In this document: in pieces, positions 1 through 64,000 of the stretch
How the letters are laid out: each line of letters opens with the position of its first letter
How positions within the stretch are numbered: the first letter of the stretch is position 1
IMG/VR virus record: IMGVR_UViG_3300007775_000001
Location: 32,001-96,000 of that record
DNA: 64,000 nucleotides
Direction: 5' to 3' (one strand)
Source of the DNA: a virus
Position numbers and translations under genes: made by a program
The notes under the pieces: generated by a model
Database searches by the model: none
Told to the model about the DNA's origin: nothing
Seen by the model: only the letters and a program-made list of their open reading frames with translations

Positions 1-162
1 GAGCAGGAGGTGAAAGATGCGGTTGCGACTTTCTTGAAGAGAGGTGGTCAGATCAAGAAGGAAGAGCTTGACAAGTCGGTGAGTGGTAGGCTAAGAAAAA
101 GCAAGTCTATCGATGATCTTCGCAAGAAGTTGAACTCGACTGGATGGGAACCGCTGATGTAA
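1..162 (+). CDS. 3' part of small protein with SutA-like RNAP-binding motif (partial)
   Basis: Frame +1 open to TAA at 160-162; KDAVATFLKRGGQIKKE resembles the SutA FLxRGGxV motif. Confidence 0.5.
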   Translation, partial: EQEVKDAVATFLKRGGQIKKEELDKSVSGRLRKSKSIDDLRKKLNSTGWEPLM

Positions 163-163
163 T

Positions 164-237
164 GTCTCCGTAGCTCAACTGGATAGAGCATGGGATTTCT
201 AATCCCACGGTCGAGGGTTCGAGTCCTTCCGGAGACG
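164..237 (+). tRNA. tRNA-Arg(TCT)
   Basis: Acceptor GTCTCCG/CGGAGAC; anticodon arm TGGGA-TTTCTAA-TCCCA; TTCGAGT T-loop. Confidence 0.93.
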
Positions 238-238
238 C

Positions 239-267
239 TTGACATGCCAAGGATGATGTAGTAGAGT
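239..267 (+). promoter_or_regulatory. sigma70-type promoter
   Basis: TTGACA-17bp-TAGAGT upstream of a noncoding structured region. Confidence 0.6.
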
Positions 268-354
268 GACGTTACCCTTGAGAGTTACGGAGCCTAGCTA
301 TTTGCCCGTACCTGCTTGTGGTGCGGGTACGGGATTTGATAGCAGCGGGCCGGT

Positions 355-426
355 AGAACAGTAGCTCAATGGTAGAGCGTCCCCCTTGAACGGGGAAGGT
401 AGCTGGTTCGACTCCAGCCTGTCATG
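355..426 (+). tRNA. atypical/degenerate tRNA-like gene, anticodon TGA, short variable loop
   Basis: Good D, anticodon (TCCCC-CTTGAAC-GGGGA) and T arms; acceptor AGAACAG/CTGTCAT has two mismatches. Confidence 0.6.
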
Positions 427-470
427 TGTCGCGAGACATAGCGGCCTGTTATGTGTCGCGAGACATAGCG
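417..470 (+). repeat. 27-bp tandem duplication overlapping the tRNA-like 3' end
   Basis: GCCTGT(C/T)ATGTGTCGCGAGACATAGCG x2, one mismatch. Confidence 0.9.
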
Positions 471-517
471 CCGGAACAACCCCTTTAGCTTTCAAGAGCA
501 TTGTTGTTTTCAGACGG

Positions 518-595
518 GTGAGTCGTAAAGCTGGCTGTCGAGGGTCGGAGTGGTAGCGCGACAGACATGTGGTGATTCCACCGACCACGGCTCAC
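518..595 (+). ncRNA. candidate pseudoknotted structured RNA
   Basis: Closing helix GTGAGTCGT/ACGGCTCAC; crossing helices CTGTCG/CGACAG and GGTCGG/CCGACC. Confidence 0.45.
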
Positions 596-617
596 AGATG
601 TAGAGTAGAAAGGATAT

Positions 618-682
618 GCCGGTGCTCTAAGTCTACCTCTCGTACAGGTGGAAACGGGAGCGAGAGTTCCCCACCGGCTCCA
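618..682 (+). ncRNA. D-armless tRNA-like element ending in CCA (anticodon-like CGT)
   Basis: GCCGGTG/CACCGGC+T+CCA; arm TACCT-CTCGTAC-AGGTG; non-canonical T-like arm. Confidence 0.5.
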
Positions 683-741
683 ATATCTGACGATGCTCTC
701 CTGGCGGCAATGAAGCTGCACACGAGAACAGGAGAGGCAAC

Positions 742-1014
742 ATGAAAAGACAGTATACGGTGGGGCAGCACGTCATCTTCATTGACGAGCATTTTCAGAG
801 GCACGATGCGCTGATCCAACACTGGTGGCCTGCGGAGAACGTTCCTCAGTACGTCAACGAAAAGGGTGAGCCGGGTTGCAATCTGGTGTTTGTCAGTGCA
901 GACCCCAAACGGGATGACTCGTATGGACGGCAGACAGAGCATGCAACATCCGTCGTTCACAAGTCGATGAACCCCGCACGAGGGTATTGTTGGTGCTGGC
1001 CTGACGAGGTGTAG
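742..1014 (+). CDS. hypothetical phage protein
   Basis: GGAGAGG RBS, 90-aa ORF. Confidence 0.75.
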   Translation: MKRQYTVGQHVIFIDEHFQRHDALIQHWWPAENVPQYVNEKGEPGCNLVFVSADPKRDDSYGRQTEHATSVVHKSMNPARGYCWCWPDEV

Positions 1015-1083
1015 TCGATCCTGTGAAACGGACGGGAACCGAGCAGGAACCTGGGGTTTCATCGTCGCCAAGAGAGCATCGTT

Positions 1084-1110
1084 CAGAGCCCGAAGGGGCT
1101 CTGTTTTTTT
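1084..1110 (+). terminator. intrinsic terminator
   Basis: CAGAGCCC-GAAG-GGGCTCTG followed by T7. Confidence 0.85.
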
Positions 1111-1148
1111 GACCTGGGACGAGAAGATTGTCCAAAAAGGAGAAGAGC

Positions 1149-1670
1149 ATGGAATACTTCCAACCCGCCGTGCTCACAAATATTCCGAGTGCTCAAACTT
1201 TGGCTGAGCAACACAGTATCTCCGTCAAAGAGGCTCAGAAACTCATCGACGAGATGATGAAGGAACAGGTCTTCATCAATGATCAGTATCAGGTCAACGT
1301 CAGTAAAGAGGGGTCGAGCATGCCGGGATGGCCCGACTTGCTTCACCTCTCTATCAAGCGACGTGACAAGAAGTCCATCCGTGATTGGAGAACACTTCAG
1401 GAGATCAAGAACCTGATCGTTGGGCCGGAAGCTGAAGCAGTCGAGTTGTTCCCCGCCGAATCCCGGTTGGTAGACACTGCCAACCAATACCATCTGTATG
1501 CTCTATTCGATCCTGAGTCTGGGAAGCCGATCAGGTTCCCTTTTGGGTTCACGTCCAGGATGATGATGGATGGGGATGGGGAATTTCGGGCGGATGGGTC
1601 AAGACAACGCCCCTTTTCAAAGAGGGAGCAGAAACCCTTCAAACGCCAATCTGGAAGGAGAAAGCGATGA
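1149..1670 (+). CDS. conserved phage protein (DUF7694-like)
   Basis: HLSIKRRD..WRTLQEIKN..EAVELFPAESRLVDTANQYHL motif. Confidence 0.6.
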   Translation: MEYFQPAVLTNIPSAQTLAEQHSISVKEAQKLIDEMMKEQVFINDQYQVNVSKEGSSMPGWPDLLHLSIKRRDKKSIRDWRTLQEIKNLIVGPEAEAVELFPAESRLVDTANQYHLYALFDPESGKPIRFPFGFTSRMMMDGDGEFRADGSRQRPFSKREQKPFKRQSGRRKR

Positions 1671-1975
1671 AGATGTACCGTGGGAAGCGTGATGCCCAAG
1701 GCGAGCCTACAGTGACCGTTTTGGACGGCACGGATGAGAAGCCCCTTGACCCTCGGCACGATGTCCGGGATCACAGTCCCTTGGGGTTCGAGTGGGGGTA
1801 CTATGGGTCTGGCCCCTGTCAACTTGGACTGGCGATCCTATGTGACTGTGTGGAAGTCGAGAAAGCCGCCATGCACTACCAAGGGTTCACTCGCAATATC
1901 ATCGCCAATCTGAATGCTCAGAATGGATGGGAACTGAGCGAAGACGATGTCAAGCGTATGGTGCCTTTCCCTTGA
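1667..1975 (+). CDS. DUF6166-like protein
   Basis: HSPLGFEWGYYGSGPCQLGLAIL motif. Confidence 0.7.
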   Translation: MKMYRGKRDAQGEPTVTVLDGTDEKPLDPRHDVRDHSPLGFEWGYYGSGPCQLGLAILCDCVEVEKAAMHYQGFTRNIIANLNAQNGWELSEDDVKRMVPFP

Positions 1976-2000
1976 CATTCTGTAGTACCTGTAGTACACT
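1972..2000 (+). promoter_or_regulatory. conserved phage early promoter
   Basis: TTGACA-17-TACACT with TGTAG repeats in the spacer; member of a repeated family. Confidence 0.8.
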
Positions 2001-2033
2001 GGATTCAAAGATTCAAAGAGAGAGAGAAAGCAC

Positions 2034-2603
2034 ATGGAAGTCAAGAGCTTTGTGAACAAGATGACTCAGGCAGTCACATTCGCTGAGATCATGCACGGTG
2101 ATCAGAAGTGGGGGGTTTATCCCTACATGGTTCACTTGCGGGATGTCTGGCGGATTATCGTGGAGAGTGGGTTCAGCGATCCGACCAAGGAAACGCACCA
2201 AACTCTTCAGATTGCGGCATACCTGCATGATGTGGTGGAAGACACGGATGCCACGAGTCTCATGGTTGGTCAGGATTTTGGCGGGAAGGTTGGCGATCTG
2301 GTGTGGGCTGTGACCGGAACAGGCAAGAACCGGAAGGCTCGTCAGCAAATGATCTACGAGTGCATCCATCAGGTTCCGGATTTCCAAGCAGTGATCCTGA
2401 AGGTGGCGGATCGTATCTCCAACGTCGAGGGTTCGCTTCGCGATCCTGGCTGCAATACAGACTATCTGGAGGTTTACCGTGGGGAGTGGGAGAAGTTCAG
2501 CACCATGCTCCATCGGGGCAAGGAGGGTGACACGCGGCTCAGTGCAATGTGGACACGGCTTGATCGTGCTCTTCATTTTCACAAGGGGGTATTCGAGAAA
2601 TGA
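2034..2603 (+). CDS. HD-domain (p)ppGpp hydrolase (small alarmone hydrolase, Mesh1/SpoT-HD-like)
   Basis: H-G-D-Q..PYMVH, AAYLHDVVEDT, LKVADRISN motifs. Confidence 0.85.
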   Translation: MEVKSFVNKMTQAVTFAEIMHGDQKWGVYPYMVHLRDVWRIIVESGFSDPTKETHQTLQIAAYLHDVVEDTDATSLMVGQDFGGKVGDLVWAVTGTGKNRKARQQMIYECIHQVPDFQAVILKVADRISNVEGSLRDPGCNTDYLEVYRGEWEKFSTMLHRGKEGDTRLSAMWTRLDRALHFHKGVFEK

Positions 2604-3286
2604 TTCTATACCACGGAACCGGTGAGCACAATCTTGCGTCGATCCTGAAGGATGGGCTTCTTCCGCGCAACATGCGCAAGATCAAGAAGGGCAACTGGAA
2701 GAGTATGCCGTCGAATCCAAACGCGACGTACTTGACCAGTGTGTATGCTCCATACTTCGCCTTTGGCTCAACTACCAAGAAGGGTGAGCGATGGGTGATT
2801 TTGGAGATCGACACGGATAAGTTGGATCAGAACAACCTCTGTCCGGATGAAGATTTCCTGGAGCAAGCAACACGGGGAACAGCCCAGGTGCCGGAAGCTG
2901 GTGTGGGCATGAAGGCTCGAACGATGTGGTTCAGGAACCATATCCGGGAGTTCTTCCATCTGTTCCACAAGTCGATTCGACACATGGGGACGTGCTGTTA
3001 CTACGGTAAGATTCCCCTCGAAGCGGTCAACAAGATCGTGCTGTTCGATCCGAAAGTCTGTGCCAGTATGACTCTGATATGTCTTGATCCGTTGATCAGC
3101 ATCGTGAACTTTCGCTTCATGGAAGCGAAGTATAAGGCTGTGACGGACTGGATGATGGGTCGAGATATCAGTGACCAATACGGTCACTTCATCAACATCA
3201 TGGCGTCGGAAGAAGAGCAGAAGGAAGGTATCGATTATCTTGTTGTTGCTCAGAAGAAGGCGTTGGAGGTGGTGTTGGAACGGTAG
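2600..3286 (+). CDS. ADP-ribosyltransferase-fold protein
   Basis: N-terminal LYHGT..SILKDGLLP and YLT strand typical of the ART fold. Confidence 0.55.
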   Translation: MILYHGTGEHNLASILKDGLLPRNMRKIKKGNWKSMPSNPNATYLTSVYAPYFAFGSTTKKGERWVILEIDTDKLDQNNLCPDEDFLEQATRGTAQVPEAGVGMKARTMWFRNHIREFFHLFHKSIRHMGTCCYYGKIPLEAVNKIVLFDPKVCASMTLICLDPLISIVNFRFMEAKYKAVTDWMMGRDISDQYGHFINIMASEEEQKEGIDYLVVAQKKALEVVLER

Positions 3287-3330
3287 GTTGAACCCAAAAC
3301 GGTAGGTTGAACCCAAAACGAGAGGTTGAA
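3281..3330 (+). repeat. 19-bp intergenic tandem repeat (~2.6 copies)
   Basis: CGGTAGGTTGAACCCAAAA x2 plus partial CGAGAGGTTGAA. Confidence 0.9.
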
Positions 3331-4011
3331 ATGGTGACCCCGAAACCGAAGTCGTATCGCATTCTGAAGATGGATCGTGAGTTCATCGCGAAAGTGGTTG
3401 TGGAAGCGATGTTGAACGAGGAGTACGAAGCCCTGAAGGAAGAGCTTCGCAAGCTGGTCGAGAAGTTGTACGCGGTTTGCTATAAGCCGTTTTTGGCTAC
3501 CATGGACAAGCTCCCCAAGGGGGCATTCTCCATGGACAGTGGTTTTACTGTGACCGTGGGGGGTGACAAGAAATTGCAGCATGTGTGTCTCCCTTATAAC
3601 TTCGACACCTACGTGCGCCCAAGGGATTTCCGGGTGTTCCAGTGTGCTGTGCCTCTGCCAAAGAGCTACGCGGCACAGGTCGCCAGGGCCAAGGAGTTGT
3701 GGGACAAGATTTACGCGCAGGGGAAGAAACGTCGCCAGAAGGAACGCGAGATCATGTCCCTGCTTGAAGCCAACAGGGTCACGAGCACCAATCGTCTTGA
3801 AGAGACGTGGCCGGAAGTGGTGCCGTTGTTCAAAAAGACGCACATCTATGGGAACATGTTGCCGAAGGTCAAGGATGAATCGCGTCTGAGCGTCACCGAA
3901 CAAAGGCAGCGTGACGAGCAAGCTCGGCTGACATCGTTGCAGAAGGTAAAGCAGGAGGCAACGGAGATAGTCAAGAAACATCTCCAGAAGGCGGGTTCCA
4001 AGAAGAGCTAG
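3331..4011 (+). CDS. Nmad5-like helical protein
   Basis: Helical ORF with TSTNRLEETWPE, resembling the Nmad5 C-terminal motif. Confidence 0.4.
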   Translation: MVTPKPKSYRILKMDREFIAKVVVEAMLNEEYEALKEELRKLVEKLYAVCYKPFLATMDKLPKGAFSMDSGFTVTVGGDKKLQHVCLPYNFDTYVRPRDFRVFQCAVPLPKSYAAQVARAKELWDKIYAQGKKRRQKEREIMSLLEANRVTSTNRLEETWPEVVPLFKKTHIYGNMLPKVKDESRLSVTEQRQRDEQARLTSLQKVKQEATEIVKKHLQKAGSKKS

Positions 4012-4014
4012 ATC

Positions 4015-4482
4015 ATGGCTGCGAAGTTGGTTGAGGAGATAGTCGTTGAAACTGTTGGTAGTCGTGTGAAGGAGCTTCGCGACTATCTCCAACACCGTGT
4101 CTCGTGTCCGTTGGCATATTCAGAAGACGGTGAGTGTACCTGTAGTCTGGATAAGCTAATGTACCTGGGAGAAGACAGTGAGCTTGTCAACACCATCATC
4201 GCTGAGGTGGACAAAGTAGTTGATGAGCGTGTAGAAGATGCCATAGGCGAAGAGGAGAAGGAGTCGAACAATCTGGCGTATCAATTGGACAGCATCAGTT
4301 TCAGGGTCAATGATATTGACAAGGCCATGCGTGTTGAGCTTCCTGAATTGATCTGGCGTGCTAAGTACGACAAAGAGATGACCATGGATCGATTCATTCA
4401 GGAGATCGGTTATATACACGAGGAGATCATGGTCTGTCTTGGAGACGCTTACCCTGAGATGTCGAAGAAAGACGAGTCATGA
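4015..4482 (+). CDS. hypothetical Zn-binding protein, paralog A
   Basis: YLQHRVSC..GECTCSLD. Confidence 0.7.
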   Translation: MAAKLVEEIVVETVGSRVKELRDYLQHRVSCPLAYSEDGECTCSLDKLMYLGEDSELVNTIIAEVDKVVDERVEDAIGEEEKESNNLAYQLDSISFRVNDIDKAMRVELPELIWRAKYDKEMTMDRFIQEIGYIHEEIMVCLGDAYPEMSKKDES

Positions 4483-4901
4483 CAGATCGATCATTCAATT
4501 TTGCTGTCAAGCAGAGCACCAATCTGCTTTCCAAGGCATTTGAGGGATACCTTCAACATCGGGTTGAGTGCGCAAAGGCATACGACGATGGTGCCGAATG
4601 TTCCTGTGGTCTTGATGCACTCAAGACGGCTGGTGAGAAGGGTGGATATCTCAGAGAGATTGATCATATTTTCGAGGAGACTCTGAGCGGTTTGCAAGAT
4701 GAGGCTCAGTACGAACACAAGAAGATCATCAAGAACTACGATGAATTCCAGGCAACGGTGATCGATCTGGACATTGTCGCCAACGATATCCTGGACAGCG
4801 TGAGAATCATCGAGCAGAGCTATAGCAGTGCGGCCTTGGATGACATCCGGGCATGTGCTCATCAGGTCAGGAAGATTTTTAACCATGTGAGCAAGCTGTG
4901 A
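4479..4901 (+). CDS. hypothetical Zn-binding protein, paralog B
   Basis: YLQHRVEC..GAECSCGLD; ATGA coupling. Confidence 0.7.
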   Translation: MTDRSFNFAVKQSTNLLSKAFEGYLQHRVECAKAYDDGAECSCGLDALKTAGEKGGYLREIDHIFEETLSGLQDEAQYEHKKIIKNYDEFQATVIDLDIVANDILDSVRIIEQSYSSAALDDIRACAHQVRKIFNHVSKL

Positions 4902-5320
4902 TTCCGTCGAAGACACGCGAAGAGATTAACGAGATCGTAATGGGGATCGTGGAGAATCGTATCTTCACGCACCTTCATATCCATGATCAGCAACGCGATC
5001 TAACCACGGTGTTCATGGTGTTGCTACTCATGGAGTCAAAGGATATCGAGTGGTTGAAGAAAGCTCGTGTCGGGTTGATCTACGAGTATATGGACAAAGC
5101 TGCACCTCGTTCGATCAACGGATATCCATGCTTCTTTAGTTGTCAGTACACCAACGAGGAAGATATGGAGATCATTAAGAGGAAGGTGTTGTCTGTTCGG
5201 AAGAGCATGAAGGAGGCTCTTCGCGGAAACGTACAGGAAGCTTTGAACTTCGGCACAAGGGAAGGTGTGCATGGCACTCTTCAAGAGGCAATCGGGGGCG
5301 ACGAGGGAGAGCAGGCATAG
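4898..5320 (+). CDS. hypothetical phage protein
   Basis: GTGA coupling; YEYMDKAAPRSINGYPCFFSC. Confidence 0.7.
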   Translation: MIPSKTREEINEIVMGIVENRIFTHLHIHDQQRDLTTVFMVLLLMESKDIEWLKKARVGLIYEYMDKAAPRSINGYPCFFSCQYTNEEDMEIIKRKVLSVRKSMKEALRGNVQEALNFGTREGVHGTLQEAIGGDEGEQA

Positions 5321-5582
5321 GAAGTTCGGCAAGCCACGGTTCAAGAGAAAGTCTGATGCGATCAGGGTTGCTCAGCATCGGAACTTTGGCAAGCCAAGGC
5401 CACGTTCGAGAGTCCCGATCACGAGCGATCTGATCAGGGACGAGGTTGCTCTGTTCTTGTCGAGGGGTAGAATTATCAGACAACTGCCTGAACAGGCGGT
5501 TGTGCGACGTGATATTCTTGCTCCCAGAGCCAAGGGTTACGATTCGATCCTGGCCTATGGATTCAGCATTGTGGAAGACTGA
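5271..5582 (+). CDS. basic protein with SutA-like motif
   Basis: RDEVALFLSRGRIIRQLP. Confidence 0.45.
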   Translation: MALFKRQSGATRESRHRKFGKPRFKRKSDAIRVAQHRNFGKPRPRSRVPITSDLIRDEVALFLSRGRIIRQLPEQAVVRRDILAPRAKGYDSILAYGFSIVED

Positions 5583-5584
5583 AA

Positions 5585-5848
5585 ATGGCAAGAAACTTCA
5601 GGTGGAAGGATTCTGGTGTTGATCTGTCGAGGAGAAAGTTTCTCAATGATCTTGATGCTGAATCGAAGGGAAGGCACGATTTTGGAGAGTTTAGAACCAA
5701 GAGTGGCGAATATAAACAACTCCCGTCAGACGGTGATGGGTTTGTGGACTGTCCACCAAAGATGGTAAGGTATGTTTCACCGATCAAACAGAGAGGGAAG
5801 GATGCTGCAAGCGATATCGACATCCTTGCGGAACTGAAAGATATTTGA
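5585..5848 (+). CDS. hypothetical protein with C-terminal DILAELKDI motif
   Basis: 87-aa ORF in operon. Confidence 0.7.
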   Translation: MARNFRWKDSGVDLSRRKFLNDLDAESKGRHDFGEFRTKSGEYKQLPSDGDGFVDCPPKMVRYVSPIKQRGKDAASDIDILAELKDI

Positions 5849-5923
5849 CATCTTTCTCTTTCTTCTTGACCTTGGCTAAGCTTTTGCTATGATAGTACAG
5901 GCTTATTCAAGCGGTGGATCATC

Positions 5924-6148
5924 ATGGAAAGAGGTTCTGTGGATCAAGCCAACGGAAACGGTGGCGGCGACCGAAACTGGTATTCGGTCAGGGAGACCGC
6001 CGAAATTCTGAGGGTGTCGGATAAGACGGTGTACAGGTGGCTATCTGACAATCGCATCCCCGCAAGTGAATGGTTTCCTGTGGGTGGGGCAAAGCGCATC
6101 TTCAAGAGGTTTGTGGATGATGTCGCCCAGGGTCGGAGGTCAATCTAA
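5924..6148 (+). CDS. excisionase/MerR-like HTH DNA-binding protein
   Basis: YSVRETAEILRVSDKTVYRWL. Confidence 0.85.
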   Translation: MERGSVDQANGNGGGDRNWYSVRETAEILRVSDKTVYRWLSDNRIPASEWFPVGGAKRIFKRFVDDVAQGRRSI

Positions 6149-6750
6149 TGTACATCGCGGTTTGTGGTGCTCCAGGGACATGCAAGAGCAAGGTGCGTGA
6201 ATTCCTTGGAACCAAGGGAATTGATGACCTGACTATGGCTGTTCAGAATCCGACTCTCGATCAGTGCATATCGATCACTCTGGATGCCTTCATCGCTCAG
6301 ACATCAGCCGAAGACAGGTTGGATCAAGGGGATTGTGATGTCGTGCTTTCGAGCACGGTATGGGAGACCTACGAGGTGTATGTCAACCTCGCTGTCCAGA
6401 AGGGTTTTCTGTCTGCTCGTGATGTCCTGGCACTTCAGCGGATGTACGACAGGTACTTCAGGACGGGGTTGCGTTCTCCTGATTTCGCAATCTGTTTACG
6501 GTCGGATTACTTCACGTCGGCTCATCATATGGGTATGTATGGGGGTCTGATTCCGCATCATGAATGGGACGAGATTCGGGATCGGTACGATGCCTTCTTT
6601 GATAGGATTGGTGTGACCAAGCTGGTATTTGATATTGGCCCCGACATCGCACCGATTCTTGAAGAGATTGATATTCTCGTTCAGTCCACGAGACTTCAGC
6701 TTCGGCAAGAGACAAATACAATCTGGGGAGATAGGACATTCATCCTATGA
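6148..6750 (+). CDS. deoxynucleoside/nucleotide kinase-like P-loop protein
   Basis: IAVCGAPGTCKS Walker A; PDFAICL; located next to polymerase. Confidence 0.6.
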   Translation: MYIAVCGAPGTCKSKVREFLGTKGIDDLTMAVQNPTLDQCISITLDAFIAQTSAEDRLDQGDCDVVLSSTVWETYEVYVNLAVQKGFLSARDVLALQRMYDRYFRTGLRSPDFAICLRSDYFTSAHHMGMYGGLIPHHEWDEIRDRYDAFFDRIGVTKLVFDIGPDIAPILEEIDILVQSTRLQLRQETNTIWGDRTFIL

Positions 6751-7025
6751 GCGATCATCCTGGCTTCAGTTGGAACAGTAGGGGTATCGAGGTTGGACGC
6801 AAGCTTCCGCAAGGTGGAGTTCAGAGAGTCCGTGCGACTCCGAAAGAGATAGTCCAGCAACCATCTGGCTATGAGCTTGAGAGCGTTGTCTACGCTCTGT
6901 GTCTGTGCGTGGGGGAAATGATCGACATGCACGAGGCTCAGGCACAGGTTCTCCAGAACATGCAGTCCATACGCCAGATTGGGGGCAAGGAGCCCATCGA
7001 AAAGCCTTCAGAGGAGGAAGGATAG
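6747..7025 (+). CDS. hypothetical protein
   Basis: Coupled ORF between kinase and dnaE. Confidence 0.6.
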   Translation: MSDHPGFSWNSRGIEVGRKLPQGGVQRVRATPKEIVQQPSGYELESVVYALCLCVGEMIDMHEAQAQVLQNMQSIRQIGGKEPIEKPSEEEG

Positions 7026-7026
7026 C

Positions 7027-10000
7027 ATGTTTGTGCATCTGCACAACCATACCGAATTCAGCATTGCAGACGGCTTGTTCGCCCCGAAAAAATGGGTCGA
7101 AGCTATTGCAGATGCCGGGTTCAAGGGACATGCTCTGACAGACCACGGGAACGTGGGTGGTCATCTTCCGTTCTACAAGGCCATGAAGGACAAGAAACTC
7201 ACGCCGCTCCTTGGGTGTGAGTTTTATTTTGTGGATGACCCGTTAGAGAAGATCGTCGAGAACAGGCGGTCGAGTCATCTGATCCTTTTGGCGCAGAACT
7301 ACGATGGATACCGAAATCTGCTGAAGCTGCAAGCCTTGTCTTACGAGGAGGGATTTTATTTTCGGCCACGAATCGGGCTCAAGTGGTTGAAGGAATACCA
7401 CGAGGGATTGGTTTGCTTGACGGCATGCCTGGGTGGTGTGCTAAGCACCGAAGTCTGGCGCGAATTTGCTGCGAATGACGCGGGGACGATGTACAAGGGT
7501 CTTGAAGATCGCTTCAGGCTCTTGTACTCCATTTTCAGTGACGATCTGTACGTTGAGTTTCAGGGACATGAACTTGACGAGCAGGTTCGGATTCAAACAG
7601 AGTTCTACAATCGGTTGCGCAACCTGCCTGGGTTCCAGCACGTCATTACAAACGACTGTCACTACATCCTGCCTGAGCATGCACCAATTCAGACCATGCT
7701 CAAGGACTCTGCTTACAAGAAGCAGAACACCGAAGCTGGTCAGAGCTATACGACTACCGATAGTCTATGGCTGAAGCCGCCGCTGGAAGTTCTGAAATCG
7801 TTCCTCAGAAAGCATACCTACATGCCGAAGGAATTTGTTCTTGATGGTATGCGACGTACAGAAGAGGTGTTCGACAAGTGCTCGAAATTGGAATTGCCTT
7901 CTGGACAGCGATATCTTCCACGATACAGGACAGAGATCGATTCGAAGGAGCACTTCAAGGCTCTCACCGTTGGTCGGTTGCGAGAGTTCTTGAAGTCGGA
8001 CTTGCTCAGGGCTCCCCGACAAGACTACATTGACCGGTTCGCCAAGGAGTACAAGACGATCAGCAAGTACGATCTGGAAGATTACTTCCTGATCGTATGG
8101 GATATCGTCAGATTCGCTCAGGAACGCGGAATCTACACGGGTTTGGGCCGGGGGAGTGCAGCGGGTAGCCTGATCAGTTATCTCCTTGGGATCGTGCGTA
8201 TAGACCCACTAGAGCATGGTCTTTTCTTCGAGCGGTTCCTGAACGAGAATCGTTGTGAGAATGGGGAGCTTCCAGACATCGATCTGGATTTCGAATCGAG
8301 TCGTCGCGAGGAAGTGAAGGAGTATATCTACCAGACCTACGGTCATGACAAGGTCTGTGAGATCGGAACCTACGGTCGGATGAAGCTGAAGACCGGGATC
8401 ATCGATTTTGGGACGATGCTTGGTGTGAGCGACCGGTCAAGTTTGCTCAAGATTACTACTGCCCTGGAGCTTGATCGGGCACACGCTGACAATCTTGATG
8501 AGGCTATGGCGGTTGATCCGGCTCTTCAGAATCTCGTGGAAAAGAATCCTCAGTTTGGATTTTCGATTCGGGAGTTGTTGGGGCAGATCAAAAGCCAAGG
8601 CGTTCACCCAGCCGGGGTGCTCATCGCCAATCAACCCATTGATGAAATTGCGGCTGTCAAGACACAGCGCGCCAAAGATAGTGGCGAGAAGGAGCGGATT
8701 AGGGTCACTCAGTCGGAAGACAAGTACCTCATCGCTCAGGGTCTTGTGAAGATGGATGTACTTGGGATCAAGGAGTACGATCAGCTTCGCTACGTGGTTG
8801 AGAACGCTCCAGACAAGCCGTTCACAATGGAGAACTATGTTGAACGGATCATGGATGACGAGCGCGACTACCAAGCTGCCAAAGCTCGTGGCGTGGATGT
8901 GGAGCGCAAGTATCCCATCCAGACAAAGGTCTGGGAGATGTTCTCCTCCGGTCAGACGGACGGTGTGTTTCAGTTTGCATCCGACGGAATGCGAGAGCTA
9001 CTGAGATTGATGGAAGCCAATACACTGAACGATCTGATTGCCGCGAATGCTCTGTATCGACCTGGATGCCTTGAGAACGGATGGCATACCCTGTACTGCA
9101 AGCGCAAAAGCGGTGAAGAAGCAGTGGCATACGTGCATCCAGACTTGAAGCAAGCCTTGGGGTCTACCTATGGTGTGATCGTGTTCCAAGAGCAGTTCAT
9201 GGAAGCGATTCACAAGCTTGGTAGCATCCCTTTGGTTGATGCCGACACAATCCGGAGTGCGTTGGGCAAGAAGGATAAAGACAAGCTCGCAAAATTCAAA
9301 GGTCAGTTTGTGAGTGGCGCGGAGTCCAAGATTGGGAAGAGTGAGGCGGAAGAGGTGTGGGATCAGATCGAGAAGGCGTCTGGGTATACCTTCAACCGGT
9401 CTCACTCCGCCGCCTATTCAACGCTGGCGTACCTGTCACAATATATGAAGGTGAGGTATCCAGGACTGTACTGGGCGGCTCAGCTTCATTGGGATACGGC
9501 CAAGAACAAGCATGACGAGGTACTTCTTGATAGGCGTGCTGCACAGGACATGGGGATCGAGTTCAAGCTTCCGTCCATCAACACATCGAAGTCCAGTTTC
9601 TACGTAGAAACTGCGAGCGGTAAGATCGTCTGGTCGCTGATTGGTGTGAAGGGGGTGGCGGAAAATACCGCCAAGGAGATTGAGGCCCATCAACCGTTCT
9701 CGTCATTTGAAGACTTTCAGAAACGAGTCAACAAGTCCAAGGTACGCTGGAATCACATGGTTTCGCTGGCGTACGCGGGACTCTTTGATGAGTTCGGTGA
9801 CCGGCGAGAGATCGTCAAGCTTATTCATGAGCAGAAGAAGAAGCCCGTCCCTAGCTTGTCTGAACAGGACATGATCTTTGCGTACTATGAGCAGATGGGT
9901 TTCTTCGAACGCAAGCTGAAGAGGGTGTTCAGCGGGTTTGATTCGGAGACGGTAACAGAACGTGATCTGGTGTCTCATCTGAATGGCGCGGATATGTCTG

Positions 10001-10242
10001 TTGGAGGGATGATCACAGCCGTCAAACGCATCACGACAAAGAATGGTGATCGGATGGGATTTTTGACCCTGTCCGATCTGGACGAGAGTATTGATGTTAC
10101 GGTGTTTCCTGATCAATGGTCGAAGCATGTGACTGATCTGAAGGTCGGGAACATCGTTGAAATCTGGGGACAGAAGAACAATTACCGTGGCTCTGAACGC
10201 ACATTGGAGCTTAGAGACCTCAAGGTGATCAACACGAGATAG
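7027..10242 (+). CDS. dnaE: DNA polymerase III alpha subunit (DnaE-type)
   Basis: PHP HLHNHTEFS; GRGSAAGS; PDIDLDF; YTFNRSHS; C-terminal OB fold; GAGGA RBS supports ATG 7027. Confidence 0.97.
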   Translation: MFVHLHNHTEFSIADGLFAPKKWVEAIADAGFKGHALTDHGNVGGHLPFYKAMKDKKLTPLLGCEFYFVDDPLEKIVENRRSSHLILLAQNYDGYRNLLKLQALSYEEGFYFRPRIGLKWLKEYHEGLVCLTACLGGVLSTEVWREFAANDAGTMYKGLEDRFRLLYSIFSDDLYVEFQGHELDEQVRIQTEFYNRLRNLPGFQHVITNDCHYILPEHAPIQTMLKDSAYKKQNTEAGQSYTTTDSLWLKPPLEVLKSFLRKHTYMPKEFVLDGMRRTEEVFDKCSKLELPSGQRYLPRYRTEIDSKEHFKALTVGRLREFLKSDLLRAPRQDYIDRFAKEYKTISKYDLEDYFLIVWDIVRFAQERGIYTGLGRGSAAGSLISYLLGIVRIDPLEHGLFFERFLNENRCENGELPDIDLDFESSRREEVKEYIYQTYGHDKVCEIGTYGRMKLKTGIIDFGTMLGVSDRSSLLKITTALELDRAHADNLDEAMAVDPALQNLVEKNPQFGFSIRELLGQIKSQGVHPAGVLIANQPIDEIAAVKTQRAKDSGEKERIRVTQSEDKYLIAQGLVKMDVLGIKEYDQLRYVVENAPDKPFTMENYVERIMDDERDYQAAKARGVDVERKYPIQTKVWEMFSSGQTDGVFQFASDGMRELLRLMEANTLNDLIAANALYRPGCLENGWHTLYCKRKSGEEAVAYVHPDLKQALGSTYGVIVFQEQFMEAIHKLGSIPLVDADTIRSALGKKDKDKLAKFKGQFVSGAESKIGKSEAEEVWDQIEKASGYTFNRSHSAAYSTLAYLSQYMKVRYPGLYWAAQLHWDTAKNKHDEVLLDRRAAQDMGIEFKLPSINTSKSSFYVETASGKIVWSLIGVKGVAENTAKEIEAHQPFSSFEDFQKRVNKSKVRWNHMVSLAYAGLFDEFGDRREIVKLIHEQKKKPVPSLSEQDMIFAYYEQMGFFERKLKRVFSGFDSETVTERDLVSHLNGADMSVGGMITAVKRITTKNGDRMGFLTLSDLDESIDVTVFPDQWSKHVTDLKVGNIVEIWGQKNNYRGSERTLELRDLKVINTR
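9594..9613. repeat. dispersed palindrome copy 1 (inside dnaE)
   Basis: CAGTTTCTACGTAGAAACTG, perfect 20-bp palindrome. Confidence 0.9.
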
Positions 10243-10255
10243 GTTGACAAAGCAA

Positions 10256-10720
10256 ATGGCCGAGAGTACAACTGATGTCAGCATCGAGATCGATGAGTTG
10301 GTTTCTGACCCCATCAAACTGAAAGTCAGAGAAGCTCTTCACATTTCTGAAGACATCGATCACGAGATAGACAAAGCAGCCGGTGATTACGGCTACTATG
10401 CCGTGCTTGCGGAGAAAGCAAACTCGAAGCTTCAGCGAATTGAGTATGGCTATATCCAGTGGCGCGGTACTGCTGAACACAGCAAGCAAAGAGAGAGGGA
10501 AGCACAACGATTGAAGCCTTTGACCAAAGAGCAGATGGTTTCCTACATCCACTCTCTCCCACGATATGCAGCGTTTAGGTTGACACTCGTGAAGCTCACT
10601 GAGCAAGCAGGCTCTCTGAGAGCGATTGCAAAAGCCTTCGAGGTGAAGGCTGGATTGGTGCAAACCAAGGCTAGCAATCGCAGGAAGGAGATGGGAATAT
10701 CTAAGCGTCCAGGTGCTTAG
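10256..10720 (+). CDS. UvsY-like helical recombination mediator (putative)
   Basis: Coiled-coil protein of similar size between polymerase and SSB/RecA. Confidence 0.4.
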   Translation: MAESTTDVSIEIDELVSDPIKLKVREALHISEDIDHEIDKAAGDYGYYAVLAEKANSKLQRIEYGYIQWRGTAEHSKQREREAQRLKPLTKEQMVSYIHSLPRYAAFRLTLVKLTEQAGSLRAIAKAFEVKAGLVQTKASNRRKEMGISKRPGA

Positions 10721-10765
10721 ATTGTCAGCGCACTCGTGCGCTCAACTCTAGTTTGTGAGGTCGTG

Positions 10766-11806
10766 ATGGAAGGTCAAGCAAAGCCGGTGGCCGTCAGTGA
10801 AGAACAATTCGCTGAAGACCCTCGTGGTGATGGAGTTGTCGATGAATCCGAAGCTGTGTTCCAGGCTTCGGAAGAAGCGGAAGCTCAGCCAGAAGATCAG
10901 AGCGGTGATGAGGAAGCCGCTGCTTCTGGTGAGGCGGCTCCTTCGGAAGATGCTGCTGTACCGGCAGTGGTGGAACATGCTGTTCCTCCTCAACAGGCTG
11001 AGGCGATGCGTGACCAAGCGCGCAATAGCTATCGGTCTCTTCAGCGTGGCTGGTTCGAGTTCGCCAAATCGATCGCTCAGATCGTGGACACATCGGCGTA
11101 CACAAGCCTGGGCCACGAGTCCTTCAAATCTTTCTGCGAAGCAGAGTACCCGGACATTGCATACTCGACGTTGACCAAGTACGTCGCGGTGGTGCATCAG
11201 TACGGGGAGGAGATCGAAACTCGTCTGTCTGCGAATCCGGAGACGGTCGTTCCCGCTCTGGAGTCCCTGTACCAACTCGCGTCGGCACAGGGCCGGGTGG
11301 AAGAGGGCGACCGCTCCACGGCTCGCAAGCTGAGCAACCTGATCAAGAAGGTGTTCGAGGGCAATCTGTCCTATCACAGCTTGCGTGACAAGCTGGCAGA
11401 ACTTCGCGAAGCCTCGACGGGAACCGATCAAGCTTCTTCGACCGAAGCGGAAGTACACGGGATCGAAGAACAGCTTGCAGGTGAGGTTGTCGATGAAGTG
11501 ATGGCCGAAGGTGAAGAGGTCTCTGCTGTCGAGGAGGGTGCCGTCCCGAATGCGGAGCGGATCGTGAGCATCATCATGTCACAGATCGTGCCGCTGAAGG
11601 ACAACATCGCCATGCTGGAAAATGTCCTGACCACTGACCAGAGTCAGGTCACTGATGAGGTGGTGAGCGGCATTACGGAGATCGAGAATTTCCACAATCG
11701 GGTGAACGACTTCCTCAACGCCATGGAGAGATTGTCCAATGGTGGAGAAGAGCCGTCCGTCGATGCTCCCGTGGAAGTATCTCAGGGTGAAGAGGCAGGC
11801 GAATAG
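10766..11806 (+). CDS. acidic protein with central HTH-like domain
   Basis: YTSLGHESFKSFCEAEY..AYSTLTKY flanked by E-rich regions. Confidence 0.6.
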   Translation: MEGQAKPVAVSEEQFAEDPRGDGVVDESEAVFQASEEAEAQPEDQSGDEEAAASGEAAPSEDAAVPAVVEHAVPPQQAEAMRDQARNSYRSLQRGWFEFAKSIAQIVDTSAYTSLGHESFKSFCEAEYPDIAYSTLTKYVAVVHQYGEEIETRLSANPETVVPALESLYQLASAQGRVEEGDRSTARKLSNLIKKVFEGNLSYHSLRDKLAELREASTGTDQASSTEAEVHGIEEQLAGEVVDEVMAEGEEVSAVEEGAVPNAERIVSIIMSQIVPLKDNIAMLENVLTTDQSQVTDEVVSGITEIENFHNRVNDFLNAMERLSNGGEEPSVDAPVEVSQGEEAGE

Positions 11807-11852
11807 CCTGCCTCCGTGTCGGTAAGCAGTTCTCACCGAAGAGAGATTGGAC

Positions 11853-12788
11853 ATGAGTCTGACTGACAAGCTTCAAGAAGAAGCGAAACGACAGAAGGAA
11901 CGCAAGGCTGAACAAGGCGACTTCGAGAAGGTTGACTGGTTCAAGCCCAAGGATGGTGACAACATCATCCGGATCATGCCTCACTGGAGGATTCCCGAAG
12001 AGCTTTTCTTTGTGTCGGTGATCCTGCACTTCAGTATCGAGGTGCCCAAACAGGACGGATCGGGAACCATCCCCATTCCGGTACGGTGTCCGGCCAATGA
12101 GACACCGGCTCGCAAGTGTCCTATCTGTGAACTGATCGACAAGGCCAACAAGGAGCAGAAGGCGTTCTTCAAGGACGTGCGTCCTGTGGAACGCTACCTG
12201 TACAACGTCTTTGTGGCCGCCGAAGAGAAGATCAAGCCGTATCCGGCTCCTCTCACGGTGCACCAAGGAATCTTCGAATGGATTGAGGAGATTCCGAATC
12301 CGGTCGATCTGGACACGGGACGGGCATGGAAGTTGGTCAAGGAGGTGGACAAGACCAAGAGTGCTGCGTTCGGCACCAAGTACAAGGTGCGGCCAAGCAT
12401 GAATCCGTCTCCATTCCCAAGCAAGTTCCGCGAGCTTGTGCGGGATATGACCGACCTTTCCAAGCTGTATGGTGAAAAGCACGACGACGCTCTTAAGCGT
12501 GTCGCTGTGTCTCTTGCCAAGAAGGCTGGGATGATTGCGGTGAAAGATGATATCCCGTACGAGACAGGCCCGAAGTCAGATGAATTTGCTGAGGCACCCA
12601 AGCAGGCCGCGAGTGCTCCAGCGAAAGATGAGTTCGGTGATGCCGCTCCTGCAAAGGACTCGAAGCCTGAGTTTGCGGATGATTCTCCTTCCGAAGAAAG
12701 TTCTGAAGAACTCTCTCCAGAAGACATGGGTATCCAAAGCAGTGATGCTGAACTGAACGCTGAACTGAAGGCTCTGGGTATCGAGTAG
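11853..12788 (+). CDS. single-stranded DNA-binding protein (gp32-like)
   Basis: WFKPKDGDNIIRIMP, CPICE, RYLYNV, acidic tail. Confidence 0.85.
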   Translation: MSLTDKLQEEAKRQKERKAEQGDFEKVDWFKPKDGDNIIRIMPHWRIPEELFFVSVILHFSIEVPKQDGSGTIPIPVRCPANETPARKCPICELIDKANKEQKAFFKDVRPVERYLYNVFVAAEEKIKPYPAPLTVHQGIFEWIEEIPNPVDLDTGRAWKLVKEVDKTKSAAFGTKYKVRPSMNPSPFPSKFRELVRDMTDLSKLYGEKHDDALKRVAVSLAKKAGMIAVKDDIPYETGPKSDEFAEAPKQAASAPAKDEFGDAAPAKDSKPEFADDSPSEESSEELSPEDMGIQSSDAELNAELKALGIE

Positions 12789-12806
12789 CAACCAAGGAGG
12801 GTTGAC

Positions 12807-13778
12807 ATGGCTGCTGGATTCAAAAGGGGTGGTGCGCAATCTGCCGCTGCCCCTCCCTCTACGGTTGTCAAGCCAGAGGGCTCCCCTGTTTCGAAGTTGG
12901 TCAATTCTGTTGGTCAAGAAGACAAGTTGCTGTCGCTGTTGAAGGAAGACAAGATCGATGATGTGATCTTGCCGGACAGTGACAGCATGAGTCTTCTGGA
13001 GGTCGCGGGATGGGTTCCGATGCCTGAGCCTATCTCGAAGGTGATGGCATGCCCTGGAATCCCTATCGGGCTTGTTACGATGGTGCAAGGCAAGAAGGAT
13101 TCTGGCAAGACCACGTATGCTACAGAGGCTCTTCGCTCTGTTCAAGAGGAGGGCGGCATTGCTGTTCTTCTGGACACAGAGAACAAGTTCAATCTGAAGC
13201 GTGCGGCAATGATGGGGGTGGATGTCAAGCGTCTGCTGATCATCAAGGGTGAGACCATCGAGGACATCTTCGAGAAATTCATCGGATTCCTCAAGCGTCT
13301 CGAATCTGATGACCGCTACAAGCTGTTCCGTTCCAAGAAGATTCTGTTTGTGTGGGACTCTCTTGGAGCGACACCGTCCAAAGCGGAGATGGATGATAAG
13401 ACAACTGACTTTTCGATGACCGCTGCCAAGGTGATCAAGGGATACATGCGCAAGCTGATCACACGGCTTCGCAAGGCCAACGCTGCTTTCTTGATCATCA
13501 ATCAGGTGTATGCGAACATGAACACCTTCGGGAAGAAAACAACTGCGTACGGTGGGTCTGGCCCGGAGTATCACAGTGCTGTCATCCTGGAATGTACCAA
13601 GAAGAGTCGCATTCGACCGAAAGGTGCTAAGAAGGATGCAGAGTTCGCTGGCACTGAAGTCGAGATCGAATGCACCAAGAATCACATCGGTCAACCGTTT
13701 AGGAAGGTCGATGTGCAGATCGATCACAAAGGTTTTGTGATTGGTCGTGAGGTGGAGTACGCTCCAGAACCTGTTTGA
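12807..13778 (+). CDS. recA: RecA/UvsX-like recombinase
   Basis: GKKDSGKTT Walker A; LDTENKF; VWDSLGA; IINQ. Confidence 0.92.
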   Translation: MAAGFKRGGAQSAAAPPSTVVKPEGSPVSKLVNSVGQEDKLLSLLKEDKIDDVILPDSDSMSLLEVAGWVPMPEPISKVMACPGIPIGLVTMVQGKKDSGKTTYATEALRSVQEEGGIAVLLDTENKFNLKRAAMMGVDVKRLLIIKGETIEDIFEKFIGFLKRLESDDRYKLFRSKKILFVWDSLGATPSKAEMDDKTTDFSMTAAKVIKGYMRKLITRLRKANAAFLIINQVYANMNTFGKKTTAYGGSGPEYHSAVILECTKKSRIRPKGAKKDAEFAGTEVEIECTKNHIGQPFRKVDVQIDHKGFVIGREVEYAPEPV

Positions 13779-13790
13779 TCGGGGTCTCTC

Positions 13791-14846
13791 ATGCCAAAAG
13801 CATTGCTGTACTCTGATCTGCACATCAGGCCAGAGCGTCTAGCTGACTGTGATCATGCCCTGACTGTTATCGGACAGGCCGCCAAGGAACATGGTGTCGA
13901 GTACATCATCAACCTGGGTGACACGTTCGATGTTCGGGGCATTGTTCACACGGGCTGTCTGGAGACGTTGCGTAATCACTATCTTCAGTGGGCCAAGGAT
14001 GGTCTGAAGCAGATCATTCTTGTGGGTAACCACGATCAGGAAGACCGCGAAGGTGTGGTTCATCCCATGAGGGTGTTTGCGTCATATCCGGGTTGGGTGG
14101 TTGTTGATCGTCCGATGGTGATCAGACGAGCATCGAATTGGGCGTTCTTCCCCTACATGCACAAAATCACTGAGGCGGATATCGATGCGGTTGTGAGGGC
14201 ACGTAACATCGACTATGCCTTTGTCCATTGGGGAATCAAGGGTGCGAAGCGCAATGACAAGAACGTGGACACGGATGGGGTTCCTCCTGAATGGATTGCC
14301 AAGAAGGTAGGCACGGTATTCAGTGGTCACTACCACTATCGTTCTACATTTGGGATGCATGGGATTCAGTATGTAGGGAGCCCGATCCAACAGGACTTCG
14401 GTGAACGGGATCAAGAGAAGGGGTACATGATCTTCGATGAGGTTGAACGTTCTTCGAGGTTCTATCCCATCATGGGGACACGGAAGCATCATCAGATCGA
14501 GGTGCTGTTTGATCCTGACGGAAATCCAGCCGTCAGTGGCGACATGAGCGACATTCAGAAGGGTGATTTCCTCAAGGCTACTATCAAGGGTGAAGAAGCG
14601 ATTGTGTCTGGGTTTTCAGATGCCGATCTTCGAAAGCTCATTCCCAAAGAGGCGAATCCTGGCAGGCTTCTGATCGAGCGCGACATTAACGATGGATCAT
14701 CTTCCCGGATTGAGTTGACAGGGACAGAGATTCATTCCACACGCACGGTTATGCAGAAGTATGTAGATCACGTTGACACCGATCTTGACAAGGAACGGTT
14801 GTTGAATATGGGATTCGAAATGTTGGAGGGCCTATCTCATGAGTGA
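13791..14846 (+). CDS. SbcD/Mre11-like nuclease (gp47-like)
   Basis: SDLH, GDTFD, GNHD, SGHYH, GSP metallophosphoesterase motifs. Confidence 0.9.
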   Translation: MPKALLYSDLHIRPERLADCDHALTVIGQAAKEHGVEYIINLGDTFDVRGIVHTGCLETLRNHYLQWAKDGLKQIILVGNHDQEDREGVVHPMRVFASYPGWVVVDRPMVIRRASNWAFFPYMHKITEADIDAVVRARNIDYAFVHWGIKGAKRNDKNVDTDGVPPEWIAKKVGTVFSGHYHYRSTFGMHGIQYVGSPIQQDFGERDQEKGYMIFDEVERSSRFYPIMGTRKHHQIEVLFDPDGNPAVSGDMSDIQKGDFLKATIKGEEAIVSGFSDADLRKLIPKEANPGRLLIERDINDGSSSRIELTGTEIHSTRTVMQKYVDHVDTDLDKERLLNMGFEMLEGLSHE

Positions 14847-15090
14847 ACAATTGAAGGCTCCCTGGACTCCAGACGATGTTAGGGCTCTTTTCGATTCTCA
14901 GACGGAAGGAGTATTCCATCCCTACACTTGTCCCAATCGTGGAGATGGAAATCATCGTCATGTTGGGAGAGACCTTGGGATGCTGATTCCGACCATCAAG
15001 GGATGGGTGTGTCTGTTCTGTGATTATACTCAGGATTGGGCTCACACATTCAGCACAGAGGGTCATAGGAAAAATGCCGGTTCTGCGTGA
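14839..15090 (+). CDS. small Cys-rich hypothetical protein
   Basis: HPYTC..GWVCLFCDYTQDWAH. Confidence 0.65.
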   Translation: MSEQLKAPWTPDDVRALFDSQTEGVFHPYTCPNRGDGNHRHVGRDLGMLIPTIKGWVCLFCDYTQDWAHTFSTEGHRKNAGSA

Positions 15091-15385
15091 TTTTGTCTGC
15101 GGGTCATGCGATTACACCAAAGATGACTTCGCTGAGATTGATGATGTACTCGCTTGTCCCAGATGTGGCAAGGAGATGCGTCATGCTTGGTTGTCTGCCC
15201 CCAATTCGAATCAGTTGGGTGCAGAAGGTTCTTCTAGTTCAATCGCTGCCATGCAACAGTCGTTCCGTGAGAGGTTTGTCAAGAAGGAAATGGACGATGT
15301 TCGAAATAAGCATGGGAGCAATTTTGATGAGTCGCTAGTCAGTGCAGAAGCGGCGCGGATCAGAAAGGACAAAGGGCTGTCATGA
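15074..15385 (+). CDS. FmdB-like zinc-ribbon protein
   Basis: MP..DFVCGSC..CPRCG. Confidence 0.7.
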   Translation: MPVLRDFVCGSCDYTKDDFAEIDDVLACPRCGKEMRHAWLSAPNSNQLGAEGSSSSIAAMQQSFRERFVKKEMDDVRNKHGSNFDESLVSAEAARIRKDKGLS

Positions 15386-16182
15386 AACCAAGTCTTCGGA
15401 AGCAGTACGTTGGGAAGGAGTTTTCAGTTCTCGACCATGGTTTTGTGCAACTGGTCGATGTGATGGGGGATGATGGTGCTATCGTTTCTGCTGCTCGTAC
15501 TTCAGTCCACAATGTCAAGACGAGTCGTGATACGCGGGGTTTGATCAACTATCTCATGCGGAACATGCATACGTCTCCGTTCGAGATGGTTGAGTTCAAG
15601 TTTCTCTGCAAGATGCCAATCTTTGTGGCCCGTCAGTGGGTGCGTCATCGGACAGCTTCGATTAATGAGCAGTCTGCTCGCTACGGTGTGATGGACGATG
15701 AGTTCTACATGCCTGAACAGTGGCGTGTGCAATCCAAGAACAACAAGCAGGGATCATCTGAAGAGGTTGTGGATCAGTTCTACACGGGTCGCATCCAGAC
15801 CAGGGCTCAGGAGATCAGGAAGGAAGCGTACGATCACTATCAGAATCAATTGAACATTGGTGTTGCTCGCGAAGAGGCGCGGATCGATCTACCCCTTTCT
15901 CTCTACACCAAGTGGGTGTGGAAGATTGATCTACTGAATCTGTTCCGGTTCTTGAAGCTTCGGATGGACTCACACGCTCAGTACGAGATCAGGGTCTATG
16001 CGAACGCCATGGCAGAGATCGTGCGTGCTTTTGTTCCGATAGCTTGGGATGCGTTTGAGGAGCACTGGCTATACGCCAAGACGCTTTCTCGCAGTGATTA
16101 CGATGCGTTGAAGAAATTCGCTGTGACAGGAAGCCTTCCAGCCGAAGCAATGCGAATCCTTGGGATGCCACTCGCGACATGA
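15382..16182 (+). CDS. thyX: flavin-dependent thymidylate synthase
   Basis: HTSPFE; RQWVRHRTASINEQSARY; HAQYEIR. Confidence 0.96.
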   Translation: MKPSLRKQYVGKEFSVLDHGFVQLVDVMGDDGAIVSAARTSVHNVKTSRDTRGLINYLMRNMHTSPFEMVEFKFLCKMPIFVARQWVRHRTASINEQSARYGVMDDEFYMPEQWRVQSKNNKQGSSEEVVDQFYTGRIQTRAQEIRKEAYDHYQNQLNIGVAREEARIDLPLSLYTKWVWKIDLLNLFRFLKLRMDSHAQYEIRVYANAMAEIVRAFVPIAWDAFEEHWLYAKTLSRSDYDALKKFAVTGSLPAEAMRILGMPLAT

Positions 16183-16610
16183 GCAAGCTGCTTCGATTCA
16201 TTGGTGCATTCATCAGAATGTGGTGGGTGTACCAATGGGTCAACATGGATTCGGTGGTTCCGCGTCACGATTTCGATCCACGGCGCACGCGGATTTATAT
16301 GCTCAGCGTTGCTGGTCAGATCGTTCTTAAGCCTCGTTCTCAGGTTCATCTATCGAAGATGCGTGATCGCTGGGTGAACGAGATGCAGCGGGTGATGGAT
16401 TCGACGGGGTTTCTGATCAGGCGACGGGTATTTTGGGGAAGCAAGTTCGTCTCTCAAAAGCGAGCCTTCTTCATCTTGTTCAGGCGCATCAAGAAGAAGG
16501 AGAAGTGGAGACTGCGGTCGTACCGTGCTACCATGAGAACACGGCTGCGTTCATTCGGATATTGGTTGCTGGACGGGACACCAGAAACGGTTCTTACCTT
16601 CAGAGATTGA
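16179..16610 (+). CDS. basic hypothetical protein
   Basis: Coupled ORF between thyX and sbcC-like gene. Confidence 0.55.
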   Translation: MSKLLRFIGAFIRMWWVYQWVNMDSVVPRHDFDPRRTRIYMLSVAGQIVLKPRSQVHLSKMRDRWVNEMQRVMDSTGFLIRRRVFWGSKFVSQKRAFFILFRRIKKKEKWRLRSYRATMRTRLRSFGYWLLDGTPETVLTFRD

Positions 16611-16611
16611 C

Positions 16612-18411
16612 ATGAAGATCACTAGACTGAAGCTCAACAACTTCCTGAGCTACAAGGAGCAGGAATTCTCCGACTTCGATGGGCCAGCATTGATTCTGAT
16701 CGAGGGTCACAACAAGGATCAGGGTGATTCGAACGGTTCTGGCAAGAGCAGTGTCTTCGACGGAATCTCGTGGGCACTATTTGGTCAGACTCTTCGGGAC
16801 TCGAAGACCGATAACGTCATCAACAGAGATGCAAAGAAGGCAGGTTGCTCCGTTGAACTCGATGTGGAGGTGCAGGGCAAGGTCTTTCAGATCGTACGTT
16901 TCTACGGTCATCCGTCTGAGAAGAATAACCTTTACCTGAAGGAAGATGGGACAGATGTCACATTGGGCACAACAACCCTGACCCAAAAGTTTCTTAAGAA
17001 GGCTATTGGGATCGATTTCGATCTGTTCCGCTGCACAGTTGTCTTCGCTCAGGGCGAAACATTCAAGTTCATAGACGAGACGGACAAGAAGCAGAAGGAG
17101 ATTCTGTCGAAGATCATGCGGATCGATTTTGGCCCACTCTTGGATAAGTCCAAGAAAGAAGTCTCTGGACTGGAGTCAAAGCGATCCGACGTTGAACGGG
17201 TGATTGTGTCCCTGGATGCCAAGCTGGAGATCAATCCTGAAGAGACCTACAAAGACGAGGTCGAGAAGTGGGAGAAAGAGCACCAGGAATCGATTTCCAG
17301 GGCTGAACGGATTGTTTCTGAGGCACAGGATAGGCTTGATGGAGAAGGTTCCTTGAAAGTCGATGTAGAGGCCCTGAAGGTTACTCGTGAGAAGATCGTT
17401 GATCGTATCTCGGCAATCGAGAAGTCCATCGATGAGATGCAGGACATGCGTACCAACAATCTTGCCGATCAGCGGTCGTTCGACAGTGAGTTGAATCGCT
17501 TTAACAAGCTCGTTGCTGATGGCAAGTGTCCTACTTGTCTCCAGGCCGTTGAGGCTCATGATCTGAAGAGCGAGATTGATACCCTGAAGATCAAGCGCCA
17601 TGTGGCTACGGATGCTGCTCAGAAGGCAGAGAAGGTGATCGTGGAGTGCCGTAACTCCAAGACTGAATTCGAGGCCAAGAAGGATAAGATCGATACGGTC
17701 ATCGCTGAAACAGAAGCCCACAAGAAACGGTTGGCTAATCTGGCCGATGTGCTTGAGCAGGGCAAGAACGCTCTGAATACCATCAAGACAGAGGTCAACC
17801 CGTGGGCGGATCGGATCAAGCGTGAGATGGAGGAGTACGAGAAGACCAAGTTCAAGCGTCAAGAGGCAGAGAAGAAGGTAGCGGAGATCGATGAGAAGCT
17901 TCGTTATGCTCGTTTTTGGGTGACTGGATTCGGTGATTCTGGCATGAAGTCCTTTATCTTCGATCTGGTATGCTCGTCTCTCACATCGAAAGCCAATCGG
18001 TACGTTGGTATCATGACGGATGGAATGGTATCCATCGTGTTCACCACACAGACCAAGCTCAAGAGTGGAGAGGTCAGGGAACGTTTCTCGTGCGACATCA
18101 TTACAAACGGTGAGCGTATTCCGTACGAGAGCTACAGTGGTGGCGAGAAGACGCGTATTTCACTTGCGGTTGATCTTGCTCTGTCTGACGTGATGTCGGA
18201 TTACTATGGGTCTCAATTCAATGTTGCTGTGTTCGATGAGCAAGACCTGTACATGGACAACAAGGGGCGAACGAGCTACATGAATCTGCTGAAGGAGGTT
18301 GCTCAGCGGAAGCGTGTGTTTGTTGTGGCTCACGATGACGTGTTCAAGGGTGCTTTCAGTGACTCATGGATCATCGAGAAGGAAGGTGGTTTCTCGAAGA
18401 GGGTGGCGTGA
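16612..18411 (+). CDS. SbcC/Rad50-like ATPase (gp46-like)
   Basis: NGSGKSS; CPTC zinc hook; SGGEKTR; VFDE; VAH. Confidence 0.93.
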   Translation: MKITRLKLNNFLSYKEQEFSDFDGPALILIEGHNKDQGDSNGSGKSSVFDGISWALFGQTLRDSKTDNVINRDAKKAGCSVELDVEVQGKVFQIVRFYGHPSEKNNLYLKEDGTDVTLGTTTLTQKFLKKAIGIDFDLFRCTVVFAQGETFKFIDETDKKQKEILSKIMRIDFGPLLDKSKKEVSGLESKRSDVERVIVSLDAKLEINPEETYKDEVEKWEKEHQESISRAERIVSEAQDRLDGEGSLKVDVEALKVTREKIVDRISAIEKSIDEMQDMRTNNLADQRSFDSELNRFNKLVADGKCPTCLQAVEAHDLKSEIDTLKIKRHVATDAAQKAEKVIVECRNSKTEFEAKKDKIDTVIAETEAHKKRLANLADVLEQGKNALNTIKTEVNPWADRIKREMEEYEKTKFKRQEAEKKVAEIDEKLRYARFWVTGFGDSGMKSFIFDLVCSSLTSKANRYVGIMTDGMVSIVFTTQTKLKSGEVRERFSCDIITNGERIPYESYSGGEKTRISLAVDLALSDVMSDYYGSQFNVAVFDEQDLYMDNKGRTSYMNLLKEVAQRKRVFVVAHDDVFKGAFSDSWIIEKEGGFSKRVA

Positions 18412-18929
18412 AGGAATCCGTTTTTCAGAAGGAAGTGATCAAGTCTTTCCGCGAAGCGGGGGGATGGGCAGAGAAATTCCCAGATTTCCCAACGTCTCAG
18501 ATGGACAGTGCCAACCTGGACACGGTTCGGTTCACTCCAGAGAAGCCATTCGATGTGATGGGGATGTTTAGGTTCAGAGCTTTCGCGGTGGAATGCAAAC
18601 AGATGAAGGGCTTCAAGGCTCTGAATCTTGGTATGATGCGTGACAGTCAGATCAGGGTTCTGACGGAAGTGACAGAGAGGCAGGCTGCTCACGCTTTTGT
18701 GTTCTTGAATGTGCGGATTGGCAGAACGATCAATCGTCTGATCATCTTGCCATGGGCAGACCTGTACAACAGGCTCCAAGTCAGAAGCATTGCGGCAGAT
18801 GAGTTGAGATCGATGCCTTACTTCCAGGGCAAGTTTGGGATGTTCAACATTCAGCCGTGGCTTCTTGAGAAGACCAATGCCAAATTCCAACGGAGACAAC
18901 GCATCATCAGAGCTAGAGCGAGCGGTTAG
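18408..18929 (+). CDS. RecU-like Holliday junction resolvase (PD-(D/E)xK)
   Basis: KPFD..FAVECK..Q motif; GTGA coupling. Confidence 0.7.
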   Translation: MKESVFQKEVIKSFREAGGWAEKFPDFPTSQMDSANLDTVRFTPEKPFDVMGMFRFRAFAVECKQMKGFKALNLGMMRDSQIRVLTEVTERQAAHAFVFLNVRIGRTINRLIILPWADLYNRLQVRSIAADELRSMPYFQGKFGMFNIQPWLLEKTNAKFQRRQRIIRARASG

Positions 18930-19251
18930 TCGTTTTGGCGAGATGGGAATGGCATACGGTCATTCCGATGTGTCGGTCGAAGAGGTGCCACGGGCAATTT
19001 TCGCTGCAACAGCGAGCACAACACGCCACTTTGGTCATATCGGTATCAGCATTCATCCGGAGAGTGGAAGAGCCTTTGTCCGGATCACGCTGAGATGGTA
19101 TGCTCGATGGAATTGGATCGTGTTGAGATGGCTTCTGAAGCGAAAGAGAGAGCGTTGGTTGAACCGGGCTGAAACACGATGCAGGATGGTTGTACCTAAC
19201 GGAATCCGTTTGGTCGTGTACTATGGCAAGCGTAAAATCGAAGACGAGTAA
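18877..19251 (+). CDS. hypothetical protein
   Basis: ORF in operon. Confidence 0.5.
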   Translation: MPNSNGDNASSELERAVSRFGEMGMAYGHSDVSVEEVPRAIFAATASTTRHFGHIGISIHPESGRAFVRITLRWYARWNWIVLRWLLKRKRERWLNRAETRCRMVVPNGIRLVVYYGKRKIEDE

Positions 19252-19600
19252 TTTGTTTCTTCAGATGCTCGTAACTATCAGGAAGGATCGTACCTACTTC
19301 CCGAAGGTCATTGATCAGTTCTGGGAACTGAACCATGAGCATCGCATCGCCCTGGTCAGGTATCTGATGGATCAGGTAGGCAAGGAATCGTGGAAAGAAT
19401 GGGCCGCCGATCCGACTCAGCATGTAGAGATCATCAAAGCGTTGTTGATGGCATACACGGGTCGCAAGGAACTCGATGAGCCGTCGCGCATTGATTTGGC
19501 AAAGCTGATCGGTGGCTATACTCAGACCAAGGAGTATCGCGAGATTGAGATATCGCTTTCTTCTTCTGTGAACGTCACAGAAGCTTTGGAGAACTTGTGA
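19223..19600 (+). CDS. hypothetical protein
   Basis: ORF in operon. Confidence 0.6.
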   Translation: MASVKSKTSNLFLQMLVTIRKDRTYFPKVIDQFWELNHEHRIALVRYLMDQVGKESWKEWAADPTQHVEIIKALLMAYTGRKELDEPSRIDLAKLIGGYTQTKEYREIEISLSSSVNVTEALENL

Positions 19601-19818
19601 TGACCGTGCTTGAACTATTGAAGATCGGGAAAGACCCGGTCAATTTCGCTCTGGAACTGACAGAAACCGAGACCCAGAATTCTGTGTCTGTCAACGTGGC
19701 CGTCTTTGGCGGGAGCTACGATACGATCCTCCGTAGTTTGACCACGGCTGTTCGACAGGGTCTTGCTCAAATGGGGATCACAGAAGAGACCATCGATGGA
19801 CAACGAGCAGAAGGGTAG
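19597..19818 (+). CDS. hypothetical protein
   Basis: GTGA-coupled ORF. Confidence 0.55.
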   Translation: MMTVLELLKIGKDPVNFALELTETETQNSVSVNVAVFGGSYDTILRSLTTAVRQGLAQMGITEETIDGQRAEG

Positions 19819-19970
19819 GGAGTTCAGACAGGAGGAGACTCAGAATCTCCAGAAGTCAGAGAGACCTGATGCGAAGTATATGCAGGATCGTCATCTCTGT
19901 ACTGTCTGTCACGGTGTAGCTCGTGTGTGCGAGCGTGGGGATTGTCCCCAAAGGGGTATTGGAGGTTGAC

Positions 19971-20456
19971 ATGTCTGGCGGATTGACCAATCGTCGTACT
20001 CCCTCGAAGAAGAAGCCCGGCGTGCGTCAACGCATGCGTGGGCTTCAAGGTATCGCTCAGCACAACGCCAGTCTCGCTCAAGCGAATGGCAAGAAACTTT
20101 CAGAGGCTTCTCATTGGATTGCTGCCCTGGCTGTGACAATTCATGGACTGAAGGAGAGATTCCCCGGTCTGGAAGAAGAAGTCGTTTGGAAGTGGGCGGA
20201 TTGGTTTGTCAATGCTGGCAACTACACCAAAGAGCAGATTGAGGAGCTTCAGGGTGTGGTGGCAAAGCTGCCCATCGACAAACTCAGAGTGGTGGAGAAA
20301 CCAAAGCCGGAAGTTACGCCAGAGTCAAAGCCAAGGGCTCGATTCACAAGGAACCGGGATGGCAACAATCAGAACGTGCAAGGTGGCGGACTACCTCAGA
20401 TTGGATCAGGTGGTCATCCATCCGGAGAACACAGAGCTTCGAAGGATCAGTCCTGA
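19971..20456 (+). CDS. hypothetical protein
   Basis: GGAGG RBS before ATG 19971. Confidence 0.6.
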   Translation: MSGGLTNRRTPSKKKPGVRQRMRGLQGIAQHNASLAQANGKKLSEASHWIAALAVTIHGLKERFPGLEEEVVWKWADWFVNAGNYTKEQIEELQGVVAKLPIDKLRVVEKPKPEVTPESKPRARFTRNRDGNNQNVQGGGLPQIGSGGHPSGEHRASKDQS

Positions 20457-21081
20457 GAAGTGGGAGTCTCTGAAGAAGTCGATCCTTGAGCATGGTGTCT
20501 ATCGTCCCATCCATGTGTGGGAACAAGAACGATGGGCTTTGTCTGGCAACCATCTCCTGAAGGCGATTCGGGAGTTGGTGCAAGAGGGTCACACTCTTGA
20601 ATCGCCTTCAGGTCGTGGTTTTGTGCCGGTGATCTTCCATGATGTAGGGGAGAAAGAAGCCAAGGCGATCTTCTTCCAGACCAACAATACGTTCGCAGAT
20701 TGGGTGGAAGACAATCTGAGCAACGCGATCAAGCGATACAACGAGATCGGTGGGGATGTGTATGGCCTTGGTTTTCCTCAAGGGGAAATCGAAGCGATCA
20801 TGGGTGTGGTTGATCAGGCGATCAAAGAGACTGCACCCATCATGGAGAAGGTCGAGGAGTTGAACGAGCAGGTTATCCAAGATGCTGTCAACGATCCGCC
20901 TGTCGAGGCTCAACGGACTTTGACACTGAGCGAGGGTGTGTACGATCAGCTTGAGGGTGTGCTGATCGACATTGCAAAGCGGCTCAATCCAGATTGGAAG
21001 AAGGGCGACTCCTTCAATGAGGCGGTTGCTGCTCTGGTTCAGATTTGGCGAGAACGACAACTGTCTTCACAGGTCGCATGA
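20359..21081 (+). CDS. ParB/Srx N-terminal-domain protein
   Basis: HPEN..R..LKKSILEHGVYRPIHV..LSGNHLLKA. Confidence 0.8.
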   Translation: MATIRTCKVADYLRLDQVVIHPENTELRRISPEKWESLKKSILEHGVYRPIHVWEQERWALSGNHLLKAIRELVQEGHTLESPSGRGFVPVIFHDVGEKEAKAIFFQTNNTFADWVEDNLSNAIKRYNEIGGDVYGLGFPQGEIEAIMGVVDQAIKETAPIMEKVEELNEQVIQDAVNDPPVEAQRTLTLSEGVYDQLEGVLIDIAKRLNPDWKKGDSFNEAVAALVQIWRERQLSSQVA

Positions 21082-21806
21082 TCAAGGTCGAGGAGTGGGA
21101 CGGTCTTCAGACCAATGTGGTCATCCACGGTGCTTTCGAAGAGGTCTACAAGAAGGCACAGATCAGGGCTGATCTTCTGGTTACGAGTCCGCCCTATCCA
21201 ACGTCTACCACGAGATACATCCCCTCACTTGGCGGGAATGTGAATGACCGTACGGTGACGCGGAACAGGTTGTACAGCAAGAGTCATGCGAAGGTTGGGG
21301 AGTCCGACTATCTCAGATGGGCTCAGCTATGCATCGGTTTCGCTCCTCTGGTGTTCTTCAATATTCCTGCTCGTGTGCTTGATTACGATCTTGGTGCAAA
21401 GCCGTTTAACCATGTCGTGTGGGTGAAGACCAATGGAGCGGTGCCATTTGCTCACAAAGGGGTGGTACGTTTCCATGAGTTTATATTGCTTTTCGGTGAT
21501 CACAAGCGGTTGAACAAGCCGATGCGCTCAGTTTGGGAGATGGCTTCACAACGAGGGTCAGATCATCCAGCACCGTTCCCGATCAATCTTCCGGCGAGAG
21601 CTATTCATTATGGTAGCAAGCCTGGAGACCTTGTGTTCGATCCGTTTGGAGGAAGCGGGACTACTGCGGCGGTAGCCAAAGCCATGAATAGGCGTTGGCT
21701 CACATGCGACACAGAACAGGAGTTCTGCGAGATGATGGATGATCGAATTGCGAGGGTGAGAACTTCAGGCGACGGGAGCCAACTTGGGGGAAGGGAGGGA
21801 AACTGA
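21078..21806 (+). CDS. DNA amino-methyltransferase (N4-C/N6-A, beta class)
   Basis: TSPPY; HPAPFP; FDPFGGSGTT. Confidence 0.92.
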   Translation: MIKVEEWDGLQTNVVIHGAFEEVYKKAQIRADLLVTSPPYPTSTTRYIPSLGGNVNDRTVTRNRLYSKSHAKVGESDYLRWAQLCIGFAPLVFFNIPARVLDYDLGAKPFNHVVWVKTNGAVPFAHKGVVRFHEFILLFGDHKRLNKPMRSVWEMASQRGSDHPAPFPINLPARAIHYGSKPGDLVFDPFGGSGTTAAVAKAMNRRWLTCDTEQEFCEMMDDRIARVRTSGDGSQLGGREGN

Positions 21807-21896
21807 CCCCCGTCGCCTTCGGTGCCGGTAAGCATGGTCAGATTCGCATGCGATTTTTCCAAAGTCAAGAACTATTTTTGGTATTGGAAAAATTTC

Positions 21897-21925
21897 TTGC
21901 GTTCTCGAAGGTGTTCTGTTAGGAT
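21897..21925 (+). promoter_or_regulatory. sigma70-type promoter for the large ncRNA candidate
   Basis: TTGCGT-17-TAGGAT with TG extension. Confidence 0.5.
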
Positions 21926-21929
21926 GATG

Positions 21930-22532
21930 ATCACGATGACACGGGCCTAGCATGGTGGTGGACGTGTCGGGTCAGTCTGTGGTGCAGGGCAAGGCTCTGC
22001 ACTTCGCTCAAGATGAAGAAGTGCAACACGTGATGACACAGATCAGTCATGCCTAACTGATCTTTGGGAAAGCGGGGAGACCGCTGACTCTAACGTGCCG
22101 GGTAGGGACGATGCGCTGATTCGCATTTGAGACTGGCGATAAGCGTTCCCGAGTCCCAGAAAGGAGGTGAGTCCCATGCTTAGTAATTGATAAACACTGC
22201 GCACTTGCGCGACCTTGAGTCTATTGAGGGGCCTAGACGGATATGAGTCTATCACTATTACGATGTGTTTAGACCATCGGTCTGTGACAGCGTGGAGGCA
22301 GATAGAAGATCATTTGGGGTCTTCTCGCAGTAGCCTTTGAAGCGTACCGCCCGTTGAAGCCAAACACATGCGATGAGAAGTATACGAGGAAAGCCCCGCT
22401 ATTGGATGCAATAGGATGGGGAAATACTGATGGGAAGGTACTGCGTAGTAGTGTCGTTTATGGATCGCCCCGAAGAGGAAAGGGCGTGGGAGCCCTGCCA
22501 TTGAAGACATTCGTTGGCAGGGTTTCTTTTTT
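21930..22532 (+). ncRNA. candidate large ornate ncRNA (~600 nt; ROOL/GOLLD-like size and context)
   Basis: No credible ORF; more than ten hairpins; long-range ATGTGTTT/AAACACAT pairing; flanked by promoter and terminator. Confidence 0.6.
22490..22532 (+). terminator. intrinsic terminator
   Basis: GAGCCCTGCCA...TGGCAGGGTTTC + T6. Confidence 0.75.
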
Positions 22533-22549
22533 CCGGACAGGGAGTCGAG

Positions 22550-22780
22550 ATGGCAGAACAGGTTGATCGTCCCACCCATTACGGGGGAACAGATTGCATC
22601 GAAGCAATGGAGAAGATGCTGTCCAGAGAAGAGTTCATTGGTTTCCTTCGAGGAACCATCTTCCGATATCAATGGAGATGGCGTCAGAAGAACGGCGAGC
22701 AGGATTTGGAAAAGGCTCGTTGGTACGATAGGTATCTCAAGGAGTACATGCAGAGATGCTCTGAACCAGTTTCTACGTAG
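22550..22780 (+). CDS. DUF3310 family protein
   Basis: VDRPTHY..DCIEAM..RYQWR..KNGEQDLEKARWY. Confidence 0.88.
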   Translation: MAEQVDRPTHYGGTDCIEAMEKMLSREEFIGFLRGTIFRYQWRWRQKNGEQDLEKARWYDRYLKEYMQRCSEPVST

Positions 22781-22784
22781 AAAC
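22769..22784. repeat. dispersed palindrome copy 2
   Basis: GTTTCTACGTAGAAAC, overlaps the TAG stop. Confidence 0.9.
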
Positions 22785-22786
22785 CC

Positions 22787-23656
22787 ATGGCTGCCAAGTT
22801 TGTTCGCACGACATCCAAGCCAGAGGGCAAGAAACCCTTCGATGTGAAGTCTCTTCGCTCGAATCGACCAGTGTTCAAGCGTCGGTCTTCTGTTGCGTTG
22901 GCGACCTCTCCGGTTCCCAAGCATGGCCCGAAGATTGCTCGCATCGAAGACCTGGATGCACTCATGGTTGAGCGTGGTGTTTTGTTTCCGCACGCTTCGA
23001 TTCGCGATTACCTCATCAATGTGAAGGGGTATTCAGAGAGTCAGTACCATATCTTCATGAAGTTCGCTCCAGCAATGGATTGGGACGAGCGCAAGCGTCT
23101 TCTTCAAGACCAGATCACACAGCAACTCGTGGCACGGCACATCGATGGAATTGCCGAAGCCCATGATATGTTTCTGAAGGCGTCCAAGCTGGGTATTGGG
23201 CGTGCTCTTGAAATGCTTGCTAGGCTTCAGGTGAGCGATGTTCCTGTCGAGGTGGAAGTTCCCGACTTGAAGAACCCTGGCAAGACCAAGGTGGTGAAGA
23301 AGTTCTCCTTGCGGAGCGTTGATCTTCTCAACATCTTGTCTGCTTTGAAGAGTGCTCAGGAAATCTACCGCAAGGCCATGGGGATTAACGACGAGGAAGA
23401 CAGCATGGTAAACCTCATGGAGCGGTTCCGACAGACCGTTGGTGCGCAATCACGGTTGAACATCACTCAAGTCAACGTCAACTCTGGTGGTGAGTCGAAA
23501 TCGGTATCTGTCGAGGGTGTTGATTACGATGACGTGAAGCTCATCCTTGAGGCGTTGCGTCAGGCCAAAACAGAGTCCAAGGATGAAGATGAGGAAGAAG
23601 TAGCGGGAGAACTCATCATCCATGGTGATCCTGTCGTGACCAAGGTTGTGAACTGA
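22787..23656 (+). CDS. hypothetical protein, possibly terminase small subunit-like
   Basis: Helical core followed by NITQVNVN beta-like stretch and acidic tail; function tentative. Confidence 0.5.
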   Translation: MAAKFVRTTSKPEGKKPFDVKSLRSNRPVFKRRSSVALATSPVPKHGPKIARIEDLDALMVERGVLFPHASIRDYLINVKGYSESQYHIFMKFAPAMDWDERKRLLQDQITQQLVARHIDGIAEAHDMFLKASKLGIGRALEMLARLQVSDVPVEVEVPDLKNPGKTKVVKKFSLRSVDLLNILSALKSAQEIYRKAMGINDEEDSMVNLMERFRQTVGAQSRLNITQVNVNSGGESKSVSVEGVDYDDVKLILEALRQAKTESKDEDEEEVAGELIIHGDPVVTKVVN

Positions 23657-23670
23657 CTGTCGCCCCCCCT

Positions 23671-23712
23671 CCCCTTGCGTCAGTCCGTGCAACTGACGCA
23701 AGGGGTCTTTTT
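23671..23712 (+). terminator. intrinsic terminator
   Basis: CCCCTTGCGTCAGT/ACTGACGCAAGGGG + TCTTTTT. Confidence 0.85.
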
Positions 23713-23802
23713 GACTCCTCGTTTTCTTGTTGACTTCCGCTGTACTCCCTGTCATACTGTAGTCGTGGGAAGGAAGTGAGAACTCTGAATGGAGAGAGGG
23801 TC

Positions 23803-24075
23803 ATGAACAGCGCACTGCATGAAGAAAATCACGAGGAGTTTCGAGCGAAACTCCAGAGTGAGCGTGACCGGCTCCTTCCTATCTTCAACCGGGTCGCGAA
23901 TCCGGATGACTGGAAGGCTCCGATCAGCGCATGGGTGGATGCTGCCGAAGTGGACAACGTCGTGCAAGCAATCGGGTACTTCACGGCAACGGTGGCGAAG
24001 GTCGCTTGGGGTCTGAAACCGGGCAAGGCATACGTGACTTCGGTCGGCTACAGGGTTGGCCCGGCTGGGCCATAA
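23803..24075 (+). CDS. hypothetical protein
   Basis: GAGG RBS; ORF. Confidence 0.65.
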   Translation: MNSALHEENHEEFRAKLQSERDRLLPIFNRVANPDDWKAPISAWVDAAEVDNVVQAIGYFTATVAKVAWGLKPGKAYVTSVGYRVGPAGP

Positions 24076-24097
24076 CACGGGAAAAGAGGAGACTCCC

Positions 24098-24280
24098 ATG
24101 AAGAATTGTACATGCAAGGGGACGGGAAGACAGAGGGTCTACAACGGGAAGACCAATTTCACCATTCCTTGCACAACCTGCAAGGGTTTAGGCAAGCTCC
24201 CGGTGCGACTGGAGACGGGCAATCTCCAATCGCCGTTGGCGAACGTGCGCGTCTTCGAGGAAGGAACACAAGTCGGTTGA
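24098..24280 (+). CDS. small CxxCxGxG zinc-finger protein
   Basis: CTCKGTG..CTTCKGLG. Confidence 0.65.
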   Translation: MKNCTCKGTGRQRVYNGKTNFTIPCTTCKGLGKLPVRLETGNLQSPLANVRVFEEGTQVG

Positions 24281-24292
24281 CAAAGGAGAAAC

Positions 24293-24694
24293 ATGACTGA
24301 ACCACTGTTCACCGAAGCGGATGTGATCTACGCGGTCAATCTGCGAGACGTGGTGGAAGACGGCTGGCTGGATGGCAATGCTGGAACGCTTGCACCAATC
24401 AGCCGCAAGTTCTTCAAGCATCCGGTGTGGGCTTCTCCGGGTGTGTACACGGTGATGGAGAAGGCGGTACAGGAAGATTCGAAGTTCTATACTTTCGAGT
24501 CGCTGTGGGCGTACTTCCTATTCCGTACCGTTCGCTTCGCGGAAGACGTGAATGAATCAACTCGTAAGTTCACGTTCCAGCGTAGGACTGATGGGATGCA
24601 TCATCGTCCGGTTGAGATCATGGTCTGTGTCCAGGCGTGGGCGGTCGATGACCCCAAGCCTGTTGTGACGCTCTATCTCCCGGAGGAAGACTAG
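24293..24694 (+). CDS. DUF6573-like protein
   Basis: VIYA..RDVVEDGWL, C-terminal VTLYLPEED. Confidence 0.55.
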   Translation: MTEPLFTEADVIYAVNLRDVVEDGWLDGNAGTLAPISRKFFKHPVWASPGVYTVMEKAVQEDSKFYTFESLWAYFLFRTVRFAEDVNESTRKFTFQRRTDGMHHRPVEIMVCVQAWAVDDPKPVVTLYLPEED

Positions 24695-24716
24695 GGGCTC
24701 TCTCTCCCCTGCCACG

Positions 24717-24753
24717 AGAGCACTCAGGAGAAATTCTGAGTGCTCTTTTTTTT
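24717..24753 (+). terminator. intrinsic terminator
   Basis: AGAGCACTCAG/CTGAGTGCTCT + T-run. Confidence 0.85.
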
Positions 24754-24756
24754 GCC

Positions 24757-24811
24757 TTGACATCATGTAGTACATGTAGTACACTGTAACTGTGGCTGAG
24801 AGAGAAACCCT
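24757..24811 (+). promoter_or_regulatory. conserved early promoter with leader motif
   Basis: TTGACA-17-TACACT then GTGGCTGAGAGAGAAACCC. Confidence 0.85.
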
Positions 24812-24829
24812 GAATAGAGGAAAGAACCC

Positions 24830-25042
24830 ATGGAACATTATTCACATCTCATGAGTGGATGCGCTGCGAAGTTTCCTTTCTGTTACGGTGACTGTGGAGA
24901 CGATGTGAAGAAAAACGAGAAGACCGGTCGGTGGTATATCACGATGGGTCATCCGGGCTTCAATAGCACGGCCAACAACGGTAACGGGTATTCGACCGAA
25001 GCCAAGGCTCGCAGTGAACTGAAACGCTACGCACGAGCGTAG
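24830..25042 (+). CDS. hypothetical early protein
   Basis: First ORF after promoter. Confidence 0.65.
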   Translation: MEHYSHLMSGCAAKFPFCYGDCGDDVKKNEKTGRWYITMGHPGFNSTANNGNGYSTEAKARSELKRYARA

Positions 25043-25064
25043 CGTTCTGGTCGAGAGAGAGATC

Positions 25065-25361
25065 ATGTCAACAACCGTGGCGCAGACGATTCTGAAGCAG
25101 TTGGGTGGTGGTCGCTTTGCACTGATGACGGGTGCCAAGGGCTTTACGAGTACCGGCAACGGAGTGTTCTTCCGGATCGGTCGCAATCATCGAAGCATCA
25201 ACAAGGTGTCGGTCGATCTGATGGGCGATGACACCTACACCATGAAGTTTTGTCGTGTGCGCAAGAGCGTGGCAACGGTGGCGAAAGAAGTCAAAGGGCT
25301 GTACTTCGATCAGTTGCAAGAGGTCTTCACACGGGAAACTGGGATGTACACTCACTTGTAG
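25065..25361 (+). CDS. conserved phage protein
   Basis: TILKQLGGGRFALMTGAK..YFDQLQEVFTRETG motif. Confidence 0.75.
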   Translation: MSTTVAQTILKQLGGGRFALMTGAKGFTSTGNGVFFRIGRNHRSINKVSVDLMGDDTYTMKFCRVRKSVATVAKEVKGLYFDQLQEVFTRETGMYTHL

Positions 25362-25370
25362 GGAAACGAG

Positions 25371-25910
25371 ATGACCAAATATACGAGGTTCCAAGACATC
25401 CCTCAGATGGTCGAAGCCGGGAGTTACGAGGTAGACATCCCGTGGGACTATTTGGAAAAAGGGCTGGCAGGCTACCTGGAGCAAGGTTTGGTGCTTGAGC
25501 CGGACTTCCAGCGTGGTCATGTGTGGAGTGATGAGAAGCGCACGGCATACGTGGAGTTCTGTCTTCGCGGTGGTCGTGGAAATCGTACGATCTTCTTCAA
25601 CTGTCCTGGCTGGCATTCGGTGCGTCGATTGACTGCGGGGAGTTTTGTGCTCGTAGATGGTTTGCAGCGGTTGACCGCCGTGCGGATGTTCATGAGGGAT
25701 GAACTGAGAGCATTCGGTTCTTTCTTCAGCGAGTACACGGATCGGATGTGGTTGTTCGGTCTGTCCGCTTCATTCCGTTTCAACGTCAATCGGTTGGAAA
25801 CGCGGGCCGAAGTGCTCCGGTGGTATCTGGACATGAACACAGGCGGCGTGGTGCATGCGGAGAGCGAGCTTGACCGTGTGCGTGAACTGCTCAGCAAGGA
25901 GACGGTATGA
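25371..25910 (+). CDS. DUF262 (ParB-like/GmrS N-terminal) protein
   Basis: PDFQRGHVW; LVDGLQRLTA; MNTGG. Confidence 0.85.
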   Translation: MTKYTRFQDIPQMVEAGSYEVDIPWDYLEKGLAGYLEQGLVLEPDFQRGHVWSDEKRTAYVEFCLRGGRGNRTIFFNCPGWHSVRRLTAGSFVLVDGLQRLTAVRMFMRDELRAFGSFFSEYTDRMWLFGLSASFRFNVNRLETRAEVLRWYLDMNTGGVVHAESELDRVRELLSKETV

Positions 25911-26103
25911 AAGTCAAAGGGCATTTGTTCACGATCAATCAGAACGTCACGCAAGGTGATCTGAACCGGCAAGTATATTGAATGTCGGGGTCTGGGTTGC
26001 GGCTGAAGCTCAAGGGGAATTCCGTCTTGCAAGAACTGGCTTCTCTGTAGTGGACATTTTTCGCGCAACGTGGTAGGCTGAATCACAAAACGGGAGATTC
26101 CAC

Positions 26104-26658
26104 ATGAAGCAAGAATTGACATTGCGACACTATTTGAAGAGTGTCTCTCAGCTTGAGAAAGACGAGGAGGTACTTCAAGCTTTGGCCGATGCGGTTATGG
26201 GTCTGGAGGCCCATCAGTTTCTTGTCTTCATGGCGCGAGTGAAGGATACCGTCAAGACGGATGCAGGATACCGCGAATTTATCTCGTCGCTCTTCGGGGG
26301 CAAGCGCAAGGTCAATCCGCGCGACGTGACCATCTATATCAAAATAGATGGTGCGCATGAGACCACTCATAACAAGATCAGTGCGATAAAGCATTGTCGT
26401 GCAGTGACGTATGGCGAGAACATGGGTTTGGTCTGTGATCCTGACAGGATGGGTCTAAGGGAGGCCAAAGACCTCGTGGAAGCGTCGAAGATGGGTGAGG
26501 TCAAGGTCGTTCGGCTTTCTGGCAAGGGAGCCAAAGAGGCTTCCGTCCAGTTTGCGAACAATATCATGGCGTGTGGATATGACGTTCGCGTCGAGGGTGG
26601 GGACGAGGAGTATGAGAGCGAAGTCGATGACTTCATTGCGGAGCTAAAGGCACTCTGA
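26104..26658 (+). CDS. protein with ribosomal bL12 C-terminal-like domain
   Basis: KISAIKHCRAVT..MGLREAKDLVE. Confidence 0.65.
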   Translation: MKQELTLRHYLKSVSQLEKDEEVLQALADAVMGLEAHQFLVFMARVKDTVKTDAGYREFISSLFGGKRKVNPRDVTIYIKIDGAHETTHNKISAIKHCRAVTYGENMGLVCDPDRMGLREAKDLVEASKMGEVKVVRLSGKGAKEASVQFANNIMACGYDVRVEGGDEEYESEVDDFIAELKAL

Positions 26659-27017
26659 TGACACGAGAAGAAAACGACAAGCGGGAACGCCAGATCAGAT
26701 GTGTACGTAAGATGCTGGTCACCCTAGACCAGTTGTTGACTAGGAATACGTTCGATCAGGCTGAGAAGCATTACTATGGCCGCAAGAATGAGATTGTTGG
26801 CGGTGGCAACAACAGTATTTTTACGGGTTTGCGCAACGCTGCGTTTAGTGGTCAGCCATTCTACAAGTTCTCAGACGGTCAGACTGAGGTGGCTTATGAC
26901 TATCTGGATGAACGATTGGTGCTCGTGAATCCCAGCAAGCCTGACATGGAAGAGCGTCTGAAGAGAGACGGGGCCATGTTCGTTCCGCTCGTGGAACTGA
27001 TCAAGAAGTCGAGCTAG
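26658..27017 (+). CDS. hypothetical protein
   Basis: Coupled ORF. Confidence 0.6.
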   Translation: MTREENDKRERQIRCVRKMLVTLDQLLTRNTFDQAEKHYYGRKNEIVGGGNNSIFTGLRNAAFSGQPFYKFSDGQTEVAYDYLDERLVLVNPSKPDMEERLKRDGAMFVPLVELIKKSS

Positions 27018-27033
27018 TTTCTACGTAGAAACT
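27016..27033. repeat. dispersed palindrome copy 3
   Basis: AGTTTCTACGTAGAAACT fills the intergenic gap. Confidence 0.9.
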
Positions 27034-27034
27034 C

Positions 27035-28033
27035 ATGAGCAAGAAACAACCACGTATGGGCAAGAGCCTGAAAGAAGCCCTGGACAAGAAGGTGCGTGAC
27101 CAAGCTATGATCGCCGTCATGGATCATGACTTGGGTGGCGATATGTCGGATGCTTTTCGGTATTTGCTCAAGCCCATGATAGAGATTCCGGAGAAGAAAC
27201 CCAAGGAGAATAAGCCTGTTCCTCCTCTTGTTCCTATTGTGGTCGTGGCTGTGATGATGGAAGAGATGCCCATTGACAATCACGGTGGGCATGCGTGGGG
27301 CTTCAGGTCGGTTGTGCGTCATTTTGGTCAGGGGAGCAATAACGCTCGTACATACGCTGAAGACGATCTGTCGTTGGTGTGGAGAATCGAAGGTGAGGTT
27401 TATTATCAATCGTGGGAGTACCATCAAGCTCTTGGCTACGCGATGAACTACGTAGCTCAGAAGTTTGGTGCAAAGCGATACGAGCTACGAGTTGTGGGGC
27501 CGATGAAGTCCATGGAAAGTCTTTATCCATATCTGCATTGGGACTCTCTCCCCGTGTCTGCCAAGAGTTTCACATTGAACTGTTCTGGGATCGGTGACTG
27601 GCCTGCATTCAATAACTTCGCCATGAAGGAGTTGGGTTGGAAGAAGCATGAGGTCAGTGACTTCGTGACCAATCCACCACGGTTTCCTGTGGCTTTGTTG
27701 ACCACGAGAACCCTTGATTCTGCATTTGTCTATGCTGCGAAGCTATTGAAGGTCAAGGGCACTGCCCATCTGATGACCGATCAGGTTGCTTCTCGTCTGC
27801 CTGGACATCCGCAATCGGAGCGTGACAAGTACACCTACCAGGAAGGCGGAATTACAGACGAGAAGGGAATCCGTCAAGCCGTCGTGTTACGGAGACAGTG
27901 GTCGGTTTGGCGTCGTGAGTTGGCGTCTGGCAAAGTGACTCTGAAGGAGATCGAGAAGATCATCGAAATCAACAATGGGATCGATGACCGCGAGACAGAG
28001 ACCGATATGCTCAAAGAGCTAGGGAGTCTGTGA
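27035..28033 (+). CDS. hypothetical protein with C-terminal DMLKELGSL motif
   Basis: 332-aa ORF. Confidence 0.7.
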   Translation: MSKKQPRMGKSLKEALDKKVRDQAMIAVMDHDLGGDMSDAFRYLLKPMIEIPEKKPKENKPVPPLVPIVVVAVMMEEMPIDNHGGHAWGFRSVVRHFGQGSNNARTYAEDDLSLVWRIEGEVYYQSWEYHQALGYAMNYVAQKFGAKRYELRVVGPMKSMESLYPYLHWDSLPVSAKSFTLNCSGIGDWPAFNNFAMKELGWKKHEVSDFVTNPPRFPVALLTTRTLDSAFVYAAKLLKVKGTAHLMTDQVASRLPGHPQSERDKYTYQEGGITDEKGIRQAVVLRRQWSVWRRELASGKVTLKEIEKIIEINNGIDDRETETDMLKELGSL

Positions 28034-28034
28034 C

Positions 28035-28346
28035 ATGGTCTTTGGAATGAGAGACGCGGTTGAAAAGGAAACGAGAGACATGGCTGCTCATGAGCCGATC
28101 TTGATGAGTTCTTACATCGTGCGTCTCATTGAGGCGTATAGTGATCATCCGGCGGCGGCTGCCCAAACCATAAGCGATTTGAGATGTGCATTGGATGCTC
28201 AGTTGGCTATGGAGCTTTGGTTATTACGAGATGGATACGATTCGGCAACCGGAATCAAGCTCGATCTGAAAACGGGCAAGCCGGTCGCTGCACCAAGAAG
28301 AGGGCCAACAGCAATTGACATCCTAGCGGAGCTTGATCAGCTATGA
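28035..28346 (+). CDS. hypothetical protein with C-terminal DILAELDQL motif
   Basis: 103-aa ORF. Confidence 0.65.
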   Translation: MVFGMRDAVEKETRDMAAHEPILMSSYIVRLIEAYSDHPAAAAQTISDLRCALDAQLAMELWLLRDGYDSATGIKLDLKTGKPVAAPRRGPTAIDILAELDQL

Positions 28347-28858
28347 GCATGAGAATCTATGACCACTACGAGTGGAAGAGGAATCTGAACTCTCTGTTTG
28401 CCTTCTGTATCGAGCTACGCAAGAAGGAGCATGCTCGTCTGAAGGCTGAGTTCATGAAGATGACCAAGGAGCAACGCGGCAAGCTGTACGATGAAACCCA
28501 TGATCGAAGGAATTTCATGCAGCGTGGGTCGTGGGAGTTCGATACGAGCATCATGATCTACCCGTATGGGCAGCGACTGTTCTTCGGGTTGTTCGGCTTC
28601 AACTACAGCAATCCGATCCTGGAGACAGTGCAGCAAGATTCGCGGGTGGTGGACTTCCATTATCAGAATCAGTCAGATCGTCCAGACCATATCTCTCCGC
28701 AAGAGTGGCGTGCGCGTCGAAGGGTGTGGGACAAGATCGGTGAGCGAAGTCATGTTTTCGCTGAGATGGGCTTGTCCTTCCAGGTCACAAGTCTGGACAC
28801 GGCAACGATCATGCTCATCATGTGTGCCCACGAGGAGAACCAATGCAACGAGAACTGA
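28343..28858 (+). CDS. hypothetical protein
   Basis: ATGA coupling; DFHYQNQSDRPD..EWRARRRVWD. Confidence 0.7.
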   Translation: MSMRIYDHYEWKRNLNSLFAFCIELRKKEHARLKAEFMKMTKEQRGKLYDETHDRRNFMQRGSWEFDTSIMIYPYGQRLFFGLFGFNYSNPILETVQQDSRVVDFHYQNQSDRPDHISPQEWRARRRVWDKIGERSHVFAEMGLSFQVTSLDTATIMLIMCAHEENQCNEN

Positions 28859-29109
28859 CCATCCGGTATCACATCAATCAGGATGGGCTCGATGTGATGT
28901 TCGAGTTGGAAGATCGGATCATCGCTGCAATCGAGCCGTACGGTTGCAAGATGGTGAGTGCAGGTACGATGGTGGTGGGTCGTTGGAACCGGGGTTTTCA
29001 GGTACGCGGTGACGGTGTAGAATTGGCACTCGCGAAGATCACGGAAATCATGAAGACCGCGCGTGTTGAATTCGGTCACGAGTGGCGAGACATTCAAGAG
29101 GGGTCATGA
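28843..29109 (+). CDS. hypothetical protein
   Basis: GAGGAG RBS. Confidence 0.6.
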   Translation: MQRELTIRYHINQDGLDVMFELEDRIIAAIEPYGCKMVSAGTMVVGRWNRGFQVRGDGVELALAKITEIMKTARVEFGHEWRDIQEGS

Positions 29110-29330
29110 ATAACAAGGAATTGTGGGTCGAGGTCGGAAAGACAGTGTGGTGGTTTATCATGGTTATTCCCGCTCTGCTCTTGTTGTTCGCTGTGGCTGC
29201 TCTGGCTGATGTGGTTGAGAAGTGGGTCAACACCAACAGTGTGTGCAGGCTATACAGGGTGATCATCCCATTCCCTGGGTGGATGAAACGAGACATGAGG
29301 CGGTATGTTGATCGGAATCGTGGGAAGTAG
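29106..29330 (+). CDS. small membrane protein
   Basis: One hydrophobic helix. Confidence 0.55.
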   Translation: MNNKELWVEVGKTVWWFIMVIPALLLLFAVAALADVVEKWVNTNSVCRLYRVIIPFPGWMKRDMRRYVDRNRGK

Positions 29331-29706
29331 ATCGATCACTGACTACACGCTCTTCAAAGAAGAGCTTGAGAAGGTCATGGTGCCAGACCCCAAGCAGGAC
29401 ATGATTGTGTCTGGTGGGGCAAATGGGATAGACTCGCTGGCAGAGCAGTATGCACGAGCGCACGGAATCCAACCGGTGATTCTGCCCGCCTTGTGGGACA
29501 ACTTCGGCAAGGGGGCGGGAAAGATCAGGAACAGTAACGTGGTGAAGGTGGCACACATCATCATCGCATTCTGGGATCAGGAGTCACCGGGAACCAAGGA
29601 CACGATTGATAAGGCTAAAGCCAATGGGAACCTTTTCGAAGTCATCCGACTCAGACCAGGGCAAACAAGCGAGAACTCGATTGCGTGTGGTGAGTTCTTC
29701 GAGTAG
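29305..29706 (+). CDS. SLOG/YspA-like (DUF2493) nucleotide-binding protein
   Basis: IVGSR; VSGGANGIDSLA; AGKIRN; FWD..SPGT. Confidence 0.85.
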   Translation: MLIGIVGSRSITDYTLFKEELEKVMVPDPKQDMIVSGGANGIDSLAEQYARAHGIQPVILPALWDNFGKGAGKIRNSNVVKVAHIIIAFWDQESPGTKDTIDKAKANGNLFEVIRLRPGQTSENSIACGEFFE

Positions 29707-29962
29707 ATTGCTCAAGATCAACTGGTGGTTCAGGCTGAAGAGCTGGGTCGGGTTCTGGATCGGTGAGCTAATCGCTCTGGTGCTGATCGTTGTTATCTTC
29801 TTCGGTAGTGTGGTTGCAGCGGTGGCGATAGCTCTATGGATGTTGCTGGCGATGGCTCTATGGATGTTGCTGGCGTTCCTGTTCGCGAATCCAAGGGGTA
29901 TAGCATTCATGATCATCGCTCTGGCAATCGCCTACTGGATCATCACGCACTGAGTGTGAATC

Positions 29963-30826
29963 ATGGCGATGCATAACGATTTTCGAGACGATTTTCGAGA
30001 CGAGGAGCGCAAGGCCAAGGAAGACAAGGTCAGCACTCTTGCCAGAGATGCACTGGATAAGGCGCACGAGATCATTGCCAAAACGGCAGCGATCACGGAC
30101 GAGAAATTCCAGGAGGAGATCAAAAAACTGGCGAAAAAGAAAGCTCTGAAACGTTTGAAATTCAAGTTGAAGCCGCATGGCAACTACGGTGTATTGGGGG
30201 GTGTGCTCTATCCAAACCAGGATGGTAGTGGTCAGGAGTCACACTTCAAGTTTTTCGATTCGCATCTGAGTAGGCTGATCGGGAAGATGATGGCGGCGAT
30301 CACTTACGATTGGTATCCATCCTTTGTGAGTGACAAGGAGATACCGGATCATCATCACTTCACACTATATCCAATCGAGATCGACACAAGCGAGTTGGAA
30401 GGCAGACTGTGCAACGTGGTAGTGTATAGGTTTGGTCTGGAGCGAGTGAATGGCAAGCATGACGAGTTTGTGTCGAATGCGCTGGATGGAACCTATACCA
30501 AAGAGAACAGCCAGATCGTGCGGTTCAATGGGTACTCACGGCATCGGGTGATCAACAGACAGGCGTTACTCGATCACATTCGGGAAGAAGAGCGTGAGCA
30601 AATCCTGAATGTGAAGCGGTACTATCAAAGCCTTGACGCGCGGAACGGTTGGTCGTTGCATCACAATGTACCGTATAGCAAGAGCTTGGCGCGTTATGTA
30701 GAGCAACTGAGACGGTTGTGTGAGGAGGGGGATATCGAGATCGTATTCAACTCTGCATTGGCGCCTAGCACGGAACCAGAGTCCGAAAAGGGGCCTGACT
30801 TCATCGAGGAGTTGAGCAAGCTGTGA
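29963..30826 (+). CDS. hypothetical protein with C-terminal DFIEELSKL motif
   Basis: 287-aa ORF. Confidence 0.7.
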   Translation: MAMHNDFRDDFRDEERKAKEDKVSTLARDALDKAHEIIAKTAAITDEKFQEEIKKLAKKKALKRLKFKLKPHGNYGVLGGVLYPNQDGSGQESHFKFFDSHLSRLIGKMMAAITYDWYPSFVSDKEIPDHHHFTLYPIEIDTSELEGRLCNVVVYRFGLERVNGKHDEFVSNALDGTYTKENSQIVRFNGYSRHRVINRQALLDHIREEEREQILNVKRYYQSLDARNGWSLHHNVPYSKSLARYVEQLRRLCEEGDIEIVFNSALAPSTEPESEKGPDFIEELSKL

Positions 30827-31080
30827 AAGTGCGTGGTCATTGCTATCGATGCGACAAACCCATCAATGGATCGACCCAGATGATAGAACCAAAAGATTGC
30901 TGGGAATGCCAAGTCCGAATGAAATGGTGGTGGTGGCTCCTGGAGCTTGTTTGGGTTCTGCTAGTGTTGGGTACTTGTACCTATATAGTCTTTTGGTTAG
31001 GCCATAGTGGGTTGTGGTATCTTTTTGCCCTTCTTTTGTGTGGATCGTCCCACGACCATGAGAAACAACAGCACTGCTGA
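30823..31080 (+). CDS. small Zn-finger/membrane protein
   Basis: CYRC..CWEC plus two hydrophobic segments. Confidence 0.5.
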   Translation: MKVRGHCYRCDKPINGSTQMIEPKDCWECQVRMKWWWWLLELVWVLLVLGTCTYIVFWLGHSGLWYLFALLLCGSSHDHEKQQHC

Positions 31081-32245
31081 AGAAGCCAAGTTCAAGCAGT
31101 ACCAGGATGAGAACTTCGGTGAGGTTGCATCCTGGGTGATGCGATCACGGATCGATGGTGCTACGGAGATGTTCTTAACGGACATCTATGGCAACAAGAA
31201 GGAGATCATCACGCTACCCGATGGCAAGAAGATCATTCGACAAACAGAGTATGTGAAGATGGAATCGATTACTCAGAAGTCAGCCAAAGTAGCCAAGAAG
31301 CGCAATCAGAAAGAGGCACCTAAGTTCTCTTCATCAGAGTTCAAGCGTGCTGTCTTGCCTACGATCAAGCCACGGAAGGATAAAATCTTCCCGTTGACCA
31401 AGAATGATAAGTGGGAAGCGGTAGCGTACTCTCCTGATTCGCCTGAAGCGATCCAAGATGAGCGTCAAAACAGTCGCAAGGATTTGAAAGCTCGCATTCA
31501 AGCGATGGATCGTGTCATCAAGAAGCAGATCGTGGAGAGAGACAAGCTTGCGCAAGAGCTACATGACGTGGGCAAAAACGAAGAGGGTGTCAATGCTCAG
31601 TTGTCGAAACTGCTGGGCAATGCTCGCGTGTCTCAACTGACGGTGGGGGCGGCACATCCTTATGTTGACCCGCCAAGCGACATGAACACGGATGATAAGC
31701 TTCCGTGTCCCATGATGTTCTTTCATGCCGATGATCAGGTTTCGGTGTATGCTCACTCGTTGGAGAGTGCGTATGGTTTGGCTGTGATGGTGGCACTGGT
31801 TAACGAGTTCAGTGAAGGTGAAGTGGTTGAAGATAAGGAAGACCTGTCTAATTGGGATCAGGTGAATGCGCGGGCTGCTATCTCGCTTGCTAATACGGGG
31901 CTGAAGAAGTTGGCTGAGATGTCTGTCGCGGTATACGTGTGGGGCGTCCAATGCTCTCATGGGATGTTCATTCCGATCATTCAGAAGTGTTTCGGTGACC
32001 TGGATGACTTCGATCAGATGTACTACAGAAATACATTGGAGCACCAAAAGTTTCCCGTGGTCGTTTATCGGGGGGCTTTGACTTCTCGTGTGCTTAAGGC
32101 TCGTGTGGTGATGGCGTCCTTTGGGATCGATGCGGAGATTCTGTTGTCTGGTCATGAGCGTCGTTCCTACCCCGATCCTGTGAAACGAAAGGAGTACAAG
32201 CGGGTCGAAGAAGGCGACATCATGAGGGAGTTGAACGAGCTATGA
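31058..32245 (+). CDS. hypothetical protein with C-terminal DIMRELNEL motif
   Basis: ~395-aa ORF. Confidence 0.7.
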   Translation: MRNNSTAEEAKFKQYQDENFGEVASWVMRSRIDGATEMFLTDIYGNKKEIITLPDGKKIIRQTEYVKMESITQKSAKVAKKRNQKEAPKFSSSEFKRAVLPTIKPRKDKIFPLTKNDKWEAVAYSPDSPEAIQDERQNSRKDLKARIQAMDRVIKKQIVERDKLAQELHDVGKNEEGVNAQLSKLLGNARVSQLTVGAAHPYVDPPSDMNTDDKLPCPMMFFHADDQVSVYAHSLESAYGLAVMVALVNEFSEGEVVEDKEDLSNWDQVNARAAISLANTGLKKLAEMSVAVYVWGVQCSHGMFIPIIQKCFGDLDDFDQMYYRNTLEHQKFPVVVYRGALTSRVLKARVVMASFGIDAEILLSGHERRSYPDPVKRKEYKRVEEGDIMRELNEL

Positions 32246-32453
32246 TAAGGGGTCTAAAGGGGTCTAAAACGCACACCAAGCCCTTTTCTGCGTAGGGTGT
32301 GGGCGAGGGGATTCAGATAGCTCGTATCGACTTGATTCTGGCTACACGATGGCTATTGTTTGGGCCTGAAATCCTCGTCTTCTGTCCTTGGCACCATAAA
32401 GCCTACTACTACCCATACTTCCGCAATGGGGTGGACAATTCCAACCTTGAGCC

Positions 32454-32507
32454 TTGACATTGTGTAGCACATGTAATACACTATAACTGTGGCTGAGAGA
32501 GAAACCC
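32454..32507 (+). promoter_or_regulatory. conserved early promoter with leader motif
   Basis: TTGACA-17-TACACT then GTGGCTGAGAGAGAAACCC. Confidence 0.85.
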
Positions 32508-32523
32508 TGAACGGAGAACGGTC

Positions 32524-32844
32524 ATGGGATGGGAAGCGGATGTGGAAAAGTGGAAACAGCGCGAAGAGCGCATGCGGGAAGAAGACGCGGTTGCCAAGGG
32601 CAAGGGTGAACTGGTCGGGCGGTACATCAGTGAGCATGTGGCTGATGGGTACGCCTACTATGTGGTCGCCAAGGTCGATGGCAATACGGTAACTCTAGAT
32701 CACGTGGATACCTTCGATGGTTATGCGATCCTGGCGGTCGAGGCCATGAACCGAAGGGTTCCTCTGACTATGGTCAAGGCGTACATCTCTGTCCGCGAGA
32801 AGTGGGAAAACCTCCTGGATGCTGTCGCTACGGGGGTAGCGTAA
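32524..32844 (+). CDS. hypothetical early protein
   Basis: VADGYAYYVV motif; GGAG RBS. Confidence 0.7.
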   Translation: MGWEADVEKWKQREERMREEDAVAKGKGELVGRYISEHVADGYAYYVVAKVDGNTVTLDHVDTFDGYAILAVEAMNRRVPLTMVKAYISVREKWENLLDAVATGVA

Positions 32845-33095
32845 TGGCAATCGTCGGCAATCTGGTGAGAGAGAAATCCCGTGCGGATGCGTATGAGGCT
32901 ACACACCAAGAGGAAGTCTTGGCGTGGCGTAATGCGGCGCGGGTGGCTGGCGAGCAATCGATCAAGGAACGGGAAGAGCGTTACCCTGTTCTGAATGCTG
33001 AGAACGCTGCTGAAGCAATCGAGTTTCAACAGCGTCGGTTCGCTGAGATCGTGAAGGAGCGCAAGCAGGCTCGTCAACTGAAGAGAAAGTCATGA
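32844..33095 (+). CDS. hypothetical protein
   Basis: TAATG coupling. Confidence 0.6.
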   Translation: MAIVGNLVREKSRADAYEATHQEEVLAWRNAARVAGEQSIKEREERYPVLNAENAAEAIEFQQRRFAEIVKERKQARQLKRKS

Positions 33096-33379
33096 ACGAG
33101 AGAAAGCCCAGTGCTGCCGCGATGCGGCTGGCTCAAGATATTCAAACGTTGCAGCAATGCCATGTGGCTCTAGGGCGGCAATGGGTAGGAGCCTGCACTG
33201 AACTCCCGCCCATTGCCCACGTCATTGACGACAGAGGGCTGGCAGATGCAATCGAGGTAATCAAGAGACTGATGACGATTGCCCAACGGCCGTCGGTTGG
33301 TTCGCCCGGCGAGAGATACATCAACAGCATACTCGATGCCGCGTTGGCTACTCTTGTCAAGCTAGAGGGAGACCAATGA
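33092..33379 (+). CDS. hypothetical protein
   Basis: ATGA coupling; begins KPSAAA like the next ORF. Confidence 0.6.
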   Translation: MNERKPSAAAMRLAQDIQTLQQCHVALGRQWVGACTELPPIAHVIDDRGLADAIEVIKRLMTIAQRPSVGSPGERYINSILDAALATLVKLEGDQ

Positions 33380-33666
33380 CCACCAACCCCAAACCCAGCG
33401 CCGCCGCGATATGGACATGCAAGGAAGCTGTCCAGCACATTGAGCCCAATGCGCTGTGTGTGAAGAAGGATGGGTTGTTCTTTGTCTTCGAGAGCGATAT
33501 CCACGAGTTCATGGGAGCCGGGATGGCTATCGGGGAGGGCGAATCGCCGGTTGGTGCATGGACAAGAGCCCTGGAGCATTTGATTCCTGGGCGGGTTCAC
33601 CGCGAAGTCTTTCGGATGTTGCGTGGGTCGCGGCTCGGCGCGGTTCTTCAAGAGGGTGTCAAGTGA
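33376..33666 (+). CDS. hypothetical protein
   Basis: ATGA coupling. Confidence 0.6.
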   Translation: MTTNPKPSAAAIWTCKEAVQHIEPNALCVKKDGLFFVFESDIHEFMGAGMAIGEGESPVGAWTRALEHLIPGRVHREVFRMLRGSRLGAVLQEGVK

Positions 33667-33778
33667 ACGAGCAGGCCCGGAAACTAATGAGGAAGTCATG
33701 AGCGAGAGTCATCCGGACATTATGAGCTTTGTGGCCAATGCCGATCCTGACGCGCTCCGCGCAGAAGGAGCCAAAATC

Positions 33779-34120
33779 ATGAATCTAATCCTAATCGCGC
33801 TCGCTGCTGTGTGGGTCGCTGGAGCTATCTTCGGATTTGGGGCAACCAATGCTTTTTTTCTCAAAAGATATGCGCACTTGTACTATTGGGGGGCGGCACA
33901 AACCGCGTACCCAAACTTGTACTTCAGTGGATGGGATTCGAGAGAGCCGGGGCTTCTGTTCAAGGCCCCTATAGTCGCCCTCTCCTGCGTCGTGGCCATA
34001 TCGAGTCCATTCAGTCTCCTGGTTCTGATTACCGGATGGCGCTGGCGGCATGGTCTTAAGTTCCGCTGGTGGAGGCCGGAGCCGTATCTACCGGAACTGA
34101 AGATGAAACACAGCAAGTAG
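33779..34120 (+). CDS. membrane protein
   Basis: AAGGAG RBS; two hydrophobic helices. Confidence 0.55.
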   Translation: MNLILIALAAVWVAGAIFGFGATNAFFLKRYAHLYYWGAAQTAYPNLYFSGWDSREPGLLFKAPIVALSCVVAISSPFSLLVLITGWRWRHGLKFRWWRPEPYLPELKMKHSK

Positions 34121-34169
34121 CGTGCCAACAGGAGGAGTAAGTCACAAGCGAACATACGGATGGTGAACC

Positions 34170-34403
34170 ATGCTCAATCTCAAGTACATCGTGTACTGGA
34201 ACGGGATCAGTGAAGTGATGGTGATGTTCGATCCGTCGTTGCGTCATGTGGATGTGACAGTTGGTCTTCGCGCTGCCGGTCAGGTTCGCGGCGCAGGCTT
34301 GGTGGACTTGGAAACGCGGCGATGCTTCGGGGATTCTTACACGCTGATGGTGGCAAGCCGTCCCGAAGATACAGAGCTTCTGAAGTGTTACTTTGGGGAT
34401 TGA
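34170..34403 (+). CDS. hypothetical protein
   Basis: CFGDSYTL..SRPEDTELL motif. Confidence 0.65.
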   Translation: MLNLKYIVYWNGISEVMVMFDPSLRHVDVTVGLRAAGQVRGAGLVDLETRRCFGDSYTLMVASRPEDTELLKCYFGD

Positions 34404-34406
34404 CAC

Positions 34407-34754
34407 ATGTCTGGAAAGATAGCTAAACGCACGTCACAGCGGGTCGAGTATTGGGCCTTTGTGAAGTATCCGAATCACTTTTGCTTGCCTGAAGAGGCTC
34501 GCACGCTGAGCACGCCAACCATGTTCTCAGTGGAGATCAGTCATGTGAATCTGTATAAGCGGGAAGTGACTGTACGCACAGGTGATGTGTATGAGTTGGG
34601 TCAACCGTCTGACGAGTACGCGAAATGGCTCGTCGAGTATAGCGCGAAATTTCGGTCGTGGTCTTTTCAGCTTAAGGAGTGGATCGAAGAGGCAAAGAGT
34701 GATGTGTTGGCAGAGATCGAATCTTTGGGAGAGACCGAAGAACCGCCATTTTGA
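34407..34754 (+). CDS. hypothetical protein with acidic PPF tail
   Basis: Ends DVLAEIESLGETEEPPF. Confidence 0.65.
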   Translation: MSGKIAKRTSQRVEYWAFVKYPNHFCLPEEARTLSTPTMFSVEISHVNLYKREVTVRTGDVYELGQPSDEYAKWLVEYSAKFRSWSFQLKEWIEEAKSDVLAEIESLGETEEPPF

Positions 34755-34927
34755 TGCTCAGGTAGGAATGCTATCCCATCCGGTGTGACCAGGATTGGTA
34801 GAGCGTCCAAAGAGGCCGCAAAGGCAAGAAAGCAGTCCACGGAAGGGCAGAGTACCGGGTTGCCATGAATCGGGCAGTATTGCATGTTTAGACCTCTTGT
34901 GAGAGCCTTTTCGGAAGGAGATTGACT

Positions 34928-35209
34928 ATGGGACTGCTTAACCGGCTAGAGGCGAAGCAAGAGCCTACTCAAGCGCAAATCGACCACTTCAATAGTCTGT
35001 CGGTCGAGACTCTGAAGAAGATGATGCGCAAGCGGTATCTGGCTTGGAATGCTTTGATGGAAGACTTCGACTGCGGAGGCAGTCTGGCCGCTCATATTAG
35101 CCCACGGGTGTATGAGGCGGCACACGTCTGCAACAATATCGCGCGTCGGCTCAAGGAGATTGATCCGACCTTTCCGAAGACATGGGTGTCATTGCCAGAG
35201 GGAATATGA
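34928..35209 (+). CDS. hypothetical protein
   Basis: AGGAG RBS. Confidence 0.65.
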   Translation: MGLLNRLEAKQEPTQAQIDHFNSLSVETLKKMMRKRYLAWNALMEDFDCGGSLAAHISPRVYEAAHVCNNIARRLKEIDPTFPKTWVSLPEGI

Positions 35210-35554
35210 ACGTCGATCCGTTTGTGAATATCCCGTTTGGGGGGATGACCAATGGCCGGTATGGCGTACTTGCATACGTTTACACGTTTGGTCAGTTGCG
35301 TCTGAAGATCACGGATTCAGAGGTGTCGGATTCAGACGCACCAATTGGACACGGGGCAATCGTGCGAGAGGCTTGAACATACGATATGACAAGACTGCTG
35401 GATGCAGTCGTGAAGATCATGCGCGCCGAAGACCCGATTGCCGAATACGAGTCGTGGCGAAAACCTGGAGTGAACGACAATCATGGTCGTATCCGTCTCG
35501 ATCATCAAGGAGATTGACATAGAGGGAAGCTTTTGATACGGTTGTTGCCTTGCT

Positions 35555-35625
35555 CCTCCTATAGCCAAGAGGAAAGGCGACTGGCTGCAACCCAGTGATC
35601 ACTGGTTCGAATCCAGTTGGGAGGT
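35555..35625 (+). tRNA. tRNA-Cys(GCA)
   Basis: Cloverleaf; ACTGG-CTGCAAC-CCAGT; U discriminator. Confidence 0.92.
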
Positions 35626-35628
35626 CTG

Positions 35629-35865
35629 ATGAAAGACGTGCCAAGATTCAAGCCTGTGGCTTGGGTCGTGAACAGCGAGAGCCAAAAGCTATCGCTAACT
35701 CATCTGATGCACGAGGGGAGAATCCTGTGTACGGTCAAACTTCCTACCGATCCTACTGTGCAGATTGTGACGCGCGGTCGGGTGGATTGCTTCAACTGTG
35801 TGAAGCGGGGTCGGAGTCTGCAAGGAAGAAACGTCGAGACAGGTAAACCCTATGATGCCCCGTAA
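35629..35865 (+). CDS. hypothetical protein
   Basis: GGAGG RBS overlapping tRNA end. Confidence 0.45.
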   Translation: MKDVPRFKPVAWVVNSESQKLSLTHLMHEGRILCTVKLPTDPTVQIVTRGRVDCFNCVKRGRSLQGRNVETGKPYDAP

Positions 35866-35928
35866 CTCAACTGGTAGAGTACCCGGCTCTTAACCGGGAG
35901 GTTGCAGGTTCGAAGCCTGTCGGGGCAA
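35856..35928 (+). tRNA. tRNA-Lys(CTT)
   Basis: CCCGG-CTCTTAA-CCGGG. Confidence 0.92.
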
Positions 35929-35937
35929 TCAGTTCAT

Positions 35938-36008
35938 TGCTCCGTAGCTCATCGGTCGAGCGTCCGGCTTTTAACCGGAAGGCTGGGGTTCAACTCCCCA
36001 CGGGGCAA
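35938..36008 (+). tRNA. tRNA-Lys(TTT)
   Basis: TCCGG-CTTTTAA-CCGGA. Confidence 0.9.
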
Positions 36009-36014
36009 CTATAT

Positions 36015-36090
36015 ACCGGGATGGACTGGAGTGGTTCCAGCGCGAGACTCATAATCTCGACCGACGTGGGTTCGAATCCCACTCCCGGCA
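36015..36090 (+). tRNA. tRNA-Met(CAT), possibly initiator-like (1:72 mismatch)
   Basis: CGAGA-CTCATAA-TCTCG; A1xC72. Confidence 0.85.
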
Positions 36091-36094
36091 CTAC

Positions 36095-36177
36095 GGAAGG
36101 ATGGCCGAGAGGCTGAAGGCTCCTGTTTTGAAAACAGGCGTGCGAGAGCACCGGGGGTTCGAATCCCTCTCCTTCCG
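36095..36177 (+). tRNA. tRNA-Ser(TGA)
   Basis: CCTGT-TTTGAAA-ACAGG; long variable arm. Confidence 0.93.
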
Positions 36178-36182
36178 CTTAC

Positions 36183-36257
36183 ACACCGGTAGCTCAGTCT
36201 GGATAGAGCGGGGGCCTTCGAAGCCCATGGTCGCGGGTTCGAATCCTGCCCGGTGTG
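36183..36257 (+). tRNA. tRNA-Arg(TCG)
   Basis: Loop CTTCGAA; acceptor ACACCGG/CCGGTGT. Confidence 0.9.
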
Positions 36258-36341
36258 CTGACCGCACCAAGAACCAACAGAGGAGATTGATCATGTTGCG
36301 TGATACTGGCGCGGTGTTGTGGTGGGTCGTAGTGGGTGTAT

Positions 36342-36424
36342 GGAAGCGTGGCTGAGCGGACAAAAGCACCTGTTTCGAAAACAGGCGGACGCAAGTCCCG
36401 AAGGTTCGAATCCTTCCGCTTCCG
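36342..36424 (+). tRNA. tRNA-Ser(CGA)
   Basis: CCTGT-TTCGAAA-ACAGG; long variable arm. Confidence 0.93.
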
Positions 36425-36429
36425 TTACC

Positions 36430-36512
36430 GGGGAGTTGGCTGAGTGGTCTAAAGCACTGCGTTGGAATCGCAGCGGACGTAAGTCCCGTAGGTTCGAATC
36501 CTACACTCTCCG
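36430..36512 (+). tRNA. tRNA-Ser(GGA)
   Basis: CTGCG-TTGGAAT-CGCAG. Confidence 0.93.
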
Positions 36513-36515
36513 CTT

Positions 36516-36601
36516 GGAAGGATGGCTGAGTGGCCGAAAGCACCGCATTGCTAACGCGGCGGACGCAAGTCCCGTGAGTTCGAATCTCACTCCTTCCGCC
36601 A
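36516..36601 (+). tRNA. tRNA-Ser(GCT)
   Basis: Loop TTGCTAA; encoded CCA. Confidence 0.93.
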
Positions 36602-36602
36602 A

Positions 36603-36616
36603 TTTCTACGTAGAAA
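36603..36616. repeat. dispersed palindrome copy 4
   Basis: TTTCTACGTAGAAA immediately after tRNA-Ser. Confidence 0.88.
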
Positions 36617-36634
36617 CTGATTGAGAGGTTGACT

Positions 36635-37144
36635 ATGCATGTTCGCAATGCAGTATGTAACGCGATTCAAGATTGTGTCGATCACAAGGAAGGCAAGTTC
36701 AGTGAGTCTGCGAATCTGAGAGATGATCTTGGTGTGGATTCACTTGATATCGTGGAGATCGTGATGCAGGTTGAAGAGGAATTGGGTATCATGATCGAAG
36801 ATGACCAGTTCAGCAACCTGATGACTGTAGGAGAGTTGATGCGTGTCGTTGAGAAGGCGACAGGCTATCGGAAGAGGGGTGTGAGCGATACGATTGAAGT
36901 CCTTGTGGTTGGACATGCAAGTTTGGTGGCACGCGAAGCTTCTCGTCGCAAGATTCCCTTTGTGTTCTTGCGCGAGATTCGCGGAAAGGTGAATGGTCTC
37001 GAAGGCCCAACTGTGCATACGGTTGGGAAGGTCAATCAGGTTTTCCGTGACGATGTTGAAAAGTGGGAGAAGGAGAGTTGTCAGACATGGGCCGGGATTC
37101 ATATCCCTGGGTCATTGGTGCAGATCAGTAACAAGCCCTTGTAG
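36635..37144 (+). CDS. acyl carrier protein fused to an unknown C-terminal domain
   Basis: DDLGVDSLDIVEIVMQVEEELGI phosphopantetheine motif. Confidence 0.85.
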   Translation: MHVRNAVCNAIQDCVDHKEGKFSESANLRDDLGVDSLDIVEIVMQVEEELGIMIEDDQFSNLMTVGELMRVVEKATGYRKRGVSDTIEVLVVGHASLVAREASRRKIPFVFLREIRGKVNGLEGPTVHTVGKVNQVFRDDVEKWEKESCQTWAGIHIPGSLVQISNKPL

Positions 37145-37208
37145 CTCAGCTAGGCAGAGCGGCTGTTTTGTAAACAGCGGGTCGGCGGTTCGATTCCGTC
37201 CAGGGGCT
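37135..37208 (+). tRNA. tRNA-Thr(TGT)
   Basis: GCTGT-TTTGTAA-ACAGC. Confidence 0.93.
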
Positions 37209-37209
37209 C

Positions 37210-37280
37210 TTAGGGATCGTCTAGTGGTAGGACGCTGGGCTCTGAACTCAGAAACCTTGGTTCGAATCCAAGTCCCTAAA
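37210..37280 (+). tRNA. tRNA-Gln(CTG)
   Basis: CTGGG-CTCTGAA-CTCAG. Confidence 0.92.
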
Positions 37281-37281
37281 C

Positions 37282-37355
37282 CTGGGTGTAGCTCTTAACG
37301 GTAGAGCGCGTGCTTTGGGAGCATGAGGCTGCTGGTTCGAATCCAGTCACCCAGA
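37282..37355 (+). tRNA. tRNA-Pro(TGG)
   Basis: CGTGC-TTTGGGA-GCATG. Confidence 0.92.
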
Positions 37356-37361
37356 CTACAT

Positions 37362-37435
37362 GGCGTGGGTAGCCAAGCGGTTAAGGCAGAAGGCTGTGAA
37401 CCTTCCATGCATGGGTTCGAATCCCATCCCTCGCC
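37362..37435 (+). tRNA. tRNA-His(GTG)
   Basis: GAAGG-CTGTGAA-CCTTC; G-1:C73. Confidence 0.92.
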
Positions 37436-37643
37436 CTGGAGGCACACCAATGATCAGTTTGATGTTACCGAATGCTTCGCGTTCAGAAGTGATTGCGGTG
37501 AGTCGAATGGTTGCGCGCATGAAGGTCGGAATGCATGTCACACGGGCGAGAGACGCAGTGTGCGATCATTCGCAATGGAGTTGGGATACCCATGGTCGGG
37601 TGTGTGACTGTGGGGCGTTCATGGTTGATTTCGGAGATTGACG

Positions 37644-38012
37644 ATGGGCCACAAAGAGAAGCTGATCAAAGTGAACGCTCTGATTGACGAGGGCGTTATC
37701 CCGCTTGTGGAAGCATTGAATGAGCTTCCCCGCGTGGTGACTTACAATAGCTGCGAGCAGTACAACGGTAAGGCAGAGGTGATGTTTCATATCATCGAGC
37801 CTGAGCGTGGAGAAGAGCCACGATTCGTGCGTGATCTGTCGAAGCAAATTGCTCGCATCAACGGAGATTTTGCTGTATGCTTGAGTCTTGAATGGTTTGC
37901 TGGAGGTGATGCGTCGATGTGGCTTCGTGTCCCTACTGAGCAAGTCGAGGTGGTAGCGAGCGCGATCAGACTGATTGCTACGGAGAGAAAAAGGAATGCC
38001 TCTCAAGAATAA
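37644..38012 (+). CDS. TYW3/Taw3-like fold protein (putative)
   Basis: IDEGVIPLVEALN..TYNSCE resembles the TYW3 N-terminus. Confidence 0.45.
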   Translation: MGHKEKLIKVNALIDEGVIPLVEALNELPRVVTYNSCEQYNGKAEVMFHIIEPERGEEPRFVRDLSKQIARINGDFAVCLSLEWFAGGDASMWLRVPTEQVEVVASAIRLIATERKRNASQE

Positions 38013-38379
38013 GACCCAACCGATCTATCTAACACCGGATTGGAGATTCTACCAGGACGGTAACAACTTTGTGCTTGAGCACAAGGAGCGGGTCAGGAAG
38101 AAGGATGGTATCAACATGGCCGAGCGATGGTCGCAATTTTTTTACTCGTCGCTCGAAGCTGCTGTGCCAGGGCTGCTTAGTCGTGATATCATGGCTGGCA
38201 GAACTCTGGAGGAAATGAAGACTCGTCTTGAGGAGACGGCTCAACGGATCATCTCTGTTCTTCGGGGTGCTCCTAATTTTGGTGTAGCACAGCGGTTGGC
38301 AGATGTGGGTGAGTCAGACCCGAATGTCACGGCTGTACCTCGAAGGCGGTTTTTTCGGCGCAACCGCCAAGCAACCTAA
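37996..38379 (+). CDS. hypothetical protein
   Basis: ORF in tRNA array. Confidence 0.6.
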   Translation: MPLKNKTQPIYLTPDWRFYQDGNNFVLEHKERVRKKDGINMAERWSQFFYSSLEAAVPGLLSRDIMAGRTLEEMKTRLEETAQRIISVLRGAPNFGVAQRLADVGESDPNVTAVPRRRFFRRNRQAT

Positions 38380-38609
38380 CCAAAGCGTCGATTCTCTCTG
38401 TCGGAGTTAGAACCCGATGAGTAACACACAGCAAGTCAACATGAAGGATCACGTCGAATCGCTGATCAAGAAGGCAGCAACGGCGGCAAGAGCGGACGAG
38501 GCGATGAAGTTCTCGCAAGCTGCAACCAATGCCGCGAATGCGATGTGTGCATTGCGAGAGGCGATGAAATAGAACGGTGGCGGGCGGGATGAGTCTCGCC
38601 CGCTTTCAT

Positions 38610-38682
38610 GTTGCGATAGCTCAGTCCGGTAGAGCGGTGGGTTGAAGCCCCATATGCAGAGGTTCGATTCCTCTTCGCAACA
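38610..38682 (+). tRNA. tRNA-Phe(GAA)
   Basis: GTGGG-TTGAAGC-CCCAT. Confidence 0.92.
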
Positions 38683-38683
38683 C

Positions 38684-38712
38684 TTGACAAACGGTAGCAC
38701 ATGTAGTACAGT
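38684..38712 (+). promoter_or_regulatory. conserved promoter
   Basis: TTGACA-17-TACAGT with CACATGTAG spacer. Confidence 0.75.
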
Positions 38713-38748
38713 ACAAGAGCGGTGGATATCTTGTGGAGGAAGTGATTC

Positions 38749-38836
38749 GGGGATGTGCGTCAAGTGGCGAAGACAGCGGACTGTAAATCCGTGACCCATG
38801 CGGTAAACATCGAAGGTTCGACTCCTTCCGTCCCCA
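38749..38836 (+). tRNA. tRNA-Tyr(GTA)
   Basis: GCGGA-CTGTAAA-TCCGT; long variable arm. Confidence 0.92.
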
Positions 38837-38857
38837 CTGACAACGTGATGAGCTATC

Positions 38858-39289
38858 ATGCCGATTAAGATCGGGCGGTTCCAGGGTGAGTACAGGTTCC
38901 TGAGCAATTTTTGGCCTGCTCGTGTGAACTACGGAGGGATAGACTTCCCCACCGTAGAACATGCCTATCAGGCTGCCAAAACGGACGATCAGAAGGCTCG
39001 TTTGGAGATTGCCAAGGCCCGTACTCCTGGGGTGGCAAAACGCCTTGGGAAGCGTGTTACGATGCGTCATAATTGGGATAGCATCAAGCTCAAGGTGATG
39101 AGTGTTCTGGTGACACAGAAGTTCACGAGCAATCCGCTTCTGAAGAAGCTTTTGCTTGACACCGGAGATGCGGAACTGATAGAAGGGAACGATTGGAATG
39201 ACACCTTCTGGGGTATCTGTCGTGGGAAGGGTAGCAACCATCTGGGCAAGATTTTGATGAGTGTTCGCGAATCGCTCAGATTGGTATGA
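38858..39289 (+). CDS. NADAR (YbiA-like) protein
   Basis: FLSNF; TVEHAYQAAK; QKF; LIEGNDWNDTFWG..GSNHLGKILM. Confidence 0.93.
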   Translation: MPIKIGRFQGEYRFLSNFWPARVNYGGIDFPTVEHAYQAAKTDDQKARLEIAKARTPGVAKRLGKRVTMRHNWDSIKLKVMSVLVTQKFTSNPLLKKLLLDTGDAELIEGNDWNDTFWGICRGKGSNHLGKILMSVRESLRLV

Positions 39290-39290
39290 T

Positions 39291-39363
39291 GTGGGTCTAA
39301 CTCAACTGGTAGAGTGTCGGCCTTCCAAGCCGGATGTTGCGGGTTCGACTCCCGTGGCCCACT
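39291..39363 (+). tRNA. tRNA-Gly(TCC)
   Basis: TCGGC-CTTCCAA-GCCGG. Confidence 0.92.
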
Positions 39364-39432
39364 TAGGCAGATTGCGAGACTGGTGTGATTCGCTCCATTG
39401 TGACTGAGAGTGTCACCGTGATCTGCCTTCAT

Positions 39433-39507
39433 GGGGTATGGGACTGCTAGGGGTGGTCATCTGCCTTGCAAGCAGAACACAGCCCGGTTCGAATCCGGGA
39501 TACTCCA
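39433..39507 (+). tRNA. tRNA-Ala(TGC)
   Basis: TCTGC-CTTGCAA-GCAGA; G3:U70. Confidence 0.92.
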
Positions 39508-39603
39508 TTGGCCCGTTTGTGCTAGGTAGAGACAACGAGATCAGCTAACCACTGATCAAGCGGCTTGCCAAGGTGGTTCCTTGGTGCTGGCGGGCATTGT
39601 AAT

Positions 39604-39683
39604 GCCGATGTGGTGAAACTGGCAGACACGTCACCTTGAGGGGGTGATGCTTCGGCGTACAGGTTCGAGTCCTGTCATCGGCA
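39604..39683 (+). tRNA. tRNA-Leu(GAG)
   Basis: TCACC-TTGAGGG-GGTGA. Confidence 0.92.
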
Positions 39684-39685
39684 CT

Positions 39686-39880
39686 GTAGGGAGTAGGGCA
39701 CGGGGAGTTGTCTACGCTGTGAAAGCTGGTGATCGATCAATCGCCGGTGAGGGTTGAATGGTTAAGACCGGAAACCCAAGTAGCAGCTATCGAGGCGTAC
39801 CCCACGGTTAGGCCTAGTAACTGCGCGAAGCGACCAGAATGCCGAGCATGAACGGGGGTTCGGGACTTCTCGTTTCCTAC
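39686..39880 (+). ncRNA. candidate ~195-nt structured ncRNA
   Basis: Ends pair (GTAGGGAG/TTTCCTAC, CGGGGAGTT/GACTTCTCG); no ORF. Confidence 0.45.
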
Positions 39881-39887
39881 TTCTGAC

Positions 39888-40229
39888 ATGGAACACAAAG
39901 AGCTATTCAACGCGATTAAGGCTCTGTATAGTGAAGAGCCATACGTGACTCAGCATGAGATTGCGGTAGCTCTGAATCAAATGAAGGTACGGCCAATTGG
40001 TGCGAGACAATGGACAGCGTCAACCGTATCGTTGTTCATGGTGCATCATGGGTGCGTGAGACGGAAGCTGCACAGGGCTTTCGAATGGCGGCGGCCTTCA
40101 CAGATCGGTTGTAGACAATGCATTGAGCAGGGCGTAGAGTACGATACCAAACAACTTGCTCCATGGATCAGAATCGCCATAGAGCGCGGGAAATTGAGGT
40201 TGAGAGATGAGAATCCATACACGGCGTGA
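39888..40229 (+). CDS. hypothetical protein (recombinase-type HTH-like)
   Basis: HEIAVALN..ARQWTASTV. Confidence 0.5.
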   Translation: MEHKELFNAIKALYSEEPYVTQHEIAVALNQMKVRPIGARQWTASTVSLFMVHHGCVRRKLHRAFEWRRPSQIGCRQCIEQGVEYDTKQLAPWIRIAIERGKLRLRDENPYTA

Positions 40230-40252
40230 AGAGATGGAGAGCGAGGAGATGC

Positions 40253-40328
40253 GCTCCCATCGTCTAGTGGTCTAGGATATCAGACTTTCAATCTGATGAC
40301 ACGGGTTCGAATCCCGTTGGGAGTACCA
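40253..40328 (+). tRNA. tRNA-Glu(TTC)
   Basis: TCAGA-CTTTCAA-TCTGA; encoded CCA. Confidence 0.94.
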
Positions 40329-40412
40329 CATGTTCAAGAAGCACGATTGGGTTCTGGTGGTTGTTGTTGGAGCATTGTGTGCTGCTGTCATGTGGGTGTG
40401 GTTGTTCTAGCT

Positions 40413-40488
40413 ACCCTTGTGGCGGAACTGGTAGACGCGCTACGTTCAGACCGTAGTTGTATTGGGAGTTCGAGTCTCCCCAAGGGTA
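40413..40488 (+). tRNA. tRNA-Leu(CAG), short variable region
   Basis: CTACG-TTCAGAC-CGTAG. Confidence 0.87.
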
Positions 40489-40491
40489 TTT

Positions 40492-40567
40492 GCCTCTGTG
40501 GCCTAGTCTGGTTCAGGGCAACAGGTTGTCAACCTGGAGATCACGGGTTCGAATCCCGTCAGGGGCG
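40492..40567 (+). tRNA. tRNA-Asp(GTC)
   Basis: Loop TTGTCAA; G discriminator. Confidence 0.92.
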
Positions 40568-40572
40568 TACAC

Positions 40573-40646
40573 AGGTCGGTAGCTCAGCTAGGTAGAGCGG
40601 CGGCTTCCAAACCCGCTGGTCGAGGGTTCGAATCCTTCCCGGCCTG
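40573..40646 (+). tRNA. tRNA-Trp(CCA)
   Basis: Loop TTCCAAA; acceptor AGGTCGG/CCGGCCT. Confidence 0.9.
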
Positions 40647-40666
40647 CTTTCAAAAGGAGATTGACC

Positions 40667-40879
40667 ATGAAAATCAGTGTTGATGCATTCGAAGATGCTG
40701 TGACCCGATGGAAGCAGAGTGGCGCACGAGACGGAACGCATCAACGCCTGGGTCAATACTTGATGAACGTCTTCTTTGCTCATCAGCCGGGGATTTCTGT
40801 TCCTGGAATTTTCTACGAGGAAGACTGGAAGAAGGCGTACGCAATGTTCAGGGAGCGGTTTGTCGATAACCAACTCTGA
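40667..40879 (+). CDS. hypothetical protein
   Basis: QRLGQYLMN..IFYEED; AGGAG RBS. Confidence 0.65.
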   Translation: MKISVDAFEDAVTRWKQSGARDGTHQRLGQYLMNVFFAHQPGISVPGIFYEEDWKKAYAMFRERFVDNQL

Positions 40880-40941
40880 CTTCCTCTTCAGGAACAGTTG
40901 CAAGACTTGAAAGAGAAGCTGATAGAGGAGATGAAGATCAT

Positions 40942-41013
40942 TGCTCCGTAGCTCAGGGGTAGAGCGGTGGTTTTACAAGCCGCTGGTCGTAGGTTCGAAT
41001 CCTACCGGGGCAA
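40942..41013 (+). tRNA. tRNA-Val(TAC)
   Basis: GTGGT-TTTACAA-GCCGC. Confidence 0.9.
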
Positions 41014-41029
41014 CTAGGTTGTGCAATCA

Positions 41030-41103
41030 GGGCTGGTAGCTCAATCGGTCAGAGCGGCTGACTCATAATCAGAAGGCTGCTGGTTCGAGTCCAGCCCAGC
41101 CCA
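41030..41103 (+). tRNA. tRNA-Ile2/Met(CAT)
   Basis: Loop CTCATAA; GGGCT acceptor suggests Ile2. Confidence 0.88.
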
Positions 41104-41106
41104 TAT

Positions 41107-41180
41107 TGGACAGTAGCTCAGTCGGTTAGAGCGCGATCCTGATACGGTCGAGGTCGAAGGTTCGATTCCTTCCTGTCCAA
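41107..41180 (+). tRNA. tRNA-Ile(GAT)
   Basis: CGATC-CTGATAC-GGTCG. Confidence 0.92.
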
Positions 41181-41257
41181 CTGACGATCCGATTTGGTAG
41201 CGTTGATGCTCCATAGACGTTCTGGGTCGAGATCAGTTGTACTTTAATATGGAGCAT

Positions 41258-41377
41258 GATGGTGGCGTATCAACGCATGCGGTGAAGCCGTGCGAGTAAC
41301 TGTTGGCGCGCATGACAGGAATCGACGGAAGAAACTGCCGTGGCGAGTCCCCGGAGTGATAACCGGGCGTCACCATC
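41258..41377 (+). ncRNA. candidate multi-branch structured RNA (~120 nt)
   Basis: GATGGTGGCG/CGTCACCATC closing helix enclosing four hairpins. Confidence 0.5.
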
Positions 41378-41381
41378 ATCT

Positions 41382-41454
41382 GTGGATGTAGCTCAATCGG
41401 CAGAGCGTCACGTTGCCAACGTGAAGGTTGTGGGATCGTTGCCCATCATCCACT
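41382..41454 (+). tRNA. tRNA-Gly(GCC)
   Basis: TCACG-TTGCCAA-CGTGA; atypical T-loop ATCGTTG. Confidence 0.88.
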
Positions 41455-41459
41455 TGCAC

Positions 41460-41532
41460 TGTCCTGTAGCTTAGTCGGTAGAGCGAGTGCCTGTTAAGCA
41501 CTTTGTCGTTGGTTCGAGCCCAACCAGGACAG
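41460..41532 (+). tRNA. tRNA-Asn(GTT)
   Basis: AGTGC-CTGTTAA-GCACT. Confidence 0.92.
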
Positions 41533-41554
41533 CTAAATCTAAAAGAGACCAACC

Positions 41555-42226
41555 ATGACCATGCGGGACTGTGACATTCATGCGGCAATCGAAGCCGGTG
41601 AGCTTTCAATTGATCCGTACGATCCGGATTCCGTAGGGCCTGCATCAATCGATCTGACTCTGAGTGTTTATTTCATGAGGGTGGATGGTCAGGGTACGGG
41701 TGGGGTGATCAGAATGGATCAACCCATCGAGTACGAGAAGTTTACTCGCCAGCGTGTGATTATCCCTCCGAAGTCCTTCATTCTTGCTAGTACCATCGAG
41801 CGTGTTACTCTTCCCGCTGATATCTGTGCAAAGGTCGAGGGTCGATCATCTATCGGTCGTATGGGTCTGTTTGTACAGAATGCTGGATGGGTTGATCCTG
41901 GTTGGGATGGGTGTCTGACTCTGGAACTGTACAACGCCAACGAGTTCCCCATCGAGATCGTTGCTGGTCGCCGGATTTGTCAATTGGTGTTGGATCGTAT
42001 GACCGGCCCGGTTGACAAGCCCTATGCTGGAAAGTACAAGGGCGATGGATCGGTAGCAGGTAGTCGTATCTACAAGGATTGGGAAGCGTTGCTTGATGAC
42101 TGCGAAATCTGCAATGGAGAGTTAGGCGGGGTCAAGGGAAATGAGAACGTCATTCATGGCAAGAAGGTCTGTGACTACTGTTATGCGAAGATGATGCGAG
42201 GAGAGATTCTGTACCCCGAAGGTTGA
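41555..42226 (+). CDS. dcd: dCTP deaminase
   Basis: PASIDLTL; EGRSSIGRMG; AGWVDPGWDG; RICQL; YAGKY. Confidence 0.93.
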   Translation: MTMRDCDIHAAIEAGELSIDPYDPDSVGPASIDLTLSVYFMRVDGQGTGGVIRMDQPIEYEKFTRQRVIIPPKSFILASTIERVTLPADICAKVEGRSSIGRMGLFVQNAGWVDPGWDGCLTLELYNANEFPIEIVAGRRICQLVLDRMTGPVDKPYAGKYKGDGSVAGSRIYKDWEALLDDCEICNGELGGVKGNENVIHGKKVCDYCYAKMMRGEILYPEG

Positions 42227-42233
42227 CAAATCT

Positions 42234-42314
42234 GCCCGCGTGGTGGAATCTGGTAGACACAACAGGCTCAAACCCTGTGGCTTCGGCGTCCCGGTTCGAA
42301 TCCGGGCGCGGGTA
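42234..42314 (+). tRNA. tRNA-Leu(CAA)
   Basis: ACAGG-CTCAAAC-CCTGT. Confidence 0.92.
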
Positions 42315-42394
42315 TTTTTTTGGCTTGAGTTGAGAGAATTGTCCGTCAATGTCAGAGAACGTTGATACATCAGGATACACCAAGAGGAATCACG

Positions 42395-42907
42395 ATGATC
42401 AAATATGATTTTAAGATTGGTTGGTTTGAAAGCGAGTCGGAAGAGTATCCGTCTGACAACTTTGTGACCGGTGTACTATTCAAGAGAGGCGGAAAAGCTT
42501 TGATTTCTCATATCATCGATCTTCGGACAGAATGGCCTATCTGTAATCCGCCGAAGATGAGCAAGAAGACATGGAATAGACCACCGAAAACAGAGATTGT
42601 GAAACTCTTTTCTGAAGTTAATTTTGGTGTGAGTACCTTTCATTTGGATTGCATGGTTTGTTTTGACATGTATGCCAAGACACTGACAGACAAGAAAAGT
42701 TCTGCACTGGCTGTGTACAACATAAGGAAGGAAATGATGGATCACAATGATCCTCTTTCCAAGGCTGGTTATGATGACTGCGTCATCATCAAGGAAAATA
42801 GTCTTGTCAAAGCCAAGGTTTCTGAATTCATTGAAAGAGGAATTAAAGAGAGGGGGGAAAGGAGGGGTGATCGAAATACTCACTCTGGAAAACGAAAAGC
42901 AAAATAG
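42395..42907 (+). CDS. hypothetical protein (AT-rich)
   Basis: GAGG RBS; ORF. Confidence 0.6.
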   Translation: MIKYDFKIGWFESESEEYPSDNFVTGVLFKRGGKALISHIIDLRTEWPICNPPKMSKKTWNRPPKTEIVKLFSEVNFGVSTFHLDCMVCFDMYAKTLTDKKSSALAVYNIRKEMMDHNDPLSKAGYDDCVIIKENSLVKAKVSEFIERGIKERGERRGDRNTHSGKRKAK

Positions 42908-42924
42908 AAAACCAAAGGAGAGAC

Positions 42925-43428
42925 ATGACCAGCATGTATATCTTGGAAGACGGAAAGCCAAAGCTGGTGACTGATGAATTGGAATGGGGTCACTGGTTCG
43001 AGGCGAACAATCACAAGCGGATTGTAGCGCGAACGTACTACTCCGCGATTCTGGATGGAGAGCATTTTGTCTCAACCGTGTTTTTGGCTCTGGATCATGG
43101 GTGGCGCGACGATGGGGGCGATCCTGTCTTGTGGGAAACCCTGGACTTCCCTGGCTATGATGTGATGCGGCGATACACCTCAAAAGAAGACGCGATCAAA
43201 GGTCATTGGGATGTGGTCAAGCTCTTCCCGCTGAAGGTGTATCGGTTGAAGATCACGACGTATAACCGTGCGGTCTATTACCGTAACGTGTCTGGGATCA
43301 GCATAAGTGAGGCAATCCAGATCATCAAGTCTGAGGCATGGCCGTTTGGTGTGGAGTTCATCGAAGTCGAGGAAGAAGTCAAGTACGGTTGGAAGATGCA
43401 CAAGTTGGTCTACCAAAATGAGGATTAG
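42925..43428 (+). CDS. conserved phage protein
   Basis: VSTVFLALDH..PVLWET..RRY..AIKGH motif. Confidence 0.7.
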   Translation: MTSMYILEDGKPKLVTDELEWGHWFEANNHKRIVARTYYSAILDGEHFVSTVFLALDHGWRDDGGDPVLWETLDFPGYDVMRRYTSKEDAIKGHWDVVKLFPLKVYRLKITTYNRAVYYRNVSGISISEAIQIIKSEAWPFGVEFIEVEEEVKYGWKMHKLVYQNED

Positions 43429-43670
43429 CCTTTTAGGATTGAATTCTTGGAGGTTCTGATATGGTTTTTGTCGTTCAGGTGTATCGAGGAAACAGGGTTT
43501 CTGGTAGATGGGAAGATGTTAAAGATAGGCGTAATTTCGAGCTTGCTAGGGGCGATGCCTGGGCTCTTTCTCAAAAAAAGTCTGAAGGGTCGTATGGTGC
43601 CCTTACAAGAGTGATCATACGGTCAGAGGCAGTATTGTGCAGGTTCGGTCAGTTGGATCGAAAATGAGCC

Positions 43671-43724
43671 TTGACTTTCCGTCATACATGTAGTACATTA
43701 GAATCGTGGCTGAGAGAGAAACCC
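43671..43724 (+). promoter_or_regulatory. conserved early promoter with leader motif
   Basis: TTGACT-17-TACATT then GTGGCTGAGAGAGAAACCC. Confidence 0.8.
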
Positions 43725-43758
43725 CGGCGGAACCGGGAACCTAGACCGAGGGTGGATC

Positions 43759-43983
43759 ATGAAAACAGTGCTGAGCGACTGCCGCGTCCACACGCTGGAG
43801 GAGGCAATAACGGCTTTGCAGGACATCGCCAAGGCATATGCTGGGGATGAACGCTCCAGCAGCCCCGCAGAGATTCACCTCGCACATTCTGGACGGTTCG
43901 GTGGGGATGGCTGGCAGTTGTATCTCCATGAGGAATCGCTATCCGATGGATCGGTGGTGCTCAGTCTGCTAGTCGCCGCCTGA
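43759..43983 (+). CDS. hypothetical early protein
   Basis: First ORF after promoter. Confidence 0.6.
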   Translation: MKTVLSDCRVHTLEEAITALQDIAKAYAGDERSSSPAEIHLAHSGRFGGDGWQLYLHEESLSDGSVVLSLLVAA

Positions 43984-44060
43984 CGCCAGCAAGAGGCTCC
44001 ACGCTACACAGCACGGGCCTGGACGCTACCAGGAACCTTGAAATCTGAGGCAGAACAACA

Positions 44061-44402
44061 ATGGACGCCAAGATCATTGCAATCTGGAATCAATCTTGCC
44101 TGCGGGCGGGGGAGCAATGCCGCGCCTGTGAAGACCGGAAACTGTCGCAGTCATACCCATTGTACGACGTGACCTTGTATCTGTACACGGAGCCGCGCCA
44201 AGTCGTGAGCTATGCTCGTGCTCTGTTCCGGCGCTCCCGCAAGAGCGAGCATCGCGACAACGGCGTCTATCTGCGGGCCGTCGCCCGGAACCTGATACGT
44301 GGCCTCGACTTTCCCGACGATCTTGACGGCCTGGAAACCGTCAATCTTTATGGGTCTCCCGTACCTATCACGCCGGACGATTGTGTGCGGTTGGATCGCT
44401 AA
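44061..44402 (+). CDS. hypothetical protein
   Basis: GAGG RBS; ORF. Confidence 0.55.
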   Translation: MDAKIIAIWNQSCLRAGEQCRACEDRKLSQSYPLYDVTLYLYTEPRQVVSYARALFRRSRKSEHRDNGVYLRAVARNLIRGLDFPDDLDGLETVNLYGSPVPITPDDCVRLDR

Positions 44403-44422
44403 CCCCAGCGGAGCGGGAGTCG

Positions 44423-44438
44423 GTTTCTACGTAGAAAC
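44423..44438. repeat. dispersed palindrome copy 5
   Basis: GTTTCTACGTAGAAAC, intergenic. Confidence 0.9.
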
Positions 44439-44511
44439 TGGCGAAACCTTCATTCTGAGGGTTTACTTTCCGAAAATTTGGGTGTAAGCTGCCCCATAGT
44501 CTGAGGCTGTG

Positions 44512-44772
44512 ATGGAGCCACTTCAACTGAACGAGAACATCGATCCAGGTCTGGTGCGTGAGAAGGATGGTGCGCTGGGCTTGTATCTGGATAGGCACAA
44601 GGCTTTCGGGTTCGCAATTGTGATTCGCAATGCGGTCGAGATGCCGGATAGTCCAATGTGTTTGCGGGGCTTGCTAACAGTGGTAGAAGAACTGCTTGCT
44701 CCGTATGATGATCAACAAGTGGCTCTCGCGGTCTACAACGGGGTGAAGAGGTTGTTGGATGACCTAACGTGA
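44512..44772 (+). CDS. hypothetical protein
   Basis: GAGG RBS; ORF. Confidence 0.6.
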   Translation: MEPLQLNENIDPGLVREKDGALGLYLDRHKAFGFAIVIRNAVEMPDSPMCLRGLLTVVEELLAPYDDQQVALAVYNGVKRLLDDLT

Positions 44773-44987
44773 CCATGGAGGTTGACGTGTCAACACCAAT
44801 CGTGATGACCAAGAGAGAGTTTGCCGAAGCCCAAGAAGCAGCGCGGAAGTATCGTCATACCAGTAGCAGGATGACGATGCGACTGATGCAGGCGATCAAG
44901 CAACGGCACCCAAGGGCAGACAAGCGGCTTGCCAATTCAGCCTAGCGGTGTTAGGATAGTCTACCCCAAAAAAACAGGAGATTGACC

Positions 44988-45689
44988 ATGGGCGTCTACC
45001 AACGGTTGTTGGAGAAGGTCGAAGAAATTCCGTTTCTGCGTGATCCTCGATTCGACAAATACGAATTCGAGTTCAAGCTGAGTAGACCGGATTTCTCTTC
45101 CTTTATCACTGAAGGTGGAACCGATGTGGTTCCTGGGAACGGGTACGCCACCTTCTACTGGAAGGAAGGCCGCACGTTCAAGGTGTTGCCGTACGATCAT
45201 GATCAAGCCGATGCTCCCATTGGGATGCTAACCACGGCTCCCGAAGAGCTTCTGAAGCAGGCGATAGAGGGCACGGAATACGAGGCTATGGCTCTCGATC
45301 CGCGTACGGGGCAATACTACGACGTGAAGAAGGGGTCGCCCAAACCTGAAAGTTGTGAGATGGGCAAGTGGTCGCCGGAACATCTGGACGCCACTCTCAC
45401 GCATCATTACATGAGCCTGTCGGAGCACGAACGTTTCAAGGTCACTCGTGACCTGATGAACATGCTCTACATGATGATGACGGATCGTTCGCTGATGGCG
45501 GTGGGGTATCTGAACAACAATCCCACCTTGGTTGATCTGATCCATATCCACAAGCATCTGATGATCCATGCGGACAAGGAGATGAAGGACATCCTGTCCG
45601 GTGCTCTGAAGAAGCTTGGGATCGATGTGGGAGACTCCAAGCCTGACACGCCTGAAAAGCCTGAGAACGACGGCAAGGTTTTGAACTAG
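44988..45689 (+). CDS. hypothetical protein
   Basis: AGGAG RBS; 233 aa. Confidence 0.7.
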   Translation: MGVYQRLLEKVEEIPFLRDPRFDKYEFEFKLSRPDFSSFITEGGTDVVPGNGYATFYWKEGRTFKVLPYDHDQADAPIGMLTTAPEELLKQAIEGTEYEAMALDPRTGQYYDVKKGSPKPESCEMGKWSPEHLDATLTHHYMSLSEHERFKVTRDLMNMLYMMMTDRSLMAVGYLNNNPTLVDLIHIHKHLMIHADKEMKDILSGALKKLGIDVGDSKPDTPEKPENDGKVLN

Positions 45690-45723
45690 AGCCGTCCGCT
45701 TTCAATCAGACGAGTAACCTGTC

Positions 45724-46242
45724 ATGAAAAAGTGGCTAGGGAGGCTGGTTTTCTTTTCCGTGTGCTATGTGGCGAGCGTGGCGACGGTTGTGTTCGGTCT
45801 GTCCGATCACATCATCGATAACGCGGTGAGTCTGAAGATGCTGGCTTCCCGCGTGAACACTCTGGAAGAGACAGTCAGTCTGAAGCATGTGCAAAAGCTG
45901 ACCGTCACAGCATACTCTCCCAGACGAGTCGAAACGGATGATGATCCGTTTATCAACGCTTCGATGACTCCCGTGAGCGAGGGGCAGATTGCGGTATCTC
46001 GTGATCTGTTCAACGATGGATGGGTCTTCTATCGGTATGTATACATCAAGGGGTATGGAATCTTTGAGATTCGCGATCTGATGAACGTCCGGTACAAGAA
46101 GAGAATCGATGTGTTCTTTAACGACACTCGAAAAGCCCGTCAATGGGGTGTGAAGCGGCTTACGGTGGCACTGCTTGCGAACACTGAAAATAGGCTGCTA
46201 CGGGGCACCAAAGGGCTTGCAAGTCCACCGATCATACAGTAG
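45724..46242 (+). CDS. membrane-anchored 3D-domain (lytic transglycosylase-like) protein
   Basis: TM helix; TVTAYS; IAVSRD; RD..RIDVF. Confidence 0.8.
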   Translation: MKKWLGRLVFFSVCYVASVATVVFGLSDHIIDNAVSLKMLASRVNTLEETVSLKHVQKLTVTAYSPRRVETDDDPFINASMTPVSEGQIAVSRDLFNDGWVFYRYVYIKGYGIFEIRDLMNVRYKKRIDVFFNDTRKARQWGVKRLTVALLANTENRLLRGTKGLASPPIIQ

Positions 46243-46251
46243 AGTAGAGAT

Positions 46252-46436
46252 AGCCTCTGGCCATCACAGGAGCGCGGGTTTTTCCTCCTTTTTTCCCGTG
46301 CTCATTGGCCTTGTTTGTCCGTTGCCCGAAACAACCAGACAGGGCGATGGTCAGAGGTTCCTTCGAATAGACTCGCTCCTTCCCGTTGCGAGTCTTGTGA
46401 GCCGGAAGAGGTAACCCCCACCTCTTCCGGTTTTCT
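46252..46436 (+). ncRNA. candidate sRNA with CCUCCU (anti-SD) loop
   Basis: TTGCAA-17-TAGAGT upstream; three stem-loops with C/U-rich loops; terminal hairpin + TTTT. Confidence 0.5.
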
Positions 46437-46450
46437 CAATAGGTGAGTCC

Positions 46451-46834
46451 ATGGAAGCCCGAATCCCTATCGTGCGGGTGACTGCAAAGGACTGCCGTTG
46501 GGATTACTTCAGGGCTTCCGGAGCCGGTGGTCAGAAGCGCAACAAGACATCTTCAGCCGTTCGCTGTACCCATGACCCTAGCGGTGCGGATGGGACAGCG
46601 TCAGATACCCGTTCGCAATCCAAAAACAGAGAGCTTGCTTTCTACAGGATGGCAAGTTCAGACGAGTTCAACAAATGGCTGCGTTTGGAGACAGCAAGGC
46701 AGACGGGTGAGCAGGAACGTATCGAGAAGCGTGTTGAAACGCAAATGCAGCCCGAAAACCTGAAGGTAGAGGGTCGGGTCAACGGTAAGTGGAAACCCCT
46801 GGAGATTGACGATGACGGAAGCACAACAAGTTGA
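46451..46834 (+). CDS. GGQ-domain peptidyl-tRNA hydrolase / release-factor homolog
   Basis: RASGAGGQKRNKTSSAVR..RSQSKNRELA. Confidence 0.88.
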   Translation: MEARIPIVRVTAKDCRWDYFRASGAGGQKRNKTSSAVRCTHDPSGADGTASDTRSQSKNRELAFYRMASSDEFNKWLRLETARQTGEQERIEKRVETQMQPENLKVEGRVNGKWKPLEIDDDGSTTS

Positions 46835-47201
46835 GAAGCCGGATTGGGGTCTGTGGCGGTATCGTGAAGACCTGAAGGGTGGGAAATACCTTGTTCTCAG
46901 ACGGGATGGTACGGTGTTCACAGAGCCCAACTTTGTGTTGGGGCCGAATGATCGTGCATCGTACCACGCCATGCTGGCGTATGCGGACAAGTGCGAAGAG
47001 TTCATGAATGCTGGTGATACCAACTACAATCCTGAGTACATCGCTGACTGTCGCCGGTTGGCTGATGATATGCTCAATCTCAGGATGAATACAGGTGTCA
47101 ATGGCGATCCTGGGAAGGGCAGACATCGGAAGGATCATCCCAAGATCATCGAACAGATGCTCAATCCGGACAAAAGGGTGCTGGCACCACTGGAGGAGTG
47201 A
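46812..47201 (+). CDS. hypothetical protein
   Basis: GKYLVLRRDG..FVL..D..AMLAYAD. Confidence 0.65.
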   Translation: MTEAQQVEKPDWGLWRYREDLKGGKYLVLRRDGTVFTEPNFVLGPNDRASYHAMLAYADKCEEFMNAGDTNYNPEYIADCRRLADDMLNLRMNTGVNGDPGKGRHRKDHPKIIEQMLNPDKRVLAPLEE

Positions 47202-47497
47202 TGTTTCAGAGGCTCGCGAACAAGTTTGTGATGTGGGCTCTTCAATTCGATGGAGCCAAGACCGTCATTCTCAGACCGGGTGAAACCCTGGTCATTCAGC
47301 CAGCGCGAGCGATTCCAGAACACGATCTTGAGGTCTTCCGGAAAGCTTTCGCTGGTCGCAACATGCCTGTTGTGATCCTTCCGCACGATGCGAGCACGAC
47401 CAAGGTTGACTTCAGGCTGACAGGAGGTCGCAGATGGCGAGGAAGAGGCAACACCAGAAGCCGGGAAAAGAAGGCCGAGCGTACAAGAAGTGGTTGA
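47198..47497 (+). CDS. hypothetical protein
   Basis: GTGA coupling. Confidence 0.55.
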   Translation: MMFQRLANKFVMWALQFDGAKTVILRPGETLVIQPARAIPEHDLEVFRKAFAGRNMPVVILPHDASTTKVDFRLTGGRRWRGRGNTRSREKKAERTRSG

Positions 47498-47700
47498 CTT
47501 GTCTACATTCCTGGGATGCTCATGGGGTCGATGTTCGAAACCTCCGTCCCGATGATCCGAAGCTTCTGGCACAAGAATGCATCAACTGTGGTGTGACCAT
47601 TAAGCAGCATATTGAGTGGTCAAATCAACGCACTGGCTTGGACATGAGCGCCTTTGACGGCAGTGTGTTTTTCGATCAGCGGACTGCGCCTGGGTCGTGA
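47434..47700 (+). CDS. small Cys-containing hypothetical protein
   Basis: AGGAGG RBS; CLHSW..CINCG. Confidence 0.5.
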   Translation: MARKRQHQKPGKEGRAYKKWLTCLHSWDAHGVDVRNLRPDDPKLLAQECINCGVTIKQHIEWSNQRTGLDMSAFDGSVFFDQRTAPGS

Positions 47701-47808
47701 CATTTGAGAAAAATGTCATAACTCATTGTTTTGCTTGACTTTGGTGCAAAACAGGGGTTATCGTGTGGGTCACTATGAGTTTTTGCTTTCACTCACGGTG
47801 GCCCACGG

Positions 47809-49287
47809 ATGGTTGCTGCTCTTACCACTGCTCAGGTAGACTCTCTACTCCGTAGTCCGGAAGTAGAAGAACTCTTGCTCAGGAACGACTTGGCGTATTT
47901 CGCTGAGAAGATTCTTGGCATGGAAGTTGTTGCTCATCACAGGAAGTGGTCAGAGCTTACCGCGAAGTACAATCGTCTCTGCATCAACTGTGCTCGTGAC
48001 CATGGGAAGAGCTTCTTTTTTTCTCATGCGTATGTGATCTGGAGAGCCTATTTCAAATGGCTGCCGGACTATGGTGACAGCAAGTCTCTTCCGAAGTTCC
48101 CCATTGGCTACATCTGGTCGAACACAGAACAACAGGCAATTGACCATCTCACGCTGGTTCAGCAAGAGATTCTGAGTAATCCAAAGCTTCGCTTCCTTGT
48201 CCCTCCTGGCAAGGGTGTTGGCGGCATGCCCGCTGGGTGGAGTAAGAAGCGGATGCGGTTGTCCAACGGTGTGAGCATCCGTGCAATCGGTTGGGGTGGT
48301 AGAGTCCGTGGGGCTCATCCTGTCTGGGCGGTCTTCGATGACATCCTGAACGACGAGACGATCTACTCTGAGTTGGTGCGGCGCAAGCAGATCGACTACT
48401 TCTACTCAGCCGCGACACCGTCCGTGGTTCCAGGTGGTCAGATCATCGTTGTGGGTACACCGTTTCATCAAGAAGACCTGTATGCAGAACTGAAGAAGAA
48501 CCCGGAGTATGTCTTCGCTCGTTACCCATCACTCAGCGAAGATGGCAACGAGAAGCCTCTTTGGCCTACGCGGTACAGCAAGGAAATCCTCCTCAGAAAG
48601 CGTCGTGAAGTTGGACAGGTTCGGTTCGCTCGCGAATATATGTGCGTTCCGATTTCGGATGAGTCCAGCTTGTTCCCGGAGCGCATCATTGTGCCGTGCT
48701 TCGAGGAGTCATTCCGAATGCCTACGCATCTGACGGCCGAAGACTTGTCTGAGCTTCAGGTGTATACGGGGGTTGACCTTGCAATGTCTGCTAATGTGGG
48801 AGCGGACTGGACTGTAATCATTACGATTGGGATTGACCGCTACAAGAATATCTGGGTTCTGAACATTCGAAGATTCAAGGGCAAAGGTCTGACTGAGCAG
48901 TTGAAGGCTATCCAGGATGTGTACAACAGCTTCAAGCCCCGCAAGATTTGGATCGAAGACAATAACTTCCAGCGCATCTTCAAGGATGAGTTGGTCAAGA
49001 ATACCGATCTGCCGGTACAGGGGTATACAACACATGCTCGCAAGAAGAACTCGATGGAAGAGGGTGTTCCGTCGATGCAAATCTTGTTTGAGAATCGGAA
49101 GTTTGTTATTGCTCGTGCCACGGCTTATGACCGTGAGATCACGGATCAACTGATCGGTGAGTTGAAATCTTTCTCGTGGATGGACGGTAAGCTTCAGGGT
49201 GTTGGGTCGCATGATGATATGGTAATGGCTCTTTGGATTGCGCTGGAGGCGTCCAGGGAAGGGGAGTTTCAATTTTCATTTGCGTGA
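47809..49287 (+). CDS. terL: terminase large subunit
   Basis: ARDHGKS Walker A; VRGAHP..FDD; VGTP; nuclease GVDLA..HDDMVMA. Confidence 0.95.
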   Translation: MVAALTTAQVDSLLRSPEVEELLLRNDLAYFAEKILGMEVVAHHRKWSELTAKYNRLCINCARDHGKSFFFSHAYVIWRAYFKWLPDYGDSKSLPKFPIGYIWSNTEQQAIDHLTLVQQEILSNPKLRFLVPPGKGVGGMPAGWSKKRMRLSNGVSIRAIGWGGRVRGAHPVWAVFDDILNDETIYSELVRRKQIDYFYSAATPSVVPGGQIIVVGTPFHQEDLYAELKKNPEYVFARYPSLSEDGNEKPLWPTRYSKEILLRKRREVGQVRFAREYMCVPISDESSLFPERIIVPCFEESFRMPTHLTAEDLSELQVYTGVDLAMSANVGADWTVIITIGIDRYKNIWVLNIRRFKGKGLTEQLKAIQDVYNSFKPRKIWIEDNNFQRIFKDELVKNTDLPVQGYTTHARKKNSMEEGVPSMQILFENRKFVIARATAYDREITDQLIGELKSFSWMDGKLQGVGSHDDMVMALWIALEASREGEFQFSFA

Positions 49288-49290
49288 GCT

Positions 49291-49737
49291 ATGTCTTCCT
49301 ATCTTCCTCCTGCGAGAGAACGGTTGCGGAATCTTGTGGCAACGTGTGTAAGGCATGGTGACTTCACACTGAGAAGTGGTCAGAAGAGCGATACGTTCAT
49401 TGATCTTGAGGAGGTGTCTAGCACTTCATTGTTCATGATTCTCTTTCTGGATGTGCTCAGGGAGATCGTGCGAGGCGATGTGTATGACACCTTCATTGGC
49501 CCGTCGAAGGGTGCTGATCCTCTCGTCTATGTTGGACGAGAGGGTATCAGGAACAGGCGGGGGACAAGAGCGATTGTGTTGGAAGACGTGTTGACAACGG
49601 GTGGATCGGTGCTTCGTTGTATCGAAGAGTCCGGAATGACCCCTGTGCGGATTGTTTCAGTTGTGGACAGAGGGTGTTCGGTTGAGCTACCCGCTCCCTA
49701 TACCCCAATCCTGTCTATTGGCGAAATTTCTACGTAG
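49291..49737 (+). CDS. orotate-PRTase-like phosphoribosyltransferase
   Basis: GDFTLRSGQKSDTFID; VLEDVLTTGGS PRPP-binding motif. Confidence 0.8.
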   Translation: MSSYLPPARERLRNLVATCVRHGDFTLRSGQKSDTFIDLEEVSSTSLFMILFLDVLREIVRGDVYDTFIGPSKGADPLVYVGREGIRNRRGTRAIVLEDVLTTGGSVLRCIEESGMTPVRIVSVVDRGCSVELPAPYTPILSIGEIST

Positions 49738-49740
49738 AAA
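49727..49740. repeat. dispersed palindrome copy 6
   Basis: TTTCTACGTAGAAA, overlaps the TAG stop. Confidence 0.88.
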
Positions 49741-49755
49741 CCGGAGTCTTGTAAA

Positions 49756-50010
49756 ATGGCGCGCGGGAATGTGGTCTGGTTCGATATCCAGAAGGGTTTT
49801 GGATTCATCACAGACGAGGCTCAAGGGGACGATGTATTTGTCCACTACTCGAAGATCGAGGGGCCAGAAGGTGAGTTCAAATATCTCGATGCTGGAGACC
49901 TTGTGGAGTTCGAGCGGTTTGAGGTGGACAGAGGTAATGGCCTGAAGAAACCTCAAGCGAAGAACGTAAAGCTTGTCAGCCGCCGCGAAACCACAAAGGG
50001 CGACAAGTGA
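49756..50010 (+). CDS. cold-shock domain protein
   Basis: WF..KGFGFI (RNP1); DVFVHYS (RNP2). Confidence 0.93.
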
Positions 50011-50702
50011 GATCAGAGATCGTGAAGTGGATTCGGATTGTTGTTTTCAGGACGGTGAAGGGAAAGGGGTTGATCAATCTTGACATTGACAACCTCATCT
50101 CCGCCGGATATCTGGGTTACGCTCAGGCGTTGAAGAACTACGATGAGCGTAAGAAGGTCAAGTTCAAGACCTTTGCTGAGTATCGCATCAAAGGCGCGGT
50201 ACTTGACGAGGTTCGACGTGTGATCGGTGACGAGCGGTGTAAGACGGAAAGGCCAGTTAGGGTCAATGATGTCGATTTCGAGATGATCATTGATCCTCGT
50301 GACTATGGTTGTGAGTTCGAGATCGATTTCGAGAAGTTCATGGATGCGTTGCCGATGACTGTCCGTGAGAAGAACATTCTCCGATCACGCATTCAGGGTA
50401 TGAGCCTGAAGGAGATCGGACAGCAGTTTAGGTTCAGCGAATCCCGTGCTTCTCAGATTCTCTATAGCATCCGTGTGAAGGCTGCACCAACGTTCGAGCG
50501 ATTTTTTGGAATCAAGGTGGTGGTTGCACCAAGATTTCGCAAGTATCGGCGTACCTCGTCCGATAATGGAGTGAGGAGATTCCCGTGGAATCTGGCGTTT
50601 GCCGATATGTGTCGGCGCAACAGGGTGGGGCGAATCATTTCAATTCGGTCGCACCAATTCCCAATCCAACCTCTCCCTTGGCTTAGAGCGAGCGGTCAAT
50701 GA
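50007..50702 (+). CDS. RNA polymerase sigma factor (FliA/WhiG-like)
   Basis: [24 protein letters not shown] (region 2); [14 protein letters not shown] (region 4). Confidence 0.85.
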
Positions 50703-52567
50703 AGCTGACCTTGGACGATTACGCCGCTGTGTTGGATGACGTTGTCAAAGCGGCTTCCAAGAGTTCGGGACGCAAGACATTCGAAGATTTTGAAGAAGAG
50801 ATCGGTAAGTCTCTAACCTTCAATCCGCTTGCTCCCACAGAGATGACTCCTGAAGTTGTTGCGAGAGAGGGTATTTACTCTCCCTATGCACAGGCTCCAG
50901 AAGGCGGGTTTGTACCGCATACCGCTGAGCACTGGATGGGGATGGGCAAAGACCCCGATGACTATCGCAACGTTCACCAGATTTATGAGGAAGCTGGTGC
51001 CAAACAGCCTTCTCTCGATAGCCTGAGACACATGTTCGTGCAAGCTATCGAAGACACTGATCGCGCTGGCCGAAGTTTCTCGTTCCTGTCGCGTTCTATC
51101 AAGCCGACTGAATGTGAAATGATCGTGAAGGGTATTCCTATGCCGTCCAAGGGTGGCGGCATGAAGGATATGGGGATGCCTGTGGGAACGATTCATCGGT
51201 TCAGTGATGGTAAGCAGTATCGGAAAGAAGCTCCTGGCAAGTGGGTTCCGGTGTCAGCCGGTGCGAAGCCGGGTGGAAAGGAAGACGCTACTCAGTCAGG
51301 ACACGTTGAGATCGAGCGACATGCGATGATCACTCGTATTCGACAGGAGATGGATCGTCGTACCAAAGCGGCTGCTGACCAGAAGCAGTTGGAAGGTCGT
51401 ATGAAGCAGACGGCCAAGAAGTATGCGACCAAACAGACTGAAGCGGCTGGGATCAAGTCCCCGGTAGATCAGCTACCGAAAGACAAGGACAAGCCTGGAA
51501 ACTTCGATCTGTTGGAAGGAGCGGACGCGGCGAAGAAGATTTACTTCATCGAGGGCTCGAAGGTCAAGATGGATCACGTTCAACAGTTCTTGAAGGAGTT
51601 CAGTCAGGACTTCAAGGACATCGATTCGAACGGTCAGAATTCGAAGTTCCGTGAAGACATGATGAGCAATGGGGCGTTGTATTATACATCCCGGCTCAAG
51701 GGGCCTGATTCTCTACTGAAGAAGATGCAGAGCAAGTATCTCGACCGCTCTCTTAACACGGTGACTGACGCGATTGGTGCGAGAGCGTTGGCAGGTAGTC
51801 TGGAAGATCAGAAGCGGCTCTTCACGTTCTTCAAGTCTCAGCATGAGTTGGTCGAAGAGGAAGACTTCGCTGAGCAGGGGCGTCCCGATGGATATCGGGC
51901 GATCCATTGTCTGTTCCGGACAAGTTCCGGAAAGATCGGTGAGTTTCAGTTCAAGACGATCAATCAACAGCTTTACTCTGGGTATTTCCATGACACGGTT
52001 TACAAGGGTAGTAAAGCTATTCAGGACGATCCAGAGGTAGCGAAATTTCAGAGAGATGTGTCGGACTATCTGCACAGGCTTGATTCTGGTCAGGAACAGT
52101 TCGATATCAATCGCGCTCCAAAGGCTCCAAAGCAACTTGTGGCTGCGAAGTACAAGGACGAGAAGGGTAAGGAGCAGACGGCTGGAGAGTTTCCTTGGGA
52201 AAACGTTCGGACTAAGAATGTGGGTGACTATCTGTACAAGGCAGATGACGAGTCTCAGAGTGTGAAGTATTTTCTGGTGTTGCGCGATAAGAAAGGCAAC
52301 ACGGTTGGAACCAAGAGCTACAACAGCCTGGAGGCTGCGCAGAAAGAACAGACACGTCTTCTCAATCAGAAGAACTATGGCGATCTTCCTATTGCTCAGG
52401 CTACGAGCGAGAAGGAGTTGTTCGCCACCTTCCATGAGTACAGACCACGGGTCGGCTCACAGGTTGACGATCAGAGCAAAGACAAAAGCCCTGCCAAGTA
52501 CACAAGGGGTTCAAAAACGACCCCTCAGAAGCGGAAATTTGGGAGAGACCAAAATGGCTCACGATGA
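50699..52567 (+). CDS. modular head-region protein with RelA/SpoT synthetase domain
   Basis: RLKGPDSLLKK; DAIGAR; GYRAIH; EFQFKT; HDTVYK. Confidence 0.82.
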   Translation: MKLTLDDYAAVLDDVVKAASKSSGRKTFEDFEEEIGKSLTFNPLAPTEMTPEVVAREGIYSPYAQAPEGGFVPHTAEHWMGMGKDPDDYRNVHQIYEEAGAKQPSLDSLRHMFVQAIEDTDRAGRSFSFLSRSIKPTECEMIVKGIPMPSKGGGMKDMGMPVGTIHRFSDGKQYRKEAPGKWVPVSAGAKPGGKEDATQSGHVEIERHAMITRIRQEMDRRTKAAADQKQLEGRMKQTAKKYATKQTEAAGIKSPVDQLPKDKDKPGNFDLLEGADAAKKIYFIEGSKVKMDHVQQFLKEFSQDFKDIDSNGQNSKFREDMMSNGALYYTSRLKGPDSLLKKMQSKYLDRSLNTVTDAIGARALAGSLEDQKRLFTFFKSQHELVEEEDFAEQGRPDGYRAIHCLFRTSSGKIGEFQFKTINQQLYSGYFHDTVYKGSKAIQDDPEVAKFQRDVSDYLHRLDSGQEQFDINRAPKAPKQLVAAKYKDEKGKEQTAGEFPWENVRTKNVGDYLYKADDESQSVKYFLVLRDKKGNTVGTKSYNSLEAAQKEQTRLLNQKNYGDLPIAQATSEKELFATFHEYRPRVGSQVDDQSKDKSPAKYTRGSKTTPQKRKFGRDQNGSR

Positions 52568-55500
52568 CCTGTTGGCGAAAGCTGGCATTCGGGTCGGCAA
52601 TCCAGCGGAGCGGCGTTTGATCAACGATGAGCCTTCTCATCGATTTGTGGTCAAGGGCTTCAAGAATAGAGGAAGCGTCTCTCGTGCTGGTTCTCAGTCC
52701 AGCCCCCGCGAGAATTTGCTTCGAAGTCTGGGCATTCCGGACGAGGGTGCTCTTGAGAAGGCTACTCTGTACGGGAACGATGGTGATCTGGAGTACGTTC
52801 CTGATACGTACACGGGTCAGGATGTGTATCATCAAGACCCGTACAACGAGGTTCAGGTGACACGTCAGGAAGTGCTCGATACGCATGGTGAGCATTTTCA
52901 CAGCGATATCGATCCAGATGTGGAGCGCATTTTGAGTGAAGTTACCGAAGCGGGAACACACTTCGACTACACTCGTCAGTTCGGTCGTTCGATGGGTGCC
53001 TTCGATGGTGACGATGATGGTGATGACAACACAGAAGGTAAAGAGGAAGAAGAGAAGTCGAAGCTCAAGGCCAAGGATGTCAAGAAAGCTAGAAGAAGTG
53101 GCCCTGGTTCCCGTGGTGGAAGGGTAATTGGTCATACTCGTTCTGGCAAACCGATCTATGACAACAGTGCGAAAAATCACAGTGGATTCACAAAAGAAGA
53201 TCATGCCGATGCTCGTGATCTTCATACCTCTATCCATGAAAAGATGCTCGAAAGAGTGATGCATGGTGGAGAGTTTCCATCTGATTCGGCCATACTGAGC
53301 ACAAAGGCCAAAGATTATCATGCTCGTTTGGCAAAATCTGAATCAGACGATGAAGAAGAAAGCGACGAGGAGCCAGATGATGATGAAGACGATCAGGAGA
53401 AGTCTCTGTCTGGCATTTTGGATGATCTGATCAAGGGAGAGGGTGAAGGTTCTCGTGGTGGCAAAGTGATTGGTCATACATCGAGTGGGAAACCAATCTA
53501 TATCCACGAGCCGAATTTGGGTACTTCTAGTGCTGGTGGTATCCATGGAAAGAATTATAAGGGGTGGAATTGGAAAGATCATGAAGAAGCGTATGCTGCG
53601 CATTCTGCCGCTGCTAATTCTCTCGTACAGAAGCATGGTGGGTATCCAAAAGGTGATGATGCAAAGACTTATGTGCAGCATGCTCACAACAAGGATGCAC
53701 ATTACTTTTGGGCAAAAAAGACTGGTCATCCTGAATTGAACAAAAGCCTGGGAAAGTCTAGTGCCGGGGAGGGTTCCAAGGGTGGTCAGGTGATCGGCCA
53801 TACCCGCTCTGGCAAGCCGATCTATGCTCACGATTCAGCGATCTATGCCCATGGCACAGGCGCTTTCAGTGGGTACAGCAAGGGTGATCACTTTGATGCC
53901 TACACGCGCCATTCAAACGATCTGAAGTACAAACGTGGTCGTAGTGGGAAGAAGAACTTCTTGTCCGCGATGAAGCTCCATTCGCAGGCTTACTACGCTG
54001 CGAAGAGCGAGCGTGATCCAGACCTTCCAGACTTTTTGAAGTCGAAGAGTGGCGAGGGCTCTCGTGGTGGCAAGGTGATTGGTCACACACGGTCTGGCAA
54101 GCCGGTCTATGAGGGTAAGGCGGCGTCTAAGTATTCTGATTTTTCACGTCAGGATCACAAAGATGCTGCTGCCCAACACATGCGTCATTGGCATGATGAT
54201 GACTCAGAGAGTGCGGACGGGAGTGATCAAATTTCGGTCGATCATGATCGATTGTCTTTGACTCCAGAGCAGTTGAAGAATCGTGATGCCAAGCGCCGTG
54301 GTGTTCTTGGCAAAAAGTCTGTTTCTGTTCTGGACGATTTGGTCAAAGCTGTAACTGGCGAGGGCTCCCGTGGTGGTGTGGTTGTGGGTCATACATCGAG
54401 TGGCAAACCCATCTATCAAGGTGAGACTCATTCGACACGGATTCACACTACGACTGGCGAAGAGACTTCCCATGTGAATTCGTACATCCAGCATGCGGGT
54501 GATGAGAAACCGTATGGTGGTGAGAACTACCACGTTTTCTATCAACGCAAGGGTGCTCAAACCCAAGGCGACAATGAGACTGATGCGGATCGGGATTACG
54601 TTGGGTATGTGATCCGCCACAAAGACGAGGGCATATGGTCTGGTCACCCTGAGATCACGAGCATGAGTGCTTACAAGCAGGCGAAGAACTTCAAGACCAG
54701 AGGCGAAGCTGAACACCATATCCTGAGCACCTATAAACGGTATCAGGAAGCGTCGAAGCCGAAAGATCAAAAAGCCGCTAGCGTCCAGGAGGCGAACGAT
54801 CTGTACAAGGCTTTGATGGATATCTCGTTGAACAAAGCCACCGATGCCCAAGAAGACAAGGTGCATCAGGTGATGCGCGAATTCAAAGAAGGCACGCTTC
54901 GTTCGGGGAGCAAGACTGGCCCGAAGGTCAAGAACCGGAAGCAGGCGATTGCCATTGCCATGAATCAGTCTGGGCAGTCGAACAAGTCTGACGATGAGGC
55001 GAGCGATCTTCTCAAGAGCAGAATCTTCCCCATCGGTACAGTTCATACGTTCAGTGATGGCAAGCAGTACAAGAAGGTCGCTAACAACGAGTGGCACCCT
55101 GTTAAGGGAGAAGGCCCACGTCGATATGACTACGCCGCTGCTGTTGACCACAACAGCAAGATCGAGGTTGGTCAACATGTCCGTGTAAATTGGACGGCTG
55201 GGAGTTTCGGTCACTACACGGGCAAGGGCACCGTGACCAAAGTCAATGCCAAATCTGTAGCGGTGGCATTGGATGAACCCGTTGCTGATCAAAGTGGCCT
55301 TGGCGGAAGTGGCTATCCCGCTGGTCGTCGAATTGTTGTTCCACGGGCTGACATGTTCAGTGGTGCAAACTCCAAATGGGCATGGCACAACGGAGTTTTC
55401 CCGGTTCATGGTGAGGGCAAGAAGTCGAGTATCGATGAATTGCTCGATCTTGTGAAAGCTGGCTCATCGAAAGAAGTTGCGCCAACTTCTACACCAACAA

Positions 55501-56039
55501 GAAGGACTGTTCCTTCCGCGCGCAACTCGTTCATCAAAGCGGCTGGCCCTGGAGGAGTCCTGTTCGATTTTGGTCATCTGACCGGGAACCTTGCTGCCGA
55601 CAGATATTCCGAGCTTGCCAATCAGCATGCGGAGCCGCAACAGGCTGCAATTCTGAAGTCTCAGAAAGCTGAGTACGATCAGGCTCTCGTGGAGTATGTC
55701 ACTACTGGTCGTACGAGAGAACAGGATGTTTCTCCACAACAGGGTGCAGATGTTCAGAAGTCAGATGAGCAACATGGTGCTCAAACGGCCGATGTGTCAA
55801 AGCCGGTCTTCATGGGCGATTTTCGGACTCAGTTCGAGAGCAAACAGGCTCGTGTTGGTAGTGAGGTCGTGAAGGCTCAGTCTGAGACCGACCAAGCTGT
55901 GATCGAGATGTTTGGTAAGAACCTGGGTGATGCTCCAACCGATATGACCATGGCTGGGAAGACCCCGGTTGTTCTCGATCTGGCTTCGGGAGCGGCAATC
56001 GACATGCAGAGCGGCGAGCAGATTCAACCTGCTGAGTAA
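52554..56039 (+). CDS. large repeat-containing modular head-region protein
   Basis: Five GxGSRGG.V.GHT.SGKP.Y repeats, DUF6496-like segment, SH3/KOW-like segment; ATG 52554 after GGAG. Confidence 0.8.
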   Translation: MAHDDLLAKAGIRVGNPAERRLINDEPSHRFVVKGFKNRGSVSRAGSQSSPRENLLRSLGIPDEGALEKATLYGNDGDLEYVPDTYTGQDVYHQDPYNEVQVTRQEVLDTHGEHFHSDIDPDVERILSEVTEAGTHFDYTRQFGRSMGAFDGDDDGDDNTEGKEEEEKSKLKAKDVKKARRSGPGSRGGRVIGHTRSGKPIYDNSAKNHSGFTKEDHADARDLHTSIHEKMLERVMHGGEFPSDSAILSTKAKDYHARLAKSESDDEEESDEEPDDDEDDQEKSLSGILDDLIKGEGEGSRGGKVIGHTSSGKPIYIHEPNLGTSSAGGIHGKNYKGWNWKDHEEAYAAHSAAANSLVQKHGGYPKGDDAKTYVQHAHNKDAHYFWAKKTGHPELNKSLGKSSAGEGSKGGQVIGHTRSGKPIYAHDSAIYAHGTGAFSGYSKGDHFDAYTRHSNDLKYKRGRSGKKNFLSAMKLHSQAYYAAKSERDPDLPDFLKSKSGEGSRGGKVIGHTRSGKPVYEGKAASKYSDFSRQDHKDAAAQHMRHWHDDDSESADGSDQISVDHDRLSLTPEQLKNRDAKRRGVLGKKSVSVLDDLVKAVTGEGSRGGVVVGHTSSGKPIYQGETHSTRIHTTTGEETSHVNSYIQHAGDEKPYGGENYHVFYQRKGAQTQGDNETDADRDYVGYVIRHKDEGIWSGHPEITSMSAYKQAKNFKTRGEAEHHILSTYKRYQEASKPKDQKAASVQEANDLYKALMDISLNKATDAQEDKVHQVMREFKEGTLRSGSKTGPKVKNRKQAIAIAMNQSGQSNKSDDEASDLLKSRIFPIGTVHTFSDGKQYKKVANNEWHPVKGEGPRRYDYAAAVDHNSKIEVGQHVRVNWTAGSFGHYTGKGTVTKVNAKSVAVALDEPVADQSGLGGSGYPAGRRIVVPRADMFSGANSKWAWHNGVFPVHGEGKKSSIDELLDLVKAGSSKEVAPTSTPTRRTVPSARNSFIKAAGPGGVLFDFGHLTGNLAADRYSELANQHAEPQQAAILKSQKAEYDQALVEYVTTGRTREQDVSPQQGADVQKSDEQHGAQTADVSKPVFMGDFRTQFESKQARVGSEVVKAQSETDQAVIEMFGKNLGDAPTDMTMAGKTPVVLDLASGAAIDMQSGEQIQPAE

Positions 56040-56041
56040 CC

Positions 56042-57799
56042 ATGGGAATCATTCAGAAAGCTGGTCGATATATCCTGGGCGAAATCGCTGGGATGAGACC
56101 CGATATGGTCAAGGCGGGTCTCATGTCTCCGGATTCGTCTGCCTACGATCCAAAGACATCCCTTGTCGATCCTCTCTCGTTTCAATCGCTCAGTGCATTT
56201 GGGTATCGAGAGAAGTTCAGTCTTCTGGATTACTCCCGGTTGCGGGCGATCAGCTTGAATGATTCGGTGGTTGCTGCTGTGATTCAAACCCGGTTGAATC
56301 AGGTGGCTGGGTTTGCCACGTTGCAGGCCGACAAGCATACGGGTGGTTTCACGATCCGTATGCGAGACAGGGACAAGAAGCCAAACTCTGCTGCTCAAAA
56401 GCGTATTAAGGAATTCCAGGAGTTCATGATCAACTGTGGTGTGCCTGAGCAGTTCGAAGACACACCGGAGCGTAAGCGTCGTGACAATTTCGACACCTTC
56501 TTGCGCAAGTTGACACGGGATTCTTTGACGTATGATCAAGCCAACTTTGAGATAACGCCAAGAAGGAATGGGATGCCGTACGAGTTCGGTGCGGTAGATG
56601 CCTCTACTATTCGGCTCATCCCGGACAAGAAGGAATTGATCGATCAGTTCAACAACGAGCGTGCAGCACAGTATGCTCTTCAGACGATGAAGGATACGAT
56701 CAAGGTTGCTGAGAATTCTGGCAAGGTCTTCAAGCCCCGTCATCCGAAGTATGTCCAGGTGATCAATGGGATCATCAAGCACGACTACGATGAATGGGAG
56801 ATGGCGTTTGGTGTACGCAACCCCCGGACAGATGTAATGTCGTATGGGTATGGATTCAGTGAGATCGAAATGCTGGTGACGATCATCACTGCACACATGA
56901 ATGCGGAGACCTACAACCGGAAGTTCTTCACACAGGGGACAAACGCCAAGGGAATTCTCCACTTCGAGGGTCAGGTTCCGCGTGATCAACTTCAGGAGTT
57001 CCGGCACCAATTCCACATGCAGGCGGCTGGAATCGCCAACTCCTTTAAGACCCCGATCATTGCGACGGCAAAGGAAACTAAGCTTCAGTGGATGGACTTC
57101 CAGAAGTCAAACCGCGAGATGGAATTTGGGCGGTGGTTGGAATACTGCATCAAGGTTGTCTGCTCTGTTTACCAGATCGATCCGATTGAAATCGGATTCG
57201 ACATCTCTCGAATGGGTTCGGGTGCATCACAGGGCGGTGGGTATGGGATGGGTGCCAGTGCTGGTGACCCGACTTCCAAAATTTCGAGTTCTCAGGACAA
57301 GGGACTCAAACCATTGCTGCGCTTCCTCCAATCGCTGATCAATGACTACATCGTTTACCGATTGGATGCGGACTTCGAGTTCGAATTTGTTGGTCTCAAC
57401 GCGGACTCTGATAGCGAAGCTCTGGACAAGATTGGCAAAGAGGTCAAGACATTCAAAACGATCAACGAGGTCAGGGCGGAGCAGGATAGACCTGCTTTGC
57501 CTCCTCTTGATCAGATTGAGTCTCCTGGTGATCTGCTTCTCGATAGCACTCTTCTTACTATTTGGGGACAAGAGAGACAGGCAAAACAACAGCAAGACAT
57601 GATGGCTCAGCAAGGGCAGGACGGTGGTGATGGGAATCCCGTTGGCGAAGATGAGCAGCCTGATTACCAGAACATGAGTGATGAAGACCTTCAGCAACAG
57701 TACAAGAAGTTGCAGGAAGGCGGCGGTGGTGGTGGAAGCCTTTCCCAAGGTGGCGTCAACAAATCGATGCCCCGGTTGACTCGCACACTGAGACTGTGA
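56042..57799 (+). CDS. portal protein
   Basis: RDSLTYDQ..VDASTIR; YGFSEIE..YNRKFF; NREMEF..YQIDPIEIG; SQDKGLKPLL; TINEVR. Confidence 0.93.
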   Translation: MGIIQKAGRYILGEIAGMRPDMVKAGLMSPDSSAYDPKTSLVDPLSFQSLSAFGYREKFSLLDYSRLRAISLNDSVVAAVIQTRLNQVAGFATLQADKHTGGFTIRMRDRDKKPNSAAQKRIKEFQEFMINCGVPEQFEDTPERKRRDNFDTFLRKLTRDSLTYDQANFEITPRRNGMPYEFGAVDASTIRLIPDKKELIDQFNNERAAQYALQTMKDTIKVAENSGKVFKPRHPKYVQVINGIIKHDYDEWEMAFGVRNPRTDVMSYGYGFSEIEMLVTIITAHMNAETYNRKFFTQGTNAKGILHFEGQVPRDQLQEFRHQFHMQAAGIANSFKTPIIATAKETKLQWMDFQKSNREMEFGRWLEYCIKVVCSVYQIDPIEIGFDISRMGSGASQGGGYGMGASAGDPTSKISSSQDKGLKPLLRFLQSLINDYIVYRLDADFEFEFVGLNADSDSEALDKIGKEVKTFKTINEVRAEQDRPALPPLDQIESPGDLLLDSTLLTIWGQERQAKQQQDMMAQQGQDGGDGNPVGEDEQPDYQNMSDEDLQQQYKKLQEGGGGGGSLSQGGVNKSMPRLTRTLRL

Positions 57800-58365
57800 T
57801 GAAGAAAATCATTCGCGATGCATTCTCGTATGTTGAGTACAAGGGGAAGACTGCGCCGCAAGAGCGATGCAGTACTTGCTTCTATGGGACGTTTCCAGGA
57901 AGTAAGTGCTCGTTGTACGAGGCTATCAATGGGTTGATGCCCGAAGCATGGAATCTCGAAGATACCGTGAATCCAAACGGAGCATGCAACGCTTTTACTG
58001 ACAAGGAAGTGACAAAGGCAGTGATTAGACGTGATCCGATTTTTGTGCTGAAGGCTGGTGGCGAGGGTTCTCGTGGTGGCAAGGTGATTGGTCACACATC
58101 GAGTGGAAAGCCGATTTATGGAGATAGTCATTTGAGAGGTACGCGGGAATGGTCTGAGCGTGACCATTTTGAAGCGTATCACGTTCATGGTAAGGCGGAT
58201 AGACCGGGTTCTTCGCTTGAAGACGCTAGACTCCATTCTGCCGCAAGGTCTTATCATCTTAGTGAGGGTAGTAAGGTTGGTGGAATCAAGAATGATGGGC
58301 CACATAAAAGACATCCTTGGTTCACATCAAGCGGTCAACGGAAACGGTTTATGAGCAGATCATGA
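57796..58365 (+). CDS. HiPIP-like 4-Cys domain fused to the GEGSRGG repeat module
   Basis: CSTC..C..VNPNGACNAF then GEGSRGGKVIGHTSSGKPIY. Confidence 0.65.
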   Translation: MMKKIIRDAFSYVEYKGKTAPQERCSTCFYGTFPGSKCSLYEAINGLMPEAWNLEDTVNPNGACNAFTDKEVTKAVIRRDPIFVLKAGGEGSRGGKVIGHTSSGKPIYGDSHLRGTREWSERDHFEAYHVHGKADRPGSSLEDARLHSAARSYHLSEGSKVGGIKNDGPHKRHPWFTSSGQRKRFMSRS

Positions 58366-58589
58366 TCGAAGTCAAGATCAGTGCGGATACTCAAGAGGAG
58401 TTCGATGCCAAACGTGCCGATCTTGCCAAGGCTGTTATCGGCCCGAAGGCTATCACCCCTCGAAAGGCTTATCATCGGTATCAGAACGACTTGCTGGACT
58501 ATGTGAACGCACTATACCTCAAGCGTATAGCGCAAATGAAGCGAGAGATCGATGTTGTGATCCGGCGCGCCCAGGCGCGAATCCAATGA
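58362..58589 (+). CDS. hypothetical protein
   Basis: ATGA coupling. Confidence 0.6.
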   Translation: MIEVKISADTQEEFDAKRADLAKAVIGPKAITPRKAYHRYQNDLLDYVNALYLKRIAQMKREIDVVIRRAQARIQ

Positions 58590-58819
58590 AGATTCTGCTG
58601 ATGATCACTGTGGTGGCGATGTCGGGTGTCAAAGCTCCTGCAATCAGCTTCAAGAGCATGTGTGATGCGATTGATCCTGAAGCTATCACGCTCATCACAA
58701 TTCGGCCTTTCAGGGACGCACAGAATGGGACTGTTATTCCAGGCGTTGTCTACCAGTGTGTGCGGATCACGGAAGGTGAAGAGAAGGGCACCAAACCTCA
58801 AAGGAAGCAGAAGGCATGA
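58586..58819 (+). CDS. small protein with hydrophobic N-terminus
   Basis: ATGA coupling on both sides. Confidence 0.5.
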   Translation: MKILLMITVVAMSGVKAPAISFKSMCDAIDPEAITLITIRPFRDAQNGTVIPGVVYQCVRITEGEEKGTKPQRKQKA

Positions 58820-61800
58820 GCAGTTTCTACGTAGAAACTGAATCTGTTTCCAAGGGTGGTCGAGAGGTTGCTTCCGTTGCGGTGATGAGCGGGTCGAATC
58901 TCTTGATGGGCCGCCGCAAGGATTCTGGCGAGTGGACTTTGCCGGGCGGTGGATTGGAACCGGGCGAGAAGCCCGAAGAAGGGGCCAAGAGGGAGCTTTT
59001 TGAGGAGGCAGGGGTCAGGGTAGGGCAGCTCCGATATCTGGGCTCCAGGCGCGTTAAGGGCGTTCCTGATAACGATCTGATCACGGTGCATGCCTTCCTG
59101 GTGCATCAACATGGGAAGGCAACTGTCCGAAACGATCCTGACAAGGAAGTGAGCCGGTGGTCATGGATCGATGTGAGCAACGGTCTTCCGAAAGCGATTG
59201 AAGATGAACTTCACTCCCCACGGAACGTGGTTCTCATGATGATGGGTATTCAGAAAGAGCCAAAACCGTCCCTGGTGATTCGATCTGACCTGGGGCCTAT
59301 CGACCTATCCAAGATGTATGGAGGAGGGGTTGGAGAGGCTTCTGACAGCGAATTTGGTACCTATTCTGGCGGTGGTGGGAAAAAGCCGGGTGGCCCTGGT
59401 TCTCGCGGTGGAAAGGTGATCGGACGTACACGGTCTGGGAAACCGATCTACGAGAGCGCATCCCATTATGGTCACAACAGCTTCTTTGCGGAAGAGCATC
59501 TTCAGGCTGCTGAAGCGCACAAGCATCATGCAGGGAGTTTGCTTGAACACATGAAGGGCAACCTTCATGGGAATACTTCGAATTTCAAGACGCTGATGGG
59601 CAAGATTGAAGCCCACATGACTGAGGCCGATGAGCATCGGAAGAAAGCTGGAACCGCTCCAAAAGCTCCCCGCAAGAAGGCCGAGCCGGCCAAGAAGGAG
59701 TATCGCTATGCAGCTTCCGTATTCGATGATTCGGATATCATCAAGAGTCTGGAGGCCATAGTTAAGCATGTCGAAAAGCCCGGTTCTCGTGGTGGTCATA
59801 TCATCGCCTGGAGAGATGGCGAACCGATTTATGGAAAGGAGCAGCCAAAAGTTAAACGTAAGGTGGCTAGTGCTACAGTCAAATACACAACAGCATTGAG
59901 TCCTAGTGGGAAGAAAGAAAACGTGGCTGTTCATTTGAATCCATCCGCTGATGATTTGGCTGAACATATTCCAGCCGGTGCAAGAGCGTGGCTTCTGCCG
60001 GGTGGAAATTTGTATGTCATGGACAACAAGAATATTTTGCATCTTTCTGCTATCGAGTCTGTGATGAATTCTGGATTCATCACCAAGCAGCAATTCAGAG
60101 ATATCATCCCGCCAAAGAGTTTCTTGAGTGATACCGATCCTTCTGAGGGTATCATGTTGGAGAGAGTTGGTAATTCCAATATGTTTGTGTTGGGTGAATC
60201 TTATGAAGGCGGTGTTCCGGAGGGTGATGAGCTATCTGACATCAAGGATTCGATCAGAGCTTTCAAGAAAAATTCAAAAGGCGTGATCATCCGGCCAAGT
60301 AGTATTAGAGATTTCAATGTCGAAGACTACTTGCATATGAGCTTCGATCAAGAAGAATTTGATCTGTGGAAGGCGGATGATAAGATGATTTCCACTCCCC
60401 AGAAGGGGATGGTTAAAAAGCATGAACATCTTGTCCGCGTCCCGAAGACACCAAGCCATATGAGCTTTTTTGTGAAGGCTGCTCCAGGAGAAGTCCGCCC
60501 TGGTCACAAGTATTTGCGACGGTACAGACGGAATGATCAGTGGGTATACGTCTATCGCGAGCCAGAAGGTGATACCCGTGAATTGAACGAGGAGGCTATG
60601 TCGCTTCTTCACCATCTTGCGGCGCGTGGTGACGAAGATGCCACGTATCTTCTGAACAACCTGAAAGAGAAAGCGGCTGACGAGGTTCTTGATCGTGAGT
60701 TGAATGGCACGGAACGTCATGATGTTGTGCAGATGATTCGGAACAGTCTCGATCAGAATGTGTTCCGATATTTGAATCAGTATACTACGAGCCCGTTCCA
60801 TCAAACGCTCACACGGAATCGTGTGACGTTGGATTCCGTGATGTCTCAGGTTCAGGGACAGACATTGCGCGGTCTGCTGACAAGTTATCACAACGCCCTG
60901 CGAGATGTGGATCGGGCTCATTCGACATTGCAGATCACGAGTTCTCAGAACACTGATGCTCGCGGTGCGGGTGGTTATGCAAATCTTGCGTACAACAGAG
61001 CCTTGCAGGCGTTGGAGACTCGTACTGCGTTCTTGCCAGCGCGCTATTCCGAAGTCCATCGGAGAGGTACACGGAGCGGTTCGAATGATCTTGAACCGTT
61101 TGTGAACACTCAAGAGATACGAGAAGCCGCTGAGCGCCAAGAGCGAGAGCGTCAAGCTGCCGAAGCTGAACGCGAACGACAAGCCGCTGAAGAACGCGAG
61201 CAGATCATGGGTGAGTATCGCACCAAGATGACCGGTGCGATCATCGATCATCTTGATCCTAGCGTTCATGTTTCTCCTGACAAGATTGCGACCATCCATC
61301 GTGCTCTGAAGAACATGTTCGGTGGCAATGTTCCTACACGGGAACAGTGGCCTTACGACTTTTCACAGTATGGGTACAGGGTCAAGATTTCTGATGTGGC
61401 CGCTGACAACAATACCATCTCGTTCGCACTGAGCGCGACCAACGCTTCTGGAGAGCAAGTCACTCGTTCATGGCGTCGGAATTGGCGGAACAACGGTGGT
61501 CATCCAGCGATCTACAACGCGCTCCTGGAGACCTATCCATCCGCTCGTGGGACTGGCCCTGAGATTGGCGAGTTGATCAACAAGGCTCAGAACAAGTTGA
61601 TGCATGAGACCGATCCTGACCATGGTGTGATTGGAGTCTTCGCTGCAATGACAGTGGGTGGCTACAATTGGGCCAATCAGGGCTTCAGATTTGATCGGGC
61701 AAGTGGTGATCGTGGTGTGGTTTTGATGCAGTTTAGGAACTTCCTGGCTGAGCATGGGATCAGATTGACAGACGAGGAACTGAGTCACTTCAAGGAGCCA

Positions 61801-62685
61801 TGCCATTTTGCCGCTTTCCATGATGGCAAGTTCTACGAGGTGCATACTTCGGACGATCTCGCACTGAAGCCCGATCAGGTTGCTCATGGAACATTGGACG
61901 GGAAACCTGGAGGTAGACCGCTTACTCCTTCTGAGATTAGCGCAGGTCGCACCAATCGAATGCTTGTTCACCTTGGCAAGATGTTTCTCTTGGGCAAGTC
62001 ATGGCACGGTATCTCTAGGGCTTCGGAGCAGAATGACCGCAACGAGGCGTGGCGGTTCTTCCAGATTTATCGTCGCATGAAGGTGGATTCCTGGAAGGTA
62101 CTCAATGACCGATACAAGGCTGCTGTTGAAGCTGTACAGCAGGGCCAGCGCACTATGACTTCAGAGCAGCGAGCGGCTGCGATTTCAAGCTACAACCCGT
62201 ACGTGCGGAGAGGAAGTAGGCGTCGAAGATCGTCAACTATTCGAAGACCGAATCGATTCAGGGATTGGACTCCAACCCAACAGAGAACTTGGATTGATCG
62301 GAATCGCGGTCAGTTGTCGGATGCTCAATACAATTCGGCATGGGAAGTGATGAGAAGTGCGAGACATCGTGTTGACATGGCGAGTCGTGCTCTTCAGACG
62401 TTTGTGAATGATGGTATTGTGACCGCGCCTTCGGCACCTCTCAATGAGATGAACGAGACAGACCTTCGACACTTTTTCCATGGTGAGTATAATTACTCAA
62501 CGCGGACACAGGTTTCGCAAGGTGTCATGAATGAGCTTCGAGCGCATTATGGTGAAGGCGATACAGCAATCTACAATCGCCATTTCCGGGAACTCAGGTT
62601 CTATCAGGACGATTTGATCAATGCTCGTCGTGCTCGTATTGCCGCTGAAGCGCGGCCAGCCGGACAACAAAGAGCAACAGGATAA
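58816..62685 (+). CDS. polyvalent head-region protein: Nudix + repeats + GNAT-like domain
   Basis: Nudix box GGLEPGEKPEEGAKRELFEEAG; two GSRGG repeats; HKYLRR motif; GGYNWANQGF. Confidence 0.8.
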   Translation: MSSFYVETESVSKGGREVASVAVMSGSNLLMGRRKDSGEWTLPGGGLEPGEKPEEGAKRELFEEAGVRVGQLRYLGSRRVKGVPDNDLITVHAFLVHQHGKATVRNDPDKEVSRWSWIDVSNGLPKAIEDELHSPRNVVLMMMGIQKEPKPSLVIRSDLGPIDLSKMYGGGVGEASDSEFGTYSGGGGKKPGGPGSRGGKVIGRTRSGKPIYESASHYGHNSFFAEEHLQAAEAHKHHAGSLLEHMKGNLHGNTSNFKTLMGKIEAHMTEADEHRKKAGTAPKAPRKKAEPAKKEYRYAASVFDDSDIIKSLEAIVKHVEKPGSRGGHIIAWRDGEPIYGKEQPKVKRKVASATVKYTTALSPSGKKENVAVHLNPSADDLAEHIPAGARAWLLPGGNLYVMDNKNILHLSAIESVMNSGFITKQQFRDIIPPKSFLSDTDPSEGIMLERVGNSNMFVLGESYEGGVPEGDELSDIKDSIRAFKKNSKGVIIRPSSIRDFNVEDYLHMSFDQEEFDLWKADDKMISTPQKGMVKKHEHLVRVPKTPSHMSFFVKAAPGEVRPGHKYLRRYRRNDQWVYVYREPEGDTRELNEEAMSLLHHLAARGDEDATYLLNNLKEKAADEVLDRELNGTERHDVVQMIRNSLDQNVFRYLNQYTTSPFHQTLTRNRVTLDSVMSQVQGQTLRGLLTSYHNALRDVDRAHSTLQITSSQNTDARGAGGYANLAYNRALQALETRTAFLPARYSEVHRRGTRSGSNDLEPFVNTQEIREAAERQERERQAAEAERERQAAEEREQIMGEYRTKMTGAIIDHLDPSVHVSPDKIATIHRALKNMFGGNVPTREQWPYDFSQYGYRVKISDVAADNNTISFALSATNASGEQVTRSWRRNWRNNGGHPAIYNALLETYPSARGTGPEIGELINKAQNKLMHETDPDHGVIGVFAAMTVGGYNWANQGFRFDRASGDRGVVLMQFRNFLAEHGIRLTDEELSHFKEPCHFAAFHDGKFYEVHTSDDLALKPDQVAHGTLDGKPGGRPLTPSEISAGRTNRMLVHLGKMFLLGKSWHGISRASEQNDRNEAWRFFQIYRRMKVDSWKVLNDRYKAAVEAVQQGQRTMTSEQRAAAISSYNPYVRRGSRRRRSSTIRRPNRFRDWTPTQQRTWIDRNRGQLSDAQYNSAWEVMRSARHRVDMASRALQTFVNDGIVTAPSAPLNEMNETDLRHFFHGEYNYSTRTQVSQGVMNELRAHYGEGDTAIYNRHFRELRFYQDDLINARRARIAAEARPAGQQRATG
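58821..58840. repeat. dispersed palindrome copy 7
   Basis: CAGTTTCTACGTAGAAACTG within the first codons of the ORF. Confidence 0.9.
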
Positions 62686-62687
62686 TC

Positions 62688-62891
62688 ATGCCAAAAGACA
62701 TCAAGCCAATCGAGTCGGTCAAAGACCGACTCGTTGATGTGAATGACATTGACAGCGAGCTTGACATCGATCCGTATTTCGGTGAACAGGTCGCTGACGC
62801 GGCGCGGGAATCGTTCAAGGAGTCCAATCCTGGTCTGTATGCTGTACTGACCAAATACCGGAATCATGGCACTGACAGCAAGGGAACTTGA
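62688..62891 (+). CDS. small acidic protein
   Basis: AGGA RBS; 67 aa directly after the polyvalent protein. Confidence 0.6.
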   Translation: MPKDIKPIESVKDRLVDVNDIDSELDIDPYFGEQVADAARESFKESNPGLYAVLTKYRNHGTDSKGT

Positions 62892-63903
62892 GGAGATTCG
62901 CGATATCGTCCGTAGGCATTATCTTGCTCTGACGCATGATGCCACGGGTAACATTTCGCTGACTCCAGCGGAACTTGCTGAGCTTCGCCGTGCTGGTCTG
63001 ATCACTGGTCGTGAACCGGTGGTTATGCAGAATGCGTACGAGTTCGGCAAGGTGGCCGTTGCTGTGGGGCCGATTGCGGCCAGAGCCATGACGGTTGAAC
63101 AAGTGCGTCTGGCGATTTCGAAAATGAAGCCTCTGACTGAAGTCGAGAGGGCCTCATTGGATTTCGCTCGTGCAAGTGCTGGGCAGTACATCAAGGGCAT
63201 TATGGACATGACCCTGAAGGATGCCACTACTTCTGCAATGCGTGCTTCTGGTGCGGCATTGAGGGCTGTTCAGGAGGGTGTTTCAGAGGCAGTGGCAGAC
63301 CGCAAGACGATCAGCGAGCTTCGCACTGAATTGTTTAACACCATCGACAACCGGTCTCGTGACTGGACACGTATCGCTCACACAGAACTGACCAACGCGA
63401 TCCAGAACGGTATCTACAATGAGATCAGGGATACCTCTCCGGCGGGGGCCGATCAGGTGGTGTTCAAGAGTCCGAATCCAGATGCCTGCAAATACTGCAA
63501 GGCACTCTATCTAAAGCCTGATGGAATTACACCACGGGTATTCAAGCTGAGAGACCTGGAGCCGTCAAACTTCGGCAGACGAGCGCGTGATTGGAAGCCT
63601 GTTGTTGGTGCAACTCATCCATGGTGCAACTGCCAGATTCACATCGTTCCGGATGGGTACGACTTTGTCACGAGGCCAGTGGTTCAAGAACAGTTTGACG
63701 AGGGCGGGAAGACGTACAAGCAGGGTCAACGATTGAGCGAGACAGAGTATCGTACACTTCGGTCTTCGCATGCCGACAAGATAGGGAAAGGAGCGATTCT
63801 TGAGTTCACTGGTACGACGGCTGCACCAGAGATCATGAGAAGCATGTTGGACAGTATCCCTATCCATTCGGTTGACGAGGAAGAACCGATCTGCGAGTGC
63901 TGA
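62866..63903 (+). CDS. MuF/SPP1-gp7-like head morphogenesis (minor capsid) protein
   Basis: RIAHTE..ACKYC..HPWCNC. Confidence 0.85.
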   Translation: MALTARELEEIRDIVRRHYLALTHDATGNISLTPAELAELRRAGLITGREPVVMQNAYEFGKVAVAVGPIAARAMTVEQVRLAISKMKPLTEVERASLDFARASAGQYIKGIMDMTLKDATTSAMRASGAALRAVQEGVSEAVADRKTISELRTELFNTIDNRSRDWTRIAHTELTNAIQNGIYNEIRDTSPAGADQVVFKSPNPDACKYCKALYLKPDGITPRVFKLRDLEPSNFGRRARDWKPVVGATHPWCNCQIHIVPDGYDFVTRPVVQEQFDEGGKTYKQGQRLSETEYRTLRSSHADKIGKGAILEFTGTTAAPEIMRSMLDSIPIHSVDEEEPICEC

Positions 63904-63904
63904 G

Positions 63905-64000
63905 ATGCCAAGAGGAACCCACAAGTACATTCGACGCGAAGGCACTTCGGGCAACTATCGCTACTTCTATTCCGATGCTCAAGGTCGGGAGAAGCCAGCG
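63905..64000 (+). CDS. 5' part of protein starting with the HKYIRR motif (partial)
   Basis: MPRGTHKYIRREGTSGNYRYFYSD, open to window end. Confidence 0.65.
   Translation, partial: MPRGTHKYIRREGTSGNYRYFYSDAQGREKPA

Follow-up and report, generated by a model that had tools for sequence, protein, structure and literature searches.

A palindrome repeated across the phage genome

The DNA considered here is a window of 64,000 nt, positions 32001-96000 of the 114,950-bp genome of an uncultured soil phage (G000); coordinates are those of the window unless the genome is named. The exact 14-mer TTTCTACGTAGAAA occurs seven times in the window, starting at 9597, 22770, 27018, 36603, 44424, 49727 and 58824, and 13 times in the whole genome. 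The initial annotation had reported the same seven copies with several slightly earlier starts, which are those of the longer palindromes around the cores and are consistent with them. The repeat it described continues through the full genome and recurs, identical, in distant relatives. In 100 dinucleotide shuffles of the window the expected number of copies is 0. A search for degenerate copies with one or two mismatches found none; every copy is exact. Over the 13 genome copies the extended consensus is cAGTTTCTACGTAGAAACTg, with the full 16-mer present in ten, and the copy at genome position 12458 is a palindrome of 28 bp.

The sites have no strand, and each of the seven in the window has a distinct setting. 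The first (9594..9613), a 20-bp copy of the consensus, is the sole intragenic one and lies deep within dnaE (6979..10242, + strand), the gene for the DNA polymerase III alpha subunit, where it encodes S-F-Y-V-E-T. Codon constraint at this place, a point raised by the initial annotation, is evident: the copy uses the rare codons GTA (9% of Val codons), AGT (18%) and ACT (22%), and the product of relative usage for its codon string is 6e-4. From this probability, the palindrome within dnaE is under selection at the DNA level. At 22768..22785 the internal TAG of the palindrome is the stop codon of a DUF3310 gene and an ATG follows 3 nt past the core. The copy at 27016..27033 supplies the upstream stop from its flank (tAG), again with an ATG 3 nt past the core, and that at 36603..36618 begins 1 nt past the 3′ end of tRNA-Ser(gct), where a tRNA cluster ends. 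The copy at 44423..44438 is intergenic. At 49727..49740 the internal TAG ends a PRTase-like gene, with a cold-shock-domain gene downstream. The last copy (58821..58840) marks the junction before a giant gene of 1289 codons with a NUDIX head and forms its codons 2-8, the product beginning M-S-S-F-Y-V-E-T.

Placement at gene junctions and even spacing

Across the genome, gene junctions account for 12 of the 13 copies, and the dnaE copy is the exception. Since 86% of genome positions are deep inside genes, the binomial estimate for this placement is ~6e-10. Nine copies touch the upstream stop codon or lie within 5 nt of it, and in three of these nine the internal TAG of the palindrome is the stop itself; in four copies the gap to the next ATG is only 3-7 nt. 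The individual placements given in the initial annotation (in dnaE, over stop codons, in one gene start and between genes) are correct, but the conclusion it drew from them, that the copies are not tied to promoters, is incomplete, since the junction count shows a tie to gene structure. With almost no non-coding space available in the genome, the sites are crowded into stop-start junctions or, in dnaE, written in rare codons. They are also spaced far more evenly than chance would allow. Single sites run around the entire genome with circular gaps of 4.2-13.6 kb and a coefficient of variation of 0.34; values as low as this have a probability of 1e-4 when sites are placed at random and of 5.5e-5 when junctions are drawn at random.

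Such exact repeats could be microhomology left by mosaic recombination, or remnants of small mobile elements, with no trans-acting reader. Several copies adjoin lineage-specific genes, and the intergenic site at 44423..44438 is unchanged in an 88%-identical relative from an estuary run whose contig loses homology ~13 nt upstream of it. This origin is nonetheless very improbable, given that 14-20 bp are kept exactly across genomes whose proteins are only ~45% identical, and given the even spacing, the lack of any degenerate copy and the rare-codon copy in dnaE.

The positions would equally suit an RNA hairpin acting at gene junctions in mRNA processing, 3′-end protection or translational coupling, the resemblance to a bacterial centromere being incidental. 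The crowding of the sites against stop and start codons, the copy directly after a tRNA and the ordinary terminator-like hairpins that relatives carry at the junction after the tail-tube gene all speak for it. Against it, all 14 core positions are invariant, including the would-be loop, and compensatory stem changes are lacking. The half-site flanks vary (AG versus AA) without compensation, and G-U wobble favours neither strand; both fit a dimeric DNA-binding protein, as read from the sequence, better than a hairpin. One copy lies within dnaE, and plasmids carry the identical sequence as a predicted double-stranded protein-binding site, described below. The sites coincide with no scanned promoter-like or terminator-like site, one weak hairpin excepted: as intrinsic terminators the stems are A+T-rich, a T-run is absent after 12 of the 13 copies, and only 58821-58840 is weakly matched. 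An RNA function therefore has very little probability.

The palindrome matches plasmid centromere repeats

An exact scan for the 16-mer across 185,579 species genomes returned 62 loci, ~30 of them in Burkholderia, Paraburkholderia, Caballeronia or Cupriavidus. Many of the Burkholderiaceae loci are arrays in which 2-7 copies are spaced by 70-300 bp; they lie directly upstream of a parA-parB operon encoding a ParA ATPase (AAA_31/CbiA) and a ParB with HTH_ParB and ParB_N domains. On megaplasmids of Burkholderia, Paraburkholderia and Cupriavidus this locus adjoins a replication gene, and 16 Burkholderia plasmids of 59-428 kb carry it next to the replication initiator. In five host genomes almost all copies of the 16-mer fall within a single par array. 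The plasmid sites also have flanking positions in common with the extended phage consensus: G/C at ±8 in 60 of 65 sites, A/T at ±9 in 44 of 65 and C/G at ±10 in 28 of 65. Because the same 16-mer with its flanks is arrayed upstream of plasmid parA-parB, the phage palindrome is a parS-class sequence of type Ia ParABS, beyond parS-like; binding on the plasmids themselves is predicted from the architecture of these loci. The parS reading of the initial annotation is in this way strongly supported; its description of the site as phage-specific fails, the same sequence being common to Burkholderiaceae megaplasmids.

The canonical chromosomal parS TGTTTCACGTGAAACA (consensus quoted in PMC5450999) has its arms and ACGT centre in common with the phage palindrome but is not matched by it, the phage site having one extra base per half-site (GTTTC-T-AC versus GTTTC-AC). 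A closer likeness is found among the Bsr-type parS sites on secondary replicons and megaplasmids of Burkholderiales, palindromes of 16 bp whose T-rich arms flank a central CG (PMC5450999); the phage site, too, is a perfect 16-bp palindrome of this form (PMC5450999, PMC4948915). The six-base core of the studied Bsr sites is composed of two C, two G, one A and one T, whereas that of the phage is TACGTA, and the phage/plasmid specificity may for that reason be uncharacterised. The two also differ in arrangement, the phage sites being single and evenly spread over 115 kb, without an array at one locus and without parA or parB in cis. None of the 13 sites clusters at a par locus or an origin. No homologue of the plasmid ParB was found in G000 and ten relatives (tblastn at E<=1; a family HMM against six-frame ORFs, best E 0.33). 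Two plasmid ParA proteins, used as tblastn queries, matched none of the phage genomes below E 0.26, and the ParA family is absent from Pfam scans of ~100 phage proteins.

Reading by the ParB of a resident replicon

As the phage has neither a ParA nor a ParB homologue of the plasmid type, its sites may be occupied by the ParB of a resident host replicon. The preferred reading is that the palindromes serve to dock a ParB-family clamp of the HTH type, most likely supplied in trans by such a replicon, and its probability is put at roughly 45%. ParB-CTP clamps load as dimers at their site and slide or spread across neighbouring DNA. In an infected cell each phage site would load dimers of the host replicon's ParB, which would then spread by ~10 kb; with at most 13.6 kb between neighbouring sites, coverage would extend to all of the genome. 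Phage DNA could then be positioned, held or segregated as a partitioned replicon, for example in a host carrier or dormant state.

There is a precedent in the Bacillus phage phi29, which carries five host-type parS sites in 19 kb and uses the host Spo0J (PMC2731898). Both are cases of a phage classed as lytic, without partition genes of its own, that has several copies of a host-type partition site and, in phi29, exploits the host ParB (PMC2731898). In phi29 the sites are of the chromosomal type and serve entrapment in the spore, whereas here they are of the plasmid type, with 13 even copies in 115 kb and no sporulation, and binding is predicted. Docking of a host or plasmid ParB would add a second example, very unlike phi29, of phage use of bacterial partition machinery. 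The exploited system would be plasmid-borne, belong to Gram-negative soil bacteria and cover the genome throughout. Phage fitness would then be linked to whether a particular megaplasmid is present, and the parS type would offer a handle for predicting the hosts of uncultured phages. The question can be tested directly, since ParB, site and plasmids are each defined.

Several observations count against a host ParB. The GC content of the phage (52%) and of its relatives (45% and 37%) lies far below that of Burkholderiaceae (~60-68%). Dependence on this parS type would be narrow, as it is seen in only ~30 species genomes. GTTTC arms around a CG centre are common to sites of the ParB family, so that two ParB-type specificities could coincide by chance with a probability that is estimated at a few percent and not negligible. 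The palindromes of relatives, described in the next section, weigh in the same direction.

The same occupancy could instead serve titration, the many sites on replicating phage DNA draining ParB from a resident plasmid and disturbing the plasmid or a linked function such as plasmid-borne defence. Evidence for the binding step is common to this idea and the host-ParB reading, and in B. cenocepacia a multicopy vector with extra parS sites causes ParB depletion, slower growth and anucleate cells (PMC4948915). Plasmid loss takes generations, with no obvious gain for a lytic infection, and a decoy needs neither even spacing nor conserved slots, a tandem array being sufficient; titration is accordingly considered unlikely.

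Relatives and a possible phage-encoded reader

The identical 14-mer is present in four relatives, G001 (6 copies), G013 (2), G002 and G003. They are distant, with protein identity of ~45% and a GC content of 37-45%, and part of their sites lie at syntenic junctions. In other relatives the same slots are filled by different palindromes: TTATGTGATsATCACATAA in G004, AATTTCGATATCGAAATT in G006 and AGTTGCGGyrCCGCAAC in G011. Of the two slots shared by these three genomes, one follows the tail-tube gene and the other precedes the NUDIX giant gene, a junction that bears a palindrome in G001 as well. The chance that both G004 sites fall on G000 slots is estimated at ~0.003. A further relative, G010, has its own variant of the motif, AACTTCGACGTAGAAGTT, which sits at the same FYVE position of DnaE and after the tail-tube gene; arrays of this variant were found neither in 401 Burkholderiales genomes nor in a metagenome scan. 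In G001, G003 and G010 a site lies just upstream of a pair formed by a small gene and a ParB-like gene.

Judged from their sequences, these lineage-specific palindromes in shared slots look like co-evolution with a reader encoded by the phage. Candidates are the ParB-N protein described below, alone or together with its methyltransferase, and some unrecognised small protein. The reader would act as KorB does on plasmid RK2, as a genome-wide clamp, roadblock or co-repressor at operon junctions whose specificity co-evolves by lineage, and the match to plasmid parS would reflect shared ParB-type recognition, with no host protein used. The slots, the position of sites upstream of the ParB-like pair, the G010 variant without bacterial arrays and the ParB-type N domain of the candidate, with its GNHRLLA motif in relatives, argue for this possibility, the chief rival of the host-ParB reading, which is nevertheless doubtful in the light of other features of the candidate proteins. 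Equally tentative is a broader version of the host-ParB reading, in which large, apparently virulent soil myophages write the centromere of a resident megaplasmid across their genomes and hijack the plasmid ParB, perhaps also ParA, in trans, the rewritten slots of relatives being an evolving code of "centromere mimicry" that links phage, plasmid and host.

Short invariant repeats, in tens of copies found genome-wide and mostly in tiny intergenic gaps, are also known from mycobacteriophages, as the 17-bp dyad repeats of Cluster O (PMC4351075) and the stoperators of Cluster A (PMC9283540). Their sequences are unrelated to the phage palindrome, and neither matches a plasmid centromere. Cluster A stoperators are asymmetric repressor sites, read by a monomeric immunity repressor with which they co-evolve (PMC9283540).

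The candidate binders named by the initial annotation fare poorly. The DUF262 protein at 25371 is only a GmrSD_N fragment, and the ORF at 10766 has no DNA-binding match. The HTH-like candidate (5924..6148, + strand), an HTH_17 protein of the excisionase type, contains the sole sequence-specific DNA-binding domain found in Pfam scans of ~100 phage proteins. It is rejected as the reader, as it occurs only in G000 and G010 and is missing from G001, which bears the identical motif.

The remaining candidate is a 240-aa protein (20359..21081, + strand) whose PHROG matches are to ParB-like and methyltransferase N-terminal families. Its family profile matches ParB/Spo0J (8e-6) as well as Noc (1.5e-3). 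In an AlphaFold model (pLDDT 82) residues 8-118 fit the N domains of Noc, ParB and KorB with Z 9.6-11.8 and rmsd 2.3-2.6, so that a ParB-type N domain (CTPase-type, ParB/Srx fold) is clear in the predicted structure. Foldseek alignments span ~230 columns of ParB, Noc and KorB, with low pLDDT (57-74) past the N domain, where the region is acidic. A second structural comparison aligns only up to residue 151, weakly for KorB (Z 9.2, rmsd 6.1) and with Z 4.3 for Spo0J; DNA-binding-domain matches are weak, and hhalign against the plasmid ParB aligns the N domain only, at a probability of 8%. The Arg of the GxxRxxA motif is missing from the G000 protein (GNHLLKA), although this genome has the most sites, and is kept in G001, G009, G010 and G011 (GNHRLLA). 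The putative DNA-binding region does not co-vary with motif type, the G001 protein being closer to that of G010 than to that of G000, and the complete relative G009 retains the ParB-like protein and the methyltransferase without a repeated palindrome. With no confidently modelled HTH either, the initial proposal of this protein as binder does not hold up well.

KorB of the IncP plasmid RK2 has a ParA-type partner, IncC. The RK2 operators (OB) are dispersed, identical short palindromes that load a sliding CTP clamp of the ParB family (PMC11790492), an arrangement resembling that of the phage, one of whose own proteins has an N domain of the ParB/KorB type. KorB differs in having a defined HTH, its ParA-type partner and KorA, whereas the phage protein is linked to a methyltransferase and lacks the GxxRxxA Arg. 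Within a split ParB-DNA-methyltransferase it is the N module, and its partner is the adjoining N6/N4 DNA methyltransferase (21078..21806, + strand; PF01555, 5.7e-28; phrog_67/498). If this module were the reader, a widespread and unexplained phage family would gain a DNA target. Related proteins are fused to the PF01555 domain, and the phage protein belongs to a ParB-N6/N4-methyltransferase family.

Distribution of the palindrome

The 14-mer TTTCTACGTAGAAA occurs exactly in seven copies in the window, at 9597, 22770, 27018, 36603, 44424, 49727 and 58824, which confirms the count in the initial annotation. Shuffles of the window contain none, and no copies with one or two mismatches are found in it. 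Mapping of the sites, as that annotation had suggested, was extended to the full genome and its relatives. The whole phage record in IMG/VR (G000) is 114,950 bp long with two ends that overlap by 123 bp, and it carries 13 copies; the relative G001 carries six exact ones. The symmetry continues into the flanks, where the copies give the consensus cAGTTTCTACGTAGAAACTg. Circular gaps between the 13 copies range from 4.2 to 13.6 kb (CV 0.34), a spacing that is far more even than that of random points (P 1e-4) or random gene junctions (P 5.5e-5). Removing the copy in dnaE leaves a 24-kb gap.

The copies had been described as not tied to promoters. They do follow gene structure: with genes placed by a codon-usage gene caller, 12 of the 13 lie at gene junctions (binomial estimate about 6e-10), whereas 86% of positions are deep within genes. 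The + strand carries almost all genes. In nine copies the palindrome touches the upstream stop codon or lies no more than 5 nt from it; its own TAG supplies the stop in three of these nine and the flank 'tAG' does so in two more. In four copies only 3-7 nt separate the palindrome from the next ATG. The sole truly internal copy is that in dnaE, where it is read as S-F-Y-V-E-T. Of this peptide F-Y-V is conserved in DnaE, and the codons used here are rare ones (GTA, 9% of Val codons; AGT, 18%; ACT, 22%), the codon string having a probability of 6e-4 given the peptide. The codon constraint that the initial annotation proposed to look for is thus present, and selection at this copy acts on the DNA and not on the peptide. 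Compared with the DnaE of the window (7027-10242), that of G001 (78348-82625) contains an insert of about 350 aa, perhaps an intein or an extra domain.

Match to a plasmid centromere

One genome per species from 185,579 bacterial and archaeal species was scanned for the exact 16-mer GTTTCTACGTAGAAAC. This yields 62 loci, about half of them in Burkholderia, Paraburkholderia, Caballeronia or Cupriavidus. Many of the loci in these four genera contain arrays of 2-7 copies at intervals of 70-300 bp, and in every array examined the repeats are followed directly by an operon of two genes, about 220 and 345 codons long. Its products are, by Pfam, a ParA-type ATPase and a ParB that contains HTH_ParB/ParB_N. 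PLSDB places the locus on 16 plasmids of Burkholderia (59-428 kb), and on the plasmid of B. cepacia ATCC 25416 it adjoins the replication initiator gene. In five genomes of 5.6-8.7 Mb essentially all copies are in one single array. The plasmid repeats also follow the extended consensus of the phage, with G/C at ±8 in 60/65, A/T at ±9 in 44/65 and C/G at ±10 in 28/65. Because the same sequence with the same flanks is arrayed upstream of parA-parB on plasmids, the phage palindrome, judged by its sequence, is the centromere of a plasmid ParABS family. The initial annotation was therefore right to call the site parS-like; the proposal that it is phage-specific is not supported, as the exact 16-mer and its flanks also occur on Burkholderia plasmids. 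By site description this family is like the Bsr systems of Burkholderiales, in which parS is a palindrome of 16 bp that has CG at its centre and arms rich in T (PMC5450999).

Asymmetric variants (TTTCAACGTAGAAA) stand beside perfect copies in Burkholderia plasmid arrays such as G015:C23:44331 and G017:C2:1775193. They are changed at half-site position -3, the same position that is asymmetric in the motif of the phage relative G010. No relatives of the phage are encoded at the 62 bacterial loci, save for one endolysin-like match.

Probable recognition as double-stranded DNA

All 14 core positions are invariant across the 20-plus copies seen, including the ACGT that would form the loop of a hairpin, and the departures of the flanks from the consensus affect one half only (AG to AA) and are uncompensated. 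A symmetric dimer that reads half-sites of 9 bp in double-stranded DNA would account for this pattern. A hairpin acting in the RNA is less likely: a strand test found no bias of G-U wobbles toward the transcribed strand, and 12 of the 13 copies are not followed by a T-run. Apart from a weak terminator-like match at 58821-58840, the copies do not overlap host-type promoters or terminator-like hairpins of the window, and scans of 60 kb for sigma-70-type promoters and terminators show no association with the sites.

Palindromes in related phages

Matches to the 18-mer in IMG/VR are confined to the phage family of G000. G001 is a complete genome of 108 kb (GC 45%), syntenic with G000 at about 40-60% protein identity, and the palindrome is also present in the fragments G002, G013 and G003 (GC 37%). 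Two of the G001 copies occupy junctions common to G000, after a 133-aa tail-tube-like gene and before a giant gene headed by a NUDIX domain. One further position, ahead of a small gene and then the ParB-like gene, is common to G001, G003 and G010. Relatives about equally distant from G000 have different palindromes in these slots. G004 carries TTATGTGATsATCACATAA at both junctions, and ahead of the giant gene G006 has AATTTCGATATCGAAATT and G011 has AGTTGCGGyrCCGCAAC. In G010 the slightly asymmetric AACTTCGACGTAGAAGTT is present about 11 times, with one occurrence at the FYVE position of dnaE and another following the tail-tube gene. No palindrome is repeated in G009, which is a complete genome. 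Of the variant motifs, the bacterial searches covered that of G010 alone; it has no match in 401 Burkholderiales genomes and gives 22 single matches, with no arrays, in metagenome contigs.

The N-terminus of the giant NUDIX protein (window 58816-58840) is conserved as M(K)SSFYVE in G000 and G001, MSFY.. in G005 and MKSFSFF.. in G010. The S-F-Y codons make up one half-site, so that G005 and G010 retain a half-site alone at the start of this gene. At locus L090 of G010 (genome 31574-31812) the stop codon of an HTH_17 (excisionase-type) gene is a TAG within the palindrome of that phage, while the start of the following gene lies a short way upstream of the palindrome. Two contigs from the probable source sample match the window to the palindrome end at 58840 and from 58841 resemble the stretch downstream of the copy at genome position 109433; they could represent a co-occurring variant or a recombinant joined at the palindrome. 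Both ends of G009 (1-130 and 103797-103921) carry a 42-bp unit in tandem, perhaps as a repeat structure of the termini or as a piece of a repeat within coding sequence.

Candidate readers

We estimate a probability of about 80% that the palindromes are docking sites for a ParB-family protein. Use of the sites as decoys that titrate ParB, for which excess parS is shown to be harmful (PMC4948915), and an origin of the copies as recombination scars, are both less likely. ParB clamps spread from their loading sites, and the even spacing would let such clamps cover the whole genome. The first-ranked, tentative account of the reader is a ParB supplied by a resident host replicon, which would load on the palindromes in the way that Spo0J serves phi29, a phage with five parS sites (PMC2731898). 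This account is weakened by the low GC of the phage and by the narrow distribution of the parS type. The main rival, a phage-encoded, KorB-like reader (PMC11790492), is the less likely of the two, yet it better explains the different palindromes in the same slots of relatives and the lack of a bacterial counterpart to the G010 variant among the 401 Burkholderiales genomes and the metagenome contigs. Precedents are known: phi29 carries parS sites of the host type, the ParB-family clamp KorB has dispersed operators, and invariant dyad repeats are dispersed in phages of Cluster O (PMC4351075) and as stoperators (PMC9283540). We have not found described an exact plasmid-family centromere placed evenly along a phage genome without partition genes.

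Neither ParA nor ParB of the plasmids has a homologue in the phage genomes. The ORF at 20359-21081, one of the binders proposed initially, does have a ParB-type N domain: its family profile matches ParB at 8e-6, and residues 8-118 of its model match Noc, ParB and KorB at Z 10-12. As the determinant of specificity it has several points against it. Members of its family are fused or adjacent to an N6/N4 DNA methyltransferase, and the region past the N domain is acidic, with a low-confidence model and a weak match to ParB DNA-binding domains. The protein has the motif GNHLLKA in G000 versus GNHRLLA in relatives. Its putative DNA-binding stretch does not co-vary with the palindrome, G001 (same palindrome as G000) being nearer to G010 (different palindrome) than to G000, and G009 retains the protein without any palindrome. 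In the window the ORF overlaps that of the methyltransferase by a few bases (20359-21806); fusions of the two occur in some relatives from metagenomes (P0017, P0020, P0022), G001 has them unlinked and G009 side by side.

Two other proposed binders fall away. The HTH_17 protein at 5924 occurs only in G000 and G010 and is absent from G001, and the DUF262 ORF at 25371 is a GmrSD_N fragment. Apart from HTH_17, Pfam and PHROG scans of about 100 phage proteins find no repressor, RHH, ParA, HTH_ParB or other sequence-specific DNA-binding family. Phyletic profiling for genes of motif-bearing genomes that are absent from the motif-free G009 returns small proteins only, with no DNA-binding features.

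Host and other genome features

The dnaE gene has no blastn match in 50,697 phage records and tblastn finds distant relatives alone, the best terminase match being 31% (Bacteroides phages); the phage is thus without a relative in culture and without an assigned host. The endolysin falls in viral clusters only in the Protein Atlas and gives no host clue. The window contains 30 tRNA genes in two clusters (164-427 and 35555-42315). It also encodes ThyX (15382-16182), an acyl-carrier protein (36635-37144), NADAR (38858-39289), a dCTP deaminase (41555-42226), an RF-1-domain (ArfB-like) protein (46451-46834) and a T4-like recombination set of gp32, RecA/UvsX-like and Mre11/Rad50-like proteins.

A separate promoter-like family, TTGAC.-N17-..CATGTAGTACA, is located elsewhere than the palindromes. 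Its six copies, of the form TTGAC(A/T), about 17 nt, ..CATGTAGTACA(gt), are highly conserved, intergenic and on the + strand, at window positions 24764, 38700 and 43687 and genome positions 17651, 18648 and 19840. They are probably early or middle promoters for the host RNAP. G010 has an equivalent promoter-like family, GAATACAGTGTA, on a minus-strand block.

Follow-up and report, generated by a model that had tools for sequence, protein, structure and literature searches.

The genome of an uncultured soil phage holds a 743-nt interval free of genes, flanked by a DNA methylase gene and a gene for a DUF3310-type protein, and the question it raises is whether this interval specifies a large, elaborately folded RNA, as a sequence-only reading of the locus had proposed, or something else. 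The IMG/VR record of the phage comprises 114,950 bp with terminal repeats, of which bases 32001–96000 were analyzed as one 64-kb stretch (hereinafter the window; positions below refer to it unless given as genome positions). Six studies have yielded metagenomes, from soil, wetland, and estuary, that contain near-identical DNA. Essentially all genes of the phage lie on the + strand, and the window carries 30 tRNA genes. The sequence-only reading had called the interval the largest ORF-free gap of the window: the gap is real, but it is the largest only when the tRNA arrays are set aside. Replication genes (DnaE, SbcCD-like, and the methylase) lie directly upstream of it (Table 1), and two genes follow the terminator that closes it, the DUF3310 gene and then one encoding a 289-aa protein, whose closest homologue (P0002, 42% identity) is encoded on a 22.6-kb Logan contig. 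At the stop codon of the DUF3310 gene, we also noted an overlapping perfect 16-bp palindrome, GTTTCTACGTAGAAAC, at 22765–22780.

Table 1. Sequence features of the gene-free interval and its surroundings, with positions in the 64-kb window.
Feature	Position	Strand	Remarks
Promoter class TTGACA-N17-TACAsT, starts of the −35	239, 1972, 24757, 32454, 35514, 38684, 43671; weaker 23730	+	
N6/N4 DNA methylase gene	21045–21806	+	Pfam PF01555; upstream flank of the gap
Gene-free interval (gap)	21807–22549	+	743 nt, from the methylase stop (21806) to the next ATG (22550); from the ORF list
AT-rich imperfect palindrome or long hairpin, ATTTTTCCAA..TTGGAAAAAT	21843–21903	+	overlaps the −35 of the candidate promoter
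Candidate sigma-70-type promoter TTGCGT-17-TAGGAT	21897–21925	+	extended −10 (TGT-TAGGAT)
Predicted multi-branched domain 1	21944–22233	+	minimum-energy fold; z −2.5 relative to shuffles
34-codon ORF	21952–22056	+	without Shine-Dalgarno (SD); sole positive coding score in the gap, +9 bits per 120 nt
Super-SD AGAAAGGAGGTGA	22158–22170	+	pairs perfectly over 13 nt with the 16S rRNA 3′ tail UCACCUCCUUUCU
Mini-ORF ATG CTT AGT AAT with tandem stops TGA TAA	22176–22193	+	ATG 8 nt after the GGAGG core
Predicted multi-branched domain 2	22253–22453	+	minimum-energy fold; closed by a 10-bp helix, 22253–62/22444–53; z −2.8 relative to shuffles
Intrinsic terminator	22488–22532	+	interrupted 17-bp stem (13 + 4), 4-nt loop, then TTTCTTTTTT
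DUF3310-type gene, 76 codons	22550–22780	+	ATG 22550; PHROG 236 and relatives; downstream flank of the gap

Coding scores, a survey of stop-codon recoding, and protein searches agree that the 743-nt stretch is non-coding, possible tiny ORFs aside, and we accept it as such; in this respect the sequence-only reading, which had also placed it on the same strand as all the genes, holds good. The longest + strand ORFs inside the gap would encode 42, 34, 41, and 70 aa (ORF list). A three-periodic Markov model, trained on the long genes of the same genome, returned negative coding potential for all six frames of 22060–22540, a result that is supportive rather than decisive because the genuine DUF3310 gene escapes the model as well. 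The product of the one ORF with a positive score, 34 aa in length, matched only itself among 1.84 billion representative proteins. Homologues of the conceptual 70-aa and 49-aa peptides were sought and none was found, and tblastn and tblastx searches with the gap against the relatives described below retrieved nothing. Stop-codon recoding was considered and rejected: the gap is not spanned by an open frame when TGA, TAG, or TAA is taken as a sense codon, and there is no suppressor among the 30 tRNAs.

We searched for the gap sequence both in databases and in the corresponding loci of related phages. Blastn against 50,697 phage records found no homologue, and neither did blastn, nhmmer, and tblastx against ~1.1 Mb of loci from relatives, gathered via five proteins (DUF3310, in viral and metagenome collections; the methylase; TerL; DnaE; and the 289-aa protein, by means of its family alignment). 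Whole-record searches of nine related records did not find the gap sequence either, and single-protein scans with SbcC and the 289-aa protein gave no relatives. The syntenic slot is covered by three relatives, namely G006 (a complete 108-kb phage with 45% GC, one tRNA, and a DnaE 54% identical to that of our phage), L212 (a 19.8-kb contig), and L213 (a 104-kb phage), which retain the order of the homologues of the genes at 10244–21081 or 22787–23656. Upon comparing 20206–23656 with L205 1837–7177, L212 2380–6669, and L213 up to 6645, we found that the space between the homologues of 20206–21081 and 22787–23656 is occupied in the four phages, including this one, by four different gene sets: the methylase, the gap, and DUF3310 here, an antirepressor-like gene with small genes in G006, and a gene for a 555-aa protein in L212. 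None of the three relatives has a comparable gap in the slot, each having different small protein genes instead. Their slots hold unrelated genes, and these searches recovered no homologue of the gap; the interval is thus a hypervariable accessory slot, with a gap sequence that is, as far as the searches reached, private to this phage lineage. As no relative carries the ribosome-docking element described below, selection on that element is not demonstrable by conservation. A separate point concerns the DnaE homologues of G006 (L199 10001–14311) and L198, which are 4311 nt long versus 3261 nt here; this difference in length suggests an insertion of ~1 kb in their polymerase gene, possibly an intein.

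ROOL and GOLLD, the large RNAs with which the sequence-only reading had compared the gap, often adjoin tRNA genes or sit in prophages, and the ROOL model comprises six multistem junctions, three pseudoknots, and about 10 invariant nucleotides. The mean length of ROOL is 581 nt (PMC5737381). When scanned with Rfam 15 at the gathering score, the 64-kb window and the other 52 kb of the genome yielded tRNAs only, and a permissive scan (E≤10) of 21700–22700 detected no ROOL, GOLLD, OLE, tmRNA, RNase P, or intron. The sub-threshold Rfam matches were all to terminator-like hairpins (PhotoRC-I with 24 bits, cut-off 45; the rnk leader with 20.7 bits, cut-off 55). Further, the HEARO, T-box, and riboswitch models of Rfam had no match in the gap, and ARAGORN identified no tmRNA. 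The covariance-model check that had been advised for this locus thus matched no family, and the gap does not adjoin tRNA genes, the closest of these being at 164–427 and from 35555 onward, at least 13 kb off.

The predicted structure was compared with the background of the same genome. All ten short helices listed by the sequence-only reading exist in the gap sequence, and about six of them are present in the minimum-energy fold; however, GACACG/CGTGTC and CTTCTC/GAGAAG are absent from it, and so is the proposed long-range pairing of ATGTGTTT with AAACACAT. The 603-nt sequence proposed as the RNA folds with −221.2 kcal/mol (z −2.3 relative to 20 shuffles), which places it 84th among 380 equal-sized windows of the genome, with a GC-adjusted z of −1.1. 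The two multi-branched domains of this fold are likewise normal background, given that 62 domains cut in the same way from minimum-energy folds elsewhere in the genome have a mean z of −2.1 (sd 1.5). Both measures therefore speak against an ornate fold beyond chance: a hairpin-rich look and a shuffle z near −2.5 are ordinary in this genome. The + strand ensemble is unusually well defined, with a diversity of 67.4 (second lowest of 134 windows) and a minimum-energy structure nearly identical to the centroid, and that of the − strand is diffuse; the low diversity, the sole positive sign from the folding analysis, is weak evidence, because the value depends on the exact window start, climbing to 92–172 once this is moved by 14–120 nt. 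Among the near-identical contigs from other samples, two SNPs fall in the sequence, one (21985 C>T) converting a stem pair to G-U and the other (22375 G>A) lying in a loop; by chance alone, two SNPs would both be compatible with the fold in about half of cases.

The transcription-unit map of the genome is given by a very sharply conserved promoter class, TTGACA-N17-TACAsT, present in about 13 copies, on the + strand only, with a conserved spacer (..tGTAGyaCAtGTAG) that ends in tGTAG. Besides the copies in the window, others occur upstream of it and at genome 98881. After three of these promoters, a common 5′ leader, (a/g)taACTGTGGCTGAGAGAGAAACCC, is seen (24786–24815, 32483–32512, and 43700–43729), which is a predicted conserved 5′ UTR element. 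A promoter scan of the gap detected no copy of the class. The TTGCGT-17-TAGGAT site that the sequence-only reading had taken as the upstream boundary is indeed there, but its score with the position weight matrix for this class is −3.7, and it does not belong to the main promoter class of the phage. The arrangement TTGC-N-TGTTAGGAT recurs once, at 44929, 30 nt upstream of the SD and ATG of the gene at 44989, and in view of this recurrence it may represent a minor promoter type. The palindrome that overlaps the candidate −35 has a dG of −19.6 and a z of −4.3, with none of 200 shuffles as stable; it is possibly an operator or an UP element.

At the other end, the intrinsic terminator named as the closing boundary is confirmed as a GC-rich hairpin directly followed by a U tract (dG −26.7, z −6.1; none of 200 shuffles matched its stability), and by strength it ranks in the top three of the genome. 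It ends 18 nt short of the DUF3310 ATG, and as the promoter scan found no promoter between the two, the DUF3310 and 289-aa genes need read-through of the terminator. The other two of the three strongest terminators, at 23671–23715 (dG −26) and 24721–24753 (dG −14.8), are each followed by a promoter within 20–30 nt; these terminator-promoter pairs divide 22550–24750 into very short, separately terminated units.

Beyond the boundary hairpins, i.e., the palindrome and the terminator, the one feature of the gap that is clearly above chance is the super-SD. It is exactly complementary to the final 13 nt of the tail GAUCACCUCCUUUCU, which is of the Bacillus type (tail sequence from PMC5427494). This anti-16S match is the longest in the 115-kb genome, the next longest being 9 nt, and no real gene of the phage has an SD of more than 9 nt; in 1.15 Mb of other phage DNA there is no match of at least 13 nt, and the chance expectation of such a 13-nt match in 743 nt is about 5e-5. 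The SD:anti-SD duplex reaches −22.2 kcal/mol; among the predicted gene starts, the best value is −13.8 and the median −5.6. The super-SD is followed by the four-codon mini-ORF, past whose ATG the frame has 7 in-frame stops in 120 codons, as in random sequence. That the SD, the ATG, and the tandem stops are intact amid such random-looking sequence argues for selection on the site itself, and suggests that ribosome docking is what is selected. According to the predicted ensemble, the purine half of the SD stays single-stranded and the ATG pairs with 21949–21955, an arrangement more like that of a docking site than that of an efficient start. A search of 596 Gb of prokaryotic genomes with a degenerate pattern (super-SD + 4-codon ORF + TGATAA) retrieved one unrelated Bacteroidetes match, which is at chance level, and the super-SD minigene is accordingly not a recurrent motif; it is a small but real curiosity. 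A minigene acting through a rare ("hungry") codon was also considered and rejected, as the sense codons CTT, AGT, and AAT are common in the phage.

By analogy with STAB-SD and lambda bar, we tentatively favor, with a probability of roughly 0.4, the reading that the gap specifies an untranslated RNA or leader, accessory and private to the lineage, which carries a mini-gene for ribosome docking. We infer that the stretch is transcribed, that it binds ribosomes, and that this has a stabilizing or regulatory effect. Either or both of two sources would supply the + strand transcript, namely read-through from the replication operon (~20 kb, beginning with the strong promoter at 1972) and the weaker extended −10 promoter at 21897–21925; the transcript would end at the strong terminator (22488–22532). 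Its functional core would be the ribosome-docking site, made up of the 13-nt complement at 22158–22170 and, at ideal spacing, the four-codon mini-ORF with its two stops. A 30S subunit or ribosome held at the SD could shield the downstream RNA from 5′-to-3′ decay, as does STAB-SD in the cry3A mRNA; the shielded RNA would consist of the ~370-nt 3′ part together with any read-through message for the promoterless DUF3310 and 289-aa genes. Alternatively, the docking site might serve as a lambda-bar-like minigene. Counting against a stabilizer are the distances from the SD to the terminator (320 nt) and to the next gene (380 nt), with a strong terminator between; moreover, the shielding would call for an RNase J-type 5′ exonuclease in the host, which is not to be assumed.

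In the 558-nt leader of cry3A, the SD-like sequence STAB-SD serves to bind 30S subunits and to block RNase J1 (PMC4113751), and ribosomes at a strong SD likewise block RNase J1 on the hbs mRNA (PMC5737220). The gap resembles the cry3A, hbs, and ermC leaders in having an extended complement of the 16S tail in a long untranslated RNA, far from protein genes; its 13-mer, which includes GAAAGGAGG, is exposed in the predicted structure, and the ATG is masked there. In contrast to STAB-SD, which has no start codon, an ATG at ideal spacing and a 4-codon ORF follow here, and a strong terminator stands between the site and the next gene. The lambda bar minigenes are very short ORFs with an SD, which sequester peptidyl-tRNA. 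With lambda bar, the gap shares a phage-borne strong SD, an ATG, a few codons, and a stop within an otherwise non-coding RNA (22158–22193). However, the bar ORFs have two codons and act via a rare Ile codon in Pth-limited Escherichia coli, whereas the mini-ORF has four codons, all of its sense codons after the ATG being common ones. The precedent for such minigenes is the work cited as reference 20 of PMC2490762. If the docking reading is correct, the phage possesses an untranslated RNA keyed on ribosome capture and not on an elaborate fold, and an accessory cassette of a phage would join the known cases of ribosome-mediated RNA stabilization or of translation control by minigenes. The reading would also account for the expression of two promoterless genes behind a strong terminator.

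This reading has to be weighed against others, beginning with those in which the fold of the RNA is what matters. An assignment to ROOL, GOLLD, or any other large RNA family already in the catalogues has in its favor the size class of ~600 nt and a carrier phage with many tRNA genes, and nothing further. Unlike ROOL (RF03087) and GOLLD, the gap has no model match, none of these families having been returned by Rfam at either threshold and no tmRNA by ARAGORN, no tRNA neighbor, with the arrays 13 kb off, no family of homologues, and a fold at background; we reject this assignment as far as covariance models can test it, and consider its probability negligible. On these same tests, a new large ornate RNA is unproven and unlikely: such a stand-alone structured non-coding RNA of ~600 nt, constituting a new lineage-restricted class, would extend from the promoter at 21897 to the end at 22532, in keeping with the non-coding sequence, the candidate promoter, the strong terminator, the well-defined + strand ensemble, and the compatibility of both SNPs with the predicted fold. 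However, its folding energy is that of the genome background, the diversity signal is window-dependent, the two SNPs would agree with the fold by chance about half the time, its promoter is outside the conserved class of the phage, and neither the phage database, the ~1.1 Mb of related loci, the three syntenic slots, nor Rfam supplied a homologue or match. As a candidate ornate RNA, it is hence a weak orphan without a family, and claims of this kind rest on covariation. A ribosome decoy made by the phage, in which an exposed 13-nt anti-16S sequence and the minigene on a lineage-private structured ~600-nt RNA would capture host 30S subunits or make ribosomes cycle unproductively, appears improbable to us; if real, it would serve to remodel translation in the infected host, to which the phage already contributes 30 tRNAs.

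Two further readings were weighed. The order of a promoter (21897), an RBS (22158), an ATG (22176), and a terminator (22523), in a slot that holds different accessory genes in each of the three relatives, is also that of a moron, a promoter-gene-terminator cassette situated between conserved phage genes; one may once have been inserted here and its ORF since destroyed, which would leave the RBS, ATG, and terminator as functionless relics; the open stretches 22194–22340 and 22303–22566 overlap, such that one frameshift would join them. Like a moron, the gap has its own candidate promoter, RBS, and strong terminator, with slot content that varies between relatives, but it differs in containing no protein gene. 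We regard this origin by decay as not very likely, because the frame after the ATG has as many stops as noted above and negative coding potential, the conceptual peptides have no homologue, and tblastx was empty; decay this deep should have eroded the 13-nt SD too, which in any case exceeds that of every real gene of the phage, and the tandem TGA TAA is unlike the product of a single nonsense mutation. Highly improbable, finally, is a DNA-level element, namely an origin of replication activated by transcription, which would lie where the replication module ends and be composed of the AT-rich palindrome, the promoter, and a G-rich transcript. The position directly after the replication genes, the palindrome of 61 nt with its low z, and the GC skew of +0.13 to +0.26, which would make the transcript G-rich, are compatible with an origin; nevertheless, there are no iterons or notable direct-repeat families, the GC skew is positive throughout the genome without an inflection at the gap, no comparable gap occupies this position in the relatives, and neither a strong terminator nor a ribosome-binding site is characteristic of origins.

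The background control of the folding analysis also brought to light local folds that are stronger than those of the gap, at 5772–5922 (z −6.9), 1186–1443 (z −5.0), and genome 102106–102365 (z −5.2), the first of which adjoins a promoter-like site, TTGACC-16-TATGAT, at 5866. Upstream of the window, a stretch of ~535 nt (L194 3612–4146, corresponding to genome 23612–24146) contains only a 42-codon ORF and has no match in Rfam. The 603-nt windows from genome 23178 and 23479, which overlap the start of this stretch, have the second and fourth lowest GC-adjusted folding energies of the 380 (z −2.9 and −2.5, respectively).

Follow-up and report, generated by a model that had tools for sequence, protein, structure and literature searches.

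In the 64,000-nucleotide stretch of DNA analyzed here (the window), a section of a 114,950-bp myophage genome with an SPO1-type head module, the region around the portal gene probably consists of four slots for polyvalent head-internal cargo proteins, which would be cut by a protease and enter the host along with the DNA. This reading builds on modules shared among the proteins, the statistics of a motif at module boundaries, the exchange of cargo among relatives, and the homology of a capsid-protein site; the cargo system is a variant of a known idea, that of polyvalent injected proteins. Three of the proteins (g1289, g1161, and g622) each hold at least two unrelated domains or modules in one polypeptide, and their genes lie in a head-morphogenesis neighbourhood, next to the portal and MuF-like genes.

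Slots, modules, and predicted cargo of the head region

Five mosaic ORFs, starting at positions 50699, 52554, 57796, 58816, and 63905, flank the portal gene (Pfam Phage_portal, 2.5e-14) and the MuF-like gene; gene calls and the Pfam portal match agree with this arrangement, which the first-pass annotation had proposed. The features are as follows (↓ marks a predicted cut).

50699–52567, + strand: slot 1 protein (g622), 622 aa, with leader, N-domain, IVK↓G, module B, and RelA/SpoT in this order
51176–51271, + strand: module B copy 1 (PVGTIHRFSDGKQYRKEAPGKWVPV), HMM 2.2e-18, DNA repeat D4
51689–52012, + strand: RelA/SpoT catalytic region, by Pfam and PDB alignment
52554–56039, + strand: slot 2 protein (g1161), 1161 aa, GGGAGA ribosome-binding site ahead of the ATG at 52554
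53085–54527, + strand: five module A units of slot 2, by HMM (domain E 1e-22 to 2e-26) and alignment, with cores at 53085–53267, 53427–53618, 53751–53939, 54033–54209, and 54342–54527
54852–54965, + strand: DUF6496 domain, Pfam 8.9e-9 / 9.4e-10, SLNK↓A before and DLLK↓S after
55026–55121, + strand: module B copy 2 (PIGTVHTFSDGKQYKKVANNEWHPV), HMM 4.9e-18
55422–56036, + strand: conserved C-terminal segment of slot 2, containing LLDLVK↓A, SFIK↓AAGPGGVLFDFG..., and VVK↓AQSETDQAVIEM
56042–57799, + strand: SPO1-like portal protein, conserved predicted N-terminal site RPDMVK↓AG at residue 24
57796–58365, + strand: 189-aa protein (g189), with four-Cys N-domain, FVLK↓AGGE, and one module A unit (58042–58215)
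58317–58819, + strand: two small ORFs of 90 and 77 aa; the post-portal position of the 90-aa ORF is conserved in relatives
58816–62685, + strand: slot 3 protein (g1289), 1289 aa, with Nudix, two module A units, B′, and a C-terminal domain
58870–59184, + strand: Nudix domain of slot 3, NUDIX 2e-19
59377–59562 and 59758–59949, + strand: module A units of slot 3, by module A HMM, followed by a region with no assigned domain
60502–60561, + strand: FFVK↓A and module B′ of slot 3
about 61270–62205, + strand: C-terminal domain of slot 3, candidate GNAT-like, conserved in 8 relatives
62866–63903, + strand: MuF-like minor head protein (g345), 345 aa, conserved CxxC...HPWCxC
63905–64000, + strand: start of the slot 4 protein, which continues outside the window to a full length of 761 aa

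BLASTP among the mosaic proteins (E 1e-6 to 5e-14) and HMM searches of the whole genome bear out the proposal that they share peptide modules. Module A, which consists of GEGSRGGKVIGHTxSGKPIY and a His-rich helical hairpin, is present in exactly 8 copies confined to three genes, with cores just 62–81% identical at the DNA level; module B (PIGTxHxFSDGKQYKK..W.PV) is present in exactly two copies, in two genes. Module B′ (HKYxRR...W/YxYxY) likewise has two copies in two genes, one of which immediately follows the Met of the slot 4 protein (MPRGTHKYIRREGTSGNYRYFY). Modules A and B had no Pfam or NCBIfam match at permissive E-values. In an AF2 model of the unit at 53436–53744 (pLDDT 84.6), module A is a folded domain of about 100 aa composed of a beta-hairpin and a two-helix hairpin; there was no Foldseek match at E ≤ 0.001 and no PDB fold match. 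VIA-align matches (Z ≤ 6.1) were generic helical hairpins only, and EncB/EncC half-ferritins and SMBP were rejected as kin (Z of about 5, at noise level). In other phages module A forms free-standing small proteins after a conserved leader of about 35 aa, and it looks more like a payload or carrier than a short tag; module A proteins elsewhere also carry LPD1, InPase, or Phage_Mu_F on the same chain, and an SPO1-like portal lies within 8 kb of module A in 34 of 75 viral loci. A tblastn search of GenBank phages with a module A unit and with g189 gave no match, and module A was not found in any cultured phage.

The slot 1 protein begins with a 17-aa leader ending in VLDDVVK↓A, followed by a conserved N-domain (residues 18–144) and by IVK↓G with module B; its N-terminus is conserved in 8 relatives, as are module B and both K↓[GAS] sites. 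RelA_SpoT (PF04607) matched residues 331–438 (3.4e-11; 43.9 bits against a Pfam cut-off of 27), and the domain aligns to PDB YjbM/RelQ (1e-4), GYRxxH and ExQxxT motifs included; judged by sequence, the catalytic part is a small-alarmone-synthetase-like RelA/SpoT domain. Slot 2 comprises a 9-aa leader (DDLLAK↓A), an acidic region, five module A units, DUF6496 (PF20106; 36–39 bits against a cut-off of 24), module B, and the C-terminal segment, the sole part retained in all relatives. In slot 3, NUDIX (PF00293) scored 70.3 bits (cut-off 21.1), and the Nudix box Gx5Ex7REUxEExGU is intact (GGLEPGEKPEEGAKRELFEEAGV). RelA/SpoT, Nudix, and DUF6496 thus stand, above Pfam cut-offs, among the domains named by the first-pass annotation, while GNAT-like and HiPIP-like are weak atlas leads. 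For the C-terminal domain of slot 3, the GNAT lead is an atlas feature score of 0.90 and a cluster with Acetyltransf_1 in 20% of its members; Pfam and NCBIfam at permissive E gave no GNAT match there, and a PDB-sequence profile search gave nothing relevant. Residues 1–86 of g189 hold four Cys spaced C-x2-C-x9-C-x26-C; the HiPIP lead is an atlas structural TM of 0.31–0.38 only, in a viral cluster with HIPIP in 12% of members, and HiPIP (PF01355) had no HMM match in Pfam or NCBIfam at permissive E and no support from PDB sequences.

The same four slots are retained in relatives, with exchanged cargo (RelA/SpoT, SAM lyase, Zeta toxin, topoisomerase IB, SNF2, and LPD1). Behind one leader and module B stand RelA/SpoT, SAM lyase, SAM lyase with Zeta toxin, or topoisomerase IB; slot 3 carries SNF2, LPD1, or Nudix; and in the matching slots LPD1 occurs in three proteins and SNF2 in two. 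The comparative check that the earlier annotation had called for, that of cargo swapping, came out positive, conserved leaders and modules bearing different enzymes in relatives. The L011 contig stops short of the portal.

The MuF-like identity of g345 is supported by fold, and its position in the head module agrees. Its AF2 model (pLDDT 75.8) matched BFVD models annotated as minor capsid, head morphogenesis, or MuF-like by Foldseek (probability 0.9–1.0, E 1e-3 to 2e-2), the best BFVD matches being intein-bearing homologues (E 3e-11), and g345 is 30–35% identical to Bacillus phage proteins, its Nachito homologue being annotated as a minor capsid protein. A profile match did not back the earlier call: Phage_Mu_F / SPP1 gp7 (PF04233) was found in neither Pfam nor NCBIfam up to E 1–5, a PDB sequence search gave nothing useful, and Foldseek against the PDB gave nothing.

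The head module is SPO1-type (Herelleviridae-like), with homologous portal, protease, scaffold, and MCP and a K↓[AS]xxxGY maturation site, which Herelleviridae (SPO1, phage 812/K, and Nachito) share. The portal is about 40% identical to those of CP-51 and SPO1, the MCP matches SPO1 gp6.1 (E 1.4e-82), and here as in Herelleviridae the MCP N-terminus is mimicked by the protease C-terminus. In SPO1, however, portal, protease, scaffold, and MCP are directly adjacent, without cargo slots, and the 866-aa protein adjoining the portal of Nachito shows no enrichment of the cleavage motif. The prohead protease, whose gene (98950–99852 in the genome) lies just downstream of the window, matches phrog_1028 and SPO1 gp3.2-type proteases; it is not of the gp21 type with L/I-x-E specificity, and the predicted site has Lys at P1. 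A search of the protease against PDB sequences gave nothing useful. The region had no megablast match among GenBank phages, and scanning IMG/VR for a portal pattern with a single sequence returned nothing.

A lysine site at module boundaries

Sites were counted with the pattern [LIVFM][LIVMFN]K[ASG], which does not demand an acidic P4. The head region contains 33 (6.7 expected; Poisson 3e-13) and the remaining genome, with about 29,000 residues of encoded protein, 31 (29.8 expected), in line with the earlier observation of a recurring h-h-K-[A/S/G] boundary motif; g1161 alone has 11 strict sites, as compared to 1.25 expected. Across 11 relatives, observed and expected counts were 41/4.4 in the scaffold (9-fold), 21/4.5 in the protease (5-fold), 125/36.6 in the variable proteins (3.4-fold), 11/4.6 in the MCP, and 13/6.8 in the portal, against 6/5.5 in terminase/CSP/sigma, 11/13.6 in tail proteins, and 1/5.0 in MuF-like proteins; g345 is likewise without enrichment. 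P4 is D or E in 47% of 206 site contexts. The MCP site [DE]LNK↓AL is nearly invariant (LNK in 22 and K↓AL in all of 25 aligned relatives) and is repeated at the protease C-terminus; SPO1 and Nachito have the same MCP site, and their scaffold and protease are likewise enriched in the motif. The capsid-protein chain in PDB 9ROW has 439 residues, i.e., the 463-residue precursor of phage 812 (5LII) less 24, and its start aligns with MCP A35 here, directly after Lys (staphylococcal phage 812; read from deposited chain lengths). The literature searched contained no stated cleavage specificity for the prohead proteases of SPO1, A511, Twort, or phage 812. The claim that a protease site marks the boundaries is supported by these comparisons: the motif behaves like a prohead-protease site, being enriched only in head-internal proteins, often acidic at P4, and present in the MCP at the position of the 812 chain start.

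The placement of the motif points in the same direction. Its density outside Pfam domain envelopes is 3.3 times that inside, and hits at K379 (RelA/SpoT domain), at K923 (C-terminal domain of slot 3), and within the protease fold are probably not cut. Each of the 26 B′ copies in internal positions is preceded by h-x-K-[GAS] at a distance of no more than 14 residues, and the remaining 15 lie within about 25 residues of the N-terminus. Among 105 module A copies in IMG/VR, 88% have the motif within 9 residues upstream, and a comparison across phage lineages found no change in it (Lys in both groups); because the motif constantly accompanies module A, a structural role and a protease site are not separable for this module. 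New N-termini are predicted as follows.

g622: A18, G145
g1161: G295, S398, S497, A599, A762, S822, A969
g189: A87
g1289: S311, A555
MCP: A35
portal: A25

Proposed processing and its alternatives

We propose that the precursors would co-assemble into the prohead beside the portal, the MuF-like protein, and the scaffold, and that the phage's own prohead protease would cut after Lys in [D/E]-h-h-K↓[A/S/G], the motif at which the capsid-protein N-terminus would be removed and the scaffold diced. These cuts would remove short N-terminal leaders, which are predicted in g622, g1161, the slot 4 proteins of relatives, and the small module A proteins, and would split the polyproteins into units, each starting with module A, B, or B′. 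The products would stay inside the capsid and accompany the DNA into the host, presumably for takeover or counter-defence. The delivered set would include a RelQ-like alarmone-synthetase-type enzyme, a Nudix hydrolase, the DUF6496 piece, the four-Cys domain, and some eight module A proteins that are basic, rich in His, and about 100 aa long. Against this reading, scaffolds expelled from the head are likewise diced into pieces of about 100 aa. A more ambitious and rather doubtful version would make the protease a decoder, its cuts exposing functionally required conserved N-termini (GGE-GSRGG..., xx-PIGTxH..., and xx-HKYxKR...) as possible DNA tethers or ejection signals, by which whatever enzyme is attached would leave the capsid along with the genome; if true, this would amount to a general programmable protein-delivery code. 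Over 1,800 protein clusters in uncultured phages are marked by module A alone.

T4-style tagging, in which modules A, B, and B′ would be short peptides necessary and sufficient for capsid loading and the protease would free the cargo from its tag, is unlikely. The modules do recur on unrelated cargo, and in L027 the RelA/SpoT cargo changed slot along with its leader and module B; however, modules A, B, and B′ lie 2–5 residues downstream of predicted cuts, or straight after the initiator Met, and would therefore stay as new N-termini, unlike the removed T4 targeting peptide. Module A, moreover, is predicted to be a folded domain that forms five tandem repeats and also stands free behind a separate conserved leader, and the slots persist in relatives without module A. 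Leaders and slot ends, whose positions are conserved, are more plausible as targeting elements. Removable T4-like tags, as conceived in the first-pass annotation, are thus not upheld.

Somewhat less probable still, the large proteins may be an auxiliary scaffold or core that shapes the prohead and is diced and expelled, with no delivery to the host; the scaffold-like density of the 11 sites in g1161, the position of the genes among morphogenesis genes, and the conservation of slot ends fit such a role, but intact Nudix and RelA/SpoT catalytic motifs make little sense in discarded material, the anti-restriction-type cargo of relatives (SAM lyase, Zeta toxin, topoisomerase IB, and SNF2) is ill-suited to discard, and motif sites avoid domain interiors. 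That these are non-packaged proteins acting in the cytoplasm late in infection, their D-h-h-K-[GAS] junctions being shuffling-friendly linkers or helix caps, agrees with the junction sequences that copies share at the DNA level but is very improbable, as it would leave unexplained the 9-fold scaffold and 5-fold protease enrichment, the conserved site at the MCP maturation point, the unenriched rest of the proteome, and the interchangeability of Met-x-x-HKY and K↓[GAS]-x-x-HKY.

Relation to known delivery systems

T4 internal proteins and Alt carry a capsid targeting sequence that is cut by gp21 (L/I-x-E), and they are delivered with the DNA (cited in PMC10052503 and PMC9026906). The predicted cargo proteins resemble them in their short N-terminal leaders ending in a predicted protease site (17 aa in g622, 9 aa in g1161) and in the combination of small basic internal proteins and enzymes, with predicted delivery alongside DNA; they differ in a protease of another lineage, in a predicted site of Lys↓Ala/Ser/Gly rather than L/I-x-E, and in polyproteins that would be cut into many units with conserved modules kept at the new N-termini. 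Jamet et al. (2017) reportedly described MuF-fused polymorphic toxins, and capsid-borne cargo is also known from the Dar proteins of P1 and the cargo proteins of crAss001 (PMC12810830, PMC10172136). These systems too have anti-defence or toxin cargo genes beside MuF or the portal, but the MuF-like protein here is without cargo or cleavage motifs, the cargo being encoded in separate neighbouring genes. Ejection (E) proteins of SPN3US, phiKZ, and 201phi2-1 are processed by the prohead protease; head-internal proteins of these giant phages, including paralogous families, and the portal shed propeptides at A-X-E, with several motif copies (PMC10052503, PMC7411985). A motif shared across many head-internal proteins and the portal is common to both, whereas the phage studied here has a non-jumbo genome of 115 kb, an SPO1-type head, another P1 residue, and slot-swapped enzymatic cargo.

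Another close parallel is provided by polyvalent proteins (Iyer, Burroughs, Anand, de Souza, Aravind 2017, PMC5512222), multidomain proteins encoded beside portal/MuF genes for which packaging and injection have been predicted; their domains include RelA/SpoT, SNF2, InPase, and LPD, as well as NUDIX with GNAT in InPase contexts, and an embedded zincin-like MPTase has been proposed to carry out autoprocessing. Both are large effector mosaics by portal/MuF, and relatives here have LPD1 and SNF2. Pfam searches of the window's proteins found none of the polyvalent hallmarks (LPD, SNF2, MPTase, or MuF fusion), and MPTase was found nowhere; in contrast to polyvalent proteins, no peptidase domain was detected and a putative prohead-protease site motif delimits the units. 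In the Pfam copy searched, none of the LPD families matched module A, B, or B′.

As a domain family, module A is both abundant, with 1,840 representative clusters at E ≤ 1e-3, and unannotated, the Pfam copy searched having no model for it. If the prediction holds, these phages would carry an exchangeable injected toolkit that needs no dedicated processing enzyme and is built instead on the protease of capsid maturation and a single short site motif. A sequence rule of [D/E]-h-h-K↓[A/S/G] with module A, B, or B′ after it could then help to pick out, in metagenomic phages, counter-defence enzymes that the virion delivers, such as SAM lyase, alarmone-synthetase-like enzymes, Nudix, Zeta toxin, topoisomerase IB, and SNF2.

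Layout of the head module and its shared protein modules

The contig is 114,950 bp long, with the window at positions 32001–96000, and every gene of the contig is on the + strand. The two contig ends share an identical 124-bp overlap (genome 1–124 and 114827–114950), which indicates a circular or terminally redundant assembly. The phage is a myophage, as judged by a tail sheath match, and has an SPO1-like head module: its portal is ~40% identical to the portals of Bacillus phages CP-51 and SPO1, the capsid protein (MCP) matches SPO1 gp6.1 (E = 1.4e-82), and the protease matches phrog_1028 (1.6e-47); scaffold and MCP were recognised as well. The contig carries 30 tRNA genes (window 164–427 and 35555–42315), which is many for a 115-kb phage; most of them form a single ~7-kb cluster.

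Genes of the head region (window start, strand, product; g-numbers are ORFs named by length in aa)
47809, +, TerL
49291, +, PRTase-like (orotate-PRTase-like)
49756, +, cold-shock protein (CSP)
50007, +, sigma factor, FliA/WhiG-like
50699, +, g622 (slot 1)
52554, +, g1161 (slot 2)
56042, +, portal
57796, +, g189
between g189 and g1289, +, g90 and g77
58816, +, g1289 (slot 3)
between g1289 and g345, +, g67
62866, +, g345 (MuF-like)
63905, continuing past the window end, +, g761 (slot 4)
downstream of the window, +, in order: a 149-aa ORF, protease, scaffold, MCP

The PRTase-like, CSP, and sigma genes (window 49291–50702) separate the terminase from the head genes, and the CSP–sigma pair is kept at the same place in relatives. 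At its C-terminus (window 57500–57799), the portal has a tail that is acidic, Gln-rich, and poly-Gly.

The first-pass annotation had described five ORFs around the portal as mosaics of shared pieces; BLASTP between the proteins and module HMMs confirmed that these pieces are real. Module A (GEGSRGGKVIGHTxSGKPIY ... (F/Y)(S/T)xxDHxDAxxxH) is present in eight copies, five in g1161, one in g189, and two in g1289; these proteins match each other with E-values down to 5e-14, an HMM built from the copies found only those eight in the genome, and the cores are only 62–81% identical at the DNA level. Module B (PIGTxHxFSDGKQYxK....W.PV) occurs once each in g622 and g1161 (HMM E ~1e-18), while module B' (HKYxRR....W/YxYxY) lies within g1289 and right behind the start Met of g761.

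Among the enzyme labels, RelA/SpoT, NUDIX, and DUF6496 each scored above Pfam's own cut-off; the Nudix box is intact, and the RelA/SpoT part aligns to the small alarmone synthetase YjbM/RelQ, GYRxxH and ExQxxT included. The GNAT-like and HiPIP-like labels found no HMM or PDB-sequence support, their leads being confined to the protein atlas. The N-domain of g189 (window 57796–58053) contains four Cys (C-x2-C-x9-C-x26-C, ending in VNPNGACNAF), a pattern that resembles HiPIP cluster-binding motifs; an iron-sulfur domain within a capsid would be unusual. The MuF-like assignment of g345 gained nothing from sequence profiles but has support from fold: among viral models, its AF2 model (pLDDT 75.8) finds matches that bear the names minor capsid protein, head morphogenesis domain, and MuF-like. 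Bacillus phage Nachito also has a homologue, at 30% identity, with the annotation minor capsid protein. Large insertions are present in the MuF-like homologues of IMG/VR loci L035 (L035:9891–11747) and L029 (L029:8357–9853) and in the protease of L020 (L020:13275–14894); because g345 itself finds Hint/intein proteins as its best matches in BFVD, these insertions are probably inteins in head genes.

A lysine motif shared with the capsid protein

The motif [LIVFM][LIVMFN]K[ASG], with shuffles of each protein as expectation, occurred at 33 sites in the head region versus 6.7 expected (P = 3e-13) and at 31 versus 29.8 in the rest of the proteome (~29,000 residues); g1161 by itself held 11 (1.25 expected). 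As the motif came from the window phage itself, the count was redone in 11 relatives obtained via a g345 alignment.

Motif sites in 11 relatives (observed, expected)
Scaffold: 41, 4.4
Protease: 21, 4.5
Variable head-module proteins: 125, 36.6
MCP: 11, 4.6
Portal: 13, 6.8
Terminase/CSP/sigma: 6, 5.5
Tail genes: 11, 13.6
MuF-like: 1, 5.0

Although the regular expression left P4 free, this position was Asp/Glu in 47% of 206 unique site contexts, giving the consensus [D/E]-[LVFI]-[LVIN]-K|[A/S/G] (the bar marks the predicted cut). Regions outside Pfam domain envelopes held sites at 3.3 times the density seen within the envelopes.

In the MCP, the motif falls at residue 34 (ADLNK|ALSAGYATDP); of 25 relatives aligned here, 22 retain LNK and every one retains the K|AL junction. 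A DhhK|AG near residue 24 is conserved in the portal, which has an extra site, GGVNK|SMPRL, 11 residues before its C-terminal end. In SPO1 and Nachito the MCP site is the same and the scaffolds and proteases are motif-rich; the 866-aa Nachito protein adjoining the portal shows no enrichment and thus serves as a negative control. Among the papers searched, none stated the specificity of an SPO1-type prohead protease. Experimental anchoring of P1 = Lys comes solely from the MCP of phage 812, deposited as a 463-residue precursor (5LII) and a 439-residue chain (9ROW/9ROX/9ROZ); the latter begins at S25, right behind DVVK, a position that aligns with A35 of the MCP of this phage, so that, from the deposited chain lengths, S25 is read as the mature N-terminus.

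The C-terminal segment of the protease (genome 98950–99852, L001:3950–4852) copies the N-terminal arm of the MCP (L001:5943–7418) from the cleavage site on (DFAIK|SLSAGYATSP; 66% identity over 32 residues), as does that of SPO1; by mimicry of this arm, the protease may reach the shell.

It is on the downstream side of the motif, and close to it, that the modules sit, rather than ahead of it. Module A junctions read DDLIK|GEGE-GSRGG, DFLK|SKSGE-GSRGG, DDLVK|AVTGE-GSRGG, and FVLK|AGGE-GSRGG, and in 88% of 105 unique IMG/VR copies an h-x-K-[GAS] lies no more than 9 residues upstream; in all eight aligned slot 1 proteins, K|[GA] lies a few residues ahead of P(I/V)GT(I/V)H of module B. Among 41 unique copies of module B', all 26 internal ones have h-x-K-[GAS] within 14 residues upstream, and the remaining 15 are N-terminal, in the first ~25 residues or so of their proteins, either right behind the start Met (MRS-HKY) or behind a short leader (e.g., EIDSDLFK|ARS-HKY). 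Met-x-x-HKY and K|[GAS]-x-x-HKY can thus replace each other, which gives the strongest internal argument that the predicted cut takes place and that a free N-terminus beside the module matters.

Cargo exchange and the spread of module A

Relatives with MCPs 66–72% identical share the order CSP–sigma–slot 1–slot 2–portal–g90–slot 3–MuF-like–slot 4–protease–scaffold–MCP. Slot 1 keeps a leader (LD[DE]x[IV]xK|[GAS]), an N-domain, and module B, while its C-terminal cargo varies by phage; slot 2 keeps only the C-terminal ~170 residues; slot 3 usually reads Nudix ... B' ... C-terminal domain.

Cargo by slot
Slot 1, window and L017: RelA/SpoT
Slot 1, L016: SAM lyase
Slot 1, L020: SAM lyase + Zeta toxin
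Slot 1, L035: topoisomerase IB
Slot 1, four other relatives: none recognisable
Slot 3, L027: leader, module B, RelA/SpoT, SNF2
Slot 3, L023: SNF2, DUF5661, DUF6321

In L029, the RelA/SpoT cargo has its own gene behind slot 4. Pfam domains in 46 variable proteins were NUDIX (8), RelA_SpoT (3), LPD1 (3), SNF2 (2), SAM lyase (2), Zeta (1), and Topo IB (1). The proposed comparative check for cargo swapped between conserved tags was positive, the slots being constant and the enzymes differing among relatives. The slot 3 gene of L011 (L011:3–2646) consists of two overlapping ORFs (415 and 508 aa) and lacks both module A units; a frameshift, programmed shifting, or an error in the sequence could account for the split.

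When 1.84 billion representatives were searched with a profile, module A was found in 1,840 clusters (E <= 1e-3), or 1,049 at the stricter E <= 1e-10, in proteins of 170–3,753 aa with two to eight copies each; Pfam partners include NUDIX, Zeta_toxin, Ferritin, DUF5661, DUF6496, LPD1, InPase, and Phage_Mu_F. An SPO1-like portal lies within 8 kb of module A in 34 of 75 IMG/VR loci; tblastn of a module A unit and g189 against GenBank phages found none in cultured phages. Predicted units are ~100 aa, basic (pI 9–10), and 6–10% His; the AF2 model of one unit (35-sequence alignment; pLDDT 84.6, pTM 0.77) has a beta-hairpin (VIGHT/KPIY) and, after it, a hairpin of two helices bearing the conserved His, with no convincing match among PDB folds. 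In many phages, small proteins of 107–250 aa consist of a ~35-aa leader (..QKAQ..IL.CYG....LEK|GGE) and module A, often as several paralogues (clusters in L085, L092, L105, L120, and L123). Such free-standing proteins suggest that module A is not a short cut-off tag but an internal protein in its mature form, or a carrier; in these other lineages, the leader is a candidate for a targeting propeptide.

Relation to known systems

We infer that the slot proteins are packaged, cleaved at sites other than that of the MCP, and injected; the main rival explanation is that the pieces are expelled from the head like scaffold. The system falls among the polyvalent proteins described by Iyer et al. 2017 (PMC5512222) and, in function, would also group with internal or ejection proteins that a protease processes, namely those of T4 and those of the SPN3US/phiKZ group (PMC10052503, PMC7411985). 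Three features set it apart: no embedded peptidase was detected, the units instead appearing to be delimited by the site of the capsid maturation protease itself; the conserved modules are positioned to become new N-termini; and the cargo occupies four slots, fixed in place around the portal and a MuF-like protein that is itself free of cargo. Given these three differences, the first-pass picture of a T4-style tag that loads cargo and is then removed is only partly right: the modules lie downstream of the predicted cuts and would stay on the released units as their new N-termini.
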